Shown piece by piece: positions 1-57,756 of a stretch of 57,756 bases of DNA; within the stretch, counting starts at the first letter, position 1, and every line of letters starts with the position of its first letter. This stretch comes from Candidatus Bathyarchaeum sp. GTDB lineage: Archaea > Thermoproteota > Bathyarchaeia > Bathyarchaeales > Bathyarchaeaceae. Under the pieces are notes generated by a model. The model was not told where the DNA came from. It saw only the letters and a list, made by a program, of their open reading frames with translations, and made no database searches. The stretch is taken from contig JAFGGM010000054.1 of NCBI GenBank assembly GCA_016930555.1, positions 1 through 57,756 on the forward strand. Reading direction: 5' to 3'. The translations under genes and the position numbers were made by a program.

Positions 1-285
1 AAGGGATATCCACTCCGTATTTGTTTCGGACAAAAGAGCCAAAGATTCGTCAGATTCTGAGCTGCCAAAAGCGTCAGGGCTCCAAGTCGAAAAGGACATA
101 CCCTTTTGGTAGACCGGCACTTCATAAGAAACCGAAACTGGAAACACAGACGAACCAGCAATTTCAGCATCTCTATAATTAAGGGTGATGGAAAATGCGG
201 GGCAAGCAAGAGCATTTAATGTCAGCAGAACCATAAACAATGAGACAATTAACGCTTTTTTTGGTACAGCCATAATCTTGACCAT
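1..285 (-). CDS. Secreted glycoside hydrolase, GH113-like (5' part; runs off the window edge)
   Basis: Manual translation, not in ORF track: MVKIMAVPKKALIVSLFMVLLTLNALACPAFS (signal peptide) ...YQKGMSFSTWSPDAFGSSESDESLALLSETNTEWISL, resembling the GH113 N-terminus (QKGxS...SL..L..tg.nWisl). Confidence 0.6.
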   Translation of the reverse strand, partial: MVKIMAVPKKALIVSLFMVLLTLNALACPAFSITLNYRDAEIAGSSVFPVSVSYEVPVYQKGMSFSTWSPDAFGSSESDESLALLSETNTEWISL

Positions 286-300
286 GCTGTTCTTCTTTGT

Positions 301-834
301 TTAATGGAAGTCAATGTCCGTAGATTTTTCGGTGAGAATGCCGATAGCTCCAAGAAGATTCTTTGCTACACTTAGCATATTCACTGCTATAATCATCAAC
401 AAAATGATGGTGATGTCAACTGTCAAATTTAACGTAAAATCTTCAACTGGCACTGTCAAATTTAGTACGCCGCCATTTGAAAGGACCAAAAAGTAGGTAA
501 CTATAACAATGGCTTTTGCTATTCCGAAACCGTGTCCTATAACGGTCTTGGCGAAGAGTTGCCCTGCAATAGCAAAGAAAACGGATATTACTGCAAACTG
601 GAAAAGTTGACCTTTGTAATCAAAGGGCATCATGCTCAAGGGTAGGTTGCTGGGGAGGAGCGCCAAGGGTAAGTAATAGACGACCATGTACGTTAATGCA
701 CCCATTAGAGCAGCCTTCATAACTCTCGGGAATACCGTATTCATGATAAAATTCGAGTCTAACTCAACCATAATGCTCCCACCAATCCACAGTAAACAGA
801 TGCGTCTCAAATAGAATGTGCAGCTTTCCACCAT
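301..834 (-). CDS. Hypothetical multi-pass membrane protein (true start probably MVELD near 771)
   Basis: About four hydrophobic segments; co-oriented with neighbours. Confidence 0.7.
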   Translation of the reverse strand: MVESCTFYLRRICLLWIGGSIMVELDSNFIMNTVFPRVMKAALMGALTYMVVYYLPLALLPSNLPLSMMPFDYKGQLFQFAVISVFFAIAGQLFAKTVIGHGFGIAKAIVIVTYFLVLSNGGVLNLTVPVEDFTLNLTVDITIILLMIIAVNMLSVAKNLLGAIGILTEKSTDIDFH

Positions 835-1549
835 CTGCTAGCTTCGATTCATCCTGAACTCTCACATAAAGAAGAATGTTGTCCCCAAAATTTTGGTTCG
901 ACACCGCATTGATGTCGGTGACTCCAGATGCTATGTGCTGGTCTGAATTGTTGTAGGCTTCCATTTTCAATGTCCCTGTAATGTCAATGACGGCGTGGTT
1001 TTCAAAGCTTACAGGCATCACCGCCTCGACATGGCTGCTGTTATGCTGAGAAACAGAGAGAGCTCCTATAGAGAAATCAGCAAAGGGTGCACCCCAAGGC
1101 AGCGACACATTTGTTGAAAGTTGCACTGGGATAGCCCGAGCAAAGTTGAGGTCTGCAAAGATTTCTACAGTGAATTTGTGGTCATTCAGCATAAAAATCA
1201 GGTGGTCCATGGCCAGTATGTCGTCTAGGTCTACCTTGATTGTGTGGGACTCGTTAACGGTTTTTCCTTGGGGTATCGAGTCGACAAGGGTTTCTGTCAA
1301 ATCCAGCACTTGTCCATCTGGGTCTGTAACACGGGTTCTTAGGTTCAAATCAGCAATTTCGTAGTAACCGTTGTTATCTATGGAGAAGGGCAAAGAAAAT
1401 TTAATGCCGCTGCTGGTGGGAAGCATTTGTGCTTCTCCAATGTTCACGCCTACATTCATCACTGAATAGACTGCAGTTACTGAAAATAAGAGAATCACCA
1501 TCCACAATATAATAGTGGCTACTGTGAGCATGCTTGTAGTTATCTTCAT
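764..1549 (-). CDS. Membrane-anchored beta-rich (LEA2/Ig-like) hypothetical protein
   Basis: N-terminal TM helix followed by two beta-rich repeats (FSIDNNG..., VSFENHA...). Confidence 0.7.
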   Translation of the reverse strand: MKITTSMLTVATIILWMVILLFSVTAVYSVMNVGVNIGEAQMLPTSSGIKFSLPFSIDNNGYYEIADLNLRTRVTDPDGQVLDLTETLVDSIPQGKTVNESHTIKVDLDDILAMDHLIFMLNDHKFTVEIFADLNFARAIPVQLSTNVSLPWGAPFADFSIGALSVSQHNSSHVEAVMPVSFENHAVIDITGTLKMEAYNNSDQHIASGVTDINAVSNQNFGDNILLYVRVQDESKLADGGKLHILFETHLFTVDWWEHYG

Positions 1550-1560
1550 TTAATTTTCCT

Positions 1561-1929
1561 TCACTTTTGGCTTGCTTGAACAAGAATTTTTGGTCCTTTC
1601 TTAGCAGGTACAGGTTCCTTTTGATTTATGACGGGATTAGGTCGTGTTTGAGGTTGGGGAGTTGCCAGCCGTTTGAGTTGTATAATAAGCTGTATTCCCC
1701 TTGCTGTTAGCCCTGTGCCTATCCATCCCATAATGCCGAGGTACATTATTCGAATGGATGCTCCAATGAGGGGGGCTAGGGCGCTACCGAAGACGTCTAC
1801 TAGGTCGGATGAACCTGTGATATTTGGGTCGTTGATGAGGAATATATAGGCACTTATGAAGGTGAAAGCAAGCAAACCGATACCTATGAAGAGAATTATG
1901 TATGCTATGTTGGTTGTTATGTCTTTCAT
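1561..1929 (-). CDS. Small membrane protein
   Basis: Two TM segments and a Pro/Lys-rich tail; first gene of a minus-strand cluster. Confidence 0.7.
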   Translation of the reverse strand: MKDITTNIAYIILFIGIGLLAFTFISAYIFLINDPNITGSSDLVDVFGSALAPLIGASIRIMYLGIMGWIGTGLTARGIQLIIQLKRLATPQPQTRPNPVINQKEPVPAKKGPKILVQASQK

Positions 1930-2055
1930 TGTGTGCCCTCTTTCTCATAGTTAGGGCTTGTTTAACATATTAAATCTTCTGTCTTACTAAACAATATTAT
2001 TTTTTAGTTACCCCCTTCAACAACAACGTAAAACCACAAAACACCACTTAGTCTA

Positions 2056-2253
2056 CTAATAGTCCCTTCTTCTTTTCATGGCACGAATATAATTCGACGC
2101 TTCTTGAGCAGTTTTTACCTGAGCAACCTTTTTTGCACTAACCAACTTTAACCGGGTCGCACAGTATGGGCAGCGTTTAGTTTTTTGGGTGCCTTTAGCC
2201 AGCAGAAATCGTCCACAACCATAACAGACAATCACCACATACATTTTGTGCAC
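2056..2253 (-). CDS. Zn-ribbon protein (DUF1922-like)
   Basis: CYGC...KTKRCPYC motif. Confidence 0.7.
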   Translation of the reverse strand: MHKMYVVIVCYGCGRFLLAKGTQKTKRCPYCATRLKLVSAKKVAQVKTAQEASNYIRAMKRRRDY

Positions 2254-2314
2254 ATCCTTAGAGGGAAAAGCTTTTTGTTGCCATCGCTTAAATGCTTTAA
2301 GAGGATGCAGGTAA

Positions 2315-2653
2315 ATGAGTCGGCTTTCCTTGGCAAATCTTGCTGCAAAATATTTCAGGCAGAATGGCTACGAGACGGAGAAAGATGCTGTTCTAGAGGG
2401 CGAGTCTGGACTTTCACAGAAGTTTGATTTAATAATTCGGCGTGGCAAGGAGAAGCGTTCTGTTTGGATTAGAGATTGGAACAGGACTGTCGGCGTTAAC
2501 ATCGTAATTAATATTGATAAGGCTGCAGAGGACGTTGGTTTTCCTAAGCCCATCATCATTTCTGAAAAGTTTAGTGGTCATGCCAAAGCATATGCTAATC
2601 GTCGGGGCATTACTTTATTGACGAAACAGCAAATTCTACGGTTGCTGGGCTAA
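2315..2653 (+). CDS. Stand-alone Mrr-like restriction-endonuclease-fold protein
   Basis: F...GYE...GESG..kFDL...IISEKFSGHAKAYA...ITLL pattern typical of the Mrr_cat fold. Confidence 0.65.
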   Translation: MSRLSLANLAAKYFRQNGYETEKDAVLEGESGLSQKFDLIIRRGKEKRSVWIRDWNRTVGVNIVINIDKAAEDVGFPKPIIISEKFSGHAKAYANRRGITLLTKQQILRLLG

Positions 2654-3243
2654 ATCATCTTTTTCAGGAACTCTTCTAGTTGTCCATCAGTTTCTAGTTT
2701 CTTTAACCAGTTAACGGTTCCCTGTCTGCAGGTTTCTTTTTTCTCAAGCACCCGCGCTGCCTCTTCTACTACGATATCTACGGTTTTGTCGCTAACATCG
2801 ATTTCGCAAACTTGGTCAGAACCATAAACTGACAGGGTATCAAAGAGGCAAACATCCAGTATTTCACCTGTCAGGTTCTCCCACACTTTCTTTGAGTCAT
2901 AACCCCGCTCCTCTAGCACAGCCTTGAGTTGACGGGGATCGCGTCTAAGAACAAGAACAGTTTTGACATAATTTGTTGGAACAACGTCAACCACGTAGTG
3001 TCCTTCGATTACGGTCGTGCCCGTCGTGTTGGCTAGGAGTTTTTCCAGATTTTCCAAGACTTTTTCTGTGTCCGCTATTAGAGTGCCTCTTTCGTCATCA
3101 ACTCGGGTAAAGAGCTGCTGTTCTTTAACCAATTCATTTATCCCTAAGTAGTTGGCCTCCATTTTGGAGGCTAACTTGTGGGCGATTGTGGTTTTTCCTA
3201 CTCCGGGAGTGCCTGTTACAAGAATTGCTTGTTTGAAGGTTTT
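2650..3243 (-). CDS. AK6/Fap7-family adenylate kinase
   Basis: Frame stays open 27 codons upstream of the tracked ATG (3162) and contains ILVTGTPGVGKTT (Walker A); VIEGH, LEERGY and EN..GEILD motifs follow. No canonical in-frame start. Confidence 0.85.
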   Translation of the reverse strand, partial: KTFKQAILVTGTPGVGKTTIAHKLASKMEANYLGINELVKEQQLFTRVDDERGTLIADTEKVLENLEKLLANTTGTTVIEGHYVVDVVPTNYVKTVLVLRRDPRQLKAVLEERGYDSKKVWENLTGEILDVCLFDTLSVYGSDQVCEIDVSDKTVDIVVEEAARVLEKKETCRQGTVNWLKKLETDGQLEEFLKKMI

Positions 3244-3377
3244 TCACGATCCCTCATGCTTAGTCAATTAATGTATGTTCTGCTGTTTTATCAAACTTTG
3301 CCGCTACATCATGGCAAAGAGCATTCGTTTGATGTTGATAATTTTTAGGTTAATTGTTATAAACAAATTCCTGTAAT

Positions 3378-4046
3378 ATGTTACTGTGCGTTGGGGATTC
3401 GCCGTTGAACCTGTTCGATATGATTGAGCGAGTTACGAGAAAGATTGCGCCTGGACCAGCACCAGCCTTCAATGAGGCACATGTGGTTAAGGCGATGGAA
3501 CTGATTGGAAAATACCAAACCGTGGGCAGAATAAAGCTTTCCAAAGAGATGGGGTTAGGGGAAGGCACAACTCGCACCCTTCTGAAGCACTTAAAAAATG
3601 AGGGTGTAACTCAAAGTTCAAGAAACGGAATCTCCTTCTCTGGAGAAGGAAAGAAGCTGTTTTCTGACTTGCGAGGCCAACTCAGCGAAGGTATTGATGT
3701 TCCCAGCAGTCCTCTAACAGTTGGAGCATTCAATATTGCAGTTCTTGTACGGGACGCAGCTCAGGCAATAGGGAGCGGCATGGAACAAAGAGATGCAGCA
3801 ATCAAAAGTGGAGCATTAGGGGCAACTACTCTGATTTTTTCCAGCAACAAGCTGGAGTTGCCTCAGGAAGAGGAGAATCTTTGCGAAAGCATGCCCGAAT
3901 TACATGACAAACTGGTTATACAGTTGAATCCAAAAGAAAACGATGTCATCATTGTGGGCAGTGGAGAAAATAGGGACTTGGCAGAAATCGGAGCAAAAAT
4001 GGCTGCAATAAAACTGCTAAAATGCGCCAGCGCAACTAATGATTAA
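3378..4046 (+). CDS. Winged-helix protein with DUF2111/DUF4443-like C-terminal domain
   Basis: GRIKLSKEMGLGEGTTRTLLKHL HTH and GMEQRDAAIKSGALGATTL motif. Confidence 0.75.
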   Translation: MLLCVGDSPLNLFDMIERVTRKIAPGPAPAFNEAHVVKAMELIGKYQTVGRIKLSKEMGLGEGTTRTLLKHLKNEGVTQSSRNGISFSGEGKKLFSDLRGQLSEGIDVPSSPLTVGAFNIAVLVRDAAQAIGSGMEQRDAAIKSGALGATTLIFSSNKLELPQEEENLCESMPELHDKLVIQLNPKENDVIIVGSGENRDLAEIGAKMAAIKLLKCASATND

Positions 4047-4930
4047 TCCACTTAACTAAGTGACGTGGCAATTCATGGAGGTTAATGCGCGGGGAGGCAC
4101 GAGGGAATGACGGAGACCACTCTACTTTGGCGTTTCTAATTTTGTAATCCTCGAATTTTGCAATACAGGGATCCCATTTCATTATTGGATGCTCCATTTT
4201 TCTTTTCTGGGTTTTGGGTGATTTCATAAGAATACACTATTTCATTATATCTTACGACTGAATATAACCATTGTTTTTGTTTTAGACTTGTATCAAAAAT
4301 CGAAATATCTCACAAACATGTGCTGCATCCTTATACTGCTAATTCCCAATTTCAAAATAACATGTAATTTAATTATACACAGCAAAAATCGCAGACATCT
4401 AGTTTTTTCATCTTTTAAGGATTGCTTTTTCTAGGGCTTCATCACGTTTTTTTAGGTAAGTAATTTCAAGAACATCTTTTAGTCTTTCATATGTGTATTC
4501 ATCTTTTGTTACATTTTGAATTTGTATTTTCCAAAACAACCCTTGATTCAACCTAAAACTCTTTCTGATTGTTGTTGGTGTTGCCAAAAGTTTCAGAAAT
4601 ATTTTGATTCCATTAGCTAGCTGTTATTAAACCCAAGTTACTCGCGGTTTCGGACAAAGCAACATAAAGTTCTATATTGTAGTAATGCTAAGCAAATGTT
4701 GCAGAAGCTTTAAGCTGTTCACCCTATTCACCAAAGAATCTTCTTCTTTTTTATCTTATGTTTTATAGTAGAAAAGCGGTTTTCTTAACACTTGCCATGA
4801 ACATGGGTTACATTAAAACATAATAAGTTTTTAGTCTTGAAAACCTTTCTGAAATTTAGAGCAGCACCTAACCCAAAACAGAGACAAAGGCTTGACAAGT
4901 TACGAATTATAAATCGATTGAAGTGCTTAC

Positions 4931-5355
4931 TCAGTGATGGCGATAGTTTTCGTAGTCTGGGAGGTTTCTTTCATATTCCTTATCCATCAGAGTCGAAGAA
5001 ACCAGAAAGTCTGCGGTGGAGCGGTTACATGCCACAGGAATATTCCACACCACAGCCATTCTTAGAAGAGCCATAACGTCTGGGTCATGGGGCAGAGACT
5101 CCAATTGGTCCCAGAAAAAATCAGAAAATCAATTTCGCCGTTTGCAATCTTGGCACCAATCTGCATGTCACCACCCAATGGACCGCTCTTTAGCCTCGTC
5201 AAATCAAAAACTGCCTTTTCGATAACTTTTCCTGTTGTTCCAGTTGCGAAGAGTTCATGCAAACTCAAAAGATACTTGTTAAACTTCACCCACTCTAGCA
5301 AATCTTGTTTTTTGTGGTAATGGGCAACCAAAGCAATTCGATTTCGTTCTTTCAT
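4931..5355 (-). pseudogene. mgsA: Methylglyoxal synthase, frameshifted
   Basis: IALVAH, ATGTTG and KSGPLGGDMQIGA motifs; a 1-nt deletion in the A6 run at 5115-5120 moves the C-terminus ([37 protein letters not shown]) to another frame ending at 4931. Confidence 0.85.
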
Positions 5356-5443
5356 TAAAACCTTTTCGCCACTAACTTTTATTATCTCTATATATCATCA
5401 GGACCTCATTTTTGGCGGAAAAAAATGTTTTGCAACTTCAACT

Positions 5444-7405
5444 CTACCTCTTTCTAGAAGAAACTTTCGGCTGGTAAACGCACCACGGGTCAGATGCCAA
5501 ATAATCGCCTTGCGACGTTGTTGGTTCATGCAGTGCACCACAAAAATCCATCTGATCTGTAGTTACGCCATAGGCTCTGGCGCGGCATCCTCCACATTCT
5601 TCACGGTGTTCACAAATTCCACATTTTCCTTTCAGTTGGTCAAAGTCCCTGAGTGCCTTGAAGACTTCTGAGTTGAACCAGATGTCCTTGAAGGACCTTT
5701 CTCGGATGTTGCCAAGATCAAGGGGCAGATACGGGCAAGGCGTAACCTCCCCTGAAGGATAGATGCGGCAGTAATAGAGACCCGCCATGCAGCCTCGAAC
5801 CCACCGCGACATGTCAACTCCCTGCTCCTTAGAAACCCGCATAAACTGTGGAGCACAGGAAGGTTTTACATTCATTTTATACTTCGTAATTTTGCCGAGA
5901 GTACTCGAAATCATGTCTTCATACATCTGCGGAGTAATATCTTCAATGTCGGTTCCTCGTCCAGTAGGCACCAAGAAAAACAAATGAAAATTGTCCACAC
6001 CCAAATCCTCTGCCAGAGCCATTATGTCATCTATCTCATCATAGTTTTGTAAAGTCACTGTACTGTTAACCTGAACCTCTATCTTGCTCTTTTTAAGAGA
6101 CTTGATGGCATCTACGGCATGTTGCCAGCAGCCCTTAACGCCTCGGAAATCATCATGACGTTCAGGTATACTTGAGTCTAAACTAATTGCAACAGTTCCC
6201 ATTCCAGCATCTTCAAGTTTTTTTGTAACCACGTCGTCGATGAGCATACCATTGCTTCCCATGCCCATCCTTAAGCCACGGTCTGCACCATACCTGATGA
6301 TTTCATAAATGTCATCTCTCATGAGGGGTTCACCGCCGCTCAATATCAACAGTGGTCTGCTGACTTCAGTAATCTGATGGATAAGCATCTTCGCTGCGTC
6401 AGTACTTAATTCATCCGCTAATTCTGTTTCAGCCGCGTTGATATAACAGTGGGCACACTTCAGATTGCACTTCAAAGTAACATTCCATGATACAACTAAT
6501 GGAACATACTTCTCTTTACTGGGCGCAGCAGATATGGGGGCAATCTTTATGCGGAACTCACATTTTCCGTCAGTTGCCATCCTCATAGGTTGAGTGACGG
6601 CTACTGGGAAGGGAATGAACTTTTCGAACATCGACTGGGCATGTGCCCTGCAGAAGCGTTTGCAGAAAAGTTGGGACGTTTCCGTGCTTGTGTCCAACTC
6701 CTTTTTCACGTATTGGTGGCTTCCGTAGATGGGGCAATTCAGGAACCGCATGAATCCTCCTAGATTCTTCATGTCCATTTCGTGTTCGATGAAGTGGTCG
6801 CTGAGCATCAGTTTCTGCAATTTTGCTTTTGATATTCCAACCTTCAGGCTAACGTTGAAAGCGGAGTCAACTGTTTCGTCACCAAACTTCTTCTGCACCC
6901 TAGCCATAACTTGCTCAAGCTGTTCTACACCCAACTCGTCAGCCAACCGTTCCACAATCAAGAAACCCTTAAGTGTCTCATACTCTTGACGTAAACGCAT
7001 CTCAATAACATATTTAGTCCAATCAAGAAACACGCTACTGATGAGATCCTTGGCTTCAGAATCCTTTCGATTAAGCAGCTCCTCAACTTCTCTGGTTCTG
7101 TCACTCAGACTCTTGAAAAGATGAATTTTTTCCTCGACATTAGGCGCCTCATTTCTAACTGGCACCACTAAGCTATCTTTCAGAGGCACAATTTCAGCCA
7201 AAAGCTTCTTGGCATCGGAAACAAAGTCACTGTAAAAACGCCACAACATTCTATCCACAGAAGGAGAATCCACCTTAAGTTCCTCAAGAATAACTCTGGA
7301 TTCAGCAGCCATCTTACTTACCATTGCCATGTGGTACAACAATGAGCCTTCCATTCCTGCATCACTGCTTCTGCCAGAGGAACCATGAAATACATCAGAA
7401 ACCAA
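5444..7405 (-). CDS. Radical SAM/SPASM protein (NirJ/AhbC/AhbD-like) with a ~300-aa N-terminal extension
   Basis: VSWNVTLKCNLKCAHCY (CxxxCxxC), SGGEPL, FFLVPTGRG, GCMAG...VTPCPY, KCGICEHREECGGCRARAY...DPWC. Confidence 0.9.
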   Translation of the reverse strand: MVSDVFHGSSGRSSDAGMEGSLLYHMAMVSKMAAESRVILEELKVDSPSVDRMLWRFYSDFVSDAKKLLAEIVPLKDSLVVPVRNEAPNVEEKIHLFKSLSDRTREVEELLNRKDSEAKDLISSVFLDWTKYVIEMRLRQEYETLKGFLIVERLADELGVEQLEQVMARVQKKFGDETVDSAFNVSLKVGISKAKLQKLMLSDHFIEHEMDMKNLGGFMRFLNCPIYGSHQYVKKELDTSTETSQLFCKRFCRAHAQSMFEKFIPFPVAVTQPMRMATDGKCEFRIKIAPISAAPSKEKYVPLVVSWNVTLKCNLKCAHCYINAAETELADELSTDAAKMLIHQITEVSRPLLILSGGEPLMRDDIYEIIRYGADRGLRMGMGSNGMLIDDVVTKKLEDAGMGTVAISLDSSIPERHDDFRGVKGCWQHAVDAIKSLKKSKIEVQVNSTVTLQNYDEIDDIMALAEDLGVDNFHLFFLVPTGRGTDIEDITPQMYEDMISSTLGKITKYKMNVKPSCAPQFMRVSKEQGVDMSRWVRGCMAGLYYCRIYPSGEVTPCPYLPLDLGNIRERSFKDIWFNSEVFKALRDFDQLKGKCGICEHREECGGCRARAYGVTTDQMDFCGALHEPTTSQGDYLASDPWCVYQPKVSSRKR

Positions 7406-7715
7406 ACTTTTTGCCGTTTCAAATTCTCCAGAAGTTATTGATTCTTTGGCTTTGTCGATTTTCTGTTTTCTCTCTTTAAGCAGAAGAGCCCACTTGTGGC
7501 ATTGTGCCTTATTATATTTGGTTAAGGTTTCCCTCTCCGCTTGTGGTTTATGGCGTTAAAGCTTTGAGGAGGTTATAAGTTCTTTGTTTTCGTGTGGTTC
7601 CTTTTCATTCCATGGGATAGAGTTATTTACTGGCTCCTACATTTAAAAAGACAATACGCCCAGAACTCTTTAAATAACTCCACAAAAATGATGATGGGTG
7701 TAAGGCGGATAGAAA

Positions 7716-8276
7716 ATGCCGAATCTTAGAGATTCCATCCGAATCGAAAACGTGGTATCATCTGTTACCTTAAACCAGAAAATCGACCTCAACGCCGTTG
7801 TTAAGGGGAATCCCTTAGTTGAGTATCGTCCAGAAAAGTTTCCGGGCTTAGTTTTCAGATTAAAGAAACCTAAAACAGCAATCCTGATCTTCAGCACAGG
7901 AAAGATGGTTTGCACTGGAGCCAAATCTGAGAAGGAATCAAAACGAGCAGTTATGAAGGTCGTTAAGGAATTGAAGAAAAGCGGAATAGTTATCGTTGGC
8001 AAACCTGAAATCAACGTAGTGAACATAGTTGCTTCAGCAAACCTTCTAGGGCGAATAGAGCTAGAGGACTGCGCTTACTCCCTAGGTAAAACTATGTATG
8101 AACCCGAACAGTTTCCAGGTCTAATATATAGAATGGATGACCCAAAAGTTGTGATTCTTCTCTTTGCAAGCGGAAAACTAGTTTGCACTGGGGCAACAAA
8201 AGAAGAAGATGTTTACATCGCGGTTGATAACCTTCACAAAGATCTTGAAGAAAAAGACTTGATATACTACGACTAA
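7716..8276 (+). CDS. tbp: TATA-box binding protein
   Basis: Two repeats of ENVV/NIVAS...YxPEkFPGL...LIFSTGKMVCTGAK. Confidence 0.98.
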   Translation: MPNLRDSIRIENVVSSVTLNQKIDLNAVVKGNPLVEYRPEKFPGLVFRLKKPKTAILIFSTGKMVCTGAKSEKESKRAVMKVVKELKKSGIVIVGKPEINVVNIVASANLLGRIELEDCAYSLGKTMYEPEQFPGLIYRMDDPKVVILLFASGKLVCTGATKEEDVYIAVDNLHKDLEEKDLIYYD

Positions 8277-8494
8277 CCCTGTTGAGTGTATGGAAACGAA
8301 TAAACCTAATTATTTTAATCCAAATTTTGTTTTTTAGAATCTATTTCTATTGAACAGAACGTTGCAAATTAGCTTTTGTTTAAAAAATAAACTATTTTAG
8401 GTTCAATAACTTCTAAATAGTCATTTTCCGAAAGGTTAAATAAGACTGCTCGTAATTTTCTTCATTCCTAACAACTTAAAGGTGATAAGAAAAT

Positions 8495-10843
8495 TTGACC
8501 AATAAAGGTTTGCGTGTAAAAGCAAAAGAACTCAAAACAGACATTGCATTAGTAAAAGGACTAGAACTTTCAGTCGGCAAGATCATTGATGACACTTGGG
8601 AAGAACCTATGGGTCCTACACCAATGCCCCACATAGCCACACTAAGAGATTGGGACATGAAACTGCTCAACAAATACAAACCTTTCTATATGCCCGACTG
8701 TGACCTCTGCTGTCTCTGCACTTACGGCAAATGTGACTTGACAGCAGGAAAGCGCGGAGCATGTGGCTTAAACATAGCTGATCAATCTTCTCGTATTGTC
8801 CTTATTGCATGTAGTATCGGTGCCGCAACTCATACAGGACATGCACGACATGTTGTTGATCACTTAATCGAAGAATATGGTCGGAACTATCCACTTGACG
8901 TAGGTGGCTTTAATGTTGATGTTGAGGCTCCAGTAACTCGACTTGTTACTGGAATAAAACCAGAAACACTTGGAGATTTAGACGAGGTTTTGACTTATTG
9001 TGAAACACAAGTAACTCATTTACTATCCGCAGCTCATACCGGTCAAGAATCTAATAACTTGGATTTTGAATCCAAAGCGTTTCACGCTGGCAGAGTAGAC
9101 CAAGTTGGTATGGAAGTCGCAGATATAGCTCAAATTTCCGTTTTTAATTTTCCCAAAGCTGATCCTGAAGCTCCTCTGATCGAAATGGGATTGGGAACAA
9201 TCGACAATGCAAAGCCAGTCATTTGTTGTATAGGTCACAACGTAGTTCCTTCGGTTGGAATCATCGATTACATGAAAGCAAATAAACTTGACAGTAAACT
9301 GGAAGTTGTAGGTTTATGTTGTACTGCCATTGACAATTCGCGATACTTTGACCGAGCAAAAATCGTTGGTCCCATATCATGGGAGCTACGTGTCATACGA
9401 AGCGGTCTTGTTGACGTATTGGTTTTGGACGAACAATGTGTCAGAACAGATTGTGCACTAGAAGCAGAACGAATCAACGCACCAGTTATTGCTGCCTCAG
9501 AAAAGAACTGTATAGGCTACAAGAACCGCACAAACGACCCAGTTGATGAGATAGTCAACGACTTGGTAAGCCGAAAAGTTCCTGGAGTTTTAATTCTAGA
9601 CCCCGAAAAAGTTGGCGAAGTCGCAGTTAGAGTCGCACAGAAAGTAGCGCCTATGCGCAAGAAACTAAGCATCTTACCTTCTGAAGAAGAAATTATCAAG
9701 CTAGCTAAAACCTGTCGCCACTGCAATTTATGCCAAAGAAGTTGTCCACAAGACCTCGAAATTCCCGCCGCTATAACAGCAGCAGCTGAAGGTAACCTCA
9801 AACCTCTAACTGACTTATATGAAGAATGTATTGGATGTGGAAGATGCGAAGAAGCTTGTCCAGTCAAACTCCAAATCCACAGCTTCATACTAAAGGCTGG
9901 ACAGAAATACATGCTTGAAGAAACAAACTTCTGTCGTGCCGGCAGAGGAGCAGTTCAAGATATCGAAATCCGATCTGCTGGTGGTCCTATTGTACTCGGT
10001 GAAATCCCTGGCATCTTAGCAGCTGTAGGTTGCGCCAACTATCCACACGGTGGTAAAGATGTTTACGACATATGCCGAGAGTTTGCTCAACGCCGATTTA
10101 TTGTGATGACTAGCGGATGTTCAGCTATGTCCGCTGGTTCATACAGAAATGAAGAAGGACAAACACTCTATGAAGAATTTCCGGGCTCTTTCGAGGCTGG
10201 TGGCGTGCTTAATGTTGGCTCCTGCGTTTCTAACCCACACATTGCAGGCGCAGCAATAAAAGTTGCTAGCATATTTGCTAAAAGAAACTTGAGAGGTAAC
10301 TATGAAGAAATCGCTGATTATATACACAACCGGATTGGCGCTGTAGGTCTAGCATGGGGAGCATACTCGCAGAAAGCTGCATCTATTGCATCGGGTTTCT
10401 GGAGTCTAGGCGTTCCTGTTCTTGTAGGACCACACGGAAGCAAATACCGACGCATGCTTATGGGCAGATCTGACAAACCAGAAAACTGGGAAGTCTATGA
10501 TGCCCGCACAGGCGATACAGTAAATGTTGGACCAGCACCTGAGCATTTGTTCCAAACAGTGGAAACCCCACAAGAAGCCATGGTTGCTATAGCAAAACTC
10601 TGCATAAGACCAAACGATACTTGGAAGGGGCGATCAATAAAACTCTCTCATTACATTGACCTACACAAGCGTCACTATGGAAGAATGCCAAAGGACATTC
10701 ATCAATTCGTGCGAACAATGGCTGATGTGCCAGTGACCATGAAGGATGAAATCAAAGACATATTGGAAGCAAAGGGCTGGAAAGAGACTGTTATTCCGGA
10801 CCCCACAATGCTTCCAAGAATGATAAGGAGCAAAAAGGAGTGA
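8495..10843 (+). CDS. cdhA: ACDS complex alpha subunit (CO dehydrogenase)
   Basis: CDLCCLCTYGKC, GHNV, CCTA, DEQC, two ferredoxin motifs, GCAN, SGCS, GSCVSN. Confidence 0.97.
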   Translation: MTNKGLRVKAKELKTDIALVKGLELSVGKIIDDTWEEPMGPTPMPHIATLRDWDMKLLNKYKPFYMPDCDLCCLCTYGKCDLTAGKRGACGLNIADQSSRIVLIACSIGAATHTGHARHVVDHLIEEYGRNYPLDVGGFNVDVEAPVTRLVTGIKPETLGDLDEVLTYCETQVTHLLSAAHTGQESNNLDFESKAFHAGRVDQVGMEVADIAQISVFNFPKADPEAPLIEMGLGTIDNAKPVICCIGHNVVPSVGIIDYMKANKLDSKLEVVGLCCTAIDNSRYFDRAKIVGPISWELRVIRSGLVDVLVLDEQCVRTDCALEAERINAPVIAASEKNCIGYKNRTNDPVDEIVNDLVSRKVPGVLILDPEKVGEVAVRVAQKVAPMRKKLSILPSEEEIIKLAKTCRHCNLCQRSCPQDLEIPAAITAAAEGNLKPLTDLYEECIGCGRCEEACPVKLQIHSFILKAGQKYMLEETNFCRAGRGAVQDIEIRSAGGPIVLGEIPGILAAVGCANYPHGGKDVYDICREFAQRRFIVMTSGCSAMSAGSYRNEEGQTLYEEFPGSFEAGGVLNVGSCVSNPHIAGAAIKVASIFAKRNLRGNYEEIADYIHNRIGAVGLAWGAYSQKAASIASGFWSLGVPVLVGPHGSKYRRMLMGRSDKPENWEVYDARTGDTVNVGPAPEHLFQTVETPQEAMVAIAKLCIRPNDTWKGRSIKLSHYIDLHKRHYGRMPKDIHQFVRTMADVPVTMKDEIKDILEAKGWKETVIPDPTMLPRMIRSKKE

Positions 10844-10850
10844 ATGAATA

Positions 10851-11393
10851 ATGTCGTGTGAACCTTGGCAATGTGCAGAAATCGCTGCCACAAAGAAAGC
10901 ACACCCTATAAACAAACCCGAAGTTGCCGTTGCAATGATAAAGCGGGCTGCCCACCCCATTCTTGTTGTGGGCAGCAACGTCACAGAACGTTCTTTGGAA
11001 GGAAAGCTATTAATCGAATACATAATTGACTTCGCCAAAGCATCAAACGTTAAGGTGGTTGCAACAGCTCACATGGTTGCTGAATTCCTAAAACGAGGCT
11101 ATGAACCCGCTGACTTCATGTCCGCTATGGACATCGGTAATCGTCTTGTTGATCCGACTTGGCAAGGAATAAACGGTGAAGGACACCCTGACTTGGCAAT
11201 GTTTGTGGCTCTTCCATACTATATGGAGTCCTTGATTTTGTCTGGACTGAAACATTTTGCCCCTAACCTTAAGACAATGACTTTGGATAATTTATTTCAT
11301 CCACATGCCAGCTGGTCATTTCCCAATGCACCAGCGAAAACGTGGACAGAAAATCTAACAGTCATGACTTCAAAATTTAAAGGAGGAAAATAA
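10851..11393 (+). CDS. cdhB: ACDS complex epsilon subunit
   Basis: AMIKRAAHPILVVGS, WQGINGEG, HPHASWSFPN; follows cdhA. Confidence 0.95.
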   Translation: MSCEPWQCAEIAATKKAHPINKPEVAVAMIKRAAHPILVVGSNVTERSLEGKLLIEYIIDFAKASNVKVVATAHMVAEFLKRGYEPADFMSAMDIGNRLVDPTWQGINGEGHPDLAMFVALPYYMESLILSGLKHFAPNLKTMTLDNLFHPHASWSFPNAPAKTWTENLTVMTSKFKGGK

Positions 11394-11397
11394 AAAA

Positions 11398-12783
11398 ATG
11401 TCAATGTTTGAAGACATCCCAGTGGATGTTGGAGTAATTTATGAAGGAGAAAGAATCCGACGAAACAACATGCAGATCGAATTAGGAGGACCAAAACAGC
11501 CAGCGAAGTTCGAGTTAGTACGCGCGAAGAAGATGGATGAAATCGAAGACGAAAAAGTTACCATTATTGGGCCTGACCTCAAGGATTTGCCTGAAGGCGG
11601 CAACGTTCCTTTTGGCATTCTTATAGAGGTTGCAGGAAAAGCCATTGAAGAAGACCTTGAAGGTGTAGTAGAACGTCGTATCCACGAATACTGCAACTTT
11701 GTTGAAGGAATCATGCACCTAAACCAGCGCTATGATATTTGGATACGTGTTAGCAAGAAGGCTTTCCAGAAAGGCCTGAACTCTTTCACACATGTTGGTA
11801 AAGTGTTGGCAAGACTCTACAAGAGTGAGCTTCCCTTCATCGAAAAAATCCAGATTACTTTCATAACTGACCCCGCAAAAGTCAAAGAACTGCATGACCA
11901 AGCGATGGACGTTTATGAAGCCAGAGATGCCAAAGCCCGAGGAATGAAAGATGACGAAGTTGATACATTCTATGGCTGCACCCTCTGTCAATCATTCGCG
12001 CCTACACACATGTGCGTAATCACTCCCCAACGATACTCAAACTGTGGTTCAATCAGCTGGTTTGACGGTAGAGCATCTGCACAAGTTGACCCGAAAGGTC
12101 CAGTTTTCGCTATCGAAAAAGGAGAAATGCTTGACGCAGAAAAGGGCGAATTCTCTGGAATCAACGAAACAATCAAACAGAAGACTTTGGGTGCAGTTGA
12201 CAGAGTTTGGATGTATACAGGCTTCGGTTACCCACATACTTCATGTGGCTGTTTCGAGGCTATGGCATTCTACATTCCCGAAGTGGAGGGCTACGGCATT
12301 GTTGACCGCGGATTCAAAGGCGTGACCGTAAACGGGCTACCTTTCTCGACGCTAGCTGATTCTGGCGCTGGAGGCAGACAAGTAGATGGGTTCCACGGAA
12401 TATCCATTGAATATATGCGTTCACCCAAGTTCTTAGAAGCAGACGGTGGCTGGGACCGAATAGTTTGGATGCCACAAAGCGTTAAAGACCGTGTTGCTGA
12501 ATTCATGCCCGAAACAGCAAAAACCAACGTAGCAACAGAAAACGACGCAAAAACAGTTGACGAACTAAAAGTCTTCCTGAAAGAAAAGAATCATCCTGTT
12601 CTCCAAAGATGGACTGAAGAAGCTGAAGAAGTACCTGAAGCTGAAGCAGAAGAAGCAGCAGAAGGAACAATGTTCCCAGTTTCTACCGCAACTGTTTCCG
12701 CTGGTGGATTCAAGATAATCTTCAAGAACGCTAAAATCCACGCAGAAAAAGTAATCATTAAACGGGAAAAACCAAAAAGGTGA
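11398..12783 (+). CDS. cdhC: ACDS complex beta subunit (acetyl-CoA synthase)
   Basis: FYGCTLCQSFAPTHMC and PHTSCGCFE A-cluster ligands; acidic linker. Confidence 0.97.
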   Translation: MSMFEDIPVDVGVIYEGERIRRNNMQIELGGPKQPAKFELVRAKKMDEIEDEKVTIIGPDLKDLPEGGNVPFGILIEVAGKAIEEDLEGVVERRIHEYCNFVEGIMHLNQRYDIWIRVSKKAFQKGLNSFTHVGKVLARLYKSELPFIEKIQITFITDPAKVKELHDQAMDVYEARDAKARGMKDDEVDTFYGCTLCQSFAPTHMCVITPQRYSNCGSISWFDGRASAQVDPKGPVFAIEKGEMLDAEKGEFSGINETIKQKTLGAVDRVWMYTGFGYPHTSCGCFEAMAFYIPEVEGYGIVDRGFKGVTVNGLPFSTLADSGAGGRQVDGFHGISIEYMRSPKFLEADGGWDRIVWMPQSVKDRVAEFMPETAKTNVATENDAKTVDELKVFLKEKNHPVLQRWTEEAEEVPEAEAEEAAEGTMFPVSTATVSAGGFKIIFKNAKIHAEKVIIKREKPKR

Positions 12784-12789
12784 AAGTTC

Positions 12790-13995
12790 ATGCCCGAACG
12801 GGCGGAAAAAGACTCTCAGATTAAACTTCCACCCGAACTTTTAGACCTCTTTACAGGTGTTGATGACCTGGAGCTTGAAGATGTCGACATCGAAGTGGAT
12901 GAACTGGAGTTTGCATATCAATCAGGATTCTTACCCGCAATTAAAAGAATGGTTGCAGCAAAATCTAGACCAAAATCTCTCTTGGATGCACCCTTTGCGC
13001 TTCCTATACAAAAATATCCAGGGCAAATCGTCGAAGTTACCATTGGAGCTACAAAAAGTCAGGGTGGAACCCGTGGAAGTTCTATTACAATCGGAGGAGA
13101 AAAGTCTCCTGCCTTCTACACTTTCGAGAATCCGACACCTAATTCGCCAATAATATCTCTTGACGTATTCGATCAGAAAGTGCCTATCCCGAAAGCAGTT
13201 CGAACAAACTTCAACGACGCAATGGAAGACCCTATTTCGTGGGCAAAATTTGCTGTTGACAAGTTTGGAGCACAAATGATTACCCTCCATTTGGTTAGTA
13301 TTGACCCACTGAACCCTAAGCCCTCAACACCTGCCGAAGCCGCAAAAACTGTCGAAGATATTCTTCAGGCAGTTGATGTGCCGCTTGTAGTTGGTGGATG
13401 TGGTGACCCACAGAAGGATTTGGCGGTCTTTGAGAAAGTTACTGCTGCAGCTGAGGGAGAAAGACTCCTGATAAGCACAGTTACGTTGGATATGGACATC
13501 GAAAAATCTGCTAAACTGATCAAGAAGTACGGGCATGTTGCTTTGGCGTTCTCTCCAATGGACCTTAATCAAGCAAGAGAACTGAACAGGCGCCTTCTTG
13601 AATATTTGCCAAAAGAACAAATCATAATGGACACAACAACAGCGGCGCTTGGATATGGACTTGACTACGCCTACACTATTATGGAACGTGCACGATTAGC
13701 TGGTTTGATGGGAGACCCTGAGCTTCAACAACCCATGTCATCTGGAACAACCAATGCTTGGGCAGCACGAGAAGCTTGGCAGAAAATGGACCCTCAATGG
13801 GGAGCTAGAGAACTTCGTGGACCTTTATGGGAAGCGGTAACTGGCTTAACCCTGTTGCTGGCTGGCGTTGACCTGTTCATGATGTTACATCCTGCAGCCG
13901 TCAGAACTCTTAGAAACACTGCACAAAGATTGGCAGAAAAACGGGGCACCGCAGATGCTGCAAAGGTTGCTGATTGGGTGTCAGCGAAATTCTAG
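12790..13995 (+). CDS. cdhD: ACDS complex delta subunit (corrinoid Fe-S protein small subunit)
   Basis: GGTR..ITIGGE, DTTTAALGYGLDY, AWAAREAW, LFMMLHP. Confidence 0.96.
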   Translation: MPERAEKDSQIKLPPELLDLFTGVDDLELEDVDIEVDELEFAYQSGFLPAIKRMVAAKSRPKSLLDAPFALPIQKYPGQIVEVTIGATKSQGGTRGSSITIGGEKSPAFYTFENPTPNSPIISLDVFDQKVPIPKAVRTNFNDAMEDPISWAKFAVDKFGAQMITLHLVSIDPLNPKPSTPAEAAKTVEDILQAVDVPLVVGGCGDPQKDLAVFEKVTAAAEGERLLISTVTLDMDIEKSAKLIKKYGHVALAFSPMDLNQARELNRRLLEYLPKEQIIMDTTTAALGYGLDYAYTIMERARLAGLMGDPELQQPMSSGTTNAWAAREAWQKMDPQWGARELRGPLWEAVTGLTLLLAGVDLFMMLHPAAVRTLRNTAQRLAEKRGTADAAKVADWVSAKF

Positions 13996-14008
13996 AAGGT
14001 GATATGAC

Positions 14009-15430
14009 ATGTCAGGAAAAGAAACTAAAGGCGGAATGAAACAACTAAGCCCAATCGACATTTACACGTTGCTTCCGAAAACGAACTGCAAAGAATGTGG
14101 AGAAGACAACTGTATGGCTTTTGCAACAAAAGTGGTGAACAGAGAAGTCAGCATAGACCAGTGTCCGCCACTTTTGACCAAGAAGTTCGAAAAAAATTAC
14201 CTGAAACTCAAAGACATGCTTAAACCTGCAGTCAAAGAGGTGACTGTTGGTGCTGATGCCACTTCAATCAAGGTCGGCGGAAAGCTTGTTATGTATCGTC
14301 ACGAGTTCACATACTTCAACCCAACAGCCATCGCCATAGACGTGACAGACGAAATGCCTGATGAAGAACTGTCTGAACGACTCAAAAAGACCCAAGACTT
14401 CTCATATGTCTACATCGGCAACGAACTTAAGCTCCAGATGGTAGCTGTTCGTTCTACTTCTGACGACGCTGAAAAATTCAAAGCATCAGTTAAAAAGGTT
14501 GCAGAATTGACCAAGCTACCACTGATTCTATGTTCCAATGACTCATCAGTCATGGAAGCTGGTTTGATGGCTATTCCTAAAGCTCGACCTCTAATCTACG
14601 CTGCCACAAAGGATAACTGGAAAGAAATGGCTGAGCTGGCACTGATGTACAATTGCCCATTGGCTGTTTCTGCTCCAAATGACCTTGACCTCCTCAGATC
14701 AATGGTTAAAACCATGAAGGAATACGGCATCGATGATTTAGTGTTAGACCCTGGTACTTTCACTGGCGCAGGTCTTGGAGACACAATTAACAACTTCACT
14801 ATGCTTCGTCGTGCAGCTTGCGAGATGGGCGATGAAATGGTAGGTTATCCCCTGATTGGAACTCCAATTACAGCTTGGACTGAACCAGCAAAATCTCCAA
14901 CAGTGAATGCTTGGACAGAAGCACAGGTTGCTTCCATGCTCGTAACACGTTTCGCGGACATCTTAATTATGCATGGCACTGAAGGCTGGGCTCTTCTCCC
15001 GTTGACTGTGCTAAGGCAGAACATCTACACTGACCCTCGAAAACCAGTTGCGGTAAAGCCTGGATTAAGAATCATTGGAACTCCTGATGAAAACTCTCCA
15101 GTGCTGATGACATCAAACTTTGCCTTAACTTACTACACTGTAGAACAAGACATAGAATCCACAGGCAAACCTGCATATCTTATCGTCGTTGACTCTGAAG
15201 GAACAGCCATAGACAGTGGAGTCGCCGGCAGGAAACTGACTGCAGAAACTGTTGCGGATGCAATCAAAGAAAGCAAAGTAGAAGAGAAGGTGAAGCACCG
15301 GAAGGTGATAATCCCAGGTAAAGCAGCTCGTATAAGTGGAGAAATCGAGGAACTATCGAACTGGGAAGTTCTGGTTGGACCTCAAGACTCTTCAGGTATA
15401 GCTAAATTCCTTCAAGACAAGTGGAAGTAA
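14009..15430 (+). CDS. cdhE: ACDS complex gamma subunit (corrinoid Fe-S protein large subunit)
   Basis: LPKTNCKECGEDNCMAFA...CP, RQNIYTDPRKP, TSNFALTYYTV. Confidence 0.97.
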   Translation: MSGKETKGGMKQLSPIDIYTLLPKTNCKECGEDNCMAFATKVVNREVSIDQCPPLLTKKFEKNYLKLKDMLKPAVKEVTVGADATSIKVGGKLVMYRHEFTYFNPTAIAIDVTDEMPDEELSERLKKTQDFSYVYIGNELKLQMVAVRSTSDDAEKFKASVKKVAELTKLPLILCSNDSSVMEAGLMAIPKARPLIYAATKDNWKEMAELALMYNCPLAVSAPNDLDLLRSMVKTMKEYGIDDLVLDPGTFTGAGLGDTINNFTMLRRAACEMGDEMVGYPLIGTPITAWTEPAKSPTVNAWTEAQVASMLVTRFADILIMHGTEGWALLPLTVLRQNIYTDPRKPVAVKPGLRIIGTPDENSPVLMTSNFALTYYTVEQDIESTGKPAYLIVVDSEGTAIDSGVAGRKLTAETVADAIKESKVEEKVKHRKVIIPGKAARISGEIEELSNWEVLVGPQDSSGIAKFLQDKWK

Positions 15431-15626
15431 GATTCCACACCCTCATTTCCTTTTTTGTTATTTTTTAGTTTTTCTTGTTTCACAGCATTGAATCAGCCAA
15501 CTTACATAATCCGGGCAGTTTACGTTCTGATGTTCCGTTTCTAAAGGTTTATCCAAAAAATACATAATATTCTATAGGAATAATGCAACGTTAGAACAAT
15601 AGTAAAGGATCGGAGAGATTAGCGAT

Positions 15627-16091
15627 TTGACCAAAAAAAACGAGGAACAAAGCATTAACATTTATGACCTACTCTCTGATGAAGTTGCTGAGATAAAAGA
15701 AGAAAAGAAAAACAGACGGGCTGAACTTCTTGAGTCAATAGGAGTAGAGGATCGTTTTGAAGACGGAAGCATCAATATTGACATGCGAACCTGCAGGGGA
15801 TTAGAATGCAATTTATGCGTGAAATCCTGCCCCACCAACGCCCTCTACTGGCGGGCTGGAGAAATTGGAATCGAAGAAGACCTGTGCATCCATTGCACTG
15901 CATGTGTCCTCAACTGCTGTGTAGATAACTGCATCAAGGTAACCCGAAAACGTCCAAACGGCAAAACAGAAACTTTCAGCACACCGAAAGAGGCACTGGG
16001 AGTAAACCGCCTTGTCGCTGCCCATAACGCAAGGGAAAAGGTGAAGCTCCGGGTCGAAGATTCTGAAGAATGCTCCATAAATAAATTTTGA
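15627..16091 (+). CDS. 4Fe-4S dicluster ferredoxin-like protein
   Basis: CRGLECNLCVKSCP and CIHCTACVLNC motifs. Confidence 0.85.
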   Translation: MTKKNEEQSINIYDLLSDEVAEIKEEKKNRRAELLESIGVEDRFEDGSINIDMRTCRGLECNLCVKSCPTNALYWRAGEIGIEEDLCIHCTACVLNCCVDNCIKVTRKRPNGKTETFSTPKEALGVNRLVAAHNAREKVKLRVEDSEECSINKF

Positions 16092-16121
16092 ATCTTCGCT
16101 TGGCGTTTCGTTTTCTTTGGG

Positions 16122-16832
16122 TTAAGAGTTTTTTGTTCCAAGCATTTTTCTTCTACGGTCTTCTCCAGGCTTCACTGTGTCTTCTACCATCTTGTATTGT
16201 CTCTCGTAAATGTGGCAGTTTTTGCTGTGAAAGATTAGTTTGCCCGTTTCTATGTCCATGTTTCCTCTTCTGTTAATTTCTGAAACAAGGGCTTCGTTGA
16301 ATATCTGAATTCCAGCGATATTGGCTGGCAGTCCTGCGTAGGCATCCCATGAACGGAAGTAGCATGTTAAATTCATTTGGTTACCCAATATTTCTGTATC
16401 AATCAAACTCAGGCATGGTGGTTCATGCTTTTTATGAGACGTTATACTCTTTTTGATGTCCTCAGGTAGTCGAATCACAAAGGTAACCTGCCTGTCTCTT
16501 CGTTCCTCTACATACCTCTTTATGGCTTCTTCCACCTGATCCACAGGCTCTCTCATGCGGCTCCCATAAGTGTAAGTTTCTTCCTCTATTGCTCCTGACC
16601 ACAAATACTTCAGAGCATACCAATTAACATACTTCATATCACATGGAGCCATAAAATCAACTAATGGACGATTGGCAGGGTTCGCAATCTCAATACTCAA
16701 ATTCAACTTCTTGGTCTCAGAAACCTCAGAACCATACCCAACTTCAAAACGGTCTCCATTATACCAGATTTCATTCAATACCTTGTACCAAGCATCTGGA
16801 CAATCAAAGGCCTTAATCTTAACATATCTCAA
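16122..16832 (-). CDS. thyA: Thymidylate synthase (archaeal ThyA type)
   Basis: YTYGSR, HEPPCL (catalytic Cys), FRSWDAYAGLPAN, HIYE. Start placed at TTG 16832 behind GGAGGT. Confidence 0.88.
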   Translation of the reverse strand: MRYVKIKAFDCPDAWYKVLNEIWYNGDRFEVGYGSEVSETKKLNLSIEIANPANRPLVDFMAPCDMKYVNWYALKYLWSGAIEEETYTYGSRMREPVDQVEEAIKRYVEERRDRQVTFVIRLPEDIKKSITSHKKHEPPCLSLIDTEILGNQMNLTCYFRSWDAYAGLPANIAGIQIFNEALVSEINRRGNMDIETGKLIFHSKNCHIYERQYKMVEDTVKPGEDRRRKMLGTKNS

Positions 16833-16966
16833 GATTGAACCTCCTGTATACTTTCCTATCATGCAACTCTTATAATTGCTTTTCAGATCTCCCATATGGG
16901 AGGGTGTAACAAAAAATTGTGTAAAAAAGGTTGAAAAAATGAAAGTAGATTCCAGCTGATTACAGC

Positions 16967-17119
16967 TTAGTATCTATTTCTTCTTGGCGGTCTTCGTTTC
17001 GCATAACACTCTCTGCAGTATACAGGTCTGTTCGGGTCAGGCTTGAATGGAACTTGACATTTTTGTCCACATTCAGCGCAGACTGCGTCGTGCATTTCGC
17101 GTGGTCTACCATAAGACAT
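16967..17119 (-). CDS. CxxC-x17-CxxC small Zn-binding protein (50 aa)
   Basis: Manual translation: MSYGRPREMHDAVCAECGQKCQVPFKPDPNRPVYCRECYAKRRPPRRNRY; GGAGGTG upstream. Below the ORF-track length cutoff. Confidence 0.9.
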   Translation of the reverse strand: MSYGRPREMHDAVCAECGQKCQVPFKPDPNRPVYCRECYAKRRPPRRNRY

Positions 17120-17284
17120 TCGGATTGCACCTCCCTATCTATTAAGAGAATCAGTTTCTTCAGAACACTAATTCTGAACATCTTACATTAAAGTTACTTA
17201 TAAATTGTTGCACAGGAATAAGAAAAAAATGAGAAGAACTTTGAATTAATTGAGCGCAAACACTAAAGTTGCTCGTTAAGAAAG

Positions 17285-17482
17285 CTATCCTGTTTTTATG
17301 TGAACATTGTTTCCGCATTTTTTGCATTTAAGATTAGAACCGGTCACAGAAATTAGCCTGAAAGGTACTAGGCGTCCGCAGTTCTGGCATTTAGCAAAGC
17401 GGAGTTTTTTGCGGTCTTTTTTTTGGATGTTGTCAATTAATGCAGTAAAGATGTTGTAATCTTGGTTTTGTGGAATCTCCAT
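17285..17482 (-). CDS. Small Zn-ribbon protein
   Basis: CQNC...CKKC; directly downstream of the wHTH gene. Confidence 0.6.
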   Translation of the reverse strand: MEIPQNQDYNIFTALIDNIQKKDRKKLRFAKCQNCGRLVPFRLISVTGSNLKCKKCGNNVHIKTG

Positions 17483-17488
17483 CCGGGA

Positions 17489-17797
17489 TTACCTCACTAA
17501 CATCGGGGCTTCAAGCTCTTCTGGTCTAAGAAGGCTTGACATTTCCATGTAATTGTCGATGTAACGCTCACCTTTGGTGGTTGTTTCATAAAATTTCTGT
17601 CCATTCACTTCGTTGACCTTAAGGAAACCCATTTCCGTCAGGAAGGAAAGAAACTCGTTTACTTGGCTGAAACTCAAATTTGCTCTGTACATAATCCGGG
17701 TTTTCAGTTGGCTTCCTTTTGTTATTTCCATTATTTCTGCCATTATATGTAACCGGTCTCTTCGGTCCCATAGTGGTTGAGCATTACTACAGTTCAT
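17489..17797 (-). CDS. Archaeal winged-helix regulator (HTH_45-like)
   Basis: RRDRLHIMAEI...KTRIMYRANLSF...YETTTKG. Confidence 0.85.
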   Translation of the reverse strand: MNCSNAQPLWDRRDRLHIMAEIMEITKGSQLKTRIMYRANLSFSQVNEFLSFLTEMGFLKVNEVNGQKFYETTTKGERYIDNYMEMSSLLRPEELEAPMLVR

Positions 17798-17907
17798 TAC
17801 ATTTCCTCTCTAATCTTTTTCAGTACGCTTCTTCTGTACATCTGAACGCCTAAATACTGTGTTTCGTTAGAGAACATATTCCGATAGAAAGAATATTATT
17901 TTGGATT

Positions 17908-18465
17908 CTAAATGAATCCTAAATGTTCAAGAAGTATTTTCAGTCCAATAACAAGTAATATTATGCCACCTAATGATTCGATTCTGCTTTTTAGAACACG
18001 CCCAAATCTGCCTCCAAGATAGACACCAAAAAAAGACAACGAAAAAGTGACAACTCCAGTTACGATTGCGGGAATTATGATTGCAACCTGTAGAAGAGAA
18101 AGGCTGAGACCAACAGCCAAAGCATCGATGCTAGTTGCAATCGACAACACTAGCAGCACTTTGATGCTGAGCGAAGCAACAAGAGTATCAGATTCATTTT
18201 TGATAGATTCATAAATCATTTTGGCACCAATAAATGCTAGAAGGAAAAAAGCTACCCAATGGTCATAATCTGCAATTAAATCTATGATATGCACGCCAGC
18301 AAACCATCCAATGACTGGCATAATTGCTTGAAAGAATCCGAAGAATACAGCTATTTTGAGGGCTTTAGTGGCTTGGAATGTTTTGGTTGCTAATCCATTT
18401 GCTATAGATACTGAAAACGAGTCCATTGCAAGTCCTAAAGCAATTAAAAGCACTGTTATGTCCAT
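17908..18465 (-). CDS. mntP: Manganese efflux pump
   Basis: ALGLAMDSFSVS, FFQAIMP, ATSIDALAVG. Confidence 0.92.
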   Translation of the reverse strand: MDITVLLIALGLAMDSFSVSIANGLATKTFQATKALKIAVFFGFFQAIMPVIGWFAGVHIIDLIADYDHWVAFFLLAFIGAKMIYESIKNESDTLVASLSIKVLLVLSIATSIDALAVGLSLSLLQVAIIIPAIVTGVVTFSLSFFGVYLGGRFGRVLKSRIESLGGIILLVIGLKILLEHLGFI

Positions 18466-18629
18466 TCTTCTTCACTTTCGGAAAGATTATGCTTTTGAAT
18501 GCAGATGCCCCTAAAAAGATTTCTGAGCTGTCAAGTTAAGTGTAAAAGTTGCTTGATGTATAATCGCCACTAAACATTCTATTTGCTGACTGACAAAAAA
18601 TGGGGGTTGTCCCCCAGTTGGCATGTGGG

Positions 18630-19187
18630 CTATACAATATATCGGTATGCTTCGTATTTTCCTGCAGTTGTGCTATTTCTGATGACCCTAACTATGTCGC
18701 CTGGCTTGCCACCTACAGCTATTATGGCAGGGTCGTGAGCATTGATTCGGGGCAACTGGTAGGCTTGCACCTTATGTTCTTCCAGAAACTGTGCTTTTTC
18801 TTCCGGTGTGAGAAGTTCATGCTTTGACACAAAATCGTGGTCGAAAATTTGGAAAGACGGAAAGATTTTGGGAATAAGTTCGATTTTGCTTTGTTTAGCG
18901 CGGGTTTTGGCTGTGTGAGTGTATTTTCCGATTGTAGTAATGATTCCTTTCTCAATTTTGGCGTCGTCCATAGCTTTTTTGAGTTGAGTCACATATGCGA
19001 CGCCTACTGTTCCGTCAGTGGTGACAGCCCAGATGATCGTTTCCTTGCCATCTTTCATTTTGACGGTGTAGCTGATGGCATTCTTTATGTCTTCTCTTTT
19101 TAGTATCTTATAACCACGAAGCTTTATGAGAACCGTAGTTTTCTTCTCCACCAAAGTTTCTTCAGAACTCAAATACTCATTCCTCAA
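18630..19187 (-). CDS. rpo5: RNA polymerase subunit Rpo5/H with extra N-terminal domain
   Basis: C-terminal HDFVSKHELL...QLPRINAHDPA...KPGDIVRVIRNSTTAG...YRYIV; ~110-aa N-terminal extension. Confidence 0.92.
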   Translation of the reverse strand: MRNEYLSSEETLVEKKTTVLIKLRGYKILKREDIKNAISYTVKMKDGKETIIWAVTTDGTVGVAYVTQLKKAMDDAKIEKGIITTIGKYTHTAKTRAKQSKIELIPKIFPSFQIFDHDFVSKHELLTPEEKAQFLEEHKVQAYQLPRINAHDPAIIAVGGKPGDIVRVIRNSTTAGKYEAYRYIV

Positions 19188-19250
19188 GCTAAGGTATTTA
19201 AAGGGAAAACTGTCTGCAAACCCTTAAACTTTACGCTAATTTCAGCTCGT

Positions 19251-19490
19251 TTACTGTTCAGTTACAGTAATTATCGACACGGGACAGGAATCTTCTGCCT
19301 CTCTGGCGCCTTCAATCTCCTCATCATCGAAAACTCCTGAGGATGCGTTAGCGTCAGTGTCTCCTCCAATCACAGTTGACTTTCCATCATCGTCTGGTTC
19401 AAAGTGGGACGGGTCCAAACTATAGCAGGTGCCACAGGCAATGCATCCCCCGCGTTCAATCTCAATCTTATATTTCATAAAATTCACCAC
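19251..19490 (-). CDS. Monocluster ferredoxin
   Basis: CIACGTC...AEDSCPVSII. Confidence 0.9.
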   Translation of the reverse strand: MVNFMKYKIEIERGGCIACGTCYSLDPSHFEPDDDGKSTVIGGDTDANASSGVFDDEEIEGAREAEDSCPVSIITVTEQ

Positions 19491-19741
19491 TACAAGTTCT
19501 GTGTTTAGACAATAAAATTTTTGCTGTCTAAACGACCACTAGCTATACTTGTAGCCTAATAGAGTTACCTTGTTAAAAACAGTATTTTTCAGAAAAATCA
19601 AGAGAACTGAAAAAAGGTTACCGACCTACTGGTTTGTGGTTTAGATCGTTCTACAAATCTATACACGTTCAGACAAACCATACAGAACAATTATATGACT
19701 TTGTTCATCCTTAAGTGAAAACGTAACTCGGTGAAAAACAC

Positions 19742-20479
19742 ATGGACCCAAGAGATATTGTGTTAGGTGGAATTTGTGGTGCACTGTATGCAGTAGCAGG
19801 AATTTTAATCTACAATCTTTTACCAATTACCGCTCCAGGAATAGGTGTTGTCAGGTTCTGGCCTTCACTTGTTATCCCTGCAGTTTTCGCAGTTCTCTTC
19901 GGACCAAAGGTCGGTGGTATAGGTGGAGCGCTAGGAATTTTCGTCAGTGATACCCTAATTCACAATGACCCCTTACTAAGTTTAACTGTTGGGGTCACAT
20001 CAAATTATGTAGGATTCTATCTTATTGGTCTAATTTCCCGAAAAACCATTAATTGGAAAAAAACTCTAGGAATTTCAGCTGTAGTTGTGGCTTTGCTTTC
20101 ACTAACCATGGGGTATGTGTTGTTTATTTACGTCTCAGTTAATGCCACAATCCTGTTCATTAGTCTAGTTATTGCTACTTACCTGGTTACAGTTTTGATC
20201 GGATTCAAGTGGTCTACTTGGAGAAGTTATGGACTAGGTTCAATGGTTGGTCTTGGCGTCGCAAGCTCAATAATAGGTATAGGCGTTTGGGCATACAGTC
20301 ATATCTTTCTGTTACCCGCTAATGTGAGTGCAACTTCCAATTTGCCCATATCCACAGCTGCGGTATGGTTCATATGGACGTTTGCAACGGAGATACCCTT
20401 TCTAATAACACTAGGTCCACCAATATTAAAGGCATGTTATAAGGCGTTTCCATCGTTAGCTCCCAAACCTGAAAAGTAG
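19742..20479 (+). CDS. ECF transporter S component
   Basis: Multi-TM; VRFWP..VIPAVFAVLFGPKVGGIGGALG..SD signature. Confidence 0.8.
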   Translation: MDPRDIVLGGICGALYAVAGILIYNLLPITAPGIGVVRFWPSLVIPAVFAVLFGPKVGGIGGALGIFVSDTLIHNDPLLSLTVGVTSNYVGFYLIGLISRKTINWKKTLGISAVVVALLSLTMGYVLFIYVSVNATILFISLVIATYLVTVLIGFKWSTWRSYGLGSMVGLGVASSIIGIGVWAYSHIFLLPANVSATSNLPISTAAVWFIWTFATEIPFLITLGPPILKACYKAFPSLAPKPEK

Positions 20480-20491
20480 GAGGAAACTGGC

Positions 20492-21421
20492 ATGCTAAAG
20501 CGTGAGACAGCATTCAGTCCGGCTGGAATCAGCAGCTTTTTCGAAATCTGCGACAAAACTATTGATGGGGTATTGATTGCTGACCATGAGCGCGTTGGCG
20601 CTAGGGGTGGAGGCTTTTCTCCTGACAAAGGAGTTACAACTGAAGTTATCGTGGATGAGGCTGAGGAAAGTCATGTGCAAGTGGTCATTAACGGAGAAAA
20701 CTGTCCAGAGGCTACAACAACAAAATTGGTTGTTGAAATGCTGACTTCTAAGGTTTCTGAAAGCTATGCAATAACTGTCATTCATCAGGTGGATGTACCC
20801 ATTGGTGCGGGTTTCGGTTCTAGCGCTGCCGGTGCTTTAGGGGCTGCTTTGGCGTTGAGCAAAGCTTTGGGTCTTAACCTTACGTACAATCAGTTGGGCA
20901 GAATAGCTCACATAGCTGAAGTGAAATGTAAAACAGGTTTAGGAACAGTTGGTCCGTTATTGTTTGGAGGATGCGGATTAACCATCGAGCCAGGCGCGCC
21001 CGGAATCGCCCACTTAGACCGTATTCCTGTCTCCTCTGATTACAGACTCGTTGTAGGCACTTTCAGATCCTACCCAACCAAGGAGCTGCTTTGTTCTCAA
21101 AAATCTCGGGAAATAATCAACGAGTGGGGACGAAAAACCCTCAAAAGAATACTTGCTAACCCATCTCTTGAAACTTTTATGGACGCGTGTAAAGATTTTG
21201 CTGTGGGCACAGGCTTTGTTACAGACCGCGTTCAGAAGCTAATGAAGTTGGCTGAGAAAGCTGGAGCTGTTGGAGCAGCACAGAATATGCTAGGAGAGGC
21301 GGTTCATGCTTTGGTTACATTTGAGAAGATGGACCATGTTTATGATGCTTTCAGGACAGTTTTGCCTGAAGAAAAGATTATTACAGCCAAAATTGACTCT
21401 CAAGGTGCACGTATTAGGTGA
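20492..21421 (+). CDS. Pantoate kinase (GHMP family, archaeal PoK)
   Basis: AFSPAGISSFF, PIGAGFGSSAA, AHIAEV..KTGLGTV, AQNMLGE. Confidence 0.88.
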   Translation: MLKRETAFSPAGISSFFEICDKTIDGVLIADHERVGARGGGFSPDKGVTTEVIVDEAEESHVQVVINGENCPEATTTKLVVEMLTSKVSESYAITVIHQVDVPIGAGFGSSAAGALGAALALSKALGLNLTYNQLGRIAHIAEVKCKTGLGTVGPLLFGGCGLTIEPGAPGIAHLDRIPVSSDYRLVVGTFRSYPTKELLCSQKSREIINEWGRKTLKRILANPSLETFMDACKDFAVGTGFVTDRVQKLMKLAEKAGAVGAAQNMLGEAVHALVTFEKMDHVYDAFRTVLPEEKIITAKIDSQGARIR

Positions 21422-21430
21422 TGAAAGGCC

Positions 21431-21901
21431 GTGAAGAATACGTTTGAGACTGTGGCTGTTGGCGGCACTTTTGACCTGTTTCATAAAGGACACCGAGCAT
21501 TACTCCGAAAGGCATTCAAGGTTGGAAACCGTGTTCTCATAGGTCTCTGTTCTGACGATTTTGTGAAGAAGATGAGAAAGCCTCATGGAATCGCATCGTA
21601 TACTGAACGTCTTGAAGAGCTGGAAAAGCTACTGAAAAAGAGAGGCGTGTTGGAGCGGGCGGAGATTTCACCCTTAGATGATGAGTATGGGCTCACATTG
21701 TCAGATACACGGATTGACGCTATAGTTGTGAGTGCGGAAACGGAACCGCGGGCTCACAAAATTAACGAAAAACGTAAGAGTCTTGGGATGGCGCCTCTGC
21801 CGATTGTTGAGGTGGAGATGGTTCTTTCTGAAGACCTTTATCCAATTTCGTCTACCCGCATCTGGTTCGAGGAAATTGACAGGGAAGGAAATTTGCTCTA
21901 A
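21431..21901 (+). CDS. coaD: Archaeal phosphopantetheine adenylyltransferase
   Basis: VAVGGTFDLFHKGH, IVVSAET, PISSTRI. Confidence 0.92.
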   Translation: MKNTFETVAVGGTFDLFHKGHRALLRKAFKVGNRVLIGLCSDDFVKKMRKPHGIASYTERLEELEKLLKKRGVLERAEISPLDDEYGLTLSDTRIDAIVVSAETEPRAHKINEKRKSLGMAPLPIVEVEMVLSEDLYPISSTRIWFEEIDREGNLL

Positions 21902-21976
21902 ATTTATTTTCACAATAGAAATGAAGATTGTTTTAGGCCCCTTTTTGCATCTATCTAGGTTAGAGAAGGTTGTGCT

Positions 21977-22412
21977 TTGAAGAGAACAGGGGTTACGAGT
22001 CTTCCGCTTCATTCTGGTAAAGCCCCGCGATGGCTTGTTTTCCGAATGCAGAAACTCGCTAACGAGATGGTTACCATAATGATTGACGAGTATGGCGTGG
22101 ACATGTTTCTTAGACGTGTCTCGGACCCATTCTGGTTTCAGGCCTTAGGTTGCGTCTTAGGGTATGACTGGCATTCGTCAGGAGTCACCACTGTTTTAAC
22201 AGGCATTCTGAAAACGGCAATAAACAAGAGGGAGCTGGGCGTGACTGTTTGCGGCGGCAAGGGCAAAACCTCCCGTAAAACTCCTGAAGAAATCGAATTC
22301 TTAGGAGAAAAGTACAGTTTTTCAGAAGACAAACTCGATAGATTACTGTATGCCAGCCGAATGAGCGCAAAGGTTGACAGCACTGCAATTCAGGCAGGTT
22401 ATCCTCTGTATC
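21977..22412 (+). pseudogene. DUF763 (COG1415) gene, 5' part, interrupted by the integrated element
   Basis: LPLHSGKAPRWL, DPFWFQALGCVLGYDWHSSGVTT, SRMSAKVDSTAIQAGYPLY; homology ends at the left direct repeat. Confidence 0.92.
22392..22412 (+). repeat. attL core, 21-bp direct repeat AGGCAGGTTATCCTCTGTATC
   Basis: Exact copy at 26375-26395. Confidence 0.97.
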
Positions 22413-22464
22413 CAACCCATCTCACCGTGAACAACACGCCTCTACACTAGAATACGCATGGCAC

Positions 22465-23304
22465 ATGAAGAAAAAAGGACTATCACAAGCAACAATCAAA
22501 ACAAGAACATACCTGTTGAGCAAGCTCATAAAACTAGGAGCAGACCTAAACAACCCTGATACCGTAGAAACAATAATAGCAACACATGACTGGAAAAACC
22601 CTTACAAAAAGAACTACGCCAACGCCTACAAAGCATACACCAACTACAAAAAAATACAATGGGAAAAACCAAAAATCACAATAACACAAAAAGAACCATT
22701 CCTACCAACAGACGAAGAAGTAAAACAGCTAATATCAGGAACATCAAAAACGGTCAGCACCCTAATCCAACTTTTATACGAAACAGGAATCAGAATCGGA
22801 GAAGCAAACGCGCTCCAATGGACTGACATAGATTTAAAATCCAATCAAATCAGAATCAATTGCCCAGAAAAAGGAAGCAACGCGCGAACCCTGAAAATCT
22901 CAGACACACTGACAACAATGCTTAACAAACTTACCCGAAGAAAAGACAATAACATCTTCAACCCAAGAACACGAACAATAAGCACAATATTCAGCAGACA
23001 AAGAAAAAGACTAGCCGAAAAACTGCAAAACCCTAGAATCAAACAAATCCACTTCCATACACTAAGACACCTAAAAGCAACAACAGAATACTACAAAACA
23101 AAAGACATCCTTCATGTAAAATACATTCTAGGACACAAAAGGCTAGACACTACACAAAGATACGCACACTACCAACCATTCCAAAAGGAAAAATACCACT
23201 GCAAAGTAGCCAAAACCCAAGAAGAAATCACAGACCTAATAGAAAACGGATTCGAATATGTAACCGAACAAGAAGGACTAAAATACTTCCGCAAAAGGAA
23301 GTAA
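22465..23304 (+). CDS. Tyrosine recombinase/integrase (C-terminal, catalytic part)
   Basis: TGIRIGE (R), EKGS (K), HTLRH (HxxR), LGHK (H), TQRY (Y); adjacent to attL. Confidence 0.95.
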   Translation: MKKKGLSQATIKTRTYLLSKLIKLGADLNNPDTVETIIATHDWKNPYKKNYANAYKAYTNYKKIQWEKPKITITQKEPFLPTDEEVKQLISGTSKTVSTLIQLLYETGIRIGEANALQWTDIDLKSNQIRINCPEKGSNARTLKISDTLTTMLNKLTRRKDNNIFNPRTRTISTIFSRQRKRLAEKLQNPRIKQIHFHTLRHLKATTEYYKTKDILHVKYILGHKRLDTTQRYAHYQPFQKEKYHCKVAKTQEEITDLIENGFEYVTEQEGLKYFRKRK

Positions 23305-23316
23305 AACCCTCTTTTT

Positions 23317-23499
23317 TTAACAATCAATAAACATTGAATCCCAACAATCTTTATGATACAACTTCCTAGAAAACTTACTACCTACACTAACAACAAAATC
23401 ACCAACATACAAAAACTTATCACACTTGTAACAAAAAACCTCACCATAAAGCACAAGGAATGTAGAATATCTAGCATCATCTAAGATATATTCAGGCAA
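23317..23499 (-). CDS. Small Zn-finger protein of the element
   Basis: CYKC...YHKDC; GGAGGT 7 nt before the TTG start. Confidence 0.65.
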   Translation of the reverse strand: MPEYILDDARYSTFLVLYGEVFCYKCDKFLYVGDFVVSVGSKFSRKLYHKDCWDSMFIDC

Positions 23500-23620
23500 T
23501 CGCTAAACCTCCAAAAAAGAACGCTCGTCAGGCATCTTCGATGCCTTCCTCGAAAAAAAAGAAAAAAAAGAATAAAACCACTCCGAAAACGCCTCAAAAA
23601 AGGTTCTTTTTCAATCAAAT

Positions 23621-23866
23621 TTAACGAATCCCACGAACAACCCTTACAACCATCTTCTTCTTACAATCCCAAACACTACAACCCATGAAAATATCACGAA
23701 CATCAGTAATACTCAAATTCTTAGGAAAATAAGGACAAATCCACAAAATCTCACCAGTATTTCCATAATCAACAATCTTACACCCAACAAAATTTGAATC
23801 GTCAAAATGCTTACCATTAGGATACTTACAAAGCATGTTTTCTTTAAAAGGACACAAATCACCCAT
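23621..23866 (-). CDS. Small Cys-rich protein of the element
   Basis: 81 aa with six Cys; co-oriented downstream of rep. Confidence 0.55.
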   Translation of the reverse strand: MGDLCPFKENMLCKYPNGKHFDDSNFVGCKIVDYGNTGEILWICPYFPKNLSITDVRDIFMGCSVWDCKKKMVVRVVRGIR

Positions 23867-23979
23867 CTTAATTTACCATCCTAAAGCCAAAGGAGAGGAG
23901 AGAGGACAGAGGTGAAAATCCTCCTCCTCCTAATCCCACAACCCAACCCTTACCCAAAACAAACATCTCTAAAAACAAA

Positions 23980-25356
23980 TCAAGCAACTCCAACATGAAT
24001 ACACATCCTATGAACAGGACGTTTACCGTCCAACATCCTCAACTGAGACACATCGGTAATAGGTTGATGACACAAAGCACAATGCTTATAGAACGGAGAA
24101 GGTTCGGGAGCCTCAATACCAGCAACCGCAAAGGATTCCTCATACGCCTGATAAGCAGACTCATAATCCAACTCCTTAGCATCCGCTATTACACCTCCTC
24201 CCTTAGAACGACTAGGCGCAACCCTCCACACAACATTATCATCCTCATCACGATAATCCAAATACAAATCCTCACCATACTTACCCTCACCAACAAGTTG
24301 ACCAATAGCCAACTTACCAAGATACTCAATACGCTCCAACTCAGAGCCACAAATAGGACACAGTTTCTTACGAATCTCAGCAGTAAACTTCAACTTACGA
24401 TAACTGCAAATCCCAAACCAAGTAACAATACTACTCCGCTTCTTACCTTCAGACTTCTGATAACTAGCATGAGTTAATTGATACCATAAGGTTCCACCAA
24501 CAGTAATACGCTTATCCATAACCTTACTATAATAACCAGTCTCCTGATACAACGCCCAACGCTTCGCATTAAAACCATCACAACCAACCTTACAATCAAA
24601 ACGAGAAGGACAACTACGACACTTAAAACCGCCCTCAACAAAACCAAGAATATGCCAATGAGGACTATAAAACCAACCCTTACCACCTCTTTCATAACGA
24701 AAAGCATGAAAAATCAAACAACCACCACTAACACCAAGACGCTCCATAAACTTAACAGCCTTACTACGAGCCTCCTTCAAAGACAAACCATAATCAGAAG
24801 AAGCAATACTCAAAATAATATGCTCAACCAAACCATGACCAGAAACAGCCTTCAAACGGTCAGAAGCACGAAAAGCCTCACGAACAGCCCAACCAAACTT
24901 AAAACACTTAGGACAATCAGGCTTATAACAATAACAAGGACGCTTCTGAACATACACGTTACCAGCAAAATTACGACCATCCAAACGAGTCACATTATGC
25001 TTATGAACATTCAAACAACCCTTCAACTTCTTATTCAGATACATGCCACACATATGATTAGTCACTTCACCATGACCAACCAACCAAAAATCACCATGCC
25101 GACCCCAAGAGTCAGGCAAATTAATCTCAGGAACCACATCTACAAAACTTTTATTCTCAGACTGAGGTTGCTCATCATCCTCAATATCTTCAAAGCCAAT
25201 CTCAGAATCTTCAACTAACCTATCAACATTGTTTAGTAACGATAATAGCTCAACATTGTCGCCACTGACTTCATCCAACGAAACACCAAACTCAATAGAC
25301 CTATCGACCATCCATGCACCATCCAAGACACCACCGAAGTAAAACCAAACGCACAA
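23980..25356 (-). CDS. HUH-superfamily rolling-circle replication initiator with multiple Zn-binding clusters
   Basis: Motif I-like EHIILS, motif II SPHWHILGF, motif III-like YQLTH; CYKPDCPKC and CPICG. Exact start uncertain. Confidence 0.8.
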   Translation of the reverse strand: MCVWFYFGGVLDGAWMVDRSIEFGVSLDEVSGDNVELLSLLNNVDRLVEDSEIGFEDIEDDEQPQSENKSFVDVVPEINLPDSWGRHGDFWLVGHGEVTNHMCGMYLNKKLKGCLNVHKHNVTRLDGRNFAGNVYVQKRPCYCYKPDCPKCFKFGWAVREAFRASDRLKAVSGHGLVEHIILSIASSDYGLSLKEARSKAVKFMERLGVSGGCLIFHAFRYERGGKGWFYSPHWHILGFVEGGFKCRSCPSRFDCKVGCDGFNAKRWALYQETGYYSKVMDKRITVGGTLWYQLTHASYQKSEGKKRSSIVTWFGICSYRKLKFTAEIRKKLCPICGSELERIEYLGKLAIGQLVGEGKYGEDLYLDYRDEDDNVVWRVAPSRSKGGGVIADAKELDYESAYQAYEESFAVAGIEAPEPSPFYKHCALCHQPITDVSQLRMLDGKRPVHRMCIHVGVA

Positions 25357-25488
25357 ACAATCACAATAGACAATACCAAACGTGCCTCAATACAAATGTA
25401 TCGAGTGATGTAAGAACAACTAACCACAATTGAAATATAAATAATTTGTGGACAAAAAAATTGCAAAAACAACATGAAACCATAAGTA

Positions 25489-25596
25489 GCAGGAGGGGCT
25501 GGGCAAAGTTCAGAGGTTTCACCCACTAGCGGGGTGAAAGTCGCGCCAATTCGCGCGACCAAGCCTCTCTGACTTTGCCAAGACACGCCCCCCTGC
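25489..25596. other. GC-rich branched secondary structure; candidate replication origin or structured RNA
   Basis: Nested inverted repeats: 25489-99/25587-96, 25502-09/25572-79, hairpin TTTCACCC/GGGTGAAA (25517-39) and hairpin GTCGCGC/GCGCGAC (25540-59). Confidence 0.7.
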
Positions 25597-26319
25597 ACCG
25601 CCCTTAACTCGAAAATCAAAGAAACTTCATATAAAAAACAACATTGACCACAGCAGAATCAACTAAAAAATTAATCAATCCGCAACAAAGTTATCAACAA
25701 AAGGAAGATACAACATTACCCTTTATGAAACCCAAAGGAAGATAAATAAACTTCCTAAAAACCAACACTGAAAATCAAAACCAACTGACTCACCTACAAA
25801 GTAGCCAATACGAACAAGACCACACCTCAAAAATTCCTAAAACGGATAATACGCCAACAAACAACAAAATATTAACATTAAAACACAAGCCAAAATCCTC
25901 TACCTGAGATTTTGGCGACAAAAATAATTACAAACAAAAAACAAAAACCCAAGTAATAGACAAACGCCAACTACAAATAAAAAACAAACGCCAACTCCAA
26001 TTAGAGGAGTGGCGTGTGTGTGACCCAATAGCAAACTCCTCTCTAAACTACAAAAGAGACAAACATCCATCAACAGCACAAAAAAATAAACCAGAACTAC
26101 AACAGAGTCTCAGAAAACTACTGGATAGCACCACCATCTACCAAAACAAATCCATATACAAGTCCAGAAACACAATAGAGCCTAAAAACAAAAAAAGCTC
26201 AAACAAACAAACAAGGCAACTCCAATAGAAACAAACGACAACTACAATAAAACCTAACGCAAACGAAATAAACGATAAATACGACAACAGCCCAAACAAA
26301 AAATAAGAAATGAAAGGGA

Positions 26320-26395
26320 GGAGGTGAAAAACAACGAGTAAAAAAGACAATAGTAAAAAATTACTTTGCCCCATAGGCAGGTTATCCTCTGTATC
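26320..26395 (+). other. Integrase 5' fragment: SD GGAGGTGA, ACG candidate start, codons SKKDNSKKLLCPIGRLSSV
   Basis: In frame with integrase ATG 22465 across the reconstructed attP, with no stop codon. Confidence 0.65.
26375..26395 (+). repeat. attR core, 21-bp direct repeat
   Basis: Identical to 22392-22412. Confidence 0.97.
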
Positions 26396-27075
26396 ATCAT
26401 GCTTTTTTTGTTACAGAAGGGGGAGAATGGGCTGTGGTTCAGCAGGGAATAAACATTAATGACAAGTCGGCGCGAAGGTATCATTGGCTATCCGGTAACG
26501 TGAAAGATTTTGTCGTTGAACCTCATGACGCCGTGGTTGGAGACATGAAAAAAGATGTTGTGCTGGACATGACTTCACAAGAAAGTGAAGGCTGTAGAAA
26601 AACCTCAACTGACATCGTCAAAGAGAATCCGAAAAAATTGAAAAAAACAATTCTTTCTATTCGTCCTGTCCATCAGAAGTCTTTGCAGGAATGGATTCCG
26701 CAGTCTCAAGAAACAGAGTATACAATTGACGCTTTTTCGTTGCCACGTAACCTTAACTGGAACACAGTCAAGCGGGTGTACGATTTTCACCCCAAAAACT
26801 ATGAAGAACTGATAGGCATCAGAGGTGTGGGTCCTGCAACAGTCAGAGCCTTAGCTTTAGTTTCTGAGATGGTCTACGGTGAGAAACCCTGCTGGGAAGA
26901 CTCCATAAAATACAGTTTCTGTGTGGGCGGAAAAGATGGAGTTCCTTATCCCGTGGACAGAGCAACTTATGATGAGACCATAGAAATTTTGGGAAACGCA
27001 ATAGAACAAGCCAAAGTTGGCAACAAAGATAAGCTTAATGCCGTGAAGAGGCTGCGTGTTCTCACAAATCAGTGA
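26396..27075 (+). pseudogene. DUF763 gene, 3' part
   Basis: Resumes as (GYPLY)[50 protein letters not shown]. Confidence 0.92.
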
Positions 27076-27127
27076 GATACTGATTGTTTTTTTGTTTTTC
27101 TAATGTTTTTGAGTGGGATTTATATGA

Positions 27128-27412
27128 ATGACCGTATGTATCATATATCTTAATCGTTATTATTCGATAATTTCACAGGTAGGACAGTTCATGGTTAAAA
27201 AAATTCATATTATTGCTTCCTTGTTGCCTGAAGCATCTGAAGCATCAACTGACCAGATTGAGAAGAAGATACGGAATGATGCAAAAATTCCTTGTTGCAC
27301 AAACATCGAAAAGGTGACGATAGAAGATGCTGAAGAAACGATCATGAATCTGACAAAGCAGGGAGTCTCAAGTAACGTAGCAAGAAATCTTGTAGACCTT
27401 TACACCGAATAA
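27128..27412 (+). CDS. Small hypothetical protein (start probably MVKK at 27191)
   Basis: Plausible composition, LLPEA..QIEKKI..KIPC pattern. Confidence 0.55.
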   Translation: MTVCIIYLNRYYSIISQVGQFMVKKIHIIASLLPEASEASTDQIEKKIRNDAKIPCCTNIEKVTIEDAEETIMNLTKQGVSSNVARNLVDLYTE

Positions 27413-27424
27413 TGATCAAGACAA

Positions 27425-28447
27425 CTATTTTGTCAATATCATGTGATCTGAGGGCTTATTTCCCAGTAGCAACCGGAAGTGGTCACATTTTCCTTCTTTT
27501 TGAACGCGTTCAACTTTTCCTTCTGCAATTACTGTTTCACCACTTTTTGCTTGTTCACAGAATCTTCCTCGAAAGGACACGATCTCTTCAATTGGTTCTG
27601 TTTTTGAGCCTTCAATTGTTTGCACGTTAACGAGCTTATAGGTGCATGGCGTGAAGAGGGCTTCTGAGTCGTTAGCAATTGTGGCTTTTATTTTTGCATT
27701 GCCTTCTGGCTTGTAGATTATGCTGCCATACTGTTCACTGATTTCGTTCAAGTTTTTTACGAAACGGATAAAGAAGTGCTTGTTCATGAATTTGCCGTGA
27801 GAGACTTTTCGGGAATCGGTTCGAACAAAATCTTCGAAAGATACATTGGTGTCCTTCGAACGAAAATCGAACAACTCTCTTAGTCCATCACGGTTGTAGG
27901 CTTCAACTGGACTGGTTTCGTCTTCGAATAGTTCCTGCATGGTTTCTGCTACCCTATACCCTGTTTCGGTTCCATAAACAATGAGGTCAATATCTGAGGA
28001 TGGCTCTTGAAGATGGACTAGGATTGACCCTGAAACACCCAGCTTGCTCCATTGAACCCCAGAATTTTCCTTGAGAATCTCCATAAATCGTAACGCCGTT
28101 GTTTCCGCAGTGTCCAAATTTTTTCTATTTCGTAACTTCTGCAATCCCTGAGCTGGCTGATAATGCGTTTTAATGTCTTCAATGGGAACCTCACATAGCA
28201 GGGTGTTGAAAACTGGATCATCTATTAAATATTGTGGATATTTCTGTTTCAATAGGGCATAGCGTTTAGAGAGGTTGTAGAATTTGGTATATCGTCTTCC
28301 ATCTCTTTCTCGGTTACCAATTGGGTCGGGAACATAACGGATGAAGGCAACCACCCTGTCCGGAGGATGAACTAACCCTTTAACATCAAAAATGATATTG
28401 TCTTTAGTTTCGATCAGGTCGCCTTCTCTAGCGTTCACGTCGTTCAC
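27425..28447 (-). CDS. Archaeal nucleotidyltransferase (COG1665-like)
   Basis: FDVKGLVHPPDRVVAFIRY, GVSGSIL...SDIDLIVYG (GS..DxD), SFRGRFCEQA. Confidence 0.85.
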   Translation of the reverse strand: MNDVNAREGDLIETKDNIIFDVKGLVHPPDRVVAFIRYVPDPIGNRERDGRRYTKFYNLSKRYALLKQKYPQYLIDDPVFNTLLCEVPIEDIKTHYQPAQGLQKLRNRKNLDTAETTALRFMEILKENSGVQWSKLGVSGSILVHLQEPSSDIDLIVYGTETGYRVAETMQELFEDETSPVEAYNRDGLRELFDFRSKDTNVSFEDFVRTDSRKVSHGKFMNKHFFIRFVKNLNEISEQYGSIIYKPEGNAKIKATIANDSEALFTPCTYKLVNVQTIEGSKTEPIEEIVSFRGRFCEQAKSGETVIAEGKVERVQKEGKCDHFRLLLGNKPSDHMILTK

Positions 28448-28544
28448 ACTTTAAATTTGATGATTACCTTGATTAGATTTTCTGGCGGCAATTATCCTTT
28501 TTAAAAATTAGGGAGGGATTGTCGTCGATTTCAACTGGTTTGAT

Positions 28545-29258
28545 TTATCTGATTAGACTCAACATCCCTGATTTTCTGAGGCTGTAATATAAGGGCAAGG
28601 TAATTAGAACGGTTATTATTACTGCAGCTATTCGTTCTAGAGGATAAATGAACATTACGAAGTTCCAGACCGCAGCTTCAAGGTCAAACATCCAGATCGC
28701 TAAAGTGCTGCCGACTATATTGTCAGTTAAAGTCCCTACAAAGGCGGCGACAGTTATGCCTACGCCCAATTTCTTAACGTTCGATAAATCAGTTGACCAC
28801 ACTCCAAGTCGTGTTGAGAAAATTAATCCTACAATAACTGCGATTATGTGCAGAAATGGGTAGCCAATTGCTCCCATGCCATATGGGTGAATGTAGAAGC
28901 CGAGAATTGCTGCTAGAAGAAGTGCAGCTGAGATGTATCCGCGTTTTTCAAATGCAAAGCCTGCACTCATTGCTCCTATGGTAGCGGGCAGAAAGGAAGC
29001 TGGACCGAAGATTGCTCCTGATGGGTTTATGAACATGGCGATTACTGAGCCGATTATGGCTGCTATGCCTCCAGATATGGGTCCGAGGATTATTCCCATG
29101 AGTGGTACTGTTATCACTCCCAAAGTTATTGCGCCATCTACACCTATTGCTATTGTGTACGGTAGGCTACTCAAAACGGTGTGCAATGCTGCAAATACTA
29201 CTATTAATGCTATTCCTTTTGCTGAGAAGATGTTACGGATTGTTTTAGACATTTTCAT
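28545..29258 (-). CDS. ECF transporter S component
   Basis: Multi-TM; PLMGIILGPISGGIAAIIGS, YPLER. Confidence 0.75.
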   Translation of the reverse strand: MKMSKTIRNIFSAKGIALIVVFAALHTVLSSLPYTIAIGVDGAITLGVITVPLMGIILGPISGGIAAIIGSVIAMFINPSGAIFGPASFLPATIGAMSAGFAFEKRGYISAALLLAAILGFYIHPYGMGAIGYPFLHIIAVIVGLIFSTRLGVWSTDLSNVKKLGVGITVAAFVGTLTDNIVGSTLAIWMFDLEAAVWNFVMFIYPLERIAAVIITVLITLPLYYSLRKSGMLSLIR

Positions 29259-29574
29259 TCATCCAAGATTTCGTCGTTGTGTAATTTTTTACACAGCAAC
29301 TTACAAACCTATCTTCTATTTTGGTATATAAGATTAACCCTCTTTTTAGCCAATTTTTTCTAAAAAATACTGTTTTCAGCAATCTGCTGCTATTAGGTTT
29401 CTACTTTATTCTGGTTCTTTCCACCGCTTTTGTTTTTGCAACGAATGTGTTTATTTGGTTGTGTGCCTTGTTTTAGAATTGTTGTGGGATTTTTTTATTT
29501 ATTTTTGTTACTTTTTTTGTTTGATTTGACTTTTTGATTACTTTGTGTTTTCTAAAATTTGACTTCAAGCATTA

Positions 29575-29592
29575 AATGAATAAACATTCATT
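29575..29592. promoter_or_regulatory. Palindrome AATGAA-TAAACA-TTCATT upstream of the KaiC-like-1 TATA box (TTTATATA at 29635)
   Basis: Same TGAA-N6-TTCA core at 30892 and 45901 with matching spacing to TATA. Confidence 0.65.
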
Positions 29593-29679
29593 AAATATGA
29601 TTTTGATAAATATATGTTCAGAAAAAAGAAAAGGTTTATATATAAATAATCAATAATCAAAAGATTAATTGAATAAGAG

Positions 29680-30432
29680 GTGGTTAGTGTGACAATTCCA
29701 AGAACAAAAGCTATCGAATGGATTGACATAGGAGTAAAGGGATTGAACGATTTCATTCCCGGCCTACCAAAAGGTGACGCAATTTTGATTCGAGGTGAAC
29801 CAGGTACAGGTAAAACAATCTGCTGTCTACAATTCCTTCATAAAGGAGCAGAACTAGGCGAAAAATGTTTGTACATTACCACTGAAGAAACCCCTGAATC
29901 AGTAATGCGAACTGGAGGAGAACTCTGGTCCGACTTCCCCGACTTAATCAGAGAAGGAACAATACAGGTAATCAACATGTCCATAAGCGCAGAATACGCC
30001 AGCGAATATGGCATACTTGAAAAAGCAGAAGCAATGAGCATTGCCGAAAAAGGATTTGCTGCACAACCCAGGGCAACCAGAATTGTAATTGACTCGCTGT
30101 CTTCCCTTGAGAGGCGCCTGTCTGATTATGAAGAATTCCGAGAAGTCTTTATGAGGTTGCTGCTCGAAACCAAACGCAAAGGAGCAACGGTGATGCTAAC
30201 TGCAGAAGGTATCCCCCTAACTCCGGACATCACCGAATACCTTGTAGACCACTTGATTTATCTTGACTACCGAAAACAAGACAATGAATGGACCCGTGTG
30301 TACATTCTCCGAAAGTCACGAAGTGTACCCTTGAAGCCTCAGATATTAAAGTTAGATATCAATCCAGGCGGTCTATCAGTCGAAGAGACCCCATTCGCGC
30401 TAAATCCTGTGTGGTTCCAAAGTAAAATTTAA
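29680..30432 (+). CDS. Single-domain KaiC/RAD55-like ATPase, paralog 1
   Basis: GEPGTGKT, YITTEE, RIVIDSLS, EYLVD, RKSR. Confidence 0.9.
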   Translation: MVSVTIPRTKAIEWIDIGVKGLNDFIPGLPKGDAILIRGEPGTGKTICCLQFLHKGAELGEKCLYITTEETPESVMRTGGELWSDFPDLIREGTIQVINMSISAEYASEYGILEKAEAMSIAEKGFAAQPRATRIVIDSLSSLERRLSDYEEFREVFMRLLLETKRKGATVMLTAEGIPLTPDITEYLVDHLIYLDYRKQDNEWTRVYILRKSRSVPLKPQILKLDINPGGLSVEETPFALNPVWFQSKI

Positions 30433-30448
30433 GCAAAGAATTGCTACC

Positions 30449-30480
30449 CCTCACATCAACTGTGAGGACTCCCCTTTTTT
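30449..30480 (+). terminator. Hairpin plus T-run after KaiC-like-1
   Basis: CCTCACA-TCAAC-TGTGAGG followed by TTTTTT. Confidence 0.55.
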
Positions 30481-30891
30481 ATTAAACAGGTACGATTGTT
30501 AAACCTTTGCAAGAACGCACGAGTTTGCATGTGCATCCATTAGGGCATGCTGTTGGGTCTTACATTTTTATTTTATCCAAGTTTGGATCTGAAATAGAAA
30601 GCATAACATATTGTGTTCTAGCTGCTAATTGTTGGCAGTGGATTAAATCGTGAGCTGCAGTTGCTGGTTTCACGGTTTGTTTGAGGTCTGTTCGTCTTTT
30701 GAGTTTTCTGTCGTTTGTTCTCCCCCGACCATTTTTTCTGTTTTTAGATGCACAATAAATGTTAATATTTTATCCGTTGGTTATTCATGAGTTTAACAAT
30801 ATTTTTCTAGGTTTGTTTTTTGGCAATTAATTGTGTCTGAATTAATCAATTAAAAACTTTATTGATTAAGATTTAGATTCTGATGCCATAT

Positions 30892-30973
30892 TGAATAAAC
30901 GTTCAGAGTATATAAGTTTGATAACTAAATATTCATCAAAAAGAAAACATTTATATACAAACAGTCAATATTC
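30892..30973 (+). promoter_or_regulatory. Promoter of the kaiC-like-2/amt operon with TGAA-N6-TTCA site and BRE/TATA
   Basis: TGAATAAACGTTCA (30892-905); AAACATTTATATACAAAC (30945-62), identical to the glnA promoter block. Confidence 0.7.
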
Positions 30974-31004
30974 AGCTGTTTAATTGAATAATAGGTGATT
31001 CGAT

Positions 31005-31745
31005 ATGGCAATGCAAAAAACATCAAACATTGAATGGATCGACATCGGATTGGATGGCTTGGAAAACTTTATTCCTGGCATTCCAAAGGGCGACGCAATA
31101 CTGGTTAGAGGTGAACCAGGCACTGGCAAAACAATCTGCTGTCTACAATTCCTTTACAAAGGAGCAAAACAAGGAGAAAAATGTCTATACATTACCACTG
31201 AAGAAACCCCTGAAACAGTAATGCGAACTGGAGGAGAACTCTGGTCCGATTTCCCTAAACTGATACAAAATGGAACAATCAAAGTCGTCAACCTTTCAAT
31301 CACTGCAAGCTACGCCAGCGAATACTGTCTCGTTGACAAAGCTGAAGCCATGGATATCGTTTTCAAAGGCTTAAGGGCACAACCTAATGCCTCAAGAATC
31401 GTAATCGATTCGCTATCTTCACTGGCTAGGCGTTTATCTAACTCTGAACAATTTCGCCAAGTCTTCATGAAAATACTGATGGAAACTAAAGGCAGAGGAG
31501 CAACAACACTATTCAGCGCTGAAGGAATTCCCGAAGCTCCAGGAATCACCGAATACCTTGTAGACCACTTGATTTATCTTGATTACCGAAAACACGACGT
31601 GGTCTGGACACGAGTTTTCCTTCTACGGAAGGCACGAAGTGTACCCATGAAACCTCAAGTATTGAAACTGAACATAAAAGCAGGCGGATTGTCCGTAGAA
31701 GAGATACCGTTCTCGCTTAAGCCTGTTTGGTTCGGCAGTGACTAG
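31005..31745 (+). CDS. Single-domain KaiC/RAD55-like ATPase, paralog 2
   Basis: Same motifs as paralog 1; 38-nt identical block 30229-30266 = 31545-31582. Confidence 0.9.
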   Translation: MAMQKTSNIEWIDIGLDGLENFIPGIPKGDAILVRGEPGTGKTICCLQFLYKGAKQGEKCLYITTEETPETVMRTGGELWSDFPKLIQNGTIKVVNLSITASYASEYCLVDKAEAMDIVFKGLRAQPNASRIVIDSLSSLARRLSNSEQFRQVFMKILMETKGRGATTLFSAEGIPEAPGITEYLVDHLIYLDYRKHDVVWTRVFLLRKARSVPMKPQVLKLNIKAGGLSVEEIPFSLKPVWFGSD

Positions 31746-31756
31746 AAAGGTGATTA

Positions 31757-33079
31757 ATGATGACATTAGATCAAGCAACTGAAACATGGGCAGCGTTTCA
31801 GCAGAACTTCTTCGTAGGATGGGCACCAGTAGCCATCTTCATAATGGCAACTGCAGGCTTCGCCCTGTTCTATGCAGGAATGGTCCGCAAAAAGAACGTC
31901 ACCCATACGATACTTCAAATCAACGTAGGATGGACACTAGCCTTTGTTGTCTACTTCATCATCGGCTTTCCACTAGCGTACTATGTATCGGCTCCAGTAT
32001 TCGGGTTACCGCAGTTTATTCCTACAATAGCCAACCCGTTGCCGCCATTATTGTCTGAAACAGGCGCTTATGGTCTGCCCGCAAGCCCTTCTGGTATTGG
32101 TGACCTTGCAACATGGTTCAAAATGGGGATGTTCGCTATCACCACTGTAGGTATCGTTCCTGGAGGCTTGGCAGAACGTGACAAGTTCTGGGGTTGGATA
32201 CTCGCTGCAGCAGGCATAGCAGGTTTAATCTATCCTGTGGTTGAACACTGGGTTTGGGGTGGAGGCTGGCTATCGGAAATCGGATTTATCGATTACGCAG
32301 GTTCAGGAGTGGTCCACTTGGTTGGAGGAACACTTGCCTTAACAGGTGCATATGTAATTGGTCCAAGGATTGGAAAGTTCGTCGGAGACAAGAAAATACC
32401 AAGAACATTCTTTGGACATAGCATTCCATTGTCTGTGCTCGGTGCATGGCTACTGGCGTTCGGATGGTTCGGCTTCAACGTCGGCTCAAGCGTAGCAGCA
32501 GACCCAATGACAATCAACATAGAACTTGCATGGGTTTCGCTCACCACAGCAATGTGTATGGCTGGAGGAATGTTCGGCGCAGCAATTACCTCAAGGGGTC
32601 ATGTGCTAACAAGCATGGTTGGCTTGCTTGCAGGAGCTGTTGCAATATGTTCCGGTGCTGCAGTCGTTCATCCGCTAGCAGGATTCGTGATTGGAATAAT
32701 CGCTGGAATAATCACAACCTTCACCATAGGCTTCATTGATCACAAGCTACACATCGACGATGCCTTGGGTTGTTTCCCAGTTCACGCAGCATGTGGAATC
32801 TGGGGACTACTTGCAACAGGAATATTTGGTTACACCGCTTTTGGAGCACACCCAATCTATGGATTCGCAGACGTAAGCACATGGATCAGTCAAATCGGAA
32901 TACAGGCAATCGGTGCAGTATCAATACTCGCCTGGGCAGGTGCAATGGGACTGATAATGTTCACTATATTGAAGAAACTAAACCTGCTAAGGGCCACAAG
33001 GGACGAAGAACTATACGGCCTAGACATCGCAATACACAAGACGCTAGCATACCCCGAAGACATGATGGACGACAAATAA
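31757..33079 (+). CDS. amt: Ammonium transporter
   Basis: GFALFYAGMVRKKN, DYAGSGVVH, GWFGFNVGS, IDDALGCFPVH (twin His), EELYGLDIAIH. Confidence 0.96.
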   Translation: MMTLDQATETWAAFQQNFFVGWAPVAIFIMATAGFALFYAGMVRKKNVTHTILQINVGWTLAFVVYFIIGFPLAYYVSAPVFGLPQFIPTIANPLPPLLSETGAYGLPASPSGIGDLATWFKMGMFAITTVGIVPGGLAERDKFWGWILAAAGIAGLIYPVVEHWVWGGGWLSEIGFIDYAGSGVVHLVGGTLALTGAYVIGPRIGKFVGDKKIPRTFFGHSIPLSVLGAWLLAFGWFGFNVGSSVAADPMTINIELAWVSLTTAMCMAGGMFGAAITSRGHVLTSMVGLLAGAVAICSGAAVVHPLAGFVIGIIAGIITTFTIGFIDHKLHIDDALGCFPVHAACGIWGLLATGIFGYTAFGAHPIYGFADVSTWISQIGIQAIGAVSILAWAGAMGLIMFTILKKLNLLRATRDEELYGLDIAIHKTLAYPEDMMDDK

Positions 33080-33087
33080 ACTCCATA

Positions 33088-33112
33088 GCGCCACAACGGC
33101 GCAACCCTTTTT
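33088..33112 (+). terminator. Hairpin plus T-run after amt
   Basis: GCGCC-ACAAC-GGCGC then CCCTTTTT. Confidence 0.5.
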
Positions 33113-33208
33113 CTCATTTTTCTAATTTTTTCTTGAAAACATCTTTCCGAAGCTCTTAAATATTATTTTAAGGAATGACACACTTCAATCTGGTGAGTTG
33201 ATAATCAT

Positions 33209-35956
33209 TTGACGTCACAATCATCTAGACATAAACTAACAATTGTTTTTTTTGTTAACGTAATAATTGTCGCTGTTGCCATTCCCAGCTACTTCTATAG
33301 TATGTCACAAATTCCCGAACCCGCCAGCTTCCAAGTAACAAATTTGGTTTTTGCTTCTGATTGGATTCAAGTTGGGGAATCGCTGCAGCTTTCTGTTAAC
33401 GTAACTAACATTGGAGACCAGACTGGAAACCATTCTGTAACTCTTACAATTGATGGTGAACCAATAACAACTGAAACGGTTCAGCTTTCAGGGTCAGAAA
33501 GCGTAACAGTGGATTTCACTGCAACAGTAATGACTGAAGGAAATCACACTGTCCAAGTCGGAGATTTAGTCGGCTCGGTCAAAGCTACCTCAGATATTCC
33601 CTCCAAGCCTGCTGAATTGGAAGTAACTGATTTGGGCATCAGTCGAGCCATTGCTGAGCCTGGAGAAACCATATTTGTTTCAGCTACTGTAAAAAACGTT
33701 GGAGACGAGAGCGGCAGTTTTGATTTGGACCTTTTTGTTAATGATGAAAAACGGGGTACTCAACCTATTCAGCTTGACGGTAAAGAAACCACAACAGTAC
33801 AATTCAACGTCACTGAGGAAGCTGAAGGAACTTATGTGGTTAAGGTTGGAGACCTCACCAAATCTTTCGAAATCAGTTCCAATGCCCAGCCAGCTAAACC
33901 AGCCGAGTTCCACGTAACCGACTTAACCATTAATCCTTCCTCGGTCATGGCTGGTGAAACTGTGTCAATTTCAGTTAAGGTAACTAATGTCGGAGAGGAA
34001 TCAGGAACCTATACGGTAAACCTAACAATTGACGGCACAATAACAGACACAAGAACTGTCACATTGTCTGGCGCTCAAACCCAGATTATCGACTTTGGTG
34101 CAAATGAAACAACCGTTGGCACCCACACTGTCGAAGTCAGCGGTCAATCCGGAAATTTCATTGTTGAAGCCTCTGTTGCGGCATCAGACAAAATTGACTT
34201 GCAGAGAGTTTTTGTGGCTCCATATGAAGTAGCGGAGGGGGAAACTGTTACAGTAATAGTTAAAGCTAACAACCTTGCAAACGAGGAGTCAGTTCTTGGT
34301 GCAAGACTTCTTGTCGATGGCGAGGTTGTAGATACAAAGACGACCACTTTGCCTATAGGTGAATCTGAAGAAGCCCTTGAATTTACATTCGCAGCAGGTC
34401 CGGCAAACGCTGAAACATTGAAAGGATACTCCATTGAGGTGATAAATCTAGGCAATCAAAGCGACGTCCTGAAAGGATTTTTCATGGTTGCCCCTGATGG
34501 TTTTCACACTTTATCATTTTCTACAAACGCTATCGGTTTAGAATTCACTATCAACGGCATAACTGAGCCTGTGCCATATAGTAAACTCTTGCCAGAGGGA
34601 AGCTACACCATAACCATACCTGATGGCATTGAAGGCGGAGGCACATTCTGGAACTTCACCAGCTGGAATGATGATAAGTCGACAAGCCTCACTAGGACTA
34701 TATACTTAGATCAACGTATTTCTCTAATTGCCGATTTTATGAACTGCAAATCTTGTCCTTCCTTATATGTTTGGAATGGAACCGAATATTTGTACACAGC
34801 TGAAATCTCCGACGGCACAGGCTACTTGGGAATCTTTAACAACTTCCACGAGGACGGAAGCCTAGCCTTCCTTTACAGTGTTCCTTGGGACTACACCAAG
34901 TTAGATTCGAGCCTGCTCCAAACAAATGGAGAATACTATGACATGACGATCAGACAAAACTGGGACGAAATATCATATGTAGATTCTGCTACATTGGTGA
35001 TTGTGGAGCACTCACGTGATGTAGATGTTTATTCAACCAAAGCCACATACCTGTACGAGATTGAAGGACAAGGAACAATCTACACTGTAAACAAAAATCC
35101 TAATTCTCTCATATCATGCATCAACGGAACCGGACACGATATGTTATCCATAGTTTCAGAACGTGACGGAATCACCACTCTTGGCAACGAATTTACATGG
35201 GACACTCTAGAGCTGAATTTAGGTGACCTCTCTGGGGCAGAAGAAATCAAGCTTGTAGTTTCTGGAAGAATAATCTACTCTTCAGGAGAAGAACAAGGGG
35301 CATGGGTTGGACAGTTCTGGGATAAGCCTGGTGAGCAAGCATTTCCCCCTCCTTACATGGAAGTTAAAGACTCTGAAGGCAACTGGGTTCCTGTTCCAGA
35401 TAAACGTCAGTTCCCGTTGTTGGATGTTACACCAGAAATTTTCGTCGTGAATTTGACTGGGCTCTTCCCAACAGATGATTACTCCCTTAGGTTACACACA
35501 TTCTTCAACACCAGATTCGATTACATCGGAGTGGACACAAAATCCCAGCAGGACATAACAATCCGAGAGGTACCAGTTTCCTCTGCAACTTTGTCCCAAG
35601 CTTTCGAAGCCGAATCCAGCTCAACAGGCAACTTCACCCGATACGGAGACGTAACTGAGCTCATGGGAGCTCCAGACGACATGTTTGTGATAATCCGCCA
35701 AGGCGACGAAATACGAATCCTCTTCTCTGCTGATGATGTGGCTGATGTCCCCGAAGGCATGGAACGTGACTTTTTTGTGTTTGCTAGTGTCTGGTTCAAA
35801 GTTGACGGACTTCCTTACGTGCCCTTCGTTGTTGACCCGTTACCCTTCCATGAAATGACCTGTTTCCCTTATCCAGAAACAGAAAGCTATCCATACGATG
35901 CAGCACATCTTGCTTACCTTACGGAATACAACACTAGAATAATCGTTAGCCCATAA
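33209..35956 (+). CDS. Membrane-anchored surface protein with CARDB/Ig-like repeats and a conserved C-terminal domain
   Basis: N-terminal TM; about four repeats GExxxIsvxVxNvGxxxG; then SCPSLYVWNG...G.FTRYGDV...VDPLPFHEM..YP...EYNTR. Confidence 0.85.
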   Translation: MTSQSSRHKLTIVFFVNVIIVAVAIPSYFYSMSQIPEPASFQVTNLVFASDWIQVGESLQLSVNVTNIGDQTGNHSVTLTIDGEPITTETVQLSGSESVTVDFTATVMTEGNHTVQVGDLVGSVKATSDIPSKPAELEVTDLGISRAIAEPGETIFVSATVKNVGDESGSFDLDLFVNDEKRGTQPIQLDGKETTTVQFNVTEEAEGTYVVKVGDLTKSFEISSNAQPAKPAEFHVTDLTINPSSVMAGETVSISVKVTNVGEESGTYTVNLTIDGTITDTRTVTLSGAQTQIIDFGANETTVGTHTVEVSGQSGNFIVEASVAASDKIDLQRVFVAPYEVAEGETVTVIVKANNLANEESVLGARLLVDGEVVDTKTTTLPIGESEEALEFTFAAGPANAETLKGYSIEVINLGNQSDVLKGFFMVAPDGFHTLSFSTNAIGLEFTINGITEPVPYSKLLPEGSYTITIPDGIEGGGTFWNFTSWNDDKSTSLTRTIYLDQRISLIADFMNCKSCPSLYVWNGTEYLYTAEISDGTGYLGIFNNFHEDGSLAFLYSVPWDYTKLDSSLLQTNGEYYDMTIRQNWDEISYVDSATLVIVEHSRDVDVYSTKATYLYEIEGQGTIYTVNKNPNSLISCINGTGHDMLSIVSERDGITTLGNEFTWDTLELNLGDLSGAEEIKLVVSGRIIYSSGEEQGAWVGQFWDKPGEQAFPPPYMEVKDSEGNWVPVPDKRQFPLLDVTPEIFVVNLTGLFPTDDYSLRLHTFFNTRFDYIGVDTKSQQDITIREVPVSSATLSQAFEAESSSTGNFTRYGDVTELMGAPDDMFVIIRQGDEIRILFSADDVADVPEGMERDFFVFASVWFKVDGLPYVPFVVDPLPFHEMTCFPYPETESYPYDAAHLAYLTEYNTRIIVSP

Positions 35957-35992
35957 ACCATGGAGTTAGATTAGCGAGGAGAAAAGAATGGA

Positions 35993-36997
35993 ATGTGGGC
36001 GCTGATAACTCAAATCCTGCTAACAATAATCGCTGGGGGATTAGTTTCGGCTGGAATACTGGCAATACTAATTTGGGTAAGAACTCTGAACCGAAAACTT
36101 AGCATTCTACGCCTATTTGTTCAGATAGTAGCAACGGTCGCAATTTTTGTGACACTTCTTTTCTTGCCGCTTCCGTGGAACCCTATACTTTCTGGTCTCG
36201 TTTTCTCAATAGCATTAAGGCTAACAGCTATTTTTATCTTGATTATCGGCAGTACTCTCATTATTGGGCGTTTCTTCTGTGGATGGCTATGCCCCTTTGC
36301 CCTGTATATGGACCTTCTTACCCGCCTCAGAAAGGCGCTAAGGATACCTTACCTGAATCTTCCTGAAAAACTTAACAATGGTCTCAACATTCTCAGGTAT
36401 TTGCTTTTAGCTGCCATGCTGCTTATGGCTCTTGTCTTAGGTCCTCTAAATGCCGACTTGTGGCGTTTCATAATAATGTTTATGGGTCCATTCAAGTCTT
36501 TAATCATAGTTTTTTTGATTCCCGTGGAACCATACGTTACCCAAATAGGCGACGCTTTAGGATTCCCTGTTTGGGGTACCAGCTTTCATGACCTCAGCGG
36601 AACAATACACTACTTCAACGGCGACCAACTTATTCTCATCACATGGATTGTCTTTTTTGTATTCACAGCAGGCGCCTTCATGGTGAGGTTGCTTTGGTGC
36701 CGATTCTGTCCAGTAGGCGTAACATTATCTGTCCTGAACCGGTTTAAATTCTTCAAGTGGGTGCCCCTCCTTCGCATAAAGAAGATGGAAGAAAAATGCA
36801 CAAAATGTGGAATCTGCAAAAGAGTCTGCCCAACACAGGTCACAGAAGTATACGACCAAAAAGGAGGAAACATTGCCCCTTCAAAGTGTATGCTATGCAT
36901 CCGATGCGTAGAAATGTGCCCCTATGAAGACTGCCTGAAGCTGGACTTTGCTGGCAAAACAATCTATAAATCAAAAAACTGGTTAGAACCACAATAA
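35993..36997 (+). CDS. Membrane 4Fe-4S protein, NapH/MauN-like
   Basis: GRFFCGWLCP, WCRFCPVG, CTKCGICKRVCP, CMLCIRCVEMCP; multiple TMs. Confidence 0.88.
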   Translation: MWALITQILLTIIAGGLVSAGILAILIWVRTLNRKLSILRLFVQIVATVAIFVTLLFLPLPWNPILSGLVFSIALRLTAIFILIIGSTLIIGRFFCGWLCPFALYMDLLTRLRKALRIPYLNLPEKLNNGLNILRYLLLAAMLLMALVLGPLNADLWRFIIMFMGPFKSLIIVFLIPVEPYVTQIGDALGFPVWGTSFHDLSGTIHYFNGDQLILITWIVFFVFTAGAFMVRLLWCRFCPVGVTLSVLNRFKFFKWVPLLRIKKMEEKCTKCGICKRVCPTQVTEVYDQKGGNIAPSKCMLCIRCVEMCPYEDCLKLDFAGKTIYKSKNWLEPQ

Positions 36998-37011
36998 ATC
37001 CGTCAGTTTGT

Positions 37012-37326
37012 TTATGTCTTTTTTGATAGCGCCTTCAATGTTCCAGAGACACCCAACACATGAACAGCTTCAGCTTTACTATCTATGACCGTGGTTGAAG
37101 CAATGGCAGCTCTAACCTGCTCAAGAGCCTTGTGGGAACAACAAAGAACAATCTGTCCCTTCTCTGGACGCTTTCTTATCAATCTTACGTTTGCTTTGCT
37201 GGCGCCGTATTCGCCGAAGAGTCTGTGAATTGATGCTTGAACCGCATCGAGTACTGCCTCTTCACTGGGAAGCTGTTCGCCTACGACTGCTAGCGCCAAG
37301 TAACGTCTTTTTTCGCGTTTAAGCAT
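37012..37326 (-). CDS. rnp2: RNase P protein Pop5/Rpp14
   Basis: REKRRYL...LFGEYG...GVSGTLK. Confidence 0.9.
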   Translation of the reverse strand: MLKREKRRYLALAVVGEQLPSEEAVLDAVQASIHRLFGEYGASKANVRLIRKRPEKGQIVLCCSHKALEQVRAAIASTTVIDSKAEAVHVLGVSGTLKALSKKT

Positions 37327-38074
37327 CTCCTTGCCTTCCTAAAACGCGTATTCCCGGAGCCACATAATCCACACTTAATTTCTTTCTATTACGTTCAACT
37401 ATGCCCCACGGATTGTCTGACAGTGCCCCCAAAGCTGATGATGATCGCATGTCAAAGAGTGTTGTTAAGGCTGCATAGTCGTGGGCTCCTCTCATGAGCA
37501 ATCTCTCTGTGGCGCCACTAACAACTGTAACTGGCACCTTAAATCGTGTTGCCATCGCCACTTCCCTTCTTAGGCGGGACAGAAGGCGAACTCTAGAAAT
37601 ACTTGTTAACTGCAAAAGGGGAGCCAATTCAATTTCCAGGGATGCAAGAGCCTGTGATGCAAGCTCGGCTTCTGCTTCATCAAAAAATCTTTTGCGGAGG
37701 CTTGTAACCGAAAACTGCAGCAAATCCACTCGCCTGTCCTTGGCTGCCTGCCTAGCAACATCCTTTGTGTCACATCTTACGGCTATGACCTCAAATCTTC
37801 TTCGGTAACGCCGTAGACTCTGAAGAAGCTCATCAGAGTTTCTGGGAGCAAACGTCACTCTTGCAGCAAAATCCAGTTCTTCTTTACTACAGAGTCGTTT
37901 GAGCTGACTGATCTGTTCTTTGGTAACTTCAGATGGGAGAGGTATGGCAACTAGACCATAACCTAGCTCCGAGGCTTTCCTGAACATATTCTCTGTTTTG
38001 TTCATGTCTTCTATTGGTGCCCTAAGATTCAGGTCAGCGAACCGTCTCATGTTATCATCCCAATTTCTTTGCAA
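37319..38074 (-). CDS. rnp3: RNase P protein Rpp30
   Basis: FADLNL, ARQAAKDRRVDLL, VVSGA..LMR; adjacent to rnp2. Confidence 0.88.
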   Translation of the reverse strand: MQRNWDDNMRRFADLNLRAPIEDMNKTENMFRKASELGYGLVAIPLPSEVTKEQISQLKRLCSKEELDFAARVTFAPRNSDELLQSLRRYRRRFEVIAVRCDTKDVARQAAKDRRVDLLQFSVTSLRKRFFDEAEAELASQALASLEIELAPLLQLTSISRVRLLSRLRREVAMATRFKVPVTVVSGATERLLMRGAHDYAALTTLFDMRSSSALGALSDNPWGIVERNRKKLSVDYVAPGIRVLGRQGDA

Positions 38075-38490
38075 ACCGCTATCACGTCTTCGATTTTGGA
38101 TTTCCTGAATCTTATGCGTATGCGAATAGGGTCAGACGTGACAAGTTTAGTCTTACTTTTGAAGGCAGCCTGTTTGTCAAGTCTGATGTATAAACTGCCC
38201 TTCTCTGTGCAAAGATGTATTGTTCTCTCCAGTTCATCCTTATCCAAAACGCTGAGGTTGGCTGCAAGATGTTCAACCAGAGATTTGATTATTTTTTTGT
38301 CTTTGATTCTAGTTTCGAAGAAGGTTATGGGGTTGCCGTAATGACCCTCTAAGCTGCTTCGATTAAAGACTATCTCTTCAAGATATTCATTTGGCAAAAT
38401 ATTCTGAACTGCCTCCAATACCTTATCCAAGTCTTCTGTGGCGTGGGCACAGAAACGAAAATCAACATAAGCTATAGGCAGCTGAGACAA
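38047..38490 (-). CDS. RNA-binding protein of the exosome/RNase P gene cluster (COG1325-like)
   Basis: HATEDLDKV, EGHYGNPI, LYIRLDKQAA. Confidence 0.88.
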   Translation of the reverse strand: MSQLPIAYVDFRFCAHATEDLDKVLEAVQNILPNEYLEEIVFNRSSLEGHYGNPITFFETRIKDKKIIKSLVEHLAANLSVLDKDELERTIHLCTEKGSLYIRLDKQAAFKSKTKLVTSDPIRIRIRFRKSKIEDVIAVCKEIGMIT

Positions 38491-38608
38491 AACCTACCTC
38501 ACACTCTTTCTGAACTCTATTACACACAACTTGATATAGCTATCTCAAACACAACATAAGCAAACAAAAAGGAAAGAATGGTTGTTGAGTGCCTCCAATA
38601 AACAGAGA

Positions 38609-39172
38609 CTACTGCTTGATTCTTCTTTTCATAACTGCATTGCGGCTTGGTCGGAATTTCTCTGCTCCCAATCCTCTGTTGCGGAGTCCCCGCACTTCTC
38701 TGCCTGCGCTAGTTATTCCACGGAATGCTCGTCCTGTCTGGTCTGCTATTGGATGATCAGGAAGAATTGCTGGGTCAACCAAAATGATTTCGTACCATTT
38801 GAAGCGGCCATCTTCCCAAACCCAATATGAGTTTAGAACTTCCAAGTTCGGGAACTTTCTGGCTGCCCGCTCCTCAGCGATTAATCTCATGTTTTTGGAA
38901 AGTTTGATTTTGTTTACTCCCAACCGTTTCTGTCTGCGTCCGCCAGTTGGTCTTGTTTTTCTGAAGCCAGAACGTCTGACCCGCACCCGAGCCAAAACAA
39001 TGCCCTGTTTGGCTTTGTAGCCAAGGTTTCTTGCTCTGTCCAGTCGGGTTGGTCTTTCGATTCTTACAATAGAGTCTTGTTTGCGCCAAGTTATGGCTCT
39101 ATGCCACATTAGCTCCTTGACAAAGGATTCATTCGGCTTTTTCCACGCCTTTGCAATATACTTGTATGCCAT
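38609..39172 (-). CDS. rpl15e: 50S ribosomal protein eL15
   Basis: [42 protein letters not shown]. Confidence 0.97.
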
Positions 39173-39190
39173 ATTTCATTCCTCTCATTC

Positions 39191-39230
39191 GTTCGGTTCA
39201 ACCCTATGTAGGGTCACATCCCATAGGAAC
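39191..39230 (-). promoter_or_regulatory. Candidate structured 5' leader of rpl15e
   Basis: Sense strand GTTC-CTATGGGATGTG-ACCCT-ACAT-AGGGT-TGAACC-GAAC forms a nested stem-loop just before the RBS. Confidence 0.45.
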
Positions 39231-39393
39231 TTGTAGCAAAAGAAACAAAGACAGTTAATAAACCTTTTCCGCACACTTTGGGACTTTTATGTGTACTTTC
39301 GGGGGCTTCTCTATTTTTTTCTGAATAACATTAAACCGTCTATTGTTGTTGTAACATATTCGAATCCGGATTGTACTAATGCTTTTATCATGA

Positions 39394-39819
39394 TTAGACA
39401 ACAGCGGATAAGATTGAGATAATTACAAGTGGTAATCCCGTAAACATAAGCAGAAGTCCTGTTGAAATTTGGTTTTCACGAAATTCTGTTCGTTGCTTTG
39501 ACAGTTTTTCGGTAACATAAGCTGTAGAAGGAGCTTTTGCTGATTGAATTCTGCCTTCTGCATATCCGCCCGCAAGCATGGCACCGGTTCCAATTATCAA
39601 AGCCCCTTCGATAAACAATAAGGAACTTAAAGTTGTTTTTTCTTCATTTCCAAAAATCCATGCTGCAGTTAACCTGATTTGAGTGCCATAAAGAACTACT
39701 GCAATTAGGTCAATAACAAATATCAAGACGTTAAAAAACACTATTATGGTTATGGCTTTTTTCCACCCTGATATATTCTTCAATTGAATAAACACAACTG
39801 AGCGCGTGCTCATAATCAA
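39394..39819 (-). CDS. Hypothetical membrane protein
   Basis: Three hydrophobic segments. Confidence 0.65.
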   Translation of the reverse strand: MIMSTRSVVFIQLKNISGWKKAITIIVFFNVLIFVIDLIAVVLYGTQIRLTAAWIFGNEEKTTLSSLLFIEGALIIGTGAMLAGGYAEGRIQSAKAPSTAYVTEKLSKQRTEFRENQISTGLLLMFTGLPLVIISILSAVV

Positions 39820-40120
39820 CTAGAATTGGGTATGGATTTAATTTTTATGACGTATTACTTTCATCAAAATCTTTTGTAATCTGCCCAGAACCCCACGCAA
39901 ACGAATTAAAAATTTGATAGTACACATTTGGGTTTGGGAGTTAAATTCTAATTCCATAACTATGAAAAACAAATTCTAATTAGTTCTAGAATTATGCACC
40001 ATAGCTCTTTATAGCATAGATTTAACAATAGATTATTGGGGAAAGTAGAAATCAGAAGTTAGATTTCGGATTGCGGGAGAATAGTGGAGACATTGCCACT
40101 TCACTTGGAATAAACCTTTT

Positions 40121-40795
40121 TCAAGCTTTGTTCACAAGCTTAACTTCTTTGATTGTGAGGACTCCACTGTTGTTTTCATAGCTTGTTTCAGAGTCTACTA
40201 TTTGGAGGCGTTTTTTGTAGATTGGAGCATCCAGAACTAGTGACTCATATTCTCCCCCTTCGCCCACCAAACTAATCTGATATTTTTCGTGGAGTTCCAC
40301 AAGCTTCTCTAGTGTTTCTGTGTTTATTTCTCGCCCCAGCCACGTTTGATCCAAACCGTAAGCATACACTCCAACCAGTATGACCCTGAATTTGAGGCGA
40401 ATCAAATCTTTCATTATTTCCAGCGCGTCTTGATGCCAAAGGGGAGCAATAGACTTGAGTCCCAACTCATCGCATAATCGGTCGATTCGTTCTTTCTGGT
40501 ATGTAGACTGCACCGCTCCAGTTACTACTCCATCCACGTCAAGGGACGCAAGCAATTTCTTGAGGTCTTCAAGTTCCTTCTCTTTTATTCCAGAGGTTTC
40601 AGCTTTAACCAACGGAATCTCAAGCGTCCTAGCTATATAGTCTGTCAAATGAATGTTGGGAACATGGAACATGTAGCTATCAGAGCGTTTGGGAAGCATG
40701 GTAGCTAAGATTTCTATGGTGTGCCCTATCTGCTGGGCTTGATAAAGAGCAAGAATCGAATCCTTTCCCCCAGTAATTAATGCTGCCAACCGCAA
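40121..40795 (-). CDS. dph6: Diphthine-ammonia ligase (Dph6 family)
   Basis: TGGKDS, DSYMFH, GAVQSTYQ, PLWH, GEGGEYESLVLDAP. Confidence 0.88.
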   Translation of the reverse strand: MRLAALITGGKDSILALYQAQQIGHTIEILATMLPKRSDSYMFHVPNIHLTDYIARTLEIPLVKAETSGIKEKELEDLKKLLASLDVDGVVTGAVQSTYQKERIDRLCDELGLKSIAPLWHQDALEIMKDLIRLKFRVILVGVYAYGLDQTWLGREINTETLEKLVELHEKYQISLVGEGGEYESLVLDAPIYKKRLQIVDSETSYENNSGVLTIKEVKLVNKA

Positions 40796-40826
40796 CTTCT
40801 ATGCACTCTACTGTTCGCTTTTCAGT

Positions 40827-42185
40827 TCACATATTCTTTGCTTTCTCAACTATCTGTCTGGTCTTTTCTTCCCACTCTGCAAGTCCTTCAGGTGAAGGTG
40901 GATAATTCCTATGCAGTTCCTTGGTTTCTGTCATGAGTTTAGCGGTGGTATTCAACTTTCTTAGAAGAGACAAACATCCAACTCCTTTGAAGAGTCTGCT
41001 AGTTTTCTCAGTTATATTCAGTTTCAGGTCTTCGCCCATGCTTGCCTTAAGTAAGTCATCGTCAGTGATCAGGTGGTGCTGCATTCCATAATTCATTTCC
41101 TTGTTGGTCAACCGTTGAAGAAGCATACGGAAAACGTCCAACCCAGCCTGTTTTGCGCCATAAAATTCCATGAACATGCCAGTGTATGGCCAAAGAACCT
41201 CTCTGCTCACATCCCCCTTCTCCAAGGCGCCTACGATGACTTCTGCAGCTTTTACTCCCCCCATCATCGAGGAACCTATTCCACCCCCGTGAATCGGATT
41301 AACTTGGCAAGCAGCATCGCCAATAATTATGATTCCGTTTGCTACCATGGGACTTATGGGTCTTCGGGTAGGAACAAGACCTCCCCCGCCAGTTAACAGC
41401 TGTGAATCTTTAAAAAGCGTCATAGATAAAACATATTCATGATACAGTTGCTTCGGATTAGGGAAACCTTTGGTCATGGCTACACCTAAACCTGCATTAA
41501 CTATGTTTGAGTTTTTGGGAAAAATCCAGCAGTACCCTCCTGGAAACCGCTGCAGATCAAGGTAGATTTTACAGTATCCAGGCTCCGAAATCTGCTCTTT
41601 TACTTCGCGGATTTCGCGGTAACAAATCTCCACATCCTCATCTGCAACTTCTGCTTCTATGCCAAATTCTGGAGGAAGCTTTTTTCTTAAAACTGCTGAA
41701 TGTCCACTTGCATCCACAACTACCTGAGCACGTATTTCATTCTTTTCGCCAGTTACTGTGTCCTTAACTGAGACGCCAGCGACAAAATCGTCGTTTATGA
41801 TTGGATTTGTTACCATGATGGAGTCCATCAGGGTTGCTCCCGTATCTTTTGCTTCTTTCAATAGTCTTTGACCAAAAAGTTGACGATTAACTAGATATCC
41901 GTGGACGCCCTCCCCCTGAACAGTGACGATGGTTTCCATGTCAGGTGAATAAACTTTAATTCCGTCTATTTTTTGCTCCAGTTCCTTTCCTGAGGGAGGA
42001 GCCAGCTTTATGTTATCAAAATGATGCTTTCCTATGGCGTCCCCACAGACTTTGTCTCCTATCTTCTGCTCTGGCTTCTGATCGATCATGCAGACTTTAA
42101 GTCCCGCTTTGGCAACAGTTTTGGCTGTCAAGCAGCCTCCTGTTCCAGCGCCTACAACTATAACATCAAATTTATTCAATGGCAT
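40827..42185 (-). CDS. Geranylgeranyl reductase (DGGGPL reductase family)
   Basis: VVGAGTGG, KVCGD, GYCWIFPK, GDAACQVNPIHGGGI. Confidence 0.92.
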   Translation of the reverse strand: MPLNKFDVIVVGAGTGGCLTAKTVAKAGLKVCMIDQKPEQKIGDKVCGDAIGKHHFDNIKLAPPSGKELEQKIDGIKVYSPDMETIVTVQGEGVHGYLVNRQLFGQRLLKEAKDTGATLMDSIMVTNPIINDDFVAGVSVKDTVTGEKNEIRAQVVVDASGHSAVLRKKLPPEFGIEAEVADEDVEICYREIREVKEQISEPGYCKIYLDLQRFPGGYCWIFPKNSNIVNAGLGVAMTKGFPNPKQLYHEYVLSMTLFKDSQLLTGGGGLVPTRRPISPMVANGIIIIGDAACQVNPIHGGGIGSSMMGGVKAAEVIVGALEKGDVSREVLWPYTGMFMEFYGAKQAGLDVFRMLLQRLTNKEMNYGMQHHLITDDDLLKASMGEDLKLNITEKTSRLFKGVGCLSLLRKLNTTAKLMTETKELHRNYPPSPEGLAEWEEKTRQIVEKAKNM

Positions 42186-42360
42186 TCTTCTCCAGCTTCT
42201 AGTTTGTTATTCTGCCTGAAAAGGGCTTCATAACTCTTGCGATGTTTAAGGAAAATCGTGACGGATTAAATTAAGGTTTTTAGCTGGTCAAGGGCTCATA
42301 GAAACGGTTTCAGTTGAGTTGTAAATTGTGCCCAAGTGGTTGCCTAACTGAGAAACTATG

Positions 42361-43242
42361 TTAAGATAAGCAGTTTTCGTCGCACTTGTTTGCTTTGAAT
42401 TTGTCCCAGCAATGTACTATGTCCCTCATCAGCTCTGGCTGCAAATCATAGAAAACATTTATTCTTCCTTCTGGGAAGAACATTCTAATGCTAATCTCTC
42501 GCCCAAGCCTGTCCATGCTTAGCATACTTGCCTCAGGCTTCTTTGGTAGAATATCCTTGTATTTTTCGTAGAATTTGTTAATTGTTGGCTTAATACAGTC
42601 TTCAATCATCTGTTTGTTTGTTCTGTGGTCTAGATGTGGAAATCCCATTTTGAAGGAGTAGTCGATTAAATTCTTCCTTCCAGAGTAGTTGATTATGATG
42701 CTATCTAACACTTTCTTGTTGGGTATCTCTGTGATGTTGTATGTTGGCGTGTAGATTTTGGTGTAATTGATGGTTATCTCTTTAACTTCGCCCTCAACAT
42801 CTCCTATTTTCACGTAGTCCCTAACCATGAACGGTCTGGAAATCATGATGTAAAAACCCGCCAGGAAGTTACCTAATGTTTGAGTTGATGCAAAGCCTAT
42901 GGCTGTTCCTGTTAAAGCTCCACCTGCAAGAAACAAATCAGTAGGCACATTGAATAGAACCAAAACCGAAATTAAGGCGCCTGTAGCGACAAGCAATCTA
43001 ACAACCAACTTCAGAATGTTGATTGCATGAGGCTCCATATTTACCCGTTTTCCATACTTGCCTATTGACCTGCGAAGAACCTTGTCAAGAATAAAAGCAA
43101 CAACAAGTATAATTATTAATATACCAAAATCAAGTAGCAACTCTTCTGTTGGTGTTAATTGACCAAATATTTTGGTCCAAAATCCTTCATTTACTGTTGA
43201 GTTGTCTGCTGTTAGAAACATGGGAACTTTGGTACACTCCAT
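42361..43242 (-). CDS. MscS-family mechanosensitive channel
   Basis: AIGFASTQTLGNFLAG...RPF..DYVKIG..GEV..I...T.I.T..IPN. Confidence 0.9.
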   Translation of the reverse strand: MECTKVPMFLTADNSTVNEGFWTKIFGQLTPTEELLLDFGILIIILVVAFILDKVLRRSIGKYGKRVNMEPHAINILKLVVRLLVATGALISVLVLFNVPTDLFLAGGALTGTAIGFASTQTLGNFLAGFYIMISRPFMVRDYVKIGDVEGEVKEITINYTKIYTPTYNITEIPNKKVLDSIIINYSGRKNLIDYSFKMGFPHLDHRTNKQMIEDCIKPTINKFYEKYKDILPKKPEASMLSMDRLGREISIRMFFPEGRINVFYDLQPELMRDIVHCWDKFKANKCDENCLS

Positions 43243-43372
43243 TTATGGAGGAGATTGTGAGATTTTAGTTAAACAAAAACCTTTCTATACCCCTACAAAA
43301 TGCGTACAAGAAAAGAAAGCAATAATTAAGACCTAGCAAATCACAAACTTGACCTAGAAGAGAGATAAAGAC

Positions 43373-43693
43373 ATGCCAGAAACGCTTCGAGTAAAAACAT
43401 GGCAACAATTCAAGGAGTTAGCCCACGAAAAGAATGCAAAAACTGTTGTTTATGTTATCGCCCAGAGTGTTCCAGCTAGAAACCACACTGGACTAAAACT
43501 TATCTTACCTTTTGCTGGTGGTCAGTATATATTCACTGATACAGCTAAAGGCGATAAAATGAGAAGAACAAGAATATCCGTCCGTACTGACAGCAAAGGA
43601 AACCATTTCCTCACAGACCAAGATATAATAAACTTTCTTAAAACAAATCTGGAAATTAACGGACTAAAAATTTTTTCATACTGGACAGCTTAA
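43373..43693 (+). CDS. Hypothetical protein
   Basis: 106-aa ORF filling the gap, normal composition. Confidence 0.65.
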   Translation: MPETLRVKTWQQFKELAHEKNAKTVVYVIAQSVPARNHTGLKLILPFAGGQYIFTDTAKGDKMRRTRISVRTDSKGNHFLTDQDIINFLKTNLEINGLKIFSYWTA

Positions 43694-43741
43694 AAAATCT
43701 GCCGTTTTCAAGAATAATTGAGTAATAAAAAAGGTTGGTTG

Positions 43742-43762
43742 TCGGGTCGATAATTGACCCGA
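43742..43762 (-). terminator. Hairpin after the glnA operon
   Basis: TCGGGTC-N7-GACCCGA followed on the minus strand by CCTTTTT. Confidence 0.5.
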
Positions 43763-43807
43763 TTATGTTACTTTCTGTTTGATATTGTTTCGTGCAGTTG
43801 GTATTAG

Positions 43808-44068
43808 CTAAGGAATGAACATCGATAGTAAAGTTTCTGTGCGAACTACGCTGGGATGTGCCTCAATCATCTCGTAGATAATATGTGTCAATTGCTCGGA
43901 ATTGTCTGCTTCTATTATTGCTATTGCATCGAATCTTCCCAGAACAGAATTGGCCAGCGTTACGCCCTTTATCTTTCTGGATTGTACGATCTCCTCTGAT
44001 GTTCCAGGTCTCATAGTCAAGAGTACGAAGGCTCTGATTTTTTTGCTGCGGAGATCTTTTGTAGCCAT
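43808..44068 (-). CDS. Stand-alone Lrp/AsnC ligand-binding (RAM) domain protein 2
   Basis: AFVLL...SVLGRFDAIAIIEA...VVRTETL; no HTH. Confidence 0.88.
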   Translation of the reverse strand: MATKDLRSKKIRAFVLLTMRPGTSEEIVQSRKIKGVTLANSVLGRFDAIAIIEADNSEQLTHIIYEMIEAHPSVVRTETLLSMFIP

Positions 44069-44084
44069 TGTGTTTCTCTCCTCT

Positions 44085-44315
44085 CTAGAAGAGCGTGATT
44101 GCAGTTTCGGTGTGGACGATGTTGGGGTCCTTCTCGATTACTTTGTATACGAACTCATTAAGTGTTTCTAAGTCTGGAGCTTCTAAGACAACTATGACGT
44201 CATGTCTGCCGTACACAGAGTCGGCATGTAGAACGTTTTCGAACCGCATTCGGATGGCTTTAACTACATCTTCAGATGTTCCAGGTCGAGTTTCAATTAG
44301 CAGGTATGCTTTCAT
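44085..44315 (-). CDS. Stand-alone Lrp/AsnC ligand-binding (RAM) domain protein 1
   Basis: MKAYLLI...SVYGRHDVIVVLEA...IVHTETAI; no HTH. Confidence 0.88.
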   Translation of the reverse strand: MKAYLLIETRPGTSEDVVKAIRMRFENVLHADSVYGRHDVIVVLEAPDLETLNEFVYKVIEKDPNIVHTETAITLF

Positions 44316-44343
44316 GCTTATTCACCTCTCCATATTTTACAGT

Positions 44344-45813
44344 TTAATAGTCTAGATATTTCATTATTTCCCACGGAGTGACATAGAGGCAGTACTGGTT
44401 CCAGTCTTTGGTCTTGTAGTCAATGAAGGCATCGAATATGTGACTGCCAAGTGCCTTATGAACAACCTCATCGCTCTGCATAGACTCTAGAGCATCCCTC
44501 AATGTTGTAGGCAACTCTTTGATGCCTAATGCACGTCTTCTTTCAGAGCTCAACTCGTAAACGTCTTCGTCAATTGGGTCTCCTGGATCAATTTTATTCT
44601 TTATTCCATCAAGTCCAGCCATGAGTATACACGCAAGTGATAGGTACGAGTTACATGATGGATCAGCAGCACGTAACTCAGCTCGTTTGGCTGCAGCATG
44701 TTCTGGACCTTTAAAGTATACAGGAACACGTACCATAGCTGACCGGTTGCGGCGGGACCACATTATGAAAATGGGTGCTTCAAAACCTGGTACAAGTCTC
44801 TTGTAGGAGTTTACTGTTGGGCAGTTTATTGCGGTTATGGCTCTAGCGTGTTCTAACAATCCTCCAATGAAGTATCTGCCTGTCTGACTCATTTCGGCAT
44901 ATTCGTCAGCTTCATCATACATCGCATTCGTCTTTCCCTTCCACAGGGATGCGTGAACGTGCATGCCGCTGGCATTGTCAAGGTAAACTGGTTTAGGCAT
45001 GAAAGTTGCAATCAATCCATGCTTCTTTGCGATGTTTTTGGCTACGAACTTGTAGTAGAGTGTTCGGTCAGCGGTTTTCACCAATTCGCCATATTTGAAG
45101 TCGATTTCAATTTGTCCTGCAGTGGCGACTTCGTGGTGGTGCATTTCGATTTCTGTGTCAAAGTTTTCTTCTAGCAGTGTAGCAACTTCGTTTCGGTACT
45201 CAACAGTTGTGTCTTCTGGTGGCGGTCTGAAGTATGCTTCTTTTGGCCTTAATATATGAGCCCCTGGAGTGGTTTCTGGCGATTTTGGTACAACTCGGGG
45301 CGCTCCCCATGAGTCTCCTGCACCACCTTTCGGGCTAACCCACATGTCCCAGACAAGGTTTGTTGGATCAATAGAGCTGAAGACGAAGTATTCTAGTTCT
45401 GGACCGAAAAAACCTGTGTATCCCATGTCTGCTGCTGCTTGGACCGCTCTTTTAGCTACGTATCCTCTTGGGTCTACGTCAGAAGCTTCTGTGCCTCCAT
45501 AGGCTTCATAGACGTCTCCTAGGATTATAGCACTTTTCTGCATATCGTCGGTTGTCCATGGTATAATTGCTAGTGTGTCAGGGTTTGGTTTGAGGATCAT
45601 GTCTGATTCTTCGATGGTTTTGAATCCCCGTACTGATGATCCGTCAAAACCGATGCCTGCGGTTAGTGCTTGTCCCTCCGTGTAGTGTCTTGCGGGTAGC
45701 ACTACGTCCTGCATCAGACCTCGGATGTCTACGAAGGCTGTGTGTACCCACCTGATTTTGTTTTTCTTTAGTGTTTCTCTGGCTTTTGTAATAGCCTCCA
45801 TGTTATTCACCAT
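44344..45813 (-). CDS. glnA: Glutamine synthetase type I
   Basis: FDGSS, GPELE, HHEVATAGQIE, TFMPKP..NASGMHVH, NSYKRLVPGFEAP, RNRS, ELRAADP. Confidence 0.97.
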   Translation of the reverse strand: MVNNMEAITKARETLKKNKIRWVHTAFVDIRGLMQDVVLPARHYTEGQALTAGIGFDGSSVRGFKTIEESDMILKPNPDTLAIIPWTTDDMQKSAIILGDVYEAYGGTEASDVDPRGYVAKRAVQAAADMGYTGFFGPELEYFVFSSIDPTNLVWDMWVSPKGGAGDSWGAPRVVPKSPETTPGAHILRPKEAYFRPPPEDTTVEYRNEVATLLEENFDTEIEMHHHEVATAGQIEIDFKYGELVKTADRTLYYKFVAKNIAKKHGLIATFMPKPVYLDNASGMHVHASLWKGKTNAMYDEADEYAEMSQTGRYFIGGLLEHARAITAINCPTVNSYKRLVPGFEAPIFIMWSRRNRSAMVRVPVYFKGPEHAAAKRAELRAADPSCNSYLSLACILMAGLDGIKNKIDPGDPIDEDVYELSSERRRALGIKELPTTLRDALESMQSDEVVHKALGSHIFDAFIDYKTKDWNQYCLYVTPWEIMKYLDY

Positions 45814-45831
45814 TCATTCAACTTAACTTGA

Positions 45832-45915
45832 GAATATTACAAGTTTGTATATAAATGTTTCTAACATGTTGAAGGAAAGCTTATATACATCTTCTGTTAA
45901 TGAACAAGTATTCAT
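45832..45915 (-). promoter_or_regulatory. glnA promoter with TGAA-N6-TTCA site (divergent from lrp)
   Basis: 45843-60 is the reverse complement of AAACATTTATATACAAAC; ATGAA-CAAGTA-TTCAT at 45900-15. Confidence 0.7.
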
Positions 45916-45941
45916 GTTAAGACAAAAACCTAAAATTTGTT

Positions 45942-46442
45942 ATGACCAATTATTCAATAAAAGGAGGAAATACTAAACTGAATAGCGAATCACCACATAA
46001 AGTGGACGAAATAGACCAAAAAATCATACGCCTACTACAAGATGATGCCCGAAAAAGCTTCAACAAAATAGCTGAGAGCCTAGGAATAGCAGTTGGAACA
46101 GCATACAACCGCGTAAAAAACTTGGAGGACAAAGGAATCCTGAAGGGTTACACCATATTGCTGGATTCCGCTAAACTTGGTTACGGCCTAACTGCCTTAA
46201 TACTTATTGAGGCTGAGGGACGATTTCTTCCCGACGTTGAAAAGGCTCTAGCCAAGTTGGATGAGGTTATATGCATTTATGACATCACCGGAGACTATGA
46301 CGTGGCTGTGGTTGCTCGTTTCAAGGACAGAACTACATTGAATAGCTTCATCAAATCAGCACTGAAGATGCCCCATGTAAGCAGAACAGTCACAAACGTT
46401 GTGCTCAATGTTGTCAAGGAAGACTTCAGAGTAAAAGTGTAA
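45942..46442 (+). CDS. Lrp/AsnC family transcriptional regulator
   Basis: DEIDQKII..LQDDARKSF..IA..LG....TAYNRV..LE..GIL; YDITGDYD. Confidence 0.93.
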   Translation: MTNYSIKGGNTKLNSESPHKVDEIDQKIIRLLQDDARKSFNKIAESLGIAVGTAYNRVKNLEDKGILKGYTILLDSAKLGYGLTALILIEAEGRFLPDVEKALAKLDEVICIYDITGDYDVAVVARFKDRTTLNSFIKSALKMPHVSRTVTNVVLNVVKEDFRVKV

Positions 46443-46635
46443 ACATCTGCGGCTCAGGCACGCCGCACAACTCATTTTCTTCACATGTTACTATTTGATT
46501 ACATTGTTTTCTTTACAAGTTTAGAACTTTTGGTTTACCCTTTAAGAGTTAATATTTGATTCTCGATGCTAACTTTTAATTCTAAGTTACTCATATTTGC
46601 GTGCTAGCGAAAGTGGAGTTGTGGTTGGTTAGTTT

Positions 46636-46842
46636 ATGCGTAATGATGAATGTATAATTAAATTTCTTAATGGCGAGGGCAAGGTGCTACAGTCTTTTCA
46701 AAGAGATAAAAAAGGTTGGTTTCAAATTAGTTCTAAGAGAATAATTAGACGATGTACAGCAGAACAAACATTGTCACATCTTTTGCCTCCTCTTGCTGGC
46801 GTGAGTAAAGCAATTGTAAAGGTGGAAAGGATTTTTCCCTGA
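46636..46842 (+). CDS. Small hypothetical protein
   Basis: 68-aa ORF with TAEQTLSHLLPPLA; upstream GGAG. Confidence 0.5.
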   Translation: MRNDECIIKFLNGEGKVLQSFQRDKKGWFQISSKRIIRRCTAEQTLSHLLPPLAGVSKAIVKVERIFP

Positions 46843-46954
46843 AAAGTCGATTTGACTACTGACTTTGGGCTATTATGTTTTTTTTGTTCTCCAAATTTTT
46901 AATAATTAAGACATTGTATTCAGGGTAAGAACTCTTGAAGGGGCTAAACAATTC

Positions 46955-48058
46955 GTGACTAGATTGCTTGTCATAGGGTCTGCATCTCCCGATAAAGTGG
47001 ATAGTATTGCGTGGACGCAGCCTTTTCATGACCTGGAAGCCTATGATGCTCTGATTATTGACCTTTCTTCGTTTCCGAAGGATTATCCTCGAACTCTCTT
47101 TAACAATATTGGTGTGTTGAAAAGGACTGTTCGCATTTTCATTAGAGACTATAAGGAAATTTTTTGCATACTGGACAAACGTTTCAGGGTTCCTTTCAAG
47201 AGGATTCCTTTGAACTATGCGTGGATTCCGTATCCTGAAAAATTTAGGATAAATCCTATGCTGTTGGGCAAGTCAAAGAAGCTTTGTGATGAACGGTTCT
47301 CTGTGTATATGAAGACTGTTGAAAGATGGTATAGTGAACTGTTCTGGGAAGATACAACTAACTACAGTTTTGAACCTATCGCCGTTAATAAACGTCAGAA
47401 TGCTATCGCCGCCACCCTTACAATAAATGATCGAGGAAAAATCCATTTCCTGCCAAAAGCAACAACAATCAGCCCCTCTGAAGCCATCGAACTTTTGGTT
47501 GGTTTAACCAAAAAAGAAGAACCAACAGATTTTCCATGGTTGGCTTACGTAGAAATTCCAGAGCTGCTCCAAGCTGAAGATCAATGGAACCGCAATATTA
47601 CCCCTGACGAGTACCGTAACTTGTTTTCGTTAGATCCAAAAAATTTCTTAAAAGCCATTCAGTTGATGCTGGAAGACTTGGGTATACAAACTCTTCCCAA
47701 TGCCGATTTGGACCTGATAGCTTTGAAGAGCAACATTGTAGTAAAAACGACTTCAATTAACGGAAAAGTTGAAGCACAAAACCCAGCAGTTAATCAGGTG
47801 GCAAAGTTCGTGGAAAAACCAAACAGAAACGAGAAAGTCATCTTTATTGTTAACACATACAGGAACCTACCCCTAAATGAACGAGCAGGCAAAGAGCAGG
47901 TCGATTTTCCTATGAAATTGTTTTTTGAAGCACATAAAGTATCATTCTTGACCACTTTAAGTTTGTTCAATCTCTGGAAAAAAGTCGTTGCATACCAAAT
48001 CAGCCCTCAAGAGGCTTCCTTGCTGCTCCAAAATGAAAAAGGCGAAATAACAATTTAA
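46955..48058 (+). CDS. Hypothetical protein; C-terminus resembles a degenerate restriction-endonuclease fold
   Basis: 367-aa ORF; ADLDL..IVVKT..NQV..KVIFIVNTYR..P..ER pattern. Confidence 0.65.
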   Translation: MTRLLVIGSASPDKVDSIAWTQPFHDLEAYDALIIDLSSFPKDYPRTLFNNIGVLKRTVRIFIRDYKEIFCILDKRFRVPFKRIPLNYAWIPYPEKFRINPMLLGKSKKLCDERFSVYMKTVERWYSELFWEDTTNYSFEPIAVNKRQNAIAATLTINDRGKIHFLPKATTISPSEAIELLVGLTKKEEPTDFPWLAYVEIPELLQAEDQWNRNITPDEYRNLFSLDPKNFLKAIQLMLEDLGIQTLPNADLDLIALKSNIVVKTTSINGKVEAQNPAVNQVAKFVEKPNRNEKVIFIVNTYRNLPLNERAGKEQVDFPMKLFFEAHKVSFLTTLSLFNLWKKVVAYQISPQEASLLLQNEKGEITI

Positions 48059-48091
48059 CCTGTGCTTTGAGCAAGTTTGGTCAATGTTTTG

Positions 48092-48964
48092 TTATTCTAG
48101 TTTTCTGTATGTTGCTGTGAAGAGGAATATTGCTGCTGCTGTGAAGACTATGACTCCGCTTGTTGCCACGTTGTAGATTGCTGAGAGCAGTATGCCCGTG
48201 GTCATGCTTAGTATTCCGAAGATTATGGCAGCCAAGGTGGTTCCTTTGAAGGAAAGATTCAGTTGAAGGGCAGAGAGAGCAGGCAACACCAATAGGGCAA
48301 CCACAAGAATCACCCCGATCACCTTTATCGAAAGTACAATCGTTATTGCAACAAGCAAATTGAAGGCTAAAGATAGTAACCTGACAGGAATTCCCATCAA
48401 TCTGGCGCCTTCCTCGTCAAATGTGATAGACAGAAGCTCCTTGTAGAAGATTCCGAGAATAATTAGTGTTGATACTCCAAGAATCGACACTATGATGAGG
48501 TCGGTTTGGTCTATTGTCAGAATTGAGCCGAAAAGAAAACTGAAAAGTTCAACATTGAATCCACCCGCCAAACTTATGATTATTAAGCCTGTGGAGAAGC
48601 CAACAGCAAGCATTACGGCTATTGCGGAGTCGGACTGAGCCAACCCCTTCTGTCTCATGTAAGAAATACCTAAAACCGCCAGAACCGAAACCAGCAAGGA
48701 AGTCAAAAGCGGATTGATTCCCAGAAATAACCCCAAAGCAATCCCTCCAAAGGCAGTATGCGCGATGCCATCACCAATCATAGCTTCCTTCCGCAGAATC
48801 AGAAAAAGTCCAACCCAGGCGCAAGCCAAGGCCGTTATGGTTCCGCCTAATAGTGCGTTCTGAAAGAACTGGAAACCAAAAAGCCTGAAAACATCAATTA
48901 GTTCATTCATCTTTGAAAACCCGCTTGCATTCATGTTTGTGGAAGACAAAATGGAAGTGGTCAC
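48092..48964 (-). CDS. Metal ABC transporter permease (ZnuB-like; start probably near 48910)
   Basis: GLFLILRKEAMIGDGIAHTAFGG, FLFGSIL, ITFDEE. Confidence 0.92.
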   Translation of the reverse strand: MTTSILSSTNMNASGFSKMNELIDVFRLFGFQFFQNALLGGTITALACAWVGLFLILRKEAMIGDGIAHTAFGGIALGLFLGINPLLTSLLVSVLAVLGISYMRQKGLAQSDSAIAVMLAVGFSTGLIIISLAGGFNVELFSFLFGSILTIDQTDLIIVSILGVSTLIILGIFYKELLSITFDEEGARLMGIPVRLLSLAFNLLVAITIVLSIKVIGVILVVALLVLPALSALQLNLSFKGTTLAAIIFGILSMTTGILLSAIYNVATSGVIVFTAAAIFLFTATYRKLE

Positions 48965-49694
48965 CGTACGCCTCCCTTAGAACTTCTTCAGGTTTTAGTG
49001 ATTCTGTTATTTCGGACACGTTAACTAAACGGTTTACACACATAACCTTGGACATTCTACAGAACACAGCAGTCAGGTCATGGGTTACCAGCAGAATAGT
49101 AATTCCCTTTTCAATATTAAGGTCACTAAGCTTCTTGTAAAACTTCTCCTGAGTTTCAGCATCCACGCCAACTATGGGCTCATCTAACAAAATAATTTCA
49201 GGCTTCCTAACCAATGATTTAGCGACGAATACCCGCTGTTTCTGTCCTCCTGACAGTTGCCCAATTCTCCTATCTGCAACATCAGAAATTCCCATGAACT
49301 CGAGAATATCATCCACGGCCTTCCAGTCTGCCCTCTTCAATGTTCTTCCCAGATTGCTTCTGTTCACTCTCCCCAATGCTACCAACTCTCTAACAGACAA
49401 CGGAAACTGAGGATCAAAATTGATGGCATTCTGAGAAACGTATGCAACCTTTTCCCAATCAGAAAAGGATTTTATGTCTTGACCAAAAAGGCGGATAATT
49501 CCTTTTGTTCTTGGAATAATGTTCAGGATGGCTAAAATAAGGGTGGTTTTGCCTCCTCCATTGGGACCGACCAATCCAACGTAGTCCCCTCTATGAATCG
49601 TGAAATTGGCATGTTCGATAACTACAGAATTTGACCTATTAACCTGAAGGTCTGAGACTTCTAATATTGGAGATTTCTCTTTCATGGCGCCCAA
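48903..49694 (-). CDS. Metal ABC transporter ATPase (ZnuC-like)
   Basis: GPNGGGKTT, LSGGQKQRV, LLDEP, VTHD. Confidence 0.93.
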   Translation of the reverse strand: MGAMKEKSPILEVSDLQVNRSNSVVIEHANFTIHRGDYVGLVGPNGGGKTTLILAILNIIPRTKGIIRLFGQDIKSFSDWEKVAYVSQNAINFDPQFPLSVRELVALGRVNRSNLGRTLKRADWKAVDDILEFMGISDVADRRIGQLSGGQKQRVFVAKSLVRKPEIILLDEPIVGVDAETQEKFYKKLSDLNIEKGITILLVTHDLTAVFCRMSKVMCVNRLVNVSEITESLKPEEVLREAYGDHFHFVFHKHECKRVFKDE

Positions 49695-49731
49695 CTGACT
49701 ATGTTCTGATATACAATTTACCTTTTTCTTA

Positions 49732-50685
49732 TTATAGTTGGGCTTTCAGTCCTATTTTCAGGTTTTCCAAGTTTTTTTCCTGTTGCCCAAAGTAATCTAA
49801 GCTGTTCATTTTGCCGAGCATAAGATAGAGCTCCAAAATCTGGACGTTCTGACCCGAAAGCCGTTGCAGTTCATTTTTGAGGGTTTGTGCGTATTCGTCT
49901 GCGTAAACAGGGTCCACATACACCACATATATCTCATGCTCCAACATCATCTCAACTATGTTCGTGTAAACTTGGGTACTTGGCTGCTCATCAGCGGAGA
50001 TGCCTATAACTCCATGCTGTTCAAAGCCGTACCTATCAGCAAGGTACCCGAAGGCAGAGTGGGAAACAAAAACTTCATCTTTACTCTTAAATGAGAGTTC
50101 AGTCAAGTAATCGTTGTCCAATTCCTCGAACCGAGCCTTCAGGGTCTGCCAACGCTCATTATAGTAGCCCTCATTGTTTGGGTCTTTCCGGACTATAGCC
50201 TGGTATATATTCTTAGCTTGCTGCTTCGCTATGAATGGACTTAGCCAAGTATGGGGGTCATAGTTTCCTTCGTGTTCATGCTCATGTTCGTCAGTTTCCT
50301 GTCCTGTTTCAAGAAGCTGTAATCCCTCAGTGGTCTCTACAATGACTTTGCCACTTGAATCAATTACCTGCAGTATGTCATCCTCGAACCAATGGTCAAG
50401 AGATGCACCATTATAAATAATCACGTCAGCATCTTCTACGGCTAAAAGGTCAGCGGATGACGGTTGCCAATTGTGTACTTCAGTGTTGTCTGGTATAAGC
50501 TGCTTCACTGTCACTTTTTCTCCGCCAATTTCTTGGGTGAAAAAAGCGAGGGGATAGAAGCTAGCTACAACCTTCAATTTGTTTTCTTCTGTGTTGTTTT
50601 GGAATGCATGGAAAACAGTGGCTGATGCTGCAATCAAGATGATTATGATTATTGCTATTACAAAGATCTGTTGTCGCGTGTTCAT
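49732..50685 (-). CDS. Metal ABC transporter substrate-binding protein (ZnuA/cluster A-I)
   Basis: VASFYPL, EVHNWQP, His-rich loop, DPHTWLSP, SHSAFGYLA. Confidence 0.93.
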   Translation of the reverse strand: MNTRQQIFVIAIIIIILIAASATVFHAFQNNTEENKLKVVASFYPLAFFTQEIGGEKVTVKQLIPDNTEVHNWQPSSADLLAVEDADVIIYNGASLDHWFEDDILQVIDSSGKVIVETTEGLQLLETGQETDEHEHEHEGNYDPHTWLSPFIAKQQAKNIYQAIVRKDPNNEGYYNERWQTLKARFEELDNDYLTELSFKSKDEVFVSHSAFGYLADRYGFEQHGVIGISADEQPSTQVYTNIVEMMLEHEIYVVYVDPVYADEYAQTLKNELQRLSGQNVQILELYLMLGKMNSLDYFGQQEKNLENLKIGLKAQL

Positions 50686-50725
50686 GGTGCTTTACCTTTT
50701 TGTTATTGGATGCATACAACAAAGA

Positions 50726-50759
50726 AATTTATTAAACTTTTGCAAGATTTTAATAAATT
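50726..50759. promoter_or_regulatory. Candidate NikR operator
   Basis: Perfect 11-bp inverted repeat AATTTATTAAA-N12-TTTAATAAATT, containing TTATTA-N16-TAATAA, between the divergent transporter and nikR genes. Confidence 0.7.
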
Positions 50760-50802
50760 ATATTTAAGTAAGGGCGTAGATTTTAATAACTTGGTGCCTG
50801 AC

Positions 50803-51231
50803 ATGACAGTCATAAGTGTTTCAGTTCCAGAAAAACTCCTACAATATGTCGAAAATTCCATTAAGGAACAGGGCTTCGCCAACCGTTCAGAGATAGTTAG
50901 GCAGGCTCTACGTGCCTTCATCAGGGAAAGCAAAAGCCTCAGGGAACTTAAGGGCCAAATCGCTGCATCCATAACAATAATATACGAACGAGGGGCAAGA
51001 AAAGGTCAGATATCTGAAATCCAGCACAGCTTCGGAAACATCATCTCAACATTTCTTCACGCCCACATAGAAGAAGACTACTGCATAGAAGTGATTGTGG
51101 TGAAAGGAGAAGCAGAAAAAATCAGAAAACTGGTGGAGGCATTTCGAACCAATGAGGAGATCAATCAGATCAAAGTTTCTATCCTGAAAACGCCAAAAAG
51201 AAGGTTAATAAGTACGGTCATAACCCGATAG
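50803..51231 (+). CDS. nikR: NikR-family regulator
   Basis: RHH VISVSVP..GFANRSEIVRQALR; metal ligands IQH..LHAH..YC. Start placed at MTVISV. Confidence 0.88.
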   Translation: MTVISVSVPEKLLQYVENSIKEQGFANRSEIVRQALRAFIRESKSLRELKGQIAASITIIYERGARKGQISEIQHSFGNIISTFLHAHIEEDYCIEVIVVKGEAEKIRKLVEAFRTNEEINQIKVSILKTPKRRLISTVITR

Positions 51232-51476
51232 GTTTGGAGAATTGATGATTTTTTAACGTCTTGTTCTTTTTTTCGATAATACATGAAAGTTTCTTTCGGT
51301 TTTTTCCCTCTTCACTCTATGACCAGAAAGTTACGTAGTAGACACTTATGCAGTCTACAGTCATGGTCGCCCTCGTTTTTGATTCTTCTTGCATTATTTG
51401 GGTGTGTTATAGTAACCTTAATAGCTATAATAGACTTTACGTACAGAAATCACTAGCAACGTTGATGTGATTTGCT

Positions 51477-52514
51477 TTGAACCGAAAAATCATGTTTCCA
51501 TTATTTCTCCTTCTTGTTAACTTACTATTTTCAAGTGTACAATTTACTTCAGCAGAAGGAAGCGTTGGCGTAGTTACCGGAAAGACCGCTGACTACACTT
51601 ACGCACTAAGTGGAACTGCAAGAGATAGCAACGGTACCTTAACTGAGACCATGCCCTATACTGTTGCATACACTGAGCAGATCACTATTATGCAGGTTAG
51701 TGGAACCAATGTGACTTTTCAGTTTTATAGGGATTTTCTTAATGAAACCACTGAGGGAGGCGCGTCGTGGGTGGATTTGAGCGATGGAAATGGCACTGGA
51801 AATTTTGTTGTTATTTCCGCGAACGTTGGTTCAGGTGACTTGTTGTATCCTGATTGGCTGAATAGTTACTCTACTACCGAAGGTGCCCCTGTGGCTAATG
51901 ATACTGTTTCCCTGATGTATTTGGGTGAGCCTGTAGAAGCATGTCATCTAGGCTACGTGAACGAATATGGAAACTATTCTGCAGATTATTACTGGGAAAA
52001 GTCGACAGGCTTAATTCTTAAATGGGAAATCAAAGGCTCAGAAGATGTTGACAACTCGGTAGAAACTTTGAACATTCATTTTCAAAGAGTTGGTCTACAA
52101 CATGAATTCTGTCCCTTCATTGACAGCGACGAATATCAGGTGAAGGTGGACAGCAGCTCAACCCTATTAGGGTTCGAATTCAATCAAACAGAGAAAAAGA
52201 TTAGCTTGGATGTAAGCGGGTTGAGCGGAACCTCAGGACACTGCGGTGTTTGGGTTCCTGAAGGTTTGCTTTCGGGTAGTTTCTCTTTGAGTTTGGATGG
52301 CTATAATCTAGAGGAAGGTGAAAAATATACCATAATATATGAGGGAGCATATTACAAGTTTGAAATCCCTTACATTCACAGTAGTCATACAATCGAAATA
52401 GTAGGTTCTCAGGTTATTCCCGAGTTTCAGGCATGGATGCTTGTGCCCCTGTTCCTGTCAGCAACGCTGATGGCGGTTATGCTCTATCGGAAACGTCTTC
52501 AAGCTCGACAATAA
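51477..52514 (+). CDS. Secreted surface protein with PEF-type C-terminal sorting signal
   Basis: Signal peptide; YIHSSHTIEIVG..VIPEF + TM helix + RKR tail. Confidence 0.85.
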   Translation: MNRKIMFPLFLLLVNLLFSSVQFTSAEGSVGVVTGKTADYTYALSGTARDSNGTLTETMPYTVAYTEQITIMQVSGTNVTFQFYRDFLNETTEGGASWVDLSDGNGTGNFVVISANVGSGDLLYPDWLNSYSTTEGAPVANDTVSLMYLGEPVEACHLGYVNEYGNYSADYYWEKSTGLILKWEIKGSEDVDNSVETLNIHFQRVGLQHEFCPFIDSDEYQVKVDSSSTLLGFEFNQTEKKISLDVSGLSGTSGHCGVWVPEGLLSGSFSLSLDGYNLEEGEKYTIIYEGAYYKFEIPYIHSSHTIEIVGSQVIPEFQAWMLVPLFLSATLMAVMLYRKRLQARQ

Positions 52515-52518
52515 CAGT

Positions 52519-53482
52519 TTAGGGCAGTTCTATTGTGCCTATTACTCGTAGTTTTCCGCCTTCTAGATACATCAAAATAGCCCTATCGTTAGGGTAATGA
52601 ACAATTTCTTTCTCTAAACTCAGTGTTAATTTGGGTTTGCGCCAGTCGCTCCCCTCATTGACTGCTTCGACTTTGCATTTGAGAACTTGCATCCAATGAC
52701 CTAAGTGGAGCACCATTCCATCCATTATGGGTGTAGACCAGTATTTGATTAGGGATGCTGGGGACTGAATTTTGTTGGATGCTTTGCATGTAGTGTCGTT
52801 TGTTAATACTGTGCCCCTATCTACGTCGTCTACTTTGATGTTTTTAAGGGCTAATCCTACCCTGTCGCCTTCTTCTGCAGAGTTAAATTCGTTGTCGTTC
52901 TTTTGGATAGAACGAATTTGTGTCGTTTTTGTTCCAGGAAAAACATTCATCTTGTCATGTTTTTGGACTATTCCGTCTGCTACTACACCCAATATTACAG
53001 TACCTATACCTTTTACATTGAAGGCGTGGTCAACTGGTACTGTTCCTGTATTGTTTTTTGTTTTTGGTGTTCCTGTTTTTGTTGCTTCAACTAAGAGTTC
53101 CTCTCTTAGTATAGTTGTTTCATCGACAACAAATTTGTAGTTCTCCAAAATTGTGCCCTTCAGGAGGGGCTGAAGTTTTTCTGGAGTTATGTAGTTTTTG
53201 AGGACGAAGTAACCACTGCTTATTCCGCAACACTGGAGCATCACAAGCATCTCTCCTAATTGGGCGCTTAATTCGTCTACAACTACGATGGCTTTTTTGG
53301 CTAAAGAGCAGACATAGAACAGTGGTGCCATTCGGTCTGGGTAACGTGTGGGCTCTATGAATGTTATGTTACTTTCGCCCTTCTTGAGGTTGTAGAGGGT
53401 GATGTCTGATGATGTGCCCTTTTTTGGCTAAGGCGCTGCTGTAGCCCAGCTTGCCGAGAACTGCGACAGATAAGTTTCCCAT
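52519..53482 (-). pseudogene. EF-Tu/SelB-like protein with a frameshift near 53417-53425
   Basis: MGNLSVAVLG...AKKG continues in the next frame as TSSDITLYNLKK..FIEPTRYPDRMAPL; then VDHAFNVKGIGTVILG, IRSIQ, GDRVGLALK. Confidence 0.8.
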
Positions 53483-53569
53483 ATAATTTTTTCCTCTTGA
53501 ATTATTGCACCATGCCTCGTGTGGCAAATAAGGATTATGGGCAATTCCAGCGCTGGACAGGAACGTCAT

Positions 53570-54067
53570 TTATTTTTCGTTTACTAATTCGGTGATGCCG
53601 GTCTTCCATGCTTCATCTGTTTTTTTGTTGATGACTGTTTCGTCAAGTTCTGGGAAAATGCCTTGCAACAGTTGATGGACTATTGTATACATTATTTCAA
53701 GAAGTCCCATTGGAGGAGGCGCCTCCTGAATCAGTGTAGCATCAAAGTATTTTTTTGATATTCGAATCTGCCCTTTCCTATTGATGTGAGCTCCAGCTTC
53801 TTTTTGGCATTCTTCGCATGTGCAAAGGTTGCATGAAAAGCTGTAGAGGGCACGAGTTTTCAGTTCACTATCTAGTTGTGGTGTCGAATCCAAAACAGCT
53901 AGGGCTGCATCGTAAAGTATGTCCAATATTTCTTCGTCGCTTCGTGCAATCTGGGAAGAATCAAGTAGCCTGTATACTGCTTTGATATCATTGTCGACGT
54001 TGTGTTTTTTGGTGTAATCTAGCCATTTTTTGTGGAGTGACTTGGCTGTTTCGAATTCAACTTTCGT
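53570..54067 (-). CDS. Hypothetical Cys-containing protein
   Basis: Tracked ORF (53570-53926) is open 47 more codons to an ACG at 54067 behind GGAGTGGT; CNLCTCEEC. Confidence 0.6.
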   Translation of the reverse strand, partial: TKVEFETAKSLHKKWLDYTKKHNVDNDIKAVYRLLDSSQIARSDEEILDILYDAALAVLDSTPQLDSELKTRALYSFSCNLCTCEECQKEAGAHINRKGQIRISKKYFDATLIQEAPPPMGLLEIMYTIVHQLLQGIFPELDETVINKKTDEAWKTGITELVNEK

Positions 54068-54126
54068 TTTTTACCACTCCAGTAATTCTTTATTGTGTTG
54101 CAGTTCACCGATTTAAAACTCTTTGT

Positions 54127-54318
54127 TTAACGGTGCGCTTTTTTTGCCAACGCTTTTGTGAAGCATTCTGGGCAAGTATCCAAAGGAAACACTTCACAAG
54201 ACCCATCCTCAAGAAATATCTTCATAACATCCTCATCGCTCAATTCGGCACCACAACAGACACACTTACGCTTACCCAACCCAAACAACCCCGAATATTT
54301 CCTTAACTTGTGAAGCAT
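54127..54318 (-). CDS. Small Zn-binding protein
   Basis: CVCCG...CPEC. Confidence 0.5.
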   Translation of the reverse strand: MLHKLRKYSGLFGLGKRKCVCCGAELSDEDVMKIFLEDGSCEVFPLDTCPECFTKALAKKAHR

Positions 54319-54467
54319 TGGTAGCTCGAGGTTATCTTGTGCTTAAGCGATAATTTATACTTTTTATCATTGGACATTTAGGGGGTGTTTGGCTCAACCT
54401 CTCCCTTTTTTGGGTTGGTGACTAATGATGTGTAATCAAAAGTAATTTGTGAAGGCTGTGGCAGCAA

Positions 54468-54726
54468 GTGGCTGCTGGCAAGTCTATTGGGGATATTGCT
54501 GAAATTTTTGGAAAATCTGAGACGGCAATTAGAAACATGAAGAAGAGTATGAATCTAGATGGTGGTGGTGTAGAAGCTGCAGAGTCACCATCATCCGTTA
54601 CTCTAGTTATGCTTGATGAAATTCCCAGTGTTGAAATAATGTTGAAGAAGGCAGTTGCAGCCGTAGATGCCTTATAGATCCCGAATTTGTCGAAGACTTA
54701 GGTTTATCGGTTGCGTGCTATATAAT
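54468..54726 (+). pseudogene. Remnant of an HTH-containing protein
   Basis: GKSIGDIAEIFGKSETAIR HTH, IPSVE..LK; frame continues through two TAG stops. Confidence 0.4.
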
Positions 54727-54766
54727 TAAGAAGAATTAAAAAAAGAAAAAGAGGTTTTTAAGTTGT

Positions 54767-55183
54767 TTAATATTCTACCTTTCTTGGAAGAGTTTTTGCT
54801 TCTTCTACCCAACTTTTTACGTTATCTAGTGTTGGGGGTCTTCTTACCAGTTTTTTTGTTTCATTAACTTCTGCCATCTTAGCACATAGGTTGTCTGGAT
54901 TTCTTCGCGCCAGTTCAACCACAGTGTCTACTCCAGCTTCTTCAAGTAAATCAGAATACTCTTCTCCTACGCCTTTGATTCTCATTAGATCTGAAAGGTT
55001 AACCCATTCAAGAATGTTTTTTTCTGAAATTCCTGTCTTCTCTGCTAACGTTTTTCGCCCTTCTTTGGTTCCAGCAACCTCAAGAAGATTATCAGTGGTA
55101 TCTACTCCAGCGTCAACAAGTTTTTTTGCGTATGTTGGTCCAATTCCTTCAACATCAACTATTTTTGCCATAATAATTACCAA
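54767..55183 (-). CDS. DUF4332 helix-hairpin-helix protein
   Basis: DVEGIGPTYA, DLMRIKGVGEEYSDLLEEAGVDTV.ELARRNP. Confidence 0.9.
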   Translation of the reverse strand: MVIIMAKIVDVEGIGPTYAKKLVDAGVDTTDNLLEVAGTKEGRKTLAEKTGISEKNILEWVNLSDLMRIKGVGEEYSDLLEEAGVDTVVELARRNPDNLCAKMAEVNETKKLVRRPPTLDNVKSWVEEAKTLPRKVEY

Positions 55184-55447
55184 CCTAAAATAGATATTAC
55201 ATAGTTATAACGTTTGTTACTTGAACTGAGGTTATATATCGAAATTTTGATGCACTCCTACTATACAAGAATACTACGTAATATATCAAGTGATTATTAA
55301 ACTCAGTTAGCATAGTGATTCATATTGAAATACCAAATTTAGGTTGAGCGTTCAGATTGCATCCTTTGTTGATTTTTATTAGTGATTGTTTTTTGGGTGC
55401 AAAAGTGTTATTTGCTATAAATTCGAGATTGATAAGATGGTTGTTTA

Positions 55448-56791
55448 TTGATGAGTGGCATTAATAAGCGTAGACGGTCTCGAAGAATATCGAGGATTGA
55501 GGATACAAGAACGCTGCAGAGTCGTGGACCACCTATAAGAATAGTTAAGCGGGATGGTCGTATCGAAGAATTCAATCGGATTAAAATGATTAATAGTATA
55601 CGAAGTGCTGGAGCAACTCAAGAAGAGGCAAATCTTGTCACGAGTCGAGTTTCAAATCGTATGACGCGTAGAGAGTCTCTTCCATCAAAAGAAGTTTCCC
55701 ATATGGTCACACGATCACTATCTCACGTAAATCCAACTGCATCGCGAAATTATGCAGATAGACGCGATCGCAAATTGGCTTATGATAATCGGGTGAACCA
55801 GCTATCCTCAGAGATTTCATCCATTAATCAACAAGTAAATCTTGCTGCAAACAGAATCGACAACCTTGACAGTCAAATCCAAGGTTTGGCTGGGCGAATT
55901 TCTCGAATTCGTCAAGGCAACTATCGTGTGCTTACTCATTTGGAGACTAAGCAAGCCTCTCTCTCAGAAACATGGGCTAGTCTAAGCCCCGGACTTCGAA
56001 ATCAGGTCAGTACAAAAGCTGAGATTATTCGTAGTCACACCCAAGATCTCCAACAGTCTCTCATGAGCAAAATGGGAGATTCAAGCTATAATTTGAATAA
56101 TCTTCAAGATATTGAGTCAGCAATTCCAGGGTTGCGATTGAACCTTTCGGAAGTTCAGAATTCAGTAGTTTCTGAGTTGTCTTCTATAGAGAAAGCGTAT
56201 GAAGAAATTAATAAGGACCTTACAAGTGCTGAGAGGACTTTGTCTATTGTAAATGGGGCATCCTTTGCCTGGGAGGAGGGAGAGACTCCTATTCTTGCAA
56301 TTAAGGCTAAAGATTTGAATAATGACCATGAAGGCTATATAACTCTGACCAATCATCGATTTGTTTTTGAGCATGAGAAAGAAATTGCATTAAAAAAGAC
56401 ACTTTTTATTGTGACTGAGAAAAAGATTGTTAGAGAAACTAATGTGGAGAAACCTATTGGAATGGTTGTCAGATTGGCGCAGGGAAAGGTGGGCTTTTTC
56501 AAGGGAGCAGGTCTTTTTGTTGAATTTGCTTCTGAAGCAGGCCTTCCTGAGATGAAATTTGACACTTCCAGTCAGGACGCGGACTGGGCTATTAATAGCT
56601 ACAATTATGTTCTTTCGGGTCAAGCGGAAAAAGAGCTAGATCTTGCAGCTCCAGATGTTGCAAAAGAAAAAGAGACGCTTCAACTTATCAGTTGTCCAGT
56701 TTGTGGTGCTCCATATAAAGAAAAGGTGTATCGGGGGCAAACTTCTGTCAACTGTAAGTACTGTGGTTCAATTATATCTTTAAAGCATTAG
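55448..56791 (+). CDS. ATP-cone + coiled-coil + PH-like + Zn-ribbon protein
   Basis: IVKRDGRIEEFNRIKM (ATP cone), long heptad region, GYITLTNHRFVFE (PH/GRAM-like), CPVCGA...CKYCG. Confidence 0.8.
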   Translation: MMSGINKRRRSRRISRIEDTRTLQSRGPPIRIVKRDGRIEEFNRIKMINSIRSAGATQEEANLVTSRVSNRMTRRESLPSKEVSHMVTRSLSHVNPTASRNYADRRDRKLAYDNRVNQLSSEISSINQQVNLAANRIDNLDSQIQGLAGRISRIRQGNYRVLTHLETKQASLSETWASLSPGLRNQVSTKAEIIRSHTQDLQQSLMSKMGDSSYNLNNLQDIESAIPGLRLNLSEVQNSVVSELSSIEKAYEEINKDLTSAERTLSIVNGASFAWEEGETPILAIKAKDLNNDHEGYITLTNHRFVFEHEKEIALKKTLFIVTEKKIVRETNVEKPIGMVVRLAQGKVGFFKGAGLFVEFASEAGLPEMKFDTSSQDADWAINSYNYVLSGQAEKELDLAAPDVAKEKETLQLISCPVCGAPYKEKVYRGQTSVNCKYCGSIISLKH

Positions 56792-56923
56792 AAAAGCGTT
56801 TCATCACGACATCTTTGATTAAAGGGAAAGTTGATAATTAAAAAAACTATTAGGTCTGAGGAAAAGACGTTTTAGTCGACATCTTTTTTAGGTAAATCAT
56901 ACGAATTAATTCTGAGGGTTTAT

Positions 56924-57559
56924 ATGTCATTTATTAATAAAGCAAAGAAAAAGCTTGAAGATTTAGCTGGCGCAGCAAAAGACGCAGTTGACGGTGATGA
57001 CGATAAAACCAAGAAAGAAAAAACTGCTGAAACTAGCTCTAGCACAATTGATAAAGTGAAGAGTGATCAGGGAATTCTTTCCAAGATTCAGAACTTTTTT
57101 ACTTTAGGCTATGGAACCAAAGAAGATTTGAGGGAATTAGATGCGAAGCAAAGGGATCTTTATTACATGGACCTAAGGGACATGCGTCATGTTTGGGAGG
57201 ATTTATATCTTGAAGCCTTGGATGCTGGTCATGCCCAGAGCAGAGATTACAAAAAGGTTATTCAGGTGATGGATCGAGTCACCGAGAAGGTTCGACATGC
57301 CGATTATGGTTATGCGGGTCTCTTAGACAGAAAAGGGCATATAAGGGAAAATGAGTTGGCTCGAGTTTTCGATTATGATCGTGACCTTGGTAAGGAACTT
57401 GAGACCTTGAAGGAATCTGTAAACAAAACTAGCAGCGAGGTTGAAGCAGAGAATTGGGAGACAGTGCCTGACGAAGTAAAAAATGTGAAGAAGCTGTTGC
57501 TTTCTTTCGAAGATAAATGGAATGAAAGAGAAAAACAGTTTAGACCTTTAGACGCATAG
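56924..57559 (+). CDS. Conserved helical protein preceding an SPFH gene
   Basis: GYGTKEDLRELD, HADYGYAGL, LARVFDYD; all-helical composition. Confidence 0.75.
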   Translation: MSFINKAKKKLEDLAGAAKDAVDGDDDKTKKEKTAETSSSTIDKVKSDQGILSKIQNFFTLGYGTKEDLRELDAKQRDLYYMDLRDMRHVWEDLYLEALDAGHAQSRDYKKVIQVMDRVTEKVRHADYGYAGLLDRKGHIRENELARVFDYDRDLGKELETLKESVNKTSSEVEAENWETVPDEVKNVKKLLLSFEDKWNEREKQFRPLDA

Positions 57560-57572
57560 GAGCAATAAGGGA

Positions 57573-57756
57573 ATGCCGGTTATAGAGAAAGTTGCTTGGG
57601 ATTTAGCTCGTTCTGGAGACATAGCTTACCGTTTTCCTAACCTTTCATTAAAATTTGGTAGCCAAGTTGTCGTTAAGGAGAATCAGTGGGCTGTTTTCTT
57701 CCGTGATGGAAAAGCCTACGACGTTTTTGGTCCAGGTAGACACACCATAACCAGCA
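57573..57756 (+). CDS. SPFH/Band-7 (YdjI-like) protein, partial
   Basis: Manual translation: MPVIEKVAW...IAYRFP...FGSQVVVKENQWAVFFRDGKAYDVFGPGRHTI. Confidence 0.85.
   Translation, partial: MPVIEKVAWDLARSGDIAYRFPNLSLKFGSQVVVKENQWAVFFRDGKAYDVFGPGRHTITS

What the first reader, a model, noticed from the sequence alone, without database searches (positions are those of the whole stretch)
26320..26395. Split integrase: excision rebuilds a longer int gene with SD and an ACG start
Seen: joining the right end to the left end through the core gives GGAGGTGA-N6-ACG followed by an uninterrupted frame, (M)SKKDNSKKLLCPIGRLSSVSNPSHREQHASTLEYAWH, running into MKKKG at 22465. This adds 38 aa for 317 aa in total. 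In the integrated state the int frame hits a TGA at 22375-77 and has no comparable SD. The 21-bp core is therefore read in two frames: host QAGYPLY and integrase GRLSSVS. Established: SSV1-type integrases are split by their own att site, usually at tRNA genes. Inference: integration switches off or truncates the integrase; ACG is either a weak non-canonical start or a mutated ATG.
Basis: partly seen in the sequence, partly recalled or inferred. Interest (0 to 1): 0.85.

Follow-up and report, generated by a model that had tools for sequence, protein, structure and literature searches.

The report
Integrase gene split by its attachment site
A 4-kb mobile element sits inside a conserved archaeal gene, and its integrase gene runs across the element's own joining site, so insertion cuts the integrase gene in two; this is a known archaeal trick, seen here in a different integrase lineage.

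Summary
A perfect 21-bp repeat (22392-22412 and 26375-26395) bounds a 3983-bp element inside a DUF763 gene of a Bathyarchaeia MAG. Joining the right end to the left end gives an open frame from 26328 into int. It is preceded by GGAGGTGA (26320-27), then 6 nt, then ACG (26334).

- The first helix of the integrase core-binding domain lies upstream of Met22465. This rests on family-wide conservation, an AF2 model (pLDDT 91) and alignment to XerA, lambda Int and Cre.
- Neither state offers an in-frame ATG, GTG or TTG upstream of that helix.
- Two related elements with both ends visible (L152, L200) also carry their repeat inside the int frame.
- All three share GAGG(T/A)-N8-start in the right arm. 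The window's ACG aligns with their ATG.
- L152 has a clean in-frame ATG. L200's ATG is one base out of frame.

Empty sites exist in the source sample, in another study and in 10 of 10 relatives examined.

The integrase is Xer-like (PF00589, not PF16795). It therefore works like an SSV-type "suicidal" integrase but is not a member of that family.

I could not decide whether ACG is a weak start or a decayed ATG. No attP junction or RNA was seen.

The parts
21977..22412 (+). Host DUF763 gene, 5' part, up to the end of the left repeat copy. In the integrated state it reads on into the element and stops at 22448-50.
   Evidence: PF05559 profile positions 1-147 of 319, E 8.5e-63. Joined by coordinates to 26396-27075 it gives an intact 371-aa protein.
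22392..22412 (+). attL core: left copy of the perfect 21-nt repeat. It is read as host codons QAGYPLY and, one base shifted, as int codons GRLSSVS.
   Evidence: A contig of run X3 joins 22391 to 26375 with 21 letters fitting both sides.
22378..23304 (+). int(C): the integrase frame as it stands in the integrated state. It is open from 22378. The first helix of the core-binding domain is encoded at about 22417-22473. The first canonical start is ATG 22465 and the stop is at 23302-04.
   Evidence: PF00589, E 2e-23. NCBIfam XerA_Arch covers residues 25-266. AF2 pLDDT 91.2, helix 14-32 with Met at residue 30. XerA 5hxy_C Z 18.9, model range 18..268.
23317..23499 (-). 60-aa Cys-containing ORF of the element.
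   Evidence: Weak tblastn matches in L166 (E 1.4e-4) and L168 (E 3e-7). No Pfam or PHROG family.
23621..23866 (-). 81-aa Cys-rich ORF of the element, function unknown.
   Evidence: No Pfam or PHROG family.
23980..25311 (-). Rep-like protein of 443 aa (P0121), probably an HUH rolling-circle initiator.
   Evidence: 168 homologs, none with a Pfam domain, mostly on 1-8 kb contigs. H218, H220, Y277 and several Cys are invariant in 38 sequences. The VIA wide top rows are HUH Rep nuclease domains at Z 4.7-5.5 over model 148-308. This is weak evidence, so the assignment is inferred.
25620..26309 (.). A/C-rich stretch without a credible ORF. It holds a tandem 24-nt repeat at 25950-25997 and is a candidate origin/promoter region.
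   Evidence: (families D6, D13). The function is inferred.
26310..26327 (+). Five-codon mini-ORF (ATG..TGA) in the int frame. Its stop overlaps the SD GGAGGTGA at 26320-26327.
   Evidence: Significance unknown.
26334..26374 (+). int(N): the start position (ACG) plus 13 codons up to the right repeat copy. In the excised circle it would be continuous with 22413 onward.
   Evidence: Joined frame open. The ACG stands in the column of the ATG of L200 and L152, behind GAGG(T/A)-N8. In L152 the ATG is in frame across the repeat.
26375..26395 (+). attR core: right copy of the 21-nt repeat.
   Evidence: The X1 contig of 4022 nt ends 9 nt outside each copy.
26396..27075 (+). Host DUF763 gene, 3' part.
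   Evidence: PF05559 profile positions 154-319, E 8.6e-53.

Best explanation
Positions 22392-26395 hold a 3983-bp integrative, plasmid-like element of a Bathyarchaeia archaeon. It carries a Xer/lambda-like tyrosine integrase, a probable HUH rolling-circle Rep and two small Cys-rich ORFs. It is inserted at codon 145 of the conserved host gene DUF763.

The integrase gene runs across the element's own attP. In the circular form, the ribosome-binding site, the start position and 13 further codons lie at what is now the right end (26320-26374). The 21-bp core supplies the next 7 codons. The rest of the protein follows at the left end, beginning with the first helix of the core-binding domain.

Integration therefore does two things at once.
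- It breaks DUF763 in the middle.
- It detaches int from its RBS, start and presumably promoter. What remains is int(C), which can only start at Met22465 and would lack that helix.

Precise excision restores both genes.

In this copy the start position is ACG, where two relatives have ATG. Full-length Int from the circle is therefore either made at a very low level or not at all.

Shown: the repeat, the frames, the empty sites, the homology, the fold, and the shared right-arm architecture.

Inferred: that the joined ORF is the one translated, that int(C) is inactive, and how the ACG behaves.
For: 1. Boundaries and mobility.
- The 21-nt repeat is perfect.
- The source-sample contig of 4022 nt spans exactly 22383-26404. 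That is 9 nt outside each repeat copy, which is what a 31-mer graph gives if the empty-site junction is also present.
- Element depth is 27.9 against 34-40 in the flanks.
- A contig of another study (X3) skips 22391 to 26375, with 21 letters fitting both sides.
- 10 of 10 same-genus or same-family genomes examined have the uninterrupted site, with 15-20 of 21 core letters identical.

2. The ORF must start upstream of Met22465.
- Longer homologs conserve the residues before the Met.
- In the AF2 model (pLDDT 91.2), helix 14-32 has the Met at residue 30.
- Model residues 14-18 onward align with XerA from residue 4, lambda Int from residue 74 and Cre from residue 20, at Z 15-19.
- The XerA_Arch profile starts at residue 25.

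3. There is no canonical in-frame start upstream of that helix. This holds in the integrated state (29 codons) and in the joined state (40 codons).

4. Relatives with both ends visible.
- L152 has int at 43% identity and a Rep homolog. Its perfect 16-nt repeat lies inside the int frame. An in-frame ATG sits 26 codons before the repeat, behind GAGGT + 8 nt. It has no start and no Met in the integrated state.
- L200 has int at 48% identity and Rep at 47%. Its perfect 17-nt repeat lies inside the int frame, and there is no canonical start in the integrated state before an internal GTG.

5. GAGG(T/A)-N8-A(T/C)G aligns in all three right arms.

6. 13 of 177 int copies in the fetched loci (not de-duplicated) lack a canonical start 12 or more codons upstream of residue 1. 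141 of 177 have a CxxC..CxxC Zn ribbon there.
Against: - No attP (circle) junction was seen in any of the 4 runs laid. The X1 contig is not broken where an attP branch would break it.
- No RNA run holds the stretch, so expression is untested.
- ACG is not an accepted archaeal start. An in-frame TGA lies 2 codons upstream of it.
- SD use in this genome is modest.
- Only 1 of the 3 elements with both ends (L152) has an intact canonical split gene. L200's ATG is one base out of frame.
- The motif AAATTACT just before the core is read in different frames in L152 and in L200/window. Part of the right-arm similarity is therefore at DNA level, not protein level.
- All 20 closest database homologs but one (P0010, 312 aa) are called from the Met. 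I could read the DNA of only one of them.
Confidence: 0.8

Rival explanations
1. The integrase is the 279-aa protein starting at Met22465 in both states. attP lies in its 5' untranslated or promoter region. The in-frame join and the SD at the far end are coincidence, and the upstream conservation is a relic of Zn-ribbon ancestors or reflects Int-binding DNA.
For: - 21 of 22 sequences of the closest clade in alignment A1 are called from this Met.
- The Met is invariant in that clade.
- Two 12-nt blocks upstream of it are identical between the window and L006, which could be DNA sites.
- An AAATTACT motif near the core is conserved irrespective of frame.
- Chance of an in-frame join is 1 in 3.
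Against: - Such a protein would lack the whole first helix of the core-binding domain.
- L152 and L200 have no Met at that position and no canonical start near it.
- In the wider family the position is often L, A or Q.
- The called starts are what a gene caller must choose in an integrated copy (L006).
- There is no SD before Met22465.
Confidence: 0.1
2. The gene is split as described, but in this copy int(N) is dead. ACG is an ATG that decayed after integration, as the literature describes for int(N)/int(C) pseudogenes of suicidal integrases. The element can now move only with an integrase supplied in trans.
For: - The ACG stands where two relatives have ATG.
- T to C on this strand is the direction of the element's strong compositional bias: G 12% and T 18% on the + strand.
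- L200 also carries a defect in int(N), a 1-nt frame offset.
- The genome holds at least one full-length paralog, at C32, with 42% identity and a 394-codon open frame.
- The review PMC8371274 (passages read) describes split halves as pseudogenes and excision in trans.
Against: - The rest of int(N) is open, and int(C) and Rep are intact.
- Near-identical copies occur in runs of four studies.
- The source sample holds occupied and empty sites side by side.
- A random first hit landing exactly on the start codon is a small target.
Confidence: 0.4
3. The gene is split as described and ACG is used as a weak near-cognate start behind a perfect 8-nt SD. This keeps integrase synthesis from the circle very low.
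For: - GGAGGTGA is a full match to the usual archaeal anti-SD (recalled). It is stronger than the GAGGT and GAGGA of the two relatives.
- The spacing is the same as in the relatives and lies within the 4-11 nt seen before genuine starts in this genome.
- The element appears to be in circulation.
- In Haloferax ribosome profiling about 30% of putative alternative initiation sites were near-cognate codons (PMC7261190, one passage read).
Against: - No direct evidence exists.
- I know of no documented archaeal gene that starts at ACG (recalled). The one search for it listed no such paper.
- An in-frame TGA 2 codons upstream and a 5-codon mini-ORF complicate the picture.
Confidence: 0.35
4. Translation starts at ATG 26310 and reads through the in-frame TGA (26325-27) into int.
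For: The ATG is in the int frame. Its first codons resemble the start of L200's right-arm mini-ORF: ATG AAA, then a small residue, then two basic residues.
Against: - There is no SD before ATG 26310.
- The aligned start column of the relatives is the ACG, not this ATG.
- There is no sign of TGA recoding in this genome: host genes in the window read normally under table 11.
- +1 or -1 shifts at this point run into stops before the core (three-frame translation).
Confidence: 0.05

Closest known systems
SSV1 / pTN3 / pT26-2 'suicidal' (type I, SSV-type) archaeal integrases
   Same: attP lies inside the integrase ORF, so integration separates a short int(N) from a catalytic int(C) at the two ends of the element. 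Excision rebuilds the gene, and no separate excisionase is evident. [quoted passage not shown]
   Different: - No match to PF16795 (Phage_integr_3), which the review gives as the hallmark of all known suicidal integrases and interprets as a single origin.
- The fold is nearest to XerA, Tn1549 Int and lambda Int. SSV1 Int (4dks) matches only over the catalytic domain, at Z 11.1, rank 50.
- The target is a protein-coding gene, not a tRNA gene. All att sites in Badel et al. 2020 are tRNA genes (PMC7253208, passages read).
- int(N) is only about 14-26 codons.
- The host is a Bathyarchaeia MAG, not a hyperthermophile isolate.
Classical (type II, pNOB8- or lambda-like) integrases, including the Zn-ribbon-bearing Bathyarchaeia relatives of this protein
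   Same: - Same protein family (44-60% identity) and the same catalytic domain.
- At least 10 fetched loci use the very same DUF763 site: L007, L010, L012, L014, L030, L033, L087, L089, L166 and L167.
- L166 also has the Rep and 60-aa ORF homologs.
   Different: - In those loci int is intact, with an N-terminal CxxC..CxxC ribbon.
- The att site lies about 40-90 nt downstream of the int stop codon, and int points the other way relative to DUF763 and Rep.
- Identity between the ends is only 6-7 nt in L166 and L167.
- The window clade has lost the ribbon and has int inverted, so that its 5' end abuts the core.
Integrated elements of Thaumarchaeota in protein-coding genes (Krupovic et al. 2019, PMC6563490; passages read)
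   Same: These are small cryptic integrated elements with tyrosine integrases. 14 of 68 used protein-coding genes, and one (NitEve-E3) has an SSV1-like integrase split on integration. L152 and L200 likewise use the last codons plus the stop of a host gene.
   Different: Those integrations are in the 3'-distal region and leave the host gene functional. The window element (and L006, L166, L167) sits at codon 145 of about 371 and breaks DUF763 in the middle.
Gene-interrupting excisable elements of bacteria (skin in sigK, the nifD element, comK prophage 'active lysogeny') - recalled, not checked here
   Same: A conserved host gene is interrupted in the middle and restored exactly by site-specific excision.
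   Different: Nothing here links excision to a host programme. DUF763 has no known function, and no regulation was tested.

Membership tests
SSV-type / suicidal integrases | attP inside the integrase ORF; the gene is split into int(N) and int(C) on integration | tested here: met
   - The joined frame is open through the core.
- The first domain helix lies upstream of the only canonical start.
- L152 has an in-frame ATG across its repeat.
- The right-arm start architecture is shared.
Translation itself was not shown.
SSV-type / suicidal integrases | Sequence membership: Pfam PF16795 (Phage_integr_3), as stated in PMC8371274 | tested here: not met
   hmmscan against Pfam-A at E up to 10 lists only PF00589. 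The best NCBIfam match is XerA_Arch.
SSV-type / suicidal integrases | Target is a tRNA gene whose 3' (or 5') part is duplicated in attP | tested here: not met
   The target is codon 145 of DUF763. There is no tRNA in the window.
SSV-type / suicidal integrases | Fold resembles SSV1 integrase | tested here: inconclusive
   4dks (a spindle-shaped virus protein) aligns over the catalytic domain only, at Z 11.1, rmsd 2.5, 118 aligned, rank 50. XerA, Tn1549 Int and lambda Int score Z 16-19 over both domains.
Tyrosine recombinases (PF00589), Xer/lambda-like | Pfam Phage_integrase domain above the gathering score | tested here: met
   83.4 bits against a cut-off of 27.1.
Tyrosine recombinases (PF00589), Xer/lambda-like | Catalytic residues R, K, H-x-x-R, H/W, Y | tested here: met
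   R139, K165, H227, R230, H253 and Y262 (numbering of the 308-aa frame) are invariant in 34 aligned sequences. Their assignment to the catalytic roles is by motif (ETGxRxGE, HTLRH, LGHK, RY) and is recalled.
Tyrosine recombinases (PF00589), Xer/lambda-like | Two-domain architecture: helical core-binding domain plus catalytic domain | tested here: met
   AF2 pLDDT 91.2. XerA 5hxy_C: Z 18.9, 241 aligned, model 18..268. Lambda Int 1z19_B: Z 16.3, rmsd 3.8, model 17..273.
HUH rolling-circle replication initiators (for the 443-aa protein) | HUH motif on a strand and catalytic Tyr on a helix within an HUH nuclease fold | tested here: inconclusive
   - H218, H220 and Y277 are invariant in 38 sequences. 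They fall on strand 212-225 and helix 271-280 of the model.
- Foldseek found no match at E <= 1e-3.
- The VIA wide top rows are HUH Reps, but only at Z 4.7-5.5.
- There is no Pfam, PHROG or NCBIfam family.
DUF763 (PF05559), host gene | Full-length profile match once the element is removed | tested here: met
   The two halves cover profile positions 1-147 and 154-319. The coordinates-joined gene translates without a stop. The gene is intact in 10 of 10 relatives examined.

The most novel reading that the evidence does not exclude
The element may be a self-limiting, reversible gene switch. Full-length integrase could be made only from the circular form, and only at a trickle, because its start is a near-cognate ACG behind a perfect SD. 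Integration would then disconnect the gene and at the same time silence the conserved host gene DUF763, and rare excision would restore both. This would be an archaeal counterpart of bacterial 'active lysogeny'. It would have arisen independently of the SSV-type suicidal integrases, from a Zn-ribbon Xer-like ancestor, by inversion of int next to attP.
Probability: 0.15. Interest if true: 0.8.

Novelty: new variant of a known kind. Interest (0 to 1): 0.6.

Why it matters
Integrases that cut their own gene on integration are regarded as an archaeal peculiarity. The 2021 review treats them as having a single origin, carrying the PF16795 domain, targeting tRNA genes and being linked mainly to hyperthermophiles (PMC8371274, PMC7253208; passages read).

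Here the same topology appears in a Xer-like PF00589 lineage of small plasmid-like elements from Bathyarchaeia in sediments, aimed at protein-coding genes. Close relatives use the very same DUF763 site with an intact gene and attP behind the stop codon. Such a pair of arrangements within one family could show how a self-splitting integrase arises.

It also explains why gene callers report a truncated 279-aa integrase for this clade.

Finally, it points to DUF763 codon 145 as a recurrent insertion hot spot that breaks a widely conserved gene of unknown function. In my searches I found no paper describing this. Supplements were closed and could hold relevant tables.

Tried and rejected
Searches that gave nothing useful:
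- No DNA match of the element in the plasmid collection. Only distant integrase hits (below 33% identity) turned up in the plasmid and phage collections.
- Viral contigs held no close relative of int (best 46%) and none of Rep.
- A word search restricted to the first 60 residues of the 308-aa frame returned only the window's own protein. It did not yield more N-terminally extended homologs.
- Among 401 genomes of the order, the only close int relative (71%) is a decayed remnant (G457 = L086). There DUF763 residues 1-30 abut int residue 65.
- The DNA behind the close homologs P0002-P0018 and P0010 could not be fetched. Only P0004 = L006 was in hand.
- Rfam found no family in the window.

Analyses that were ambiguous or negative:
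- I scanned seven other loci whose int lacks an upstream start (L018, L062, L064, L154, L163, L197, L202, L203 tried) for short repeats of 10-12 nt. The matches were ambiguous and at chance level, so no further attR ends were obtained.
- Ten loci with short open frames were fetched. None lies next to DUF763 and only L200 proved informative.
- I first read the KLLxxI similarity before the core as protein conservation. I dropped this because L152 reads the same DNA motif in another frame.
- Frameshift routes from ATG 26310 are rejected: both shifted frames hit stops before the core.
- For L200, a -1 slip or an extra A in its A6 run would put its ATG in frame. That is only a reading. An assembly error or decay is equally possible.
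- No RNA holder is listed for the stretch.
- No attP joint was seen in the contigs laid. Contigs drop rare forms, so this does not show absence.
- The 'other letters' table was cut. I could not see whether any run has T at 26335.
- Depth ratios are from contig means and are only indicative.
- The k = 31 reading of the X1 contig ends rests on my recollection of how those contigs are built, together with the tool's mention of 31-letter words.

Full report
**What is there**

The window is contig C59 of a 1.14-Mb, 80-contig MAG (84% complete). Its integrase homologs carry Bathyarchaeota/Bathyarchaeia names in public records.

A perfect 21-nt direct repeat lies at 22392-22412 and 26375-26395. Between the copies the + strand is 43% A, 27% C, 12% G and 18% T. 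The flanks are balanced.

The flanks are the two halves of a DUF763 gene: PF05559 profile positions 1-147 and 154-319. Joined by coordinates they give an uninterrupted 371-aa protein.

The element encodes:
- a PF00589 integrase on the + strand (22465-23304 as called);
- on the - strand, a 60-aa ORF, an 81-aa Cys-rich ORF and a 443-aa Cys-rich protein without any Pfam, PHROG or NCBIfam family.

**The observation**

- GGAGGTGA is at 26320-27, followed by six bases and ACG at 26334.
- The frame is open from 26328 through the core into ATG 22465, and closed by TGA 22375-77 in the integrated state.
- The core is read in two frames.

Three details were not mentioned.
- None of the 40 codons before the Met is a canonical start.
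- An in-frame TGA (26325-27) closes the frame two codons before the ACG.
- An in-frame ATG at 26310 opens a five-codon mini-ORF ending at that TGA.

Taken alone, the in-frame join and 16 stop-free codons are unremarkable.

The SD is only moderate evidence. The octamer occurs 21 times in the genome. Only 9 of those 21 are followed within 3-11 nt by a canonical start opening 60 or more codons, and some of the 9 lie inside longer open frames.

**Is the element mobile?**

In the probable source run X1, one contig of 4022 nt covers exactly 22383-26404, that is, 9 nt beyond each repeat copy. Its depth is 27.9 against 34-40 for flank contigs.

For a graph of 31-letter words and a 21-nt repeat, contig ends at repeat +/- 9 are what one expects if words joining the left flank, the core and the right flank (the empty site) are also present. 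Words of a circle junction would instead have broken the contig at the repeat itself, and they did not. The word length is partly recalled.

In run X3, from another study, a contig about 93% identical to the host flank skips 22391 to 26375, with 21 letters fitting both sides.

Pieces of the element at 96.5-100% identity occur in X2, X3 and X4. X2 also holds the left junction without a mismatch.

All 10 same-genus or same-family genomes I cut out have the uninterrupted site, with 15-20 of the 21 core letters identical.

**Does the integrase ORF reach upstream of Met22465?**

Yes. Of the 120 listed homologs (605 hits), the closest clade (58-72% identity) is mostly called at 279-284 aa from MKK(K/R)G. 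Longer members conserve the stretch before the Met (the motif ..I(I/V)xF(A/G)W(H/K)M..), and some have L, A or Q instead of the Met.

P0010 (312 aa, 67% identity) shares 13 of the last 15 residues before the Met with the window's frame.

An AlphaFold2 model of the window's own 308-aa open frame (22378-23301), built with 33 homologs, has pLDDT 91.2. Its first helix spans residues 14-32 and the Met is residue 30.

Solved recombinases align from model residue 14-18 onward:
- XerA 5hxy_C from its residue 4 (Z 18.9);
- Tn1549 Int from residue 81-82 (Z 17-18);
- lambda Int from residue 74 (Z 16);
- Cre from residue 20 (Z 14-15).

The XerA_Arch profile begins at residue 25. A protein starting at Met22465 would therefore lack the first helix of the core-binding domain.

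**Relatives with both ends**

The one close homolog whose DNA I hold (L006 = P0004, 69% identity) is an integrated copy behind the 5' half of DUF763. It has the same 29-codon closed upstream frame and no canonical start.

Two more distant elements of the same kind have both ends in view. In both, int is convergent with a homolog of the 443-aa protein.

L152:
- int is 43% identical and Rep 35%.
- A perfect 16-nt repeat, spacing 4770, is formed by the last codons and the stop of a 247-aa host gene.
- The repeat lies inside the int frame.
- The joined frame has an in-frame ATG 26 codons before the repeat, preceded by GAGGT and 8 nt.
- In the integrated state there is no canonical start and no Met at the position of Met22465.

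L200:
- int is 48% identical and Rep 47%.
- A perfect 17-nt repeat, spacing 4782, is formed by the last codons and the stop of a URO-D-family gene.
- It too lies inside the int frame, and there is no canonical start before an internal GTG.
- In the right arm GAGGA-N8-ATG is present, but the ATG is one base out of frame.

A MAFFT alignment of 40 nt from each right arm puts GAGG, the A-rich 8-nt spacer and the start in the same columns. The window's ACG stands in the ATG column.

The ACG position is the homologous start position.

Among 177 int copies in the fetched loci (not de-duplicated), 141 have a CxxC..CxxC ribbon upstream. 13 lack any canonical start 12 or more codons before residue 1. 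For the others of these 13 I could not find the far end.

**How it most likely works**

In the circle, int is one gene. It comprises RBS, start, about 14 codons, 7 codons that are also the crossover region, and then the two-domain recombinase.

Integration at DUF763 codon 145 places int(C) behind the truncated host gene. That gene stops at 22448-50, 14 nt before Met22465, in another frame. int(N) is left 4 kb away, reading into the DUF763 3' half.

Hence integration breaks both genes, and precise excision mends both. This much follows from anatomy.

Three points remain inferred or open:
- whether int(C) from Met22465 is inactive;
- whether it acts in excision;
- whether excision needs an integrase in trans, as discussed for suicidal integrases in PMC8371274 (passages read).

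The site itself looks like a classical core. In the empty site an imperfect inverted repeat flanks about 7 nt around the P-L codons (my reading). In L166 and L167 the two ends share only 6-7 nt at the same codons.

**The ACG**

Two readings remain about equally likely.

Decay reading:
- T to C on this strand follows the element's compositional bias.
- L200 also has a lesion in int(N).
- The literature treats split halves as fast-evolving pseudogenes.

Weak-start reading:
- The SD is a perfect octamer, stronger than in either relative, at the same spacing.
- Everything else in the element is intact.
- Occupied and empty sites coexist in one sample.

Readthrough from ATG 26310 is unlikely, and frameshifting there is excluded by stops.

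**Comparison with what is known**

The topology is that of SSV-type or suicidal integrases. The protein is not a member of that family.
- It has no PF16795 match even at E 10.
- It has a Xer-like fold.
- Its target is a protein gene, not a tRNA gene.

The nearest relatives by sequence are classical. These are Zn-ribbon integrases of Bathyarchaeia that use the same DUF763 site in at least 10 fetched loci. In them attP lies behind the stop codon and the gene is in the opposite orientation. L166 shares the Rep and the 60-aa ORF.

The window clade thus appears to have lost the ribbon and to have int inverted next to attP. That would make it an independent route to a self-splitting integrase (inference).

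Integration into the 3' ends of protein genes, and one split SSV1-like integrase, are on record for Thaumarchaeota (PMC6563490, passages read). Mid-gene disruption of a conserved gene is less usual.

I found no paper on such elements in Bathyarchaeia or on DUF763 as a target. Supplements were closed.

**The rest of the element**

The 443-aa protein has 168 homologs without any Pfam domain, mostly on contigs of 1-8 kb. H218, H220, Y277 and several Cys are invariant.

In the model (pLDDT 77.5) the two His lie on a strand and the Tyr on a helix. Foldseek finds nothing at E <= 1e-3. A full scan of 48,161 chains ranks HUH Rep nuclease domains first, but only at Z 4.7-5.5. These include SIRV1 ORF119, Vientovirus Rep, pMV158 RepB, a nanovirus Master-Rep and AAV Rep.

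A rolling-circle initiator is therefore a reasonable but unproven reading. It would fit the strand asymmetry shared by all three elements, in which the Rep-sense strand is poor in C and A.

**Verdict**

- The split-gene interpretation is supported at about 0.8.
- The nature of the ACG is unresolved.
- The finding is a new variant of a known kind, of moderate to good interest.

Noticed in passing
window 23980-25311 (-); homologs L200:2496-4097 (-), L152:7122-8159 (-), L166, L163, L164: A Cys-rich protein family of 168 database members has no Pfam, PHROG or NCBIfam model and lies mostly on 1-8 kb contigs. It has an invariant H-x-H and a Tyr placed as in HUH nucleases. Structural matches to HUH Reps are weak (Z 4.7-5.5). 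It is possibly an undescribed archaeal rolling-circle Rep family.
   Followed up: partly
window 22413-26374; L200:1327-6091; L152:5933-10686: All three elements have a strong strand asymmetry. The int-sense strand is 39-44% A and 25-28% C, whatever the direction of the genes on it. The host flanks are balanced. This is compatible with one strand spending time single-stranded.
   Followed up: partly
DUF763 codon ~145: L007, L010, L012, L014, L030, L033, L087, L089, L166 (G393:C6), L167 (G352:C14), L006, window: The same point of DUF763 is an insertion hot spot for this integrase family. Elements of 4.3 kb and 14.5 kb are seen, and 3 further genomes (G042, G165, G024) have contig ends at profile positions 146-154. 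DUF763 was found in 280 of 401 genomes of the class searched.
   Followed up: partly
L168 = G262:C5:7300-23400 (same genus): DUF763 is interrupted by about 14 kb at a different point, about 25 codons further on, near the RYHW motif (profile positions 155-173 are matched by both halves). Its ends and cargo were not analysed, apart from a weak match to the 60-aa ORF.
   Followed up: no
L086 = G457:C16 (Candidatus Bathyarchaeum MAG record): This is a decayed remnant of a window-type insertion. DUF763 residues 1-30 are followed directly by int from residue 65 (71% identical).
   Followed up: partly
L006:1506-1627: A second, partial copy of the int 3' end (77% over 122 nt) lies about 370 nt downstream of the int gene. 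It is possibly a relic of a tandem or earlier insertion.
   Followed up: no
own genome: C32:3940-4779 (-), C25:16-351, C30:29638-29928, C24:13096-13305: There are four further int paralogs in the MAG. One is full length (42% identity, 394-codon open frame), one lies at a contig start, and two are fragments with stops. They are possible sources of integrase in trans.
   Followed up: no
window 25950-25997 and 25926-25988: Tandem 24-nt units (83% alike) and A-rich 20-nt repeats lie in the ORF-free stretch between Rep and int(N). They look like iterons of an origin.
   Followed up: no
L200:4413-5337: The L200 element carries extra cargo that the window element lacks: a 206-aa ORF and a GNAT acetyltransferase (PF00583, E 1.7e-12).
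   Followed up: no
window 26358-26366; L200 ~6075-6085; L152 ~10668-10678: A motif AAATTACT(A/T)(A/T)G lies 8-10 nt before the repeat in all three right arms, but is read in different frames. It is probably a DNA site of attP, a candidate integrase-binding site.
   Followed up: partly
P0010 (312 aa, on a 101,777-nt contig; DNA not available): This is the only close homolog called with an N-terminal extension. An ATG lies 33 codons before the conserved Met, and its first residues resemble the start of L152's int(N). It may be an unsplit copy of the window-type gene.
   Followed up: no

Follow-up and report, generated by a model that had tools for sequence, protein, structure and literature searches.

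The window, that is, the whole analysed stretch of 57,756 nucleotides from the sediment archaeon Candidatus Bathyarchaeum sp. (contig JAFGGM010000054.1), contains a glutamine synthetase gene divergent from the gene of an Lrp-type regulator, and two kaiC-like genes, the second of which precedes an ammonium transporter gene. Promoter and start-site positions were deduced from TATA-like boxes only. The features are as follows.

29577..29590, unstranded: distal palindrome S1 of kaiC-like-1, TGAATAAACATTCA
29607..29620, unstranded: proximal site S2 of kaiC-like-1, TAAATATATGTTCA, 1 mismatch, 30 bp centre-to-centre from S1
29630..29642, + strand: BRE/TATA block of kaiC-like-1, putative promoter predicted from sequence; TTTATATA at 29635-29642
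29669..29673, + strand: TTGAA, 26 nt past the kaiC-like-1 TATA box, at the expected transcript start
29680..30432, + strand: kaiC-like-1, single-domain KaiC/RecA-type ATPase, 250 aa (Pfam PF06745, 1.3e-42)
30892..30905, unstranded: distal palindrome S1 of kaiC-like-2/amt, TGAATAAACGTTCA
30922..30935, unstranded: proximal site S2 of kaiC-like-2/amt, TAACTAAATATTCA, 2 mismatches, 30 bp from S1
30945..30973, + strand: BRE/TATA block and downstream ATTC half-site of kaiC-like-2, a 29-nt stretch shared with glnA; TTTATATA at 30950-30957
30984..30988, + strand: TTGAA, 26 nt past the kaiC-like-2 TATA box
31005-31745, + strand: kaiC-like-2 (Pfam PF06745, 1.3e-43)
31757-33079, + strand: amt, ammonium transporter (Pfam PF00909, 3.3e-96)
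43808-44068, - strand: stand-alone RAM-domain gene, 86 aa, second after glnA (RAM is the Lrp/AsnC ligand-binding domain)
44085-44315, - strand: stand-alone RAM-domain gene, 76 aa, directly downstream of glnA
44344..45813, - strand: glnA, type I glutamine synthetase (Pfam; TIGR00653 at 582 bits)
45817..45821, - strand: TTGAA, 26 nt past the glnA TATA box
45832..45860, - strand: BRE/TATA block and ATTC half-site of glnA; TTTATATA at 45855..45848
45870..45888, unstranded: CCTTCA half-site (glnA strand) and, in the same stretch, the lrp BRE/TATA GGAAAGCTTATATAC (+ strand)
45901..45914, unstranded: main palindrome of the glnA-lrp region, TGAACAAGTATTCA (genus consensus on the glnA strand TGAACACTTGTTCA)
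45942..46442, + strand: lrp, full-length Lrp/AsnC (FFRP) regulator and proposed binder, divergent from glnA (Pfam HTH_24/HTH_AsnC and AsnC_trans_reg)
45943..45956, unstranded: TGACCAATTATTCA, a copy with one mismatch, 42 bp away from the main palindrome and within the leader of lrp or its first codons

An earlier note had placed three TGAA-N6-TTCA sites and the one-mismatch copy at the positions given here for TGAATAAACATTCA, TGAATAAACGTTCA, TGAACAAGTATTCA and TGACCAATTATTCA, all of which were right on reading the sequence. The spacings of 39, 39 and 40 nt between site and BRE/TATA block also proved correct by manual count. The distance from palindrome to TTTATATN is 44 nt for kaiC-like-1, 44 nt for kaiC-like-2/amt and 45 nt for glnA, and the lrp TATA box is followed, 12 nt further on, by the last of these palindromes.

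The true start of glnA is likely the ATG at 45801, which is preceded by GGTGA. Almost every related locus with sufficient flanking sequence has the pair of RAM genes behind glnA, and the closest solved relatives of the pair are stand-alone AsnC-type proteins of 75-83 aa. The kaiC-like-2 and amt genes (31005..33079, with a gap of 11 nt) are presumed to form one operon, the order of which is kept across the genus. This lineage pairs amt with KaiC-like ATPases, and it is without P-II.

Palindrome and promoter layout in the genome

The window contains 5 copies of the loose TGAA-N6-TTCA motif, where shuffled sequences average 3.13 and 22 of 100 shuffles reach 5; by itself its frequency is not significant and lies within chance. 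Genome-wide, 59 sites were found (21 for a reversed control), and 41 of these fall in coding DNA according to crude longest-ORF gene calls. The bare motif, which had been put forward as the mark of a nitrogen regulon, is not supported in that role, being common in the genome. What stands above chance is the refined palindrome TGAAYANNTRTTCA combined with its fixed position. Exact matches to TGAAYANNTRTTCA number five in the genome, all intergenic, and the reversed control gave none.

TTGAA occurs 26 nt 3' of only four of the 152 TTTATATN boxes in the genome, and each of the four has the palindrome 44-45 nt upstream. The full layout (TGAAYANNTRTTCA, TTTATAT box, TTGAA) was found at exactly four promoters of the Candidatus Bathyarchaeum genome: kaiC-like-1, kaiC-like-2/amt, glnA and, on a separate contig, a Dph6-like PP-loop gene. 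Since this fourth promoter is unrelated by descent and has the whole layout, the glnA match is no by-product of the kaiC duplication, as the earlier note had argued.

A half-site against the BRE is shared as well. At glnA, read on the strand of that gene, CCTTCA precedes ATTTATAT by 13 nt, while at kaiC-like-2/amt the right half of S2 is ATTCA and its TTCA ends 13 nt before ATTTATAT. The combination TTCA-N13-ATTTATAT is found three times in the genome, at kaiC-like-2/amt, glnA and the Dph6-like gene only. The 29-nt pattern made up of the shared 18-mer, N4 and AATATTC has two exact matches in the window (30945-30973 on the + strand and 45832-45860 on the - strand), and none of 100 shuffles contained any match, even at 3 mismatches. 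The claimed 18-mer identity holds for this genome and is not kept in relatives, the glnA and kaiC2 promoter families of which have a common consensus, GAAAnnTTTATATACAAA; exact identity is thus a peculiarity of the genome analysed.

A second, near-identical class of palindrome, ATGAATAWWTATTCAT, is present at non-nitrogen loci (Fer4/DsrE, and 3' of ZIP) and is conserved in relatives.

Conservation and linkage to lrp

For each of the four promoters, orthologues across the genus have kept the site. The glnA promoter has the palindrome with 0 mismatches in 21 of 21 genus-like loci, TGAA-N6-TTCA is present at the S1 place in 16 of 17 kaiC1 promoters, and the palindrome is present upstream of kaiC2/amt in 13 of 16 loci, these counts being taken over relatives, which are not independent samples. 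Two of the three remaining kaiC2/amt loci are without a promoter of their own. The fractions from shuffled sequences for the glnA palindrome were 0.0002 (0 mismatches) and 0.006 (1 mismatch). Once tightened, the motif was neither common at unrelated promoters nor missing from orthologous amt and glnA promoters, which supports the co-regulation suggested in the earlier note.

In kaiC1 promoters, an S2-type site with at most 2 mismatches follows S1 at 30 bp in 12 of 17. The Dph6-like gene has the palindrome with at most 1 mismatch in 17 of the 18 best loci. Promoters of amt2, a second amt gene of relatives, have as many as three full palindromes: a pair with a spacing of 30 bp upstream of the TATA box, and another directly 3' of the box. 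In an alignment of 17 genus genomes the glnA BRE/TATA block is invariant, as is the block ATATAA..TTT.CTTCA. Within the copy TGACCAATTATTCA, the ATTCAA half alone is widely conserved; as TTGAA it was kept, judged by eye, in 14 of the 17 rows.

Among 30 more distant lrp-glnA loci the palindrome was found with 0 mismatches in 16 and with 1 mismatch in 8 (24/30 with at most 1), and the distance from TATA to TTGAA was mostly 24-27 nt. A 13-bp version of the palindrome was found in one lineage only (L027). The composite pattern was identified in 18 of 201 genomes of the class, control matches being 0 anywhere, and in those outside the genus it abuts the start of an lrp homologue in 9 of 9. The palindrome stays beside lrp in other bathyarchaeal families. 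Of 40 lrp-homologue loci from genomes with a completeness of 90% or more, 19 have a site with no more than 1 mismatch within 240 nt upstream, and 7 of these 19 are without an adjacent glnA. These counts show that the sites exist, that they are specific and conserved, and that they are linked to lrp.

Candidate binding factors

The best NCBIfam match of the lrp product is haloarchaeal Lrp (NF041396) at 121.6 bits; as the cut-off is 190, orthology with haloarchaeal Lrp is not established. Matches to solved structures were 8q90 and FL11, the latter being the second-closest solved homologue (7.8e-27), and Sulfolobus Grp was far weaker (4e-19). Judged by the contact pattern of the FL11 paper (PMC2715240), residues T37/A34, V35/F24 and Y39 of the bathyarchaeal Lrp appear to fit a site that has T in position a and A in positions c and d, and the same published pattern leaves Gly36 and the pyrimidine at position e unexplained. 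Lrp sites are described as imperfect inverted repeats of 13-17 bp with an AT-rich centre, in clusters spaced by 2-3 helical turns (PMC2995911, in excerpt). The FFRP sites studied by SELEX are all 5-3-5 (PMC2715240), whereas the bathyarchaeal palindrome is an even 14-mer, 5-4-5, which counts against a reading of it as an Lrp site.

It is unlikely, though not negligibly so, that a different factor, either another Lrp paralogue or a member of an unrelated family, binds the palindrome and that the divergent lrp is merely another target. The genome has ten RAM-domain ORFs, of which two or more lie in longer, Lrp-like frames, so another paralogue could be the binder. The ATGAATAWWTATTCAT palindromes at non-nitrogen loci would likewise mean that the half-site serves several circuits or a more global factor. 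Against this, the position of the palindrome over the start region of lrp is conserved across families, the usual signature of autoregulation, and the HTH segment GI(A/S)VGTA(Y/F)N of the Lrp clade is conserved everywhere the palindrome occurs.

A homologue of NrpR, which the earlier note had named beside Lrp as a possible co-regulator, is present in the genome (G000, C27:14200-15195) with an HTH_12 and one NRD domain (PDB 3nek, 7.5e-23). As an NrpR operator, the palindrome would be a variant of GGAA-N6-TTCC with T/A in place of G/C as outer bases, and the nitrogen genes and lrp would be repressed until 2-oxoglutarate rises. The 4-6-4 geometry, the GAA/TTC core and the targets glnA and amt do equal those of the methanogen NrpR operators and regulon (PMC2723118, in excerpt). 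Within the genus, a search for NrpR was positive for 23 of 24 genomes, and NrpR is enriched among genomes of the class bearing the composite pattern (12 of 18, plus one fragment, against 20 of 201 overall); the amt2 promoters have a full palindrome just 3' of the TATA box. Of the canonical GGAA-N6-TTCC, four intergenic sites exist in the genome, and the two inspected, one beside the EF-1beta gene (C55) and one in a stretch without a called gene (C60), are not near a nitrogen gene. Methanococcal NrpR operators overlie the start site, whereas the strongest site at glnA and kaiC/amt lies 44-47 nt upstream of the TATA box. Moreover, among the 18 genomes with the composite pattern, 5 that are 94-100% complete lack NrpR and a sixth has no more than a fragment, the pattern is missing from 7 NrpR-bearing genomes of the class, and the palindrome tracks lrp even without an adjacent glnA. 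No NrpR match was found in 14 genomes with a completeness of 90% or more that have the palindrome, with no more than 1 mismatch, beside lrp. NrpR is thus a weaker candidate than the divergent Lrp, and a role for it at the palindrome is improbable.

Least probable is a layout arising from common descent, a gene-converted promoter cassette or a 5'-leader RNA element without a shared DNA-binding regulator: the promoters of kaiC1 and kaiC2 plainly arose by duplication, glnA and kaiC2 share the 18-mer and TTGAAT lies at the predicted mRNA 5' ends, but the glnA, kaiC and Dph6-like promoters are dissimilar between the conserved blocks with spacers varying freely among species, the 18-mer identity is not kept in relatives, the kaiC duplication is older than the genus (72% protein identity) with its sites still palindromic, and an Rfam search of the leaders gave no family match at E up to 1.

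Proposed regulation and known systems

TGAAYA-NN-TRTTCA is probably the operator of the Lrp encoded divergently from glnA, through which lrp would regulate itself and a small nitrogen-assimilation regulon by way of phased multi-site promoters. The predicted regulon comprises glnA(-RAM1-RAM2), kaiC-like-1, kaiC-like-2/amt, the second amt of relatives and the Dph6-like PP-loop gene. In the proposed layout this high-affinity palindrome (S1) would lie 44-47 nt upstream of the TATA box, a weaker site (S2) 30 bp nearer, against the BRE, a third site or ATTC half-site (S3) immediately 3' of the TATA box, and a TTGAAY half-site where transcription is expected to begin.

At lrp itself, where the palindrome is placed after the TATA box and before the start site, Lrp would repress its own gene. 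At target promoters, dimers on S1 and S2 upstream of the BRE/TATA may aid the binding of TBP and TFB, and a ligand-dependent octamer across S1 to S4 may close the promoter by wrapping its TATA box. We infer binding by Lrp, the sign of regulation and the ligand, which may be glutamine or another amino acid. The activation step would resemble that of Ptr2, which acts by recruitment of TBP.

Ptr2 of Methanocaldococcus jannaschii likewise binds its own gene and has a regularly spaced pair of sites ahead of the TATA box of its targets (PMC2995911, in excerpt), but its site, GGACGA..TCGTCC, is unlike the bathyarchaeal palindrome, and its targets, ferredoxin and rubredoxin, are without sites downstream of the TATA box. 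FL11 (PH1519, Pyrococcus) was crystallised on TGAAA[AAT]TTTCA (PMC2715240). Its 13-bp site, TGAAAWWWTTTCA, has half-sites starting with TGAA and an AT-rich centre, as here; several sites are found in the promoter of its own gene, and a ligand-bound octamer covers a long stretch while a dimer binds single sites (PMC2995911 and PMC2715240, in excerpts). Both organisms have stand-alone RAM (DM1-like) proteins in addition to the full-length regulator. The bathyarchaeal site differs in being 5-4-5 rather than 5-3-5 with a pyrimidine rather than A as fifth base, residues 35, 36 and 39 are V, G and Y as opposed to E, S and H in FL11, and FL11 responds to lysine, the synthesis of which it controls, rather than governing the uptake of nitrogen.

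Sa-Lrp of Sulfolobus acidocaldarius, a regulator of the same type and phylum (Thermoproteota) that is tied to nitrogen assimilation, binds its own promoter and the control regions of glnA, gltB and gdhA, and glutamine leads to octamer formation and DNA wrapping (PMC3584215, in excerpt). As described there it is an abundant architectural protein of low specificity, whereas in Bathyarchaeum a sharply defined palindrome marks very few promoters. Near the Glu_synthase-domain gene (C7), the matches listed include no intergenic palindrome, even with up to 2 mismatches allowed.

Lrp of Halobacterium salinarum activates glnA (PMC8229911 and the target table of PMC2995911, in excerpts), and lrp adjoins glnA in many haloarchaea (PMC8229911, in excerpt). 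In the accounts excerpted, Hbt. salinarum and Haloferax mediterranei (HFX_RS01210) also have a full-length Lrp/AsnC gene beside glnA in the opposite direction, while the bathyarchaeal glnA is trailed by two RAM-domain genes. For the haloarchaeal protein these accounts state no operator sequence. Going by these excerpts, activation of glnA by haloarchaeal Lrp and binding of glnA promoters by Sa-Lrp were already known; in Bathyarchaeum, a different phylum from the haloarchaea, the putative operator, its fixed promoter position and the additional predicted targets (kaiC-like/amt and Dph6-like) are defined. The ammonium-uptake and glutamine-synthetase genes of this archaeon most likely form one co-regulated set under the glnA-adjacent Lrp.

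Gene content and shared promoter layout

The draft genome comprises 1.14 Mb in 80 contigs (C-numbers below; the window is contig C59), is 84% complete and has a G+C content of 42.8%. Five genes of the window were assigned by Pfam searches as follows.

29680-30432: kaiC-like-1 (kaiC1), single-domain KaiC-like ATPase
31005-31745: kaiC-like-2 (kaiC2), single-domain KaiC-like ATPase
31757-33079: amt, ammonium transporter, 11 nt behind kaiC-like-2
44344-45813, minus strand: glnA, glutamine synthetase
45942-46442, plus strand: lrp, full-length Lrp/AsnC regulator, divergent from glnA

Gene calls outside the window were longest-ORF calls, and every promoter assignment was based on TATA-like boxes. The start codons of glnA and lrp are uncertain. 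For glnA an ATG at 45801, with GGTGA 5 nt upstream, is likelier than the start at 45813. In the lrp start region (45942-45985) the triplet behind a strong GGAGG (45964-45968) is ATA, where most relatives have ATG; the alternative is an in-frame ATG upstream, at 45942. Elsewhere in the window, on the minus strand at 39190-39231 and immediately before the L15e gene (38609-39172), the sequence weakly matches the eL15-Euryarchaeota ribosomal-protein leader (27.2 bits against a gathering score of 33.7, E 0.19). If real, this leader would lie outside the taxon that gives the family its name.

The earlier note had placed TGAA-N6-TTCA at nearly constant distances from the BRE/TATA block of kaiC-like-1, kaiC-like-2/amt and glnA, and all of its coordinates and spacings were reproduced when re-read on the sequence. 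As a mark in its own right the bare palindrome did not hold up. Its five copies in the window are unremarkable against 3.13 expected, and genome-wide there were 59 copies versus 21 for the reversed control, 41 of the 59 lying inside crude ORF calls; TGAA-N6-TTCA alone was therefore rejected as too common. The form that is constrained across relatives is TGAAYA-NN-TRTTCA, a consensus read from the listed site instances. Five exact copies of it were found in the genome, all intergenic, versus none for the reversed control.

Position counts for more than palindrome copies alone. In archaea, transcription begins roughly 25 nt downstream of TATA. TTGAA was found 26 nt downstream of only 4 of the 152 TTTATATN boxes in the genome. 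They belong to kaiC-like-1, kaiC-like-2/amt, glnA and, on contig C46, a fourth gene, and in each case the palindrome is located 44-45 nt upstream. The combination of a TTCA half-site with ATTTATAT 13 nt further on was found three times genome-wide, always at these promoters; the sequence TTTATATACAAA is also present at C41:17677, but without the palindrome there. A search of the leaders against Rfam gave no family match.

With 112.6 bits, short of the Dph6 cut-off of 197, the product of the C46 gene was identified as a Dph6-like PP-loop ATP pyrophosphatase. Since this gene is unrelated to kaiC or glnA and has the same layout, the shared architecture is not explained by the kaiC duplication, as the earlier note had maintained for the glnA match. 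The true Dph6 gene is at 40121-40795 of the window, and the genome thus has two Dph6-like genes. The one at C46:402-1483 is a divergent copy with the nitrogen-type promoter, followed by a 127-aa ORF of no known family, and its product may act as an ammonia-dependent ligase on another substrate.

Three other exact sites of the refined motif were left out of the proposed nitrogen regulon. The first, at C56:41532, lies 29 nt before an aminotransferase gene within an aromatic amino-acid operon. The remaining two look like a different class, represented by the perfect palindrome ATGAATAWWTATTCAT, which is often near a TATAAC-N3-GTTATA repeat. They are located at C37:7489 (C37:7473-7502), at a Fer4/DsrE divergent pair, where the site is kept in many genus genomes, and at C57:10616-10629, on the 3' side of a ZIP transporter gene. 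This class probably represents another regulon using a similar half-site.

Conservation in the genus and the order

The glnA palindrome was exact in all 21 genus-like lrp-glnA loci. Alignment of this region from 17 genus genomes revealed four invariant blocks, the spacers between which vary freely: the palindrome; the lrp TATA box with a CTTCA half-site; GAAA..TTTATAT..AAA..TGTAATA; and TGAAT.AA.GGTG. Upstream of kaiC2/amt, TGAA-N6-TTCA was identified at the same place in 13 of 16 loci; in two of the exceptions the gene comes immediately after kaiC1 and lacks a separate promoter, and the third is without the left half. The palindrome precedes kaiC1 in 16 of 17 loci, with a second site (at most two mismatches) exactly 30 bp downstream in 12 of the 17. 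For the Dph6-like gene a site with no more than one mismatch was found in 17 of the 18 best-matching loci, the eighteenth having TGAA-N6-TTCA, and in three of ten weaker paralogue matches; because the relatives share ancestry, these and the other counts across relatives overstate independence.

The kaiC1 and kaiC2 genes are 72% identical, and the order kaiC1-(amt2)-kaiC2-amt is found genus-wide. The second transporter gene of relatives, amt2, shares about 30% identity with amt. Up to three full palindromes were found in each amt2 promoter, two upstream of TATA and 30 bp apart, and the third directly after TATA, 40 bp further on; TTGAAY follows. No remnant of amt2 was detected in the 570-nt non-coding gap between kaiC1 and kaiC2 (30433-31004), nor was the gene found elsewhere in this 84%-complete draft. 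Among relatives, the corresponding gap contains amt2 in some, and in others the two kaiC genes are 25 nt apart.

Genus sequences supplied the refined pattern, which was afterwards applied to more distant loci within the same order. The glnA gene is divergent from lrp in 51 of the 80 loci found with the Lrp protein, and an lrp homologue was present in the flank of 26 of 30 GlnA loci of relatives. Among 30 divergent loci with Lrp identity below 75%, the best pattern match had no mismatch in 16 and one in 8; the corresponding fractions in shuffles of these loci were 0.0002 and 0.006. The spacing in distant loci was mostly 44-47 nt from palindrome to TATA and mostly 24-27 nt from TATA to TTGAA. 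The composite pattern palindrome-N40-50-TTWATAT was recovered from 18 of 201 genomes of the class and, when read backwards, from none of the 201, which makes the layout a feature of this order of Bathyarchaeia and not of the whole class.

Candidate regulators of the element

Two regulators had been proposed in the earlier note, the Lrp encoded beside glnA and an NrpR-like factor, and both are present in the genome. The NrpR homologue, with HTH_12 and one NRD domain, is encoded at C27:14200-15195. It occurs in 23 of 24 genus genomes, and only 20 of the 201 class genomes have a match over the cut-off. At this locus (C27:12722-15195) the NrpR gene lies 45 nt behind a B12-binding radical SAM gene; a TFB gene runs divergently from this pair, and everted GTTCA..TGAAC repeats are found upstream of both genes. 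In the literature searched, no work linking Bathyarchaeia with NrpR was found; the one text naming both is, judging by its title, a general review of methanogens.

Binding of the palindrome by the NrpR homologue is judged the weaker of the two explanations. The geometry and the GAA/TTC core are those of the NrpR operator GGAAN6TTCC, and the methanococcal regulon is described as nif, glnK-amtB and glnA (PMC2723118). NrpR is also enriched among the genomes bearing the composite pattern, being present in 12 of the 18, with a fragment in one more, versus 20 of 201 class-wide. Against this, the other 5 of the 18 have no NrpR and are 94-100% complete, and at the four promoters the outermost positions are always T and A, unlike those of GGAA-N6-TTCC. 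The canonical GGAA-N6-TTCC itself has 42 copies in the genome, four of them intergenic (C55:4830, C60:878, C12:415 and C59:15423). It was rejected as the nitrogen operator on the two intergenic copies inspected: the clean palindrome at C55:4830 adjoins an EF-1beta gene, and C60:878 is in a stretch without a called gene. The main site lies 44-45 nt upstream of TATA at glnA, kaiC1, kaiC2 and the Dph6-like gene, and a palindrome covers the predicted start-site region at lrp and, as the third site, in amt2 promoters. The methanococcal NrpR operator overlaps the start site downstream of TATA.

What bears most directly on the choice is the company the element keeps. The survey covered 40 lrp-homologue loci in genomes at least 90% complete, 39 of them from 38 genomes outside the genus (identity at least 52%) and the fortieth a second copy in one genome; two rows were dropped, the gene abutting a contig end. 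The palindrome, with at most one mismatch, was located within 240 nt upstream of lrp in 19 of the 40. For 14 of these 19 the genome gave no NrpR match, and seven are without an adjoining glnA. As the palindrome is kept in genomes that have no NrpR, and beside lrp genes that have no glnA, the element goes with lrp and not with NrpR or glnA. Within the genus, 12 nt separate the lrp TATA-like box from the palindrome, which puts it where the lrp transcript would be expected to begin, the usual place of an autoregulatory site; from this position it is inferred to be a site in the control region of lrp itself. Members of this Lrp clade share the conserved HTH segment GI(A/S)VGTA(Y/F)N. The evidence for Lrp as the predicted binder is judged stronger than that for NrpR.

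The element was compared with what is described for the Lrp family. Archaeal Lrp dimers bind imperfect inverted repeats of 13-17 bp with an AT-rich centre; the sites are clustered with centres two or three helical turns apart, and higher oligomers wrap about 100 bp (PMC2995911). The present palindrome is 14 bp long, its centre is mostly A/T in the listed instances, and a second site occurs 30 bp from the first at kaiC1, kaiC2 and amt2. It differs from the 13-bp form abcdeWWWe'd'c'b'a' of PMC2715240 in having a 5-4-5 spacing, one base longer than 5-3-5; a 13-bp version was found in one lineage. The closest solved relatives of the Lrp are 8q90 (1.9e-28), which looks haloarchaeal by its acidic sequence, and FL11 of Pyrococcus (7.8e-27), which was crystallised on TGAAA[AAT]TTTCA (PMC2715240). 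A TGDYD motif in the ligand-binding RAM domain is common to all three proteins. When the contact positions of PMC2715240 (24, 34-37 and 39) were mapped on this Lrp they corresponded to F24, A34, V35, G36, T37 and Y39, residues that are compatible with T at a and A at c and d, leaving G at b and Y at e unexplained.

The best NCBIfam family is the haloarchaeal Lrp NF041396, at 121.6 bits, below the equivalog cut-off of 190. As in the haloarchaeal pair, lrp stands beside glnA in the opposite direction; the haloarchaeal Lrp activates glnA in Hbt. salinarum, and its gene adjoins glnA in many haloarchaea (PMC8229911). For the Sulfolobus protein Sa-Lrp, binding to the glnA, gltB and gdhA promoters is described, as is octamer formation driven by glutamine (PMC3584215).

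Metatranscriptome contigs of relatives from four studies, mostly less than 95% alike, cover glnA, and lrp from 45925 onward, which indicates only that both genes occur in RNA libraries. None of these contigs covers 45854-45924, a gap from which nothing can be concluded because contigs cannot show transcript starts.

Predicted mechanism and possible nitrogen control without P-II

The arrangement of the sites points with good probability to the following mechanism. The Lrp would bind the distal palindrome tightly and the weaker site 30 bp nearer cooperatively, upstream of the BRE/TATA of its targets, and would also occupy the same palindrome over its own start site at lrp. A ligand-dependent higher oligomer would then add the half-sites after TATA and at the start site, so that TATA becomes enclosed. 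Another archaeal Lrp-type regulator, Ptr2, activates by TBP recruitment.

No P-II (GlnB/GlnK) gene was found in any of 25 genus genomes, this one included, and only one of 16 other genomes of the order searched has such a gene, there beside amt. In two genomes each amt gene is preceded by a gene for a KaiC-like ATPase, giving the pairs kaiC1-amt2 and kaiC2-amt1. A KaiC-like partner may stand in place of GlnK; complex prediction for Amt with KaiC-like-2 gave no verdict (score 0.00) and counts neither for nor against binding. In titles and abstracts of the papers found on archaeal KaiC and ammonium transporter operons no such pairing was apparent.

Two stand-alone RAM-domain (DM1-like) genes, RAM1 and RAM2, coding for 76 and 86 aa, were identified directly behind glnA at 43808-44315 on the minus strand. 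Each has its own Shine-Dalgarno-like sequence, and a hairpin with a T-run follows them. The spacing is 11-49 nt in the genus. Where the flank is long enough, nearly all related loci have the pair downstream of glnA, and it is conserved in this position across the order. The closest solved relatives are stand-alone AsnC-type proteins of 75-83 residues. A possible role of the RAM proteins is the sensing of amino acids on behalf of Lrp or of glutamine synthetase.

The absence of P-II and the RAM pair behind glnA feed a bolder reading, a nitrogen-control circuit free of P-II, which is put forward as speculative and rather unlikely as a whole. In this reading the two RAM proteins would be co-transcribed with glnA and would assemble with the glnA-linked Lrp, depending on a ligand, into mixed oligomers. 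These would occupy four phased sites placed on either side of the TATA box at a small number of promoters. GlnK would be replaced by the KaiC-like ATPases as cytoplasmic partner or gate of the ammonium transporter, and lrp<->glnA-RAM-RAM would be a unit of ancient archaeal origin, with the haloarchaeal lrp-glnA pair as a relative.

In anoxic sediments Bathyarchaeia rank among the most abundant archaea; to our knowledge very little is known of their gene regulation. The present analysis provides a defined cis-element together with a small set of target genes and a candidate regulator identified by name, for the testing of which a single recombinant protein and several DNA fragments would be enough. 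The results suggest that the lrp-glnA partnership of haloarchaea is much older and wider than thought, and that a lineage without P-II may still coordinate ammonium uptake with glutamine synthesis.
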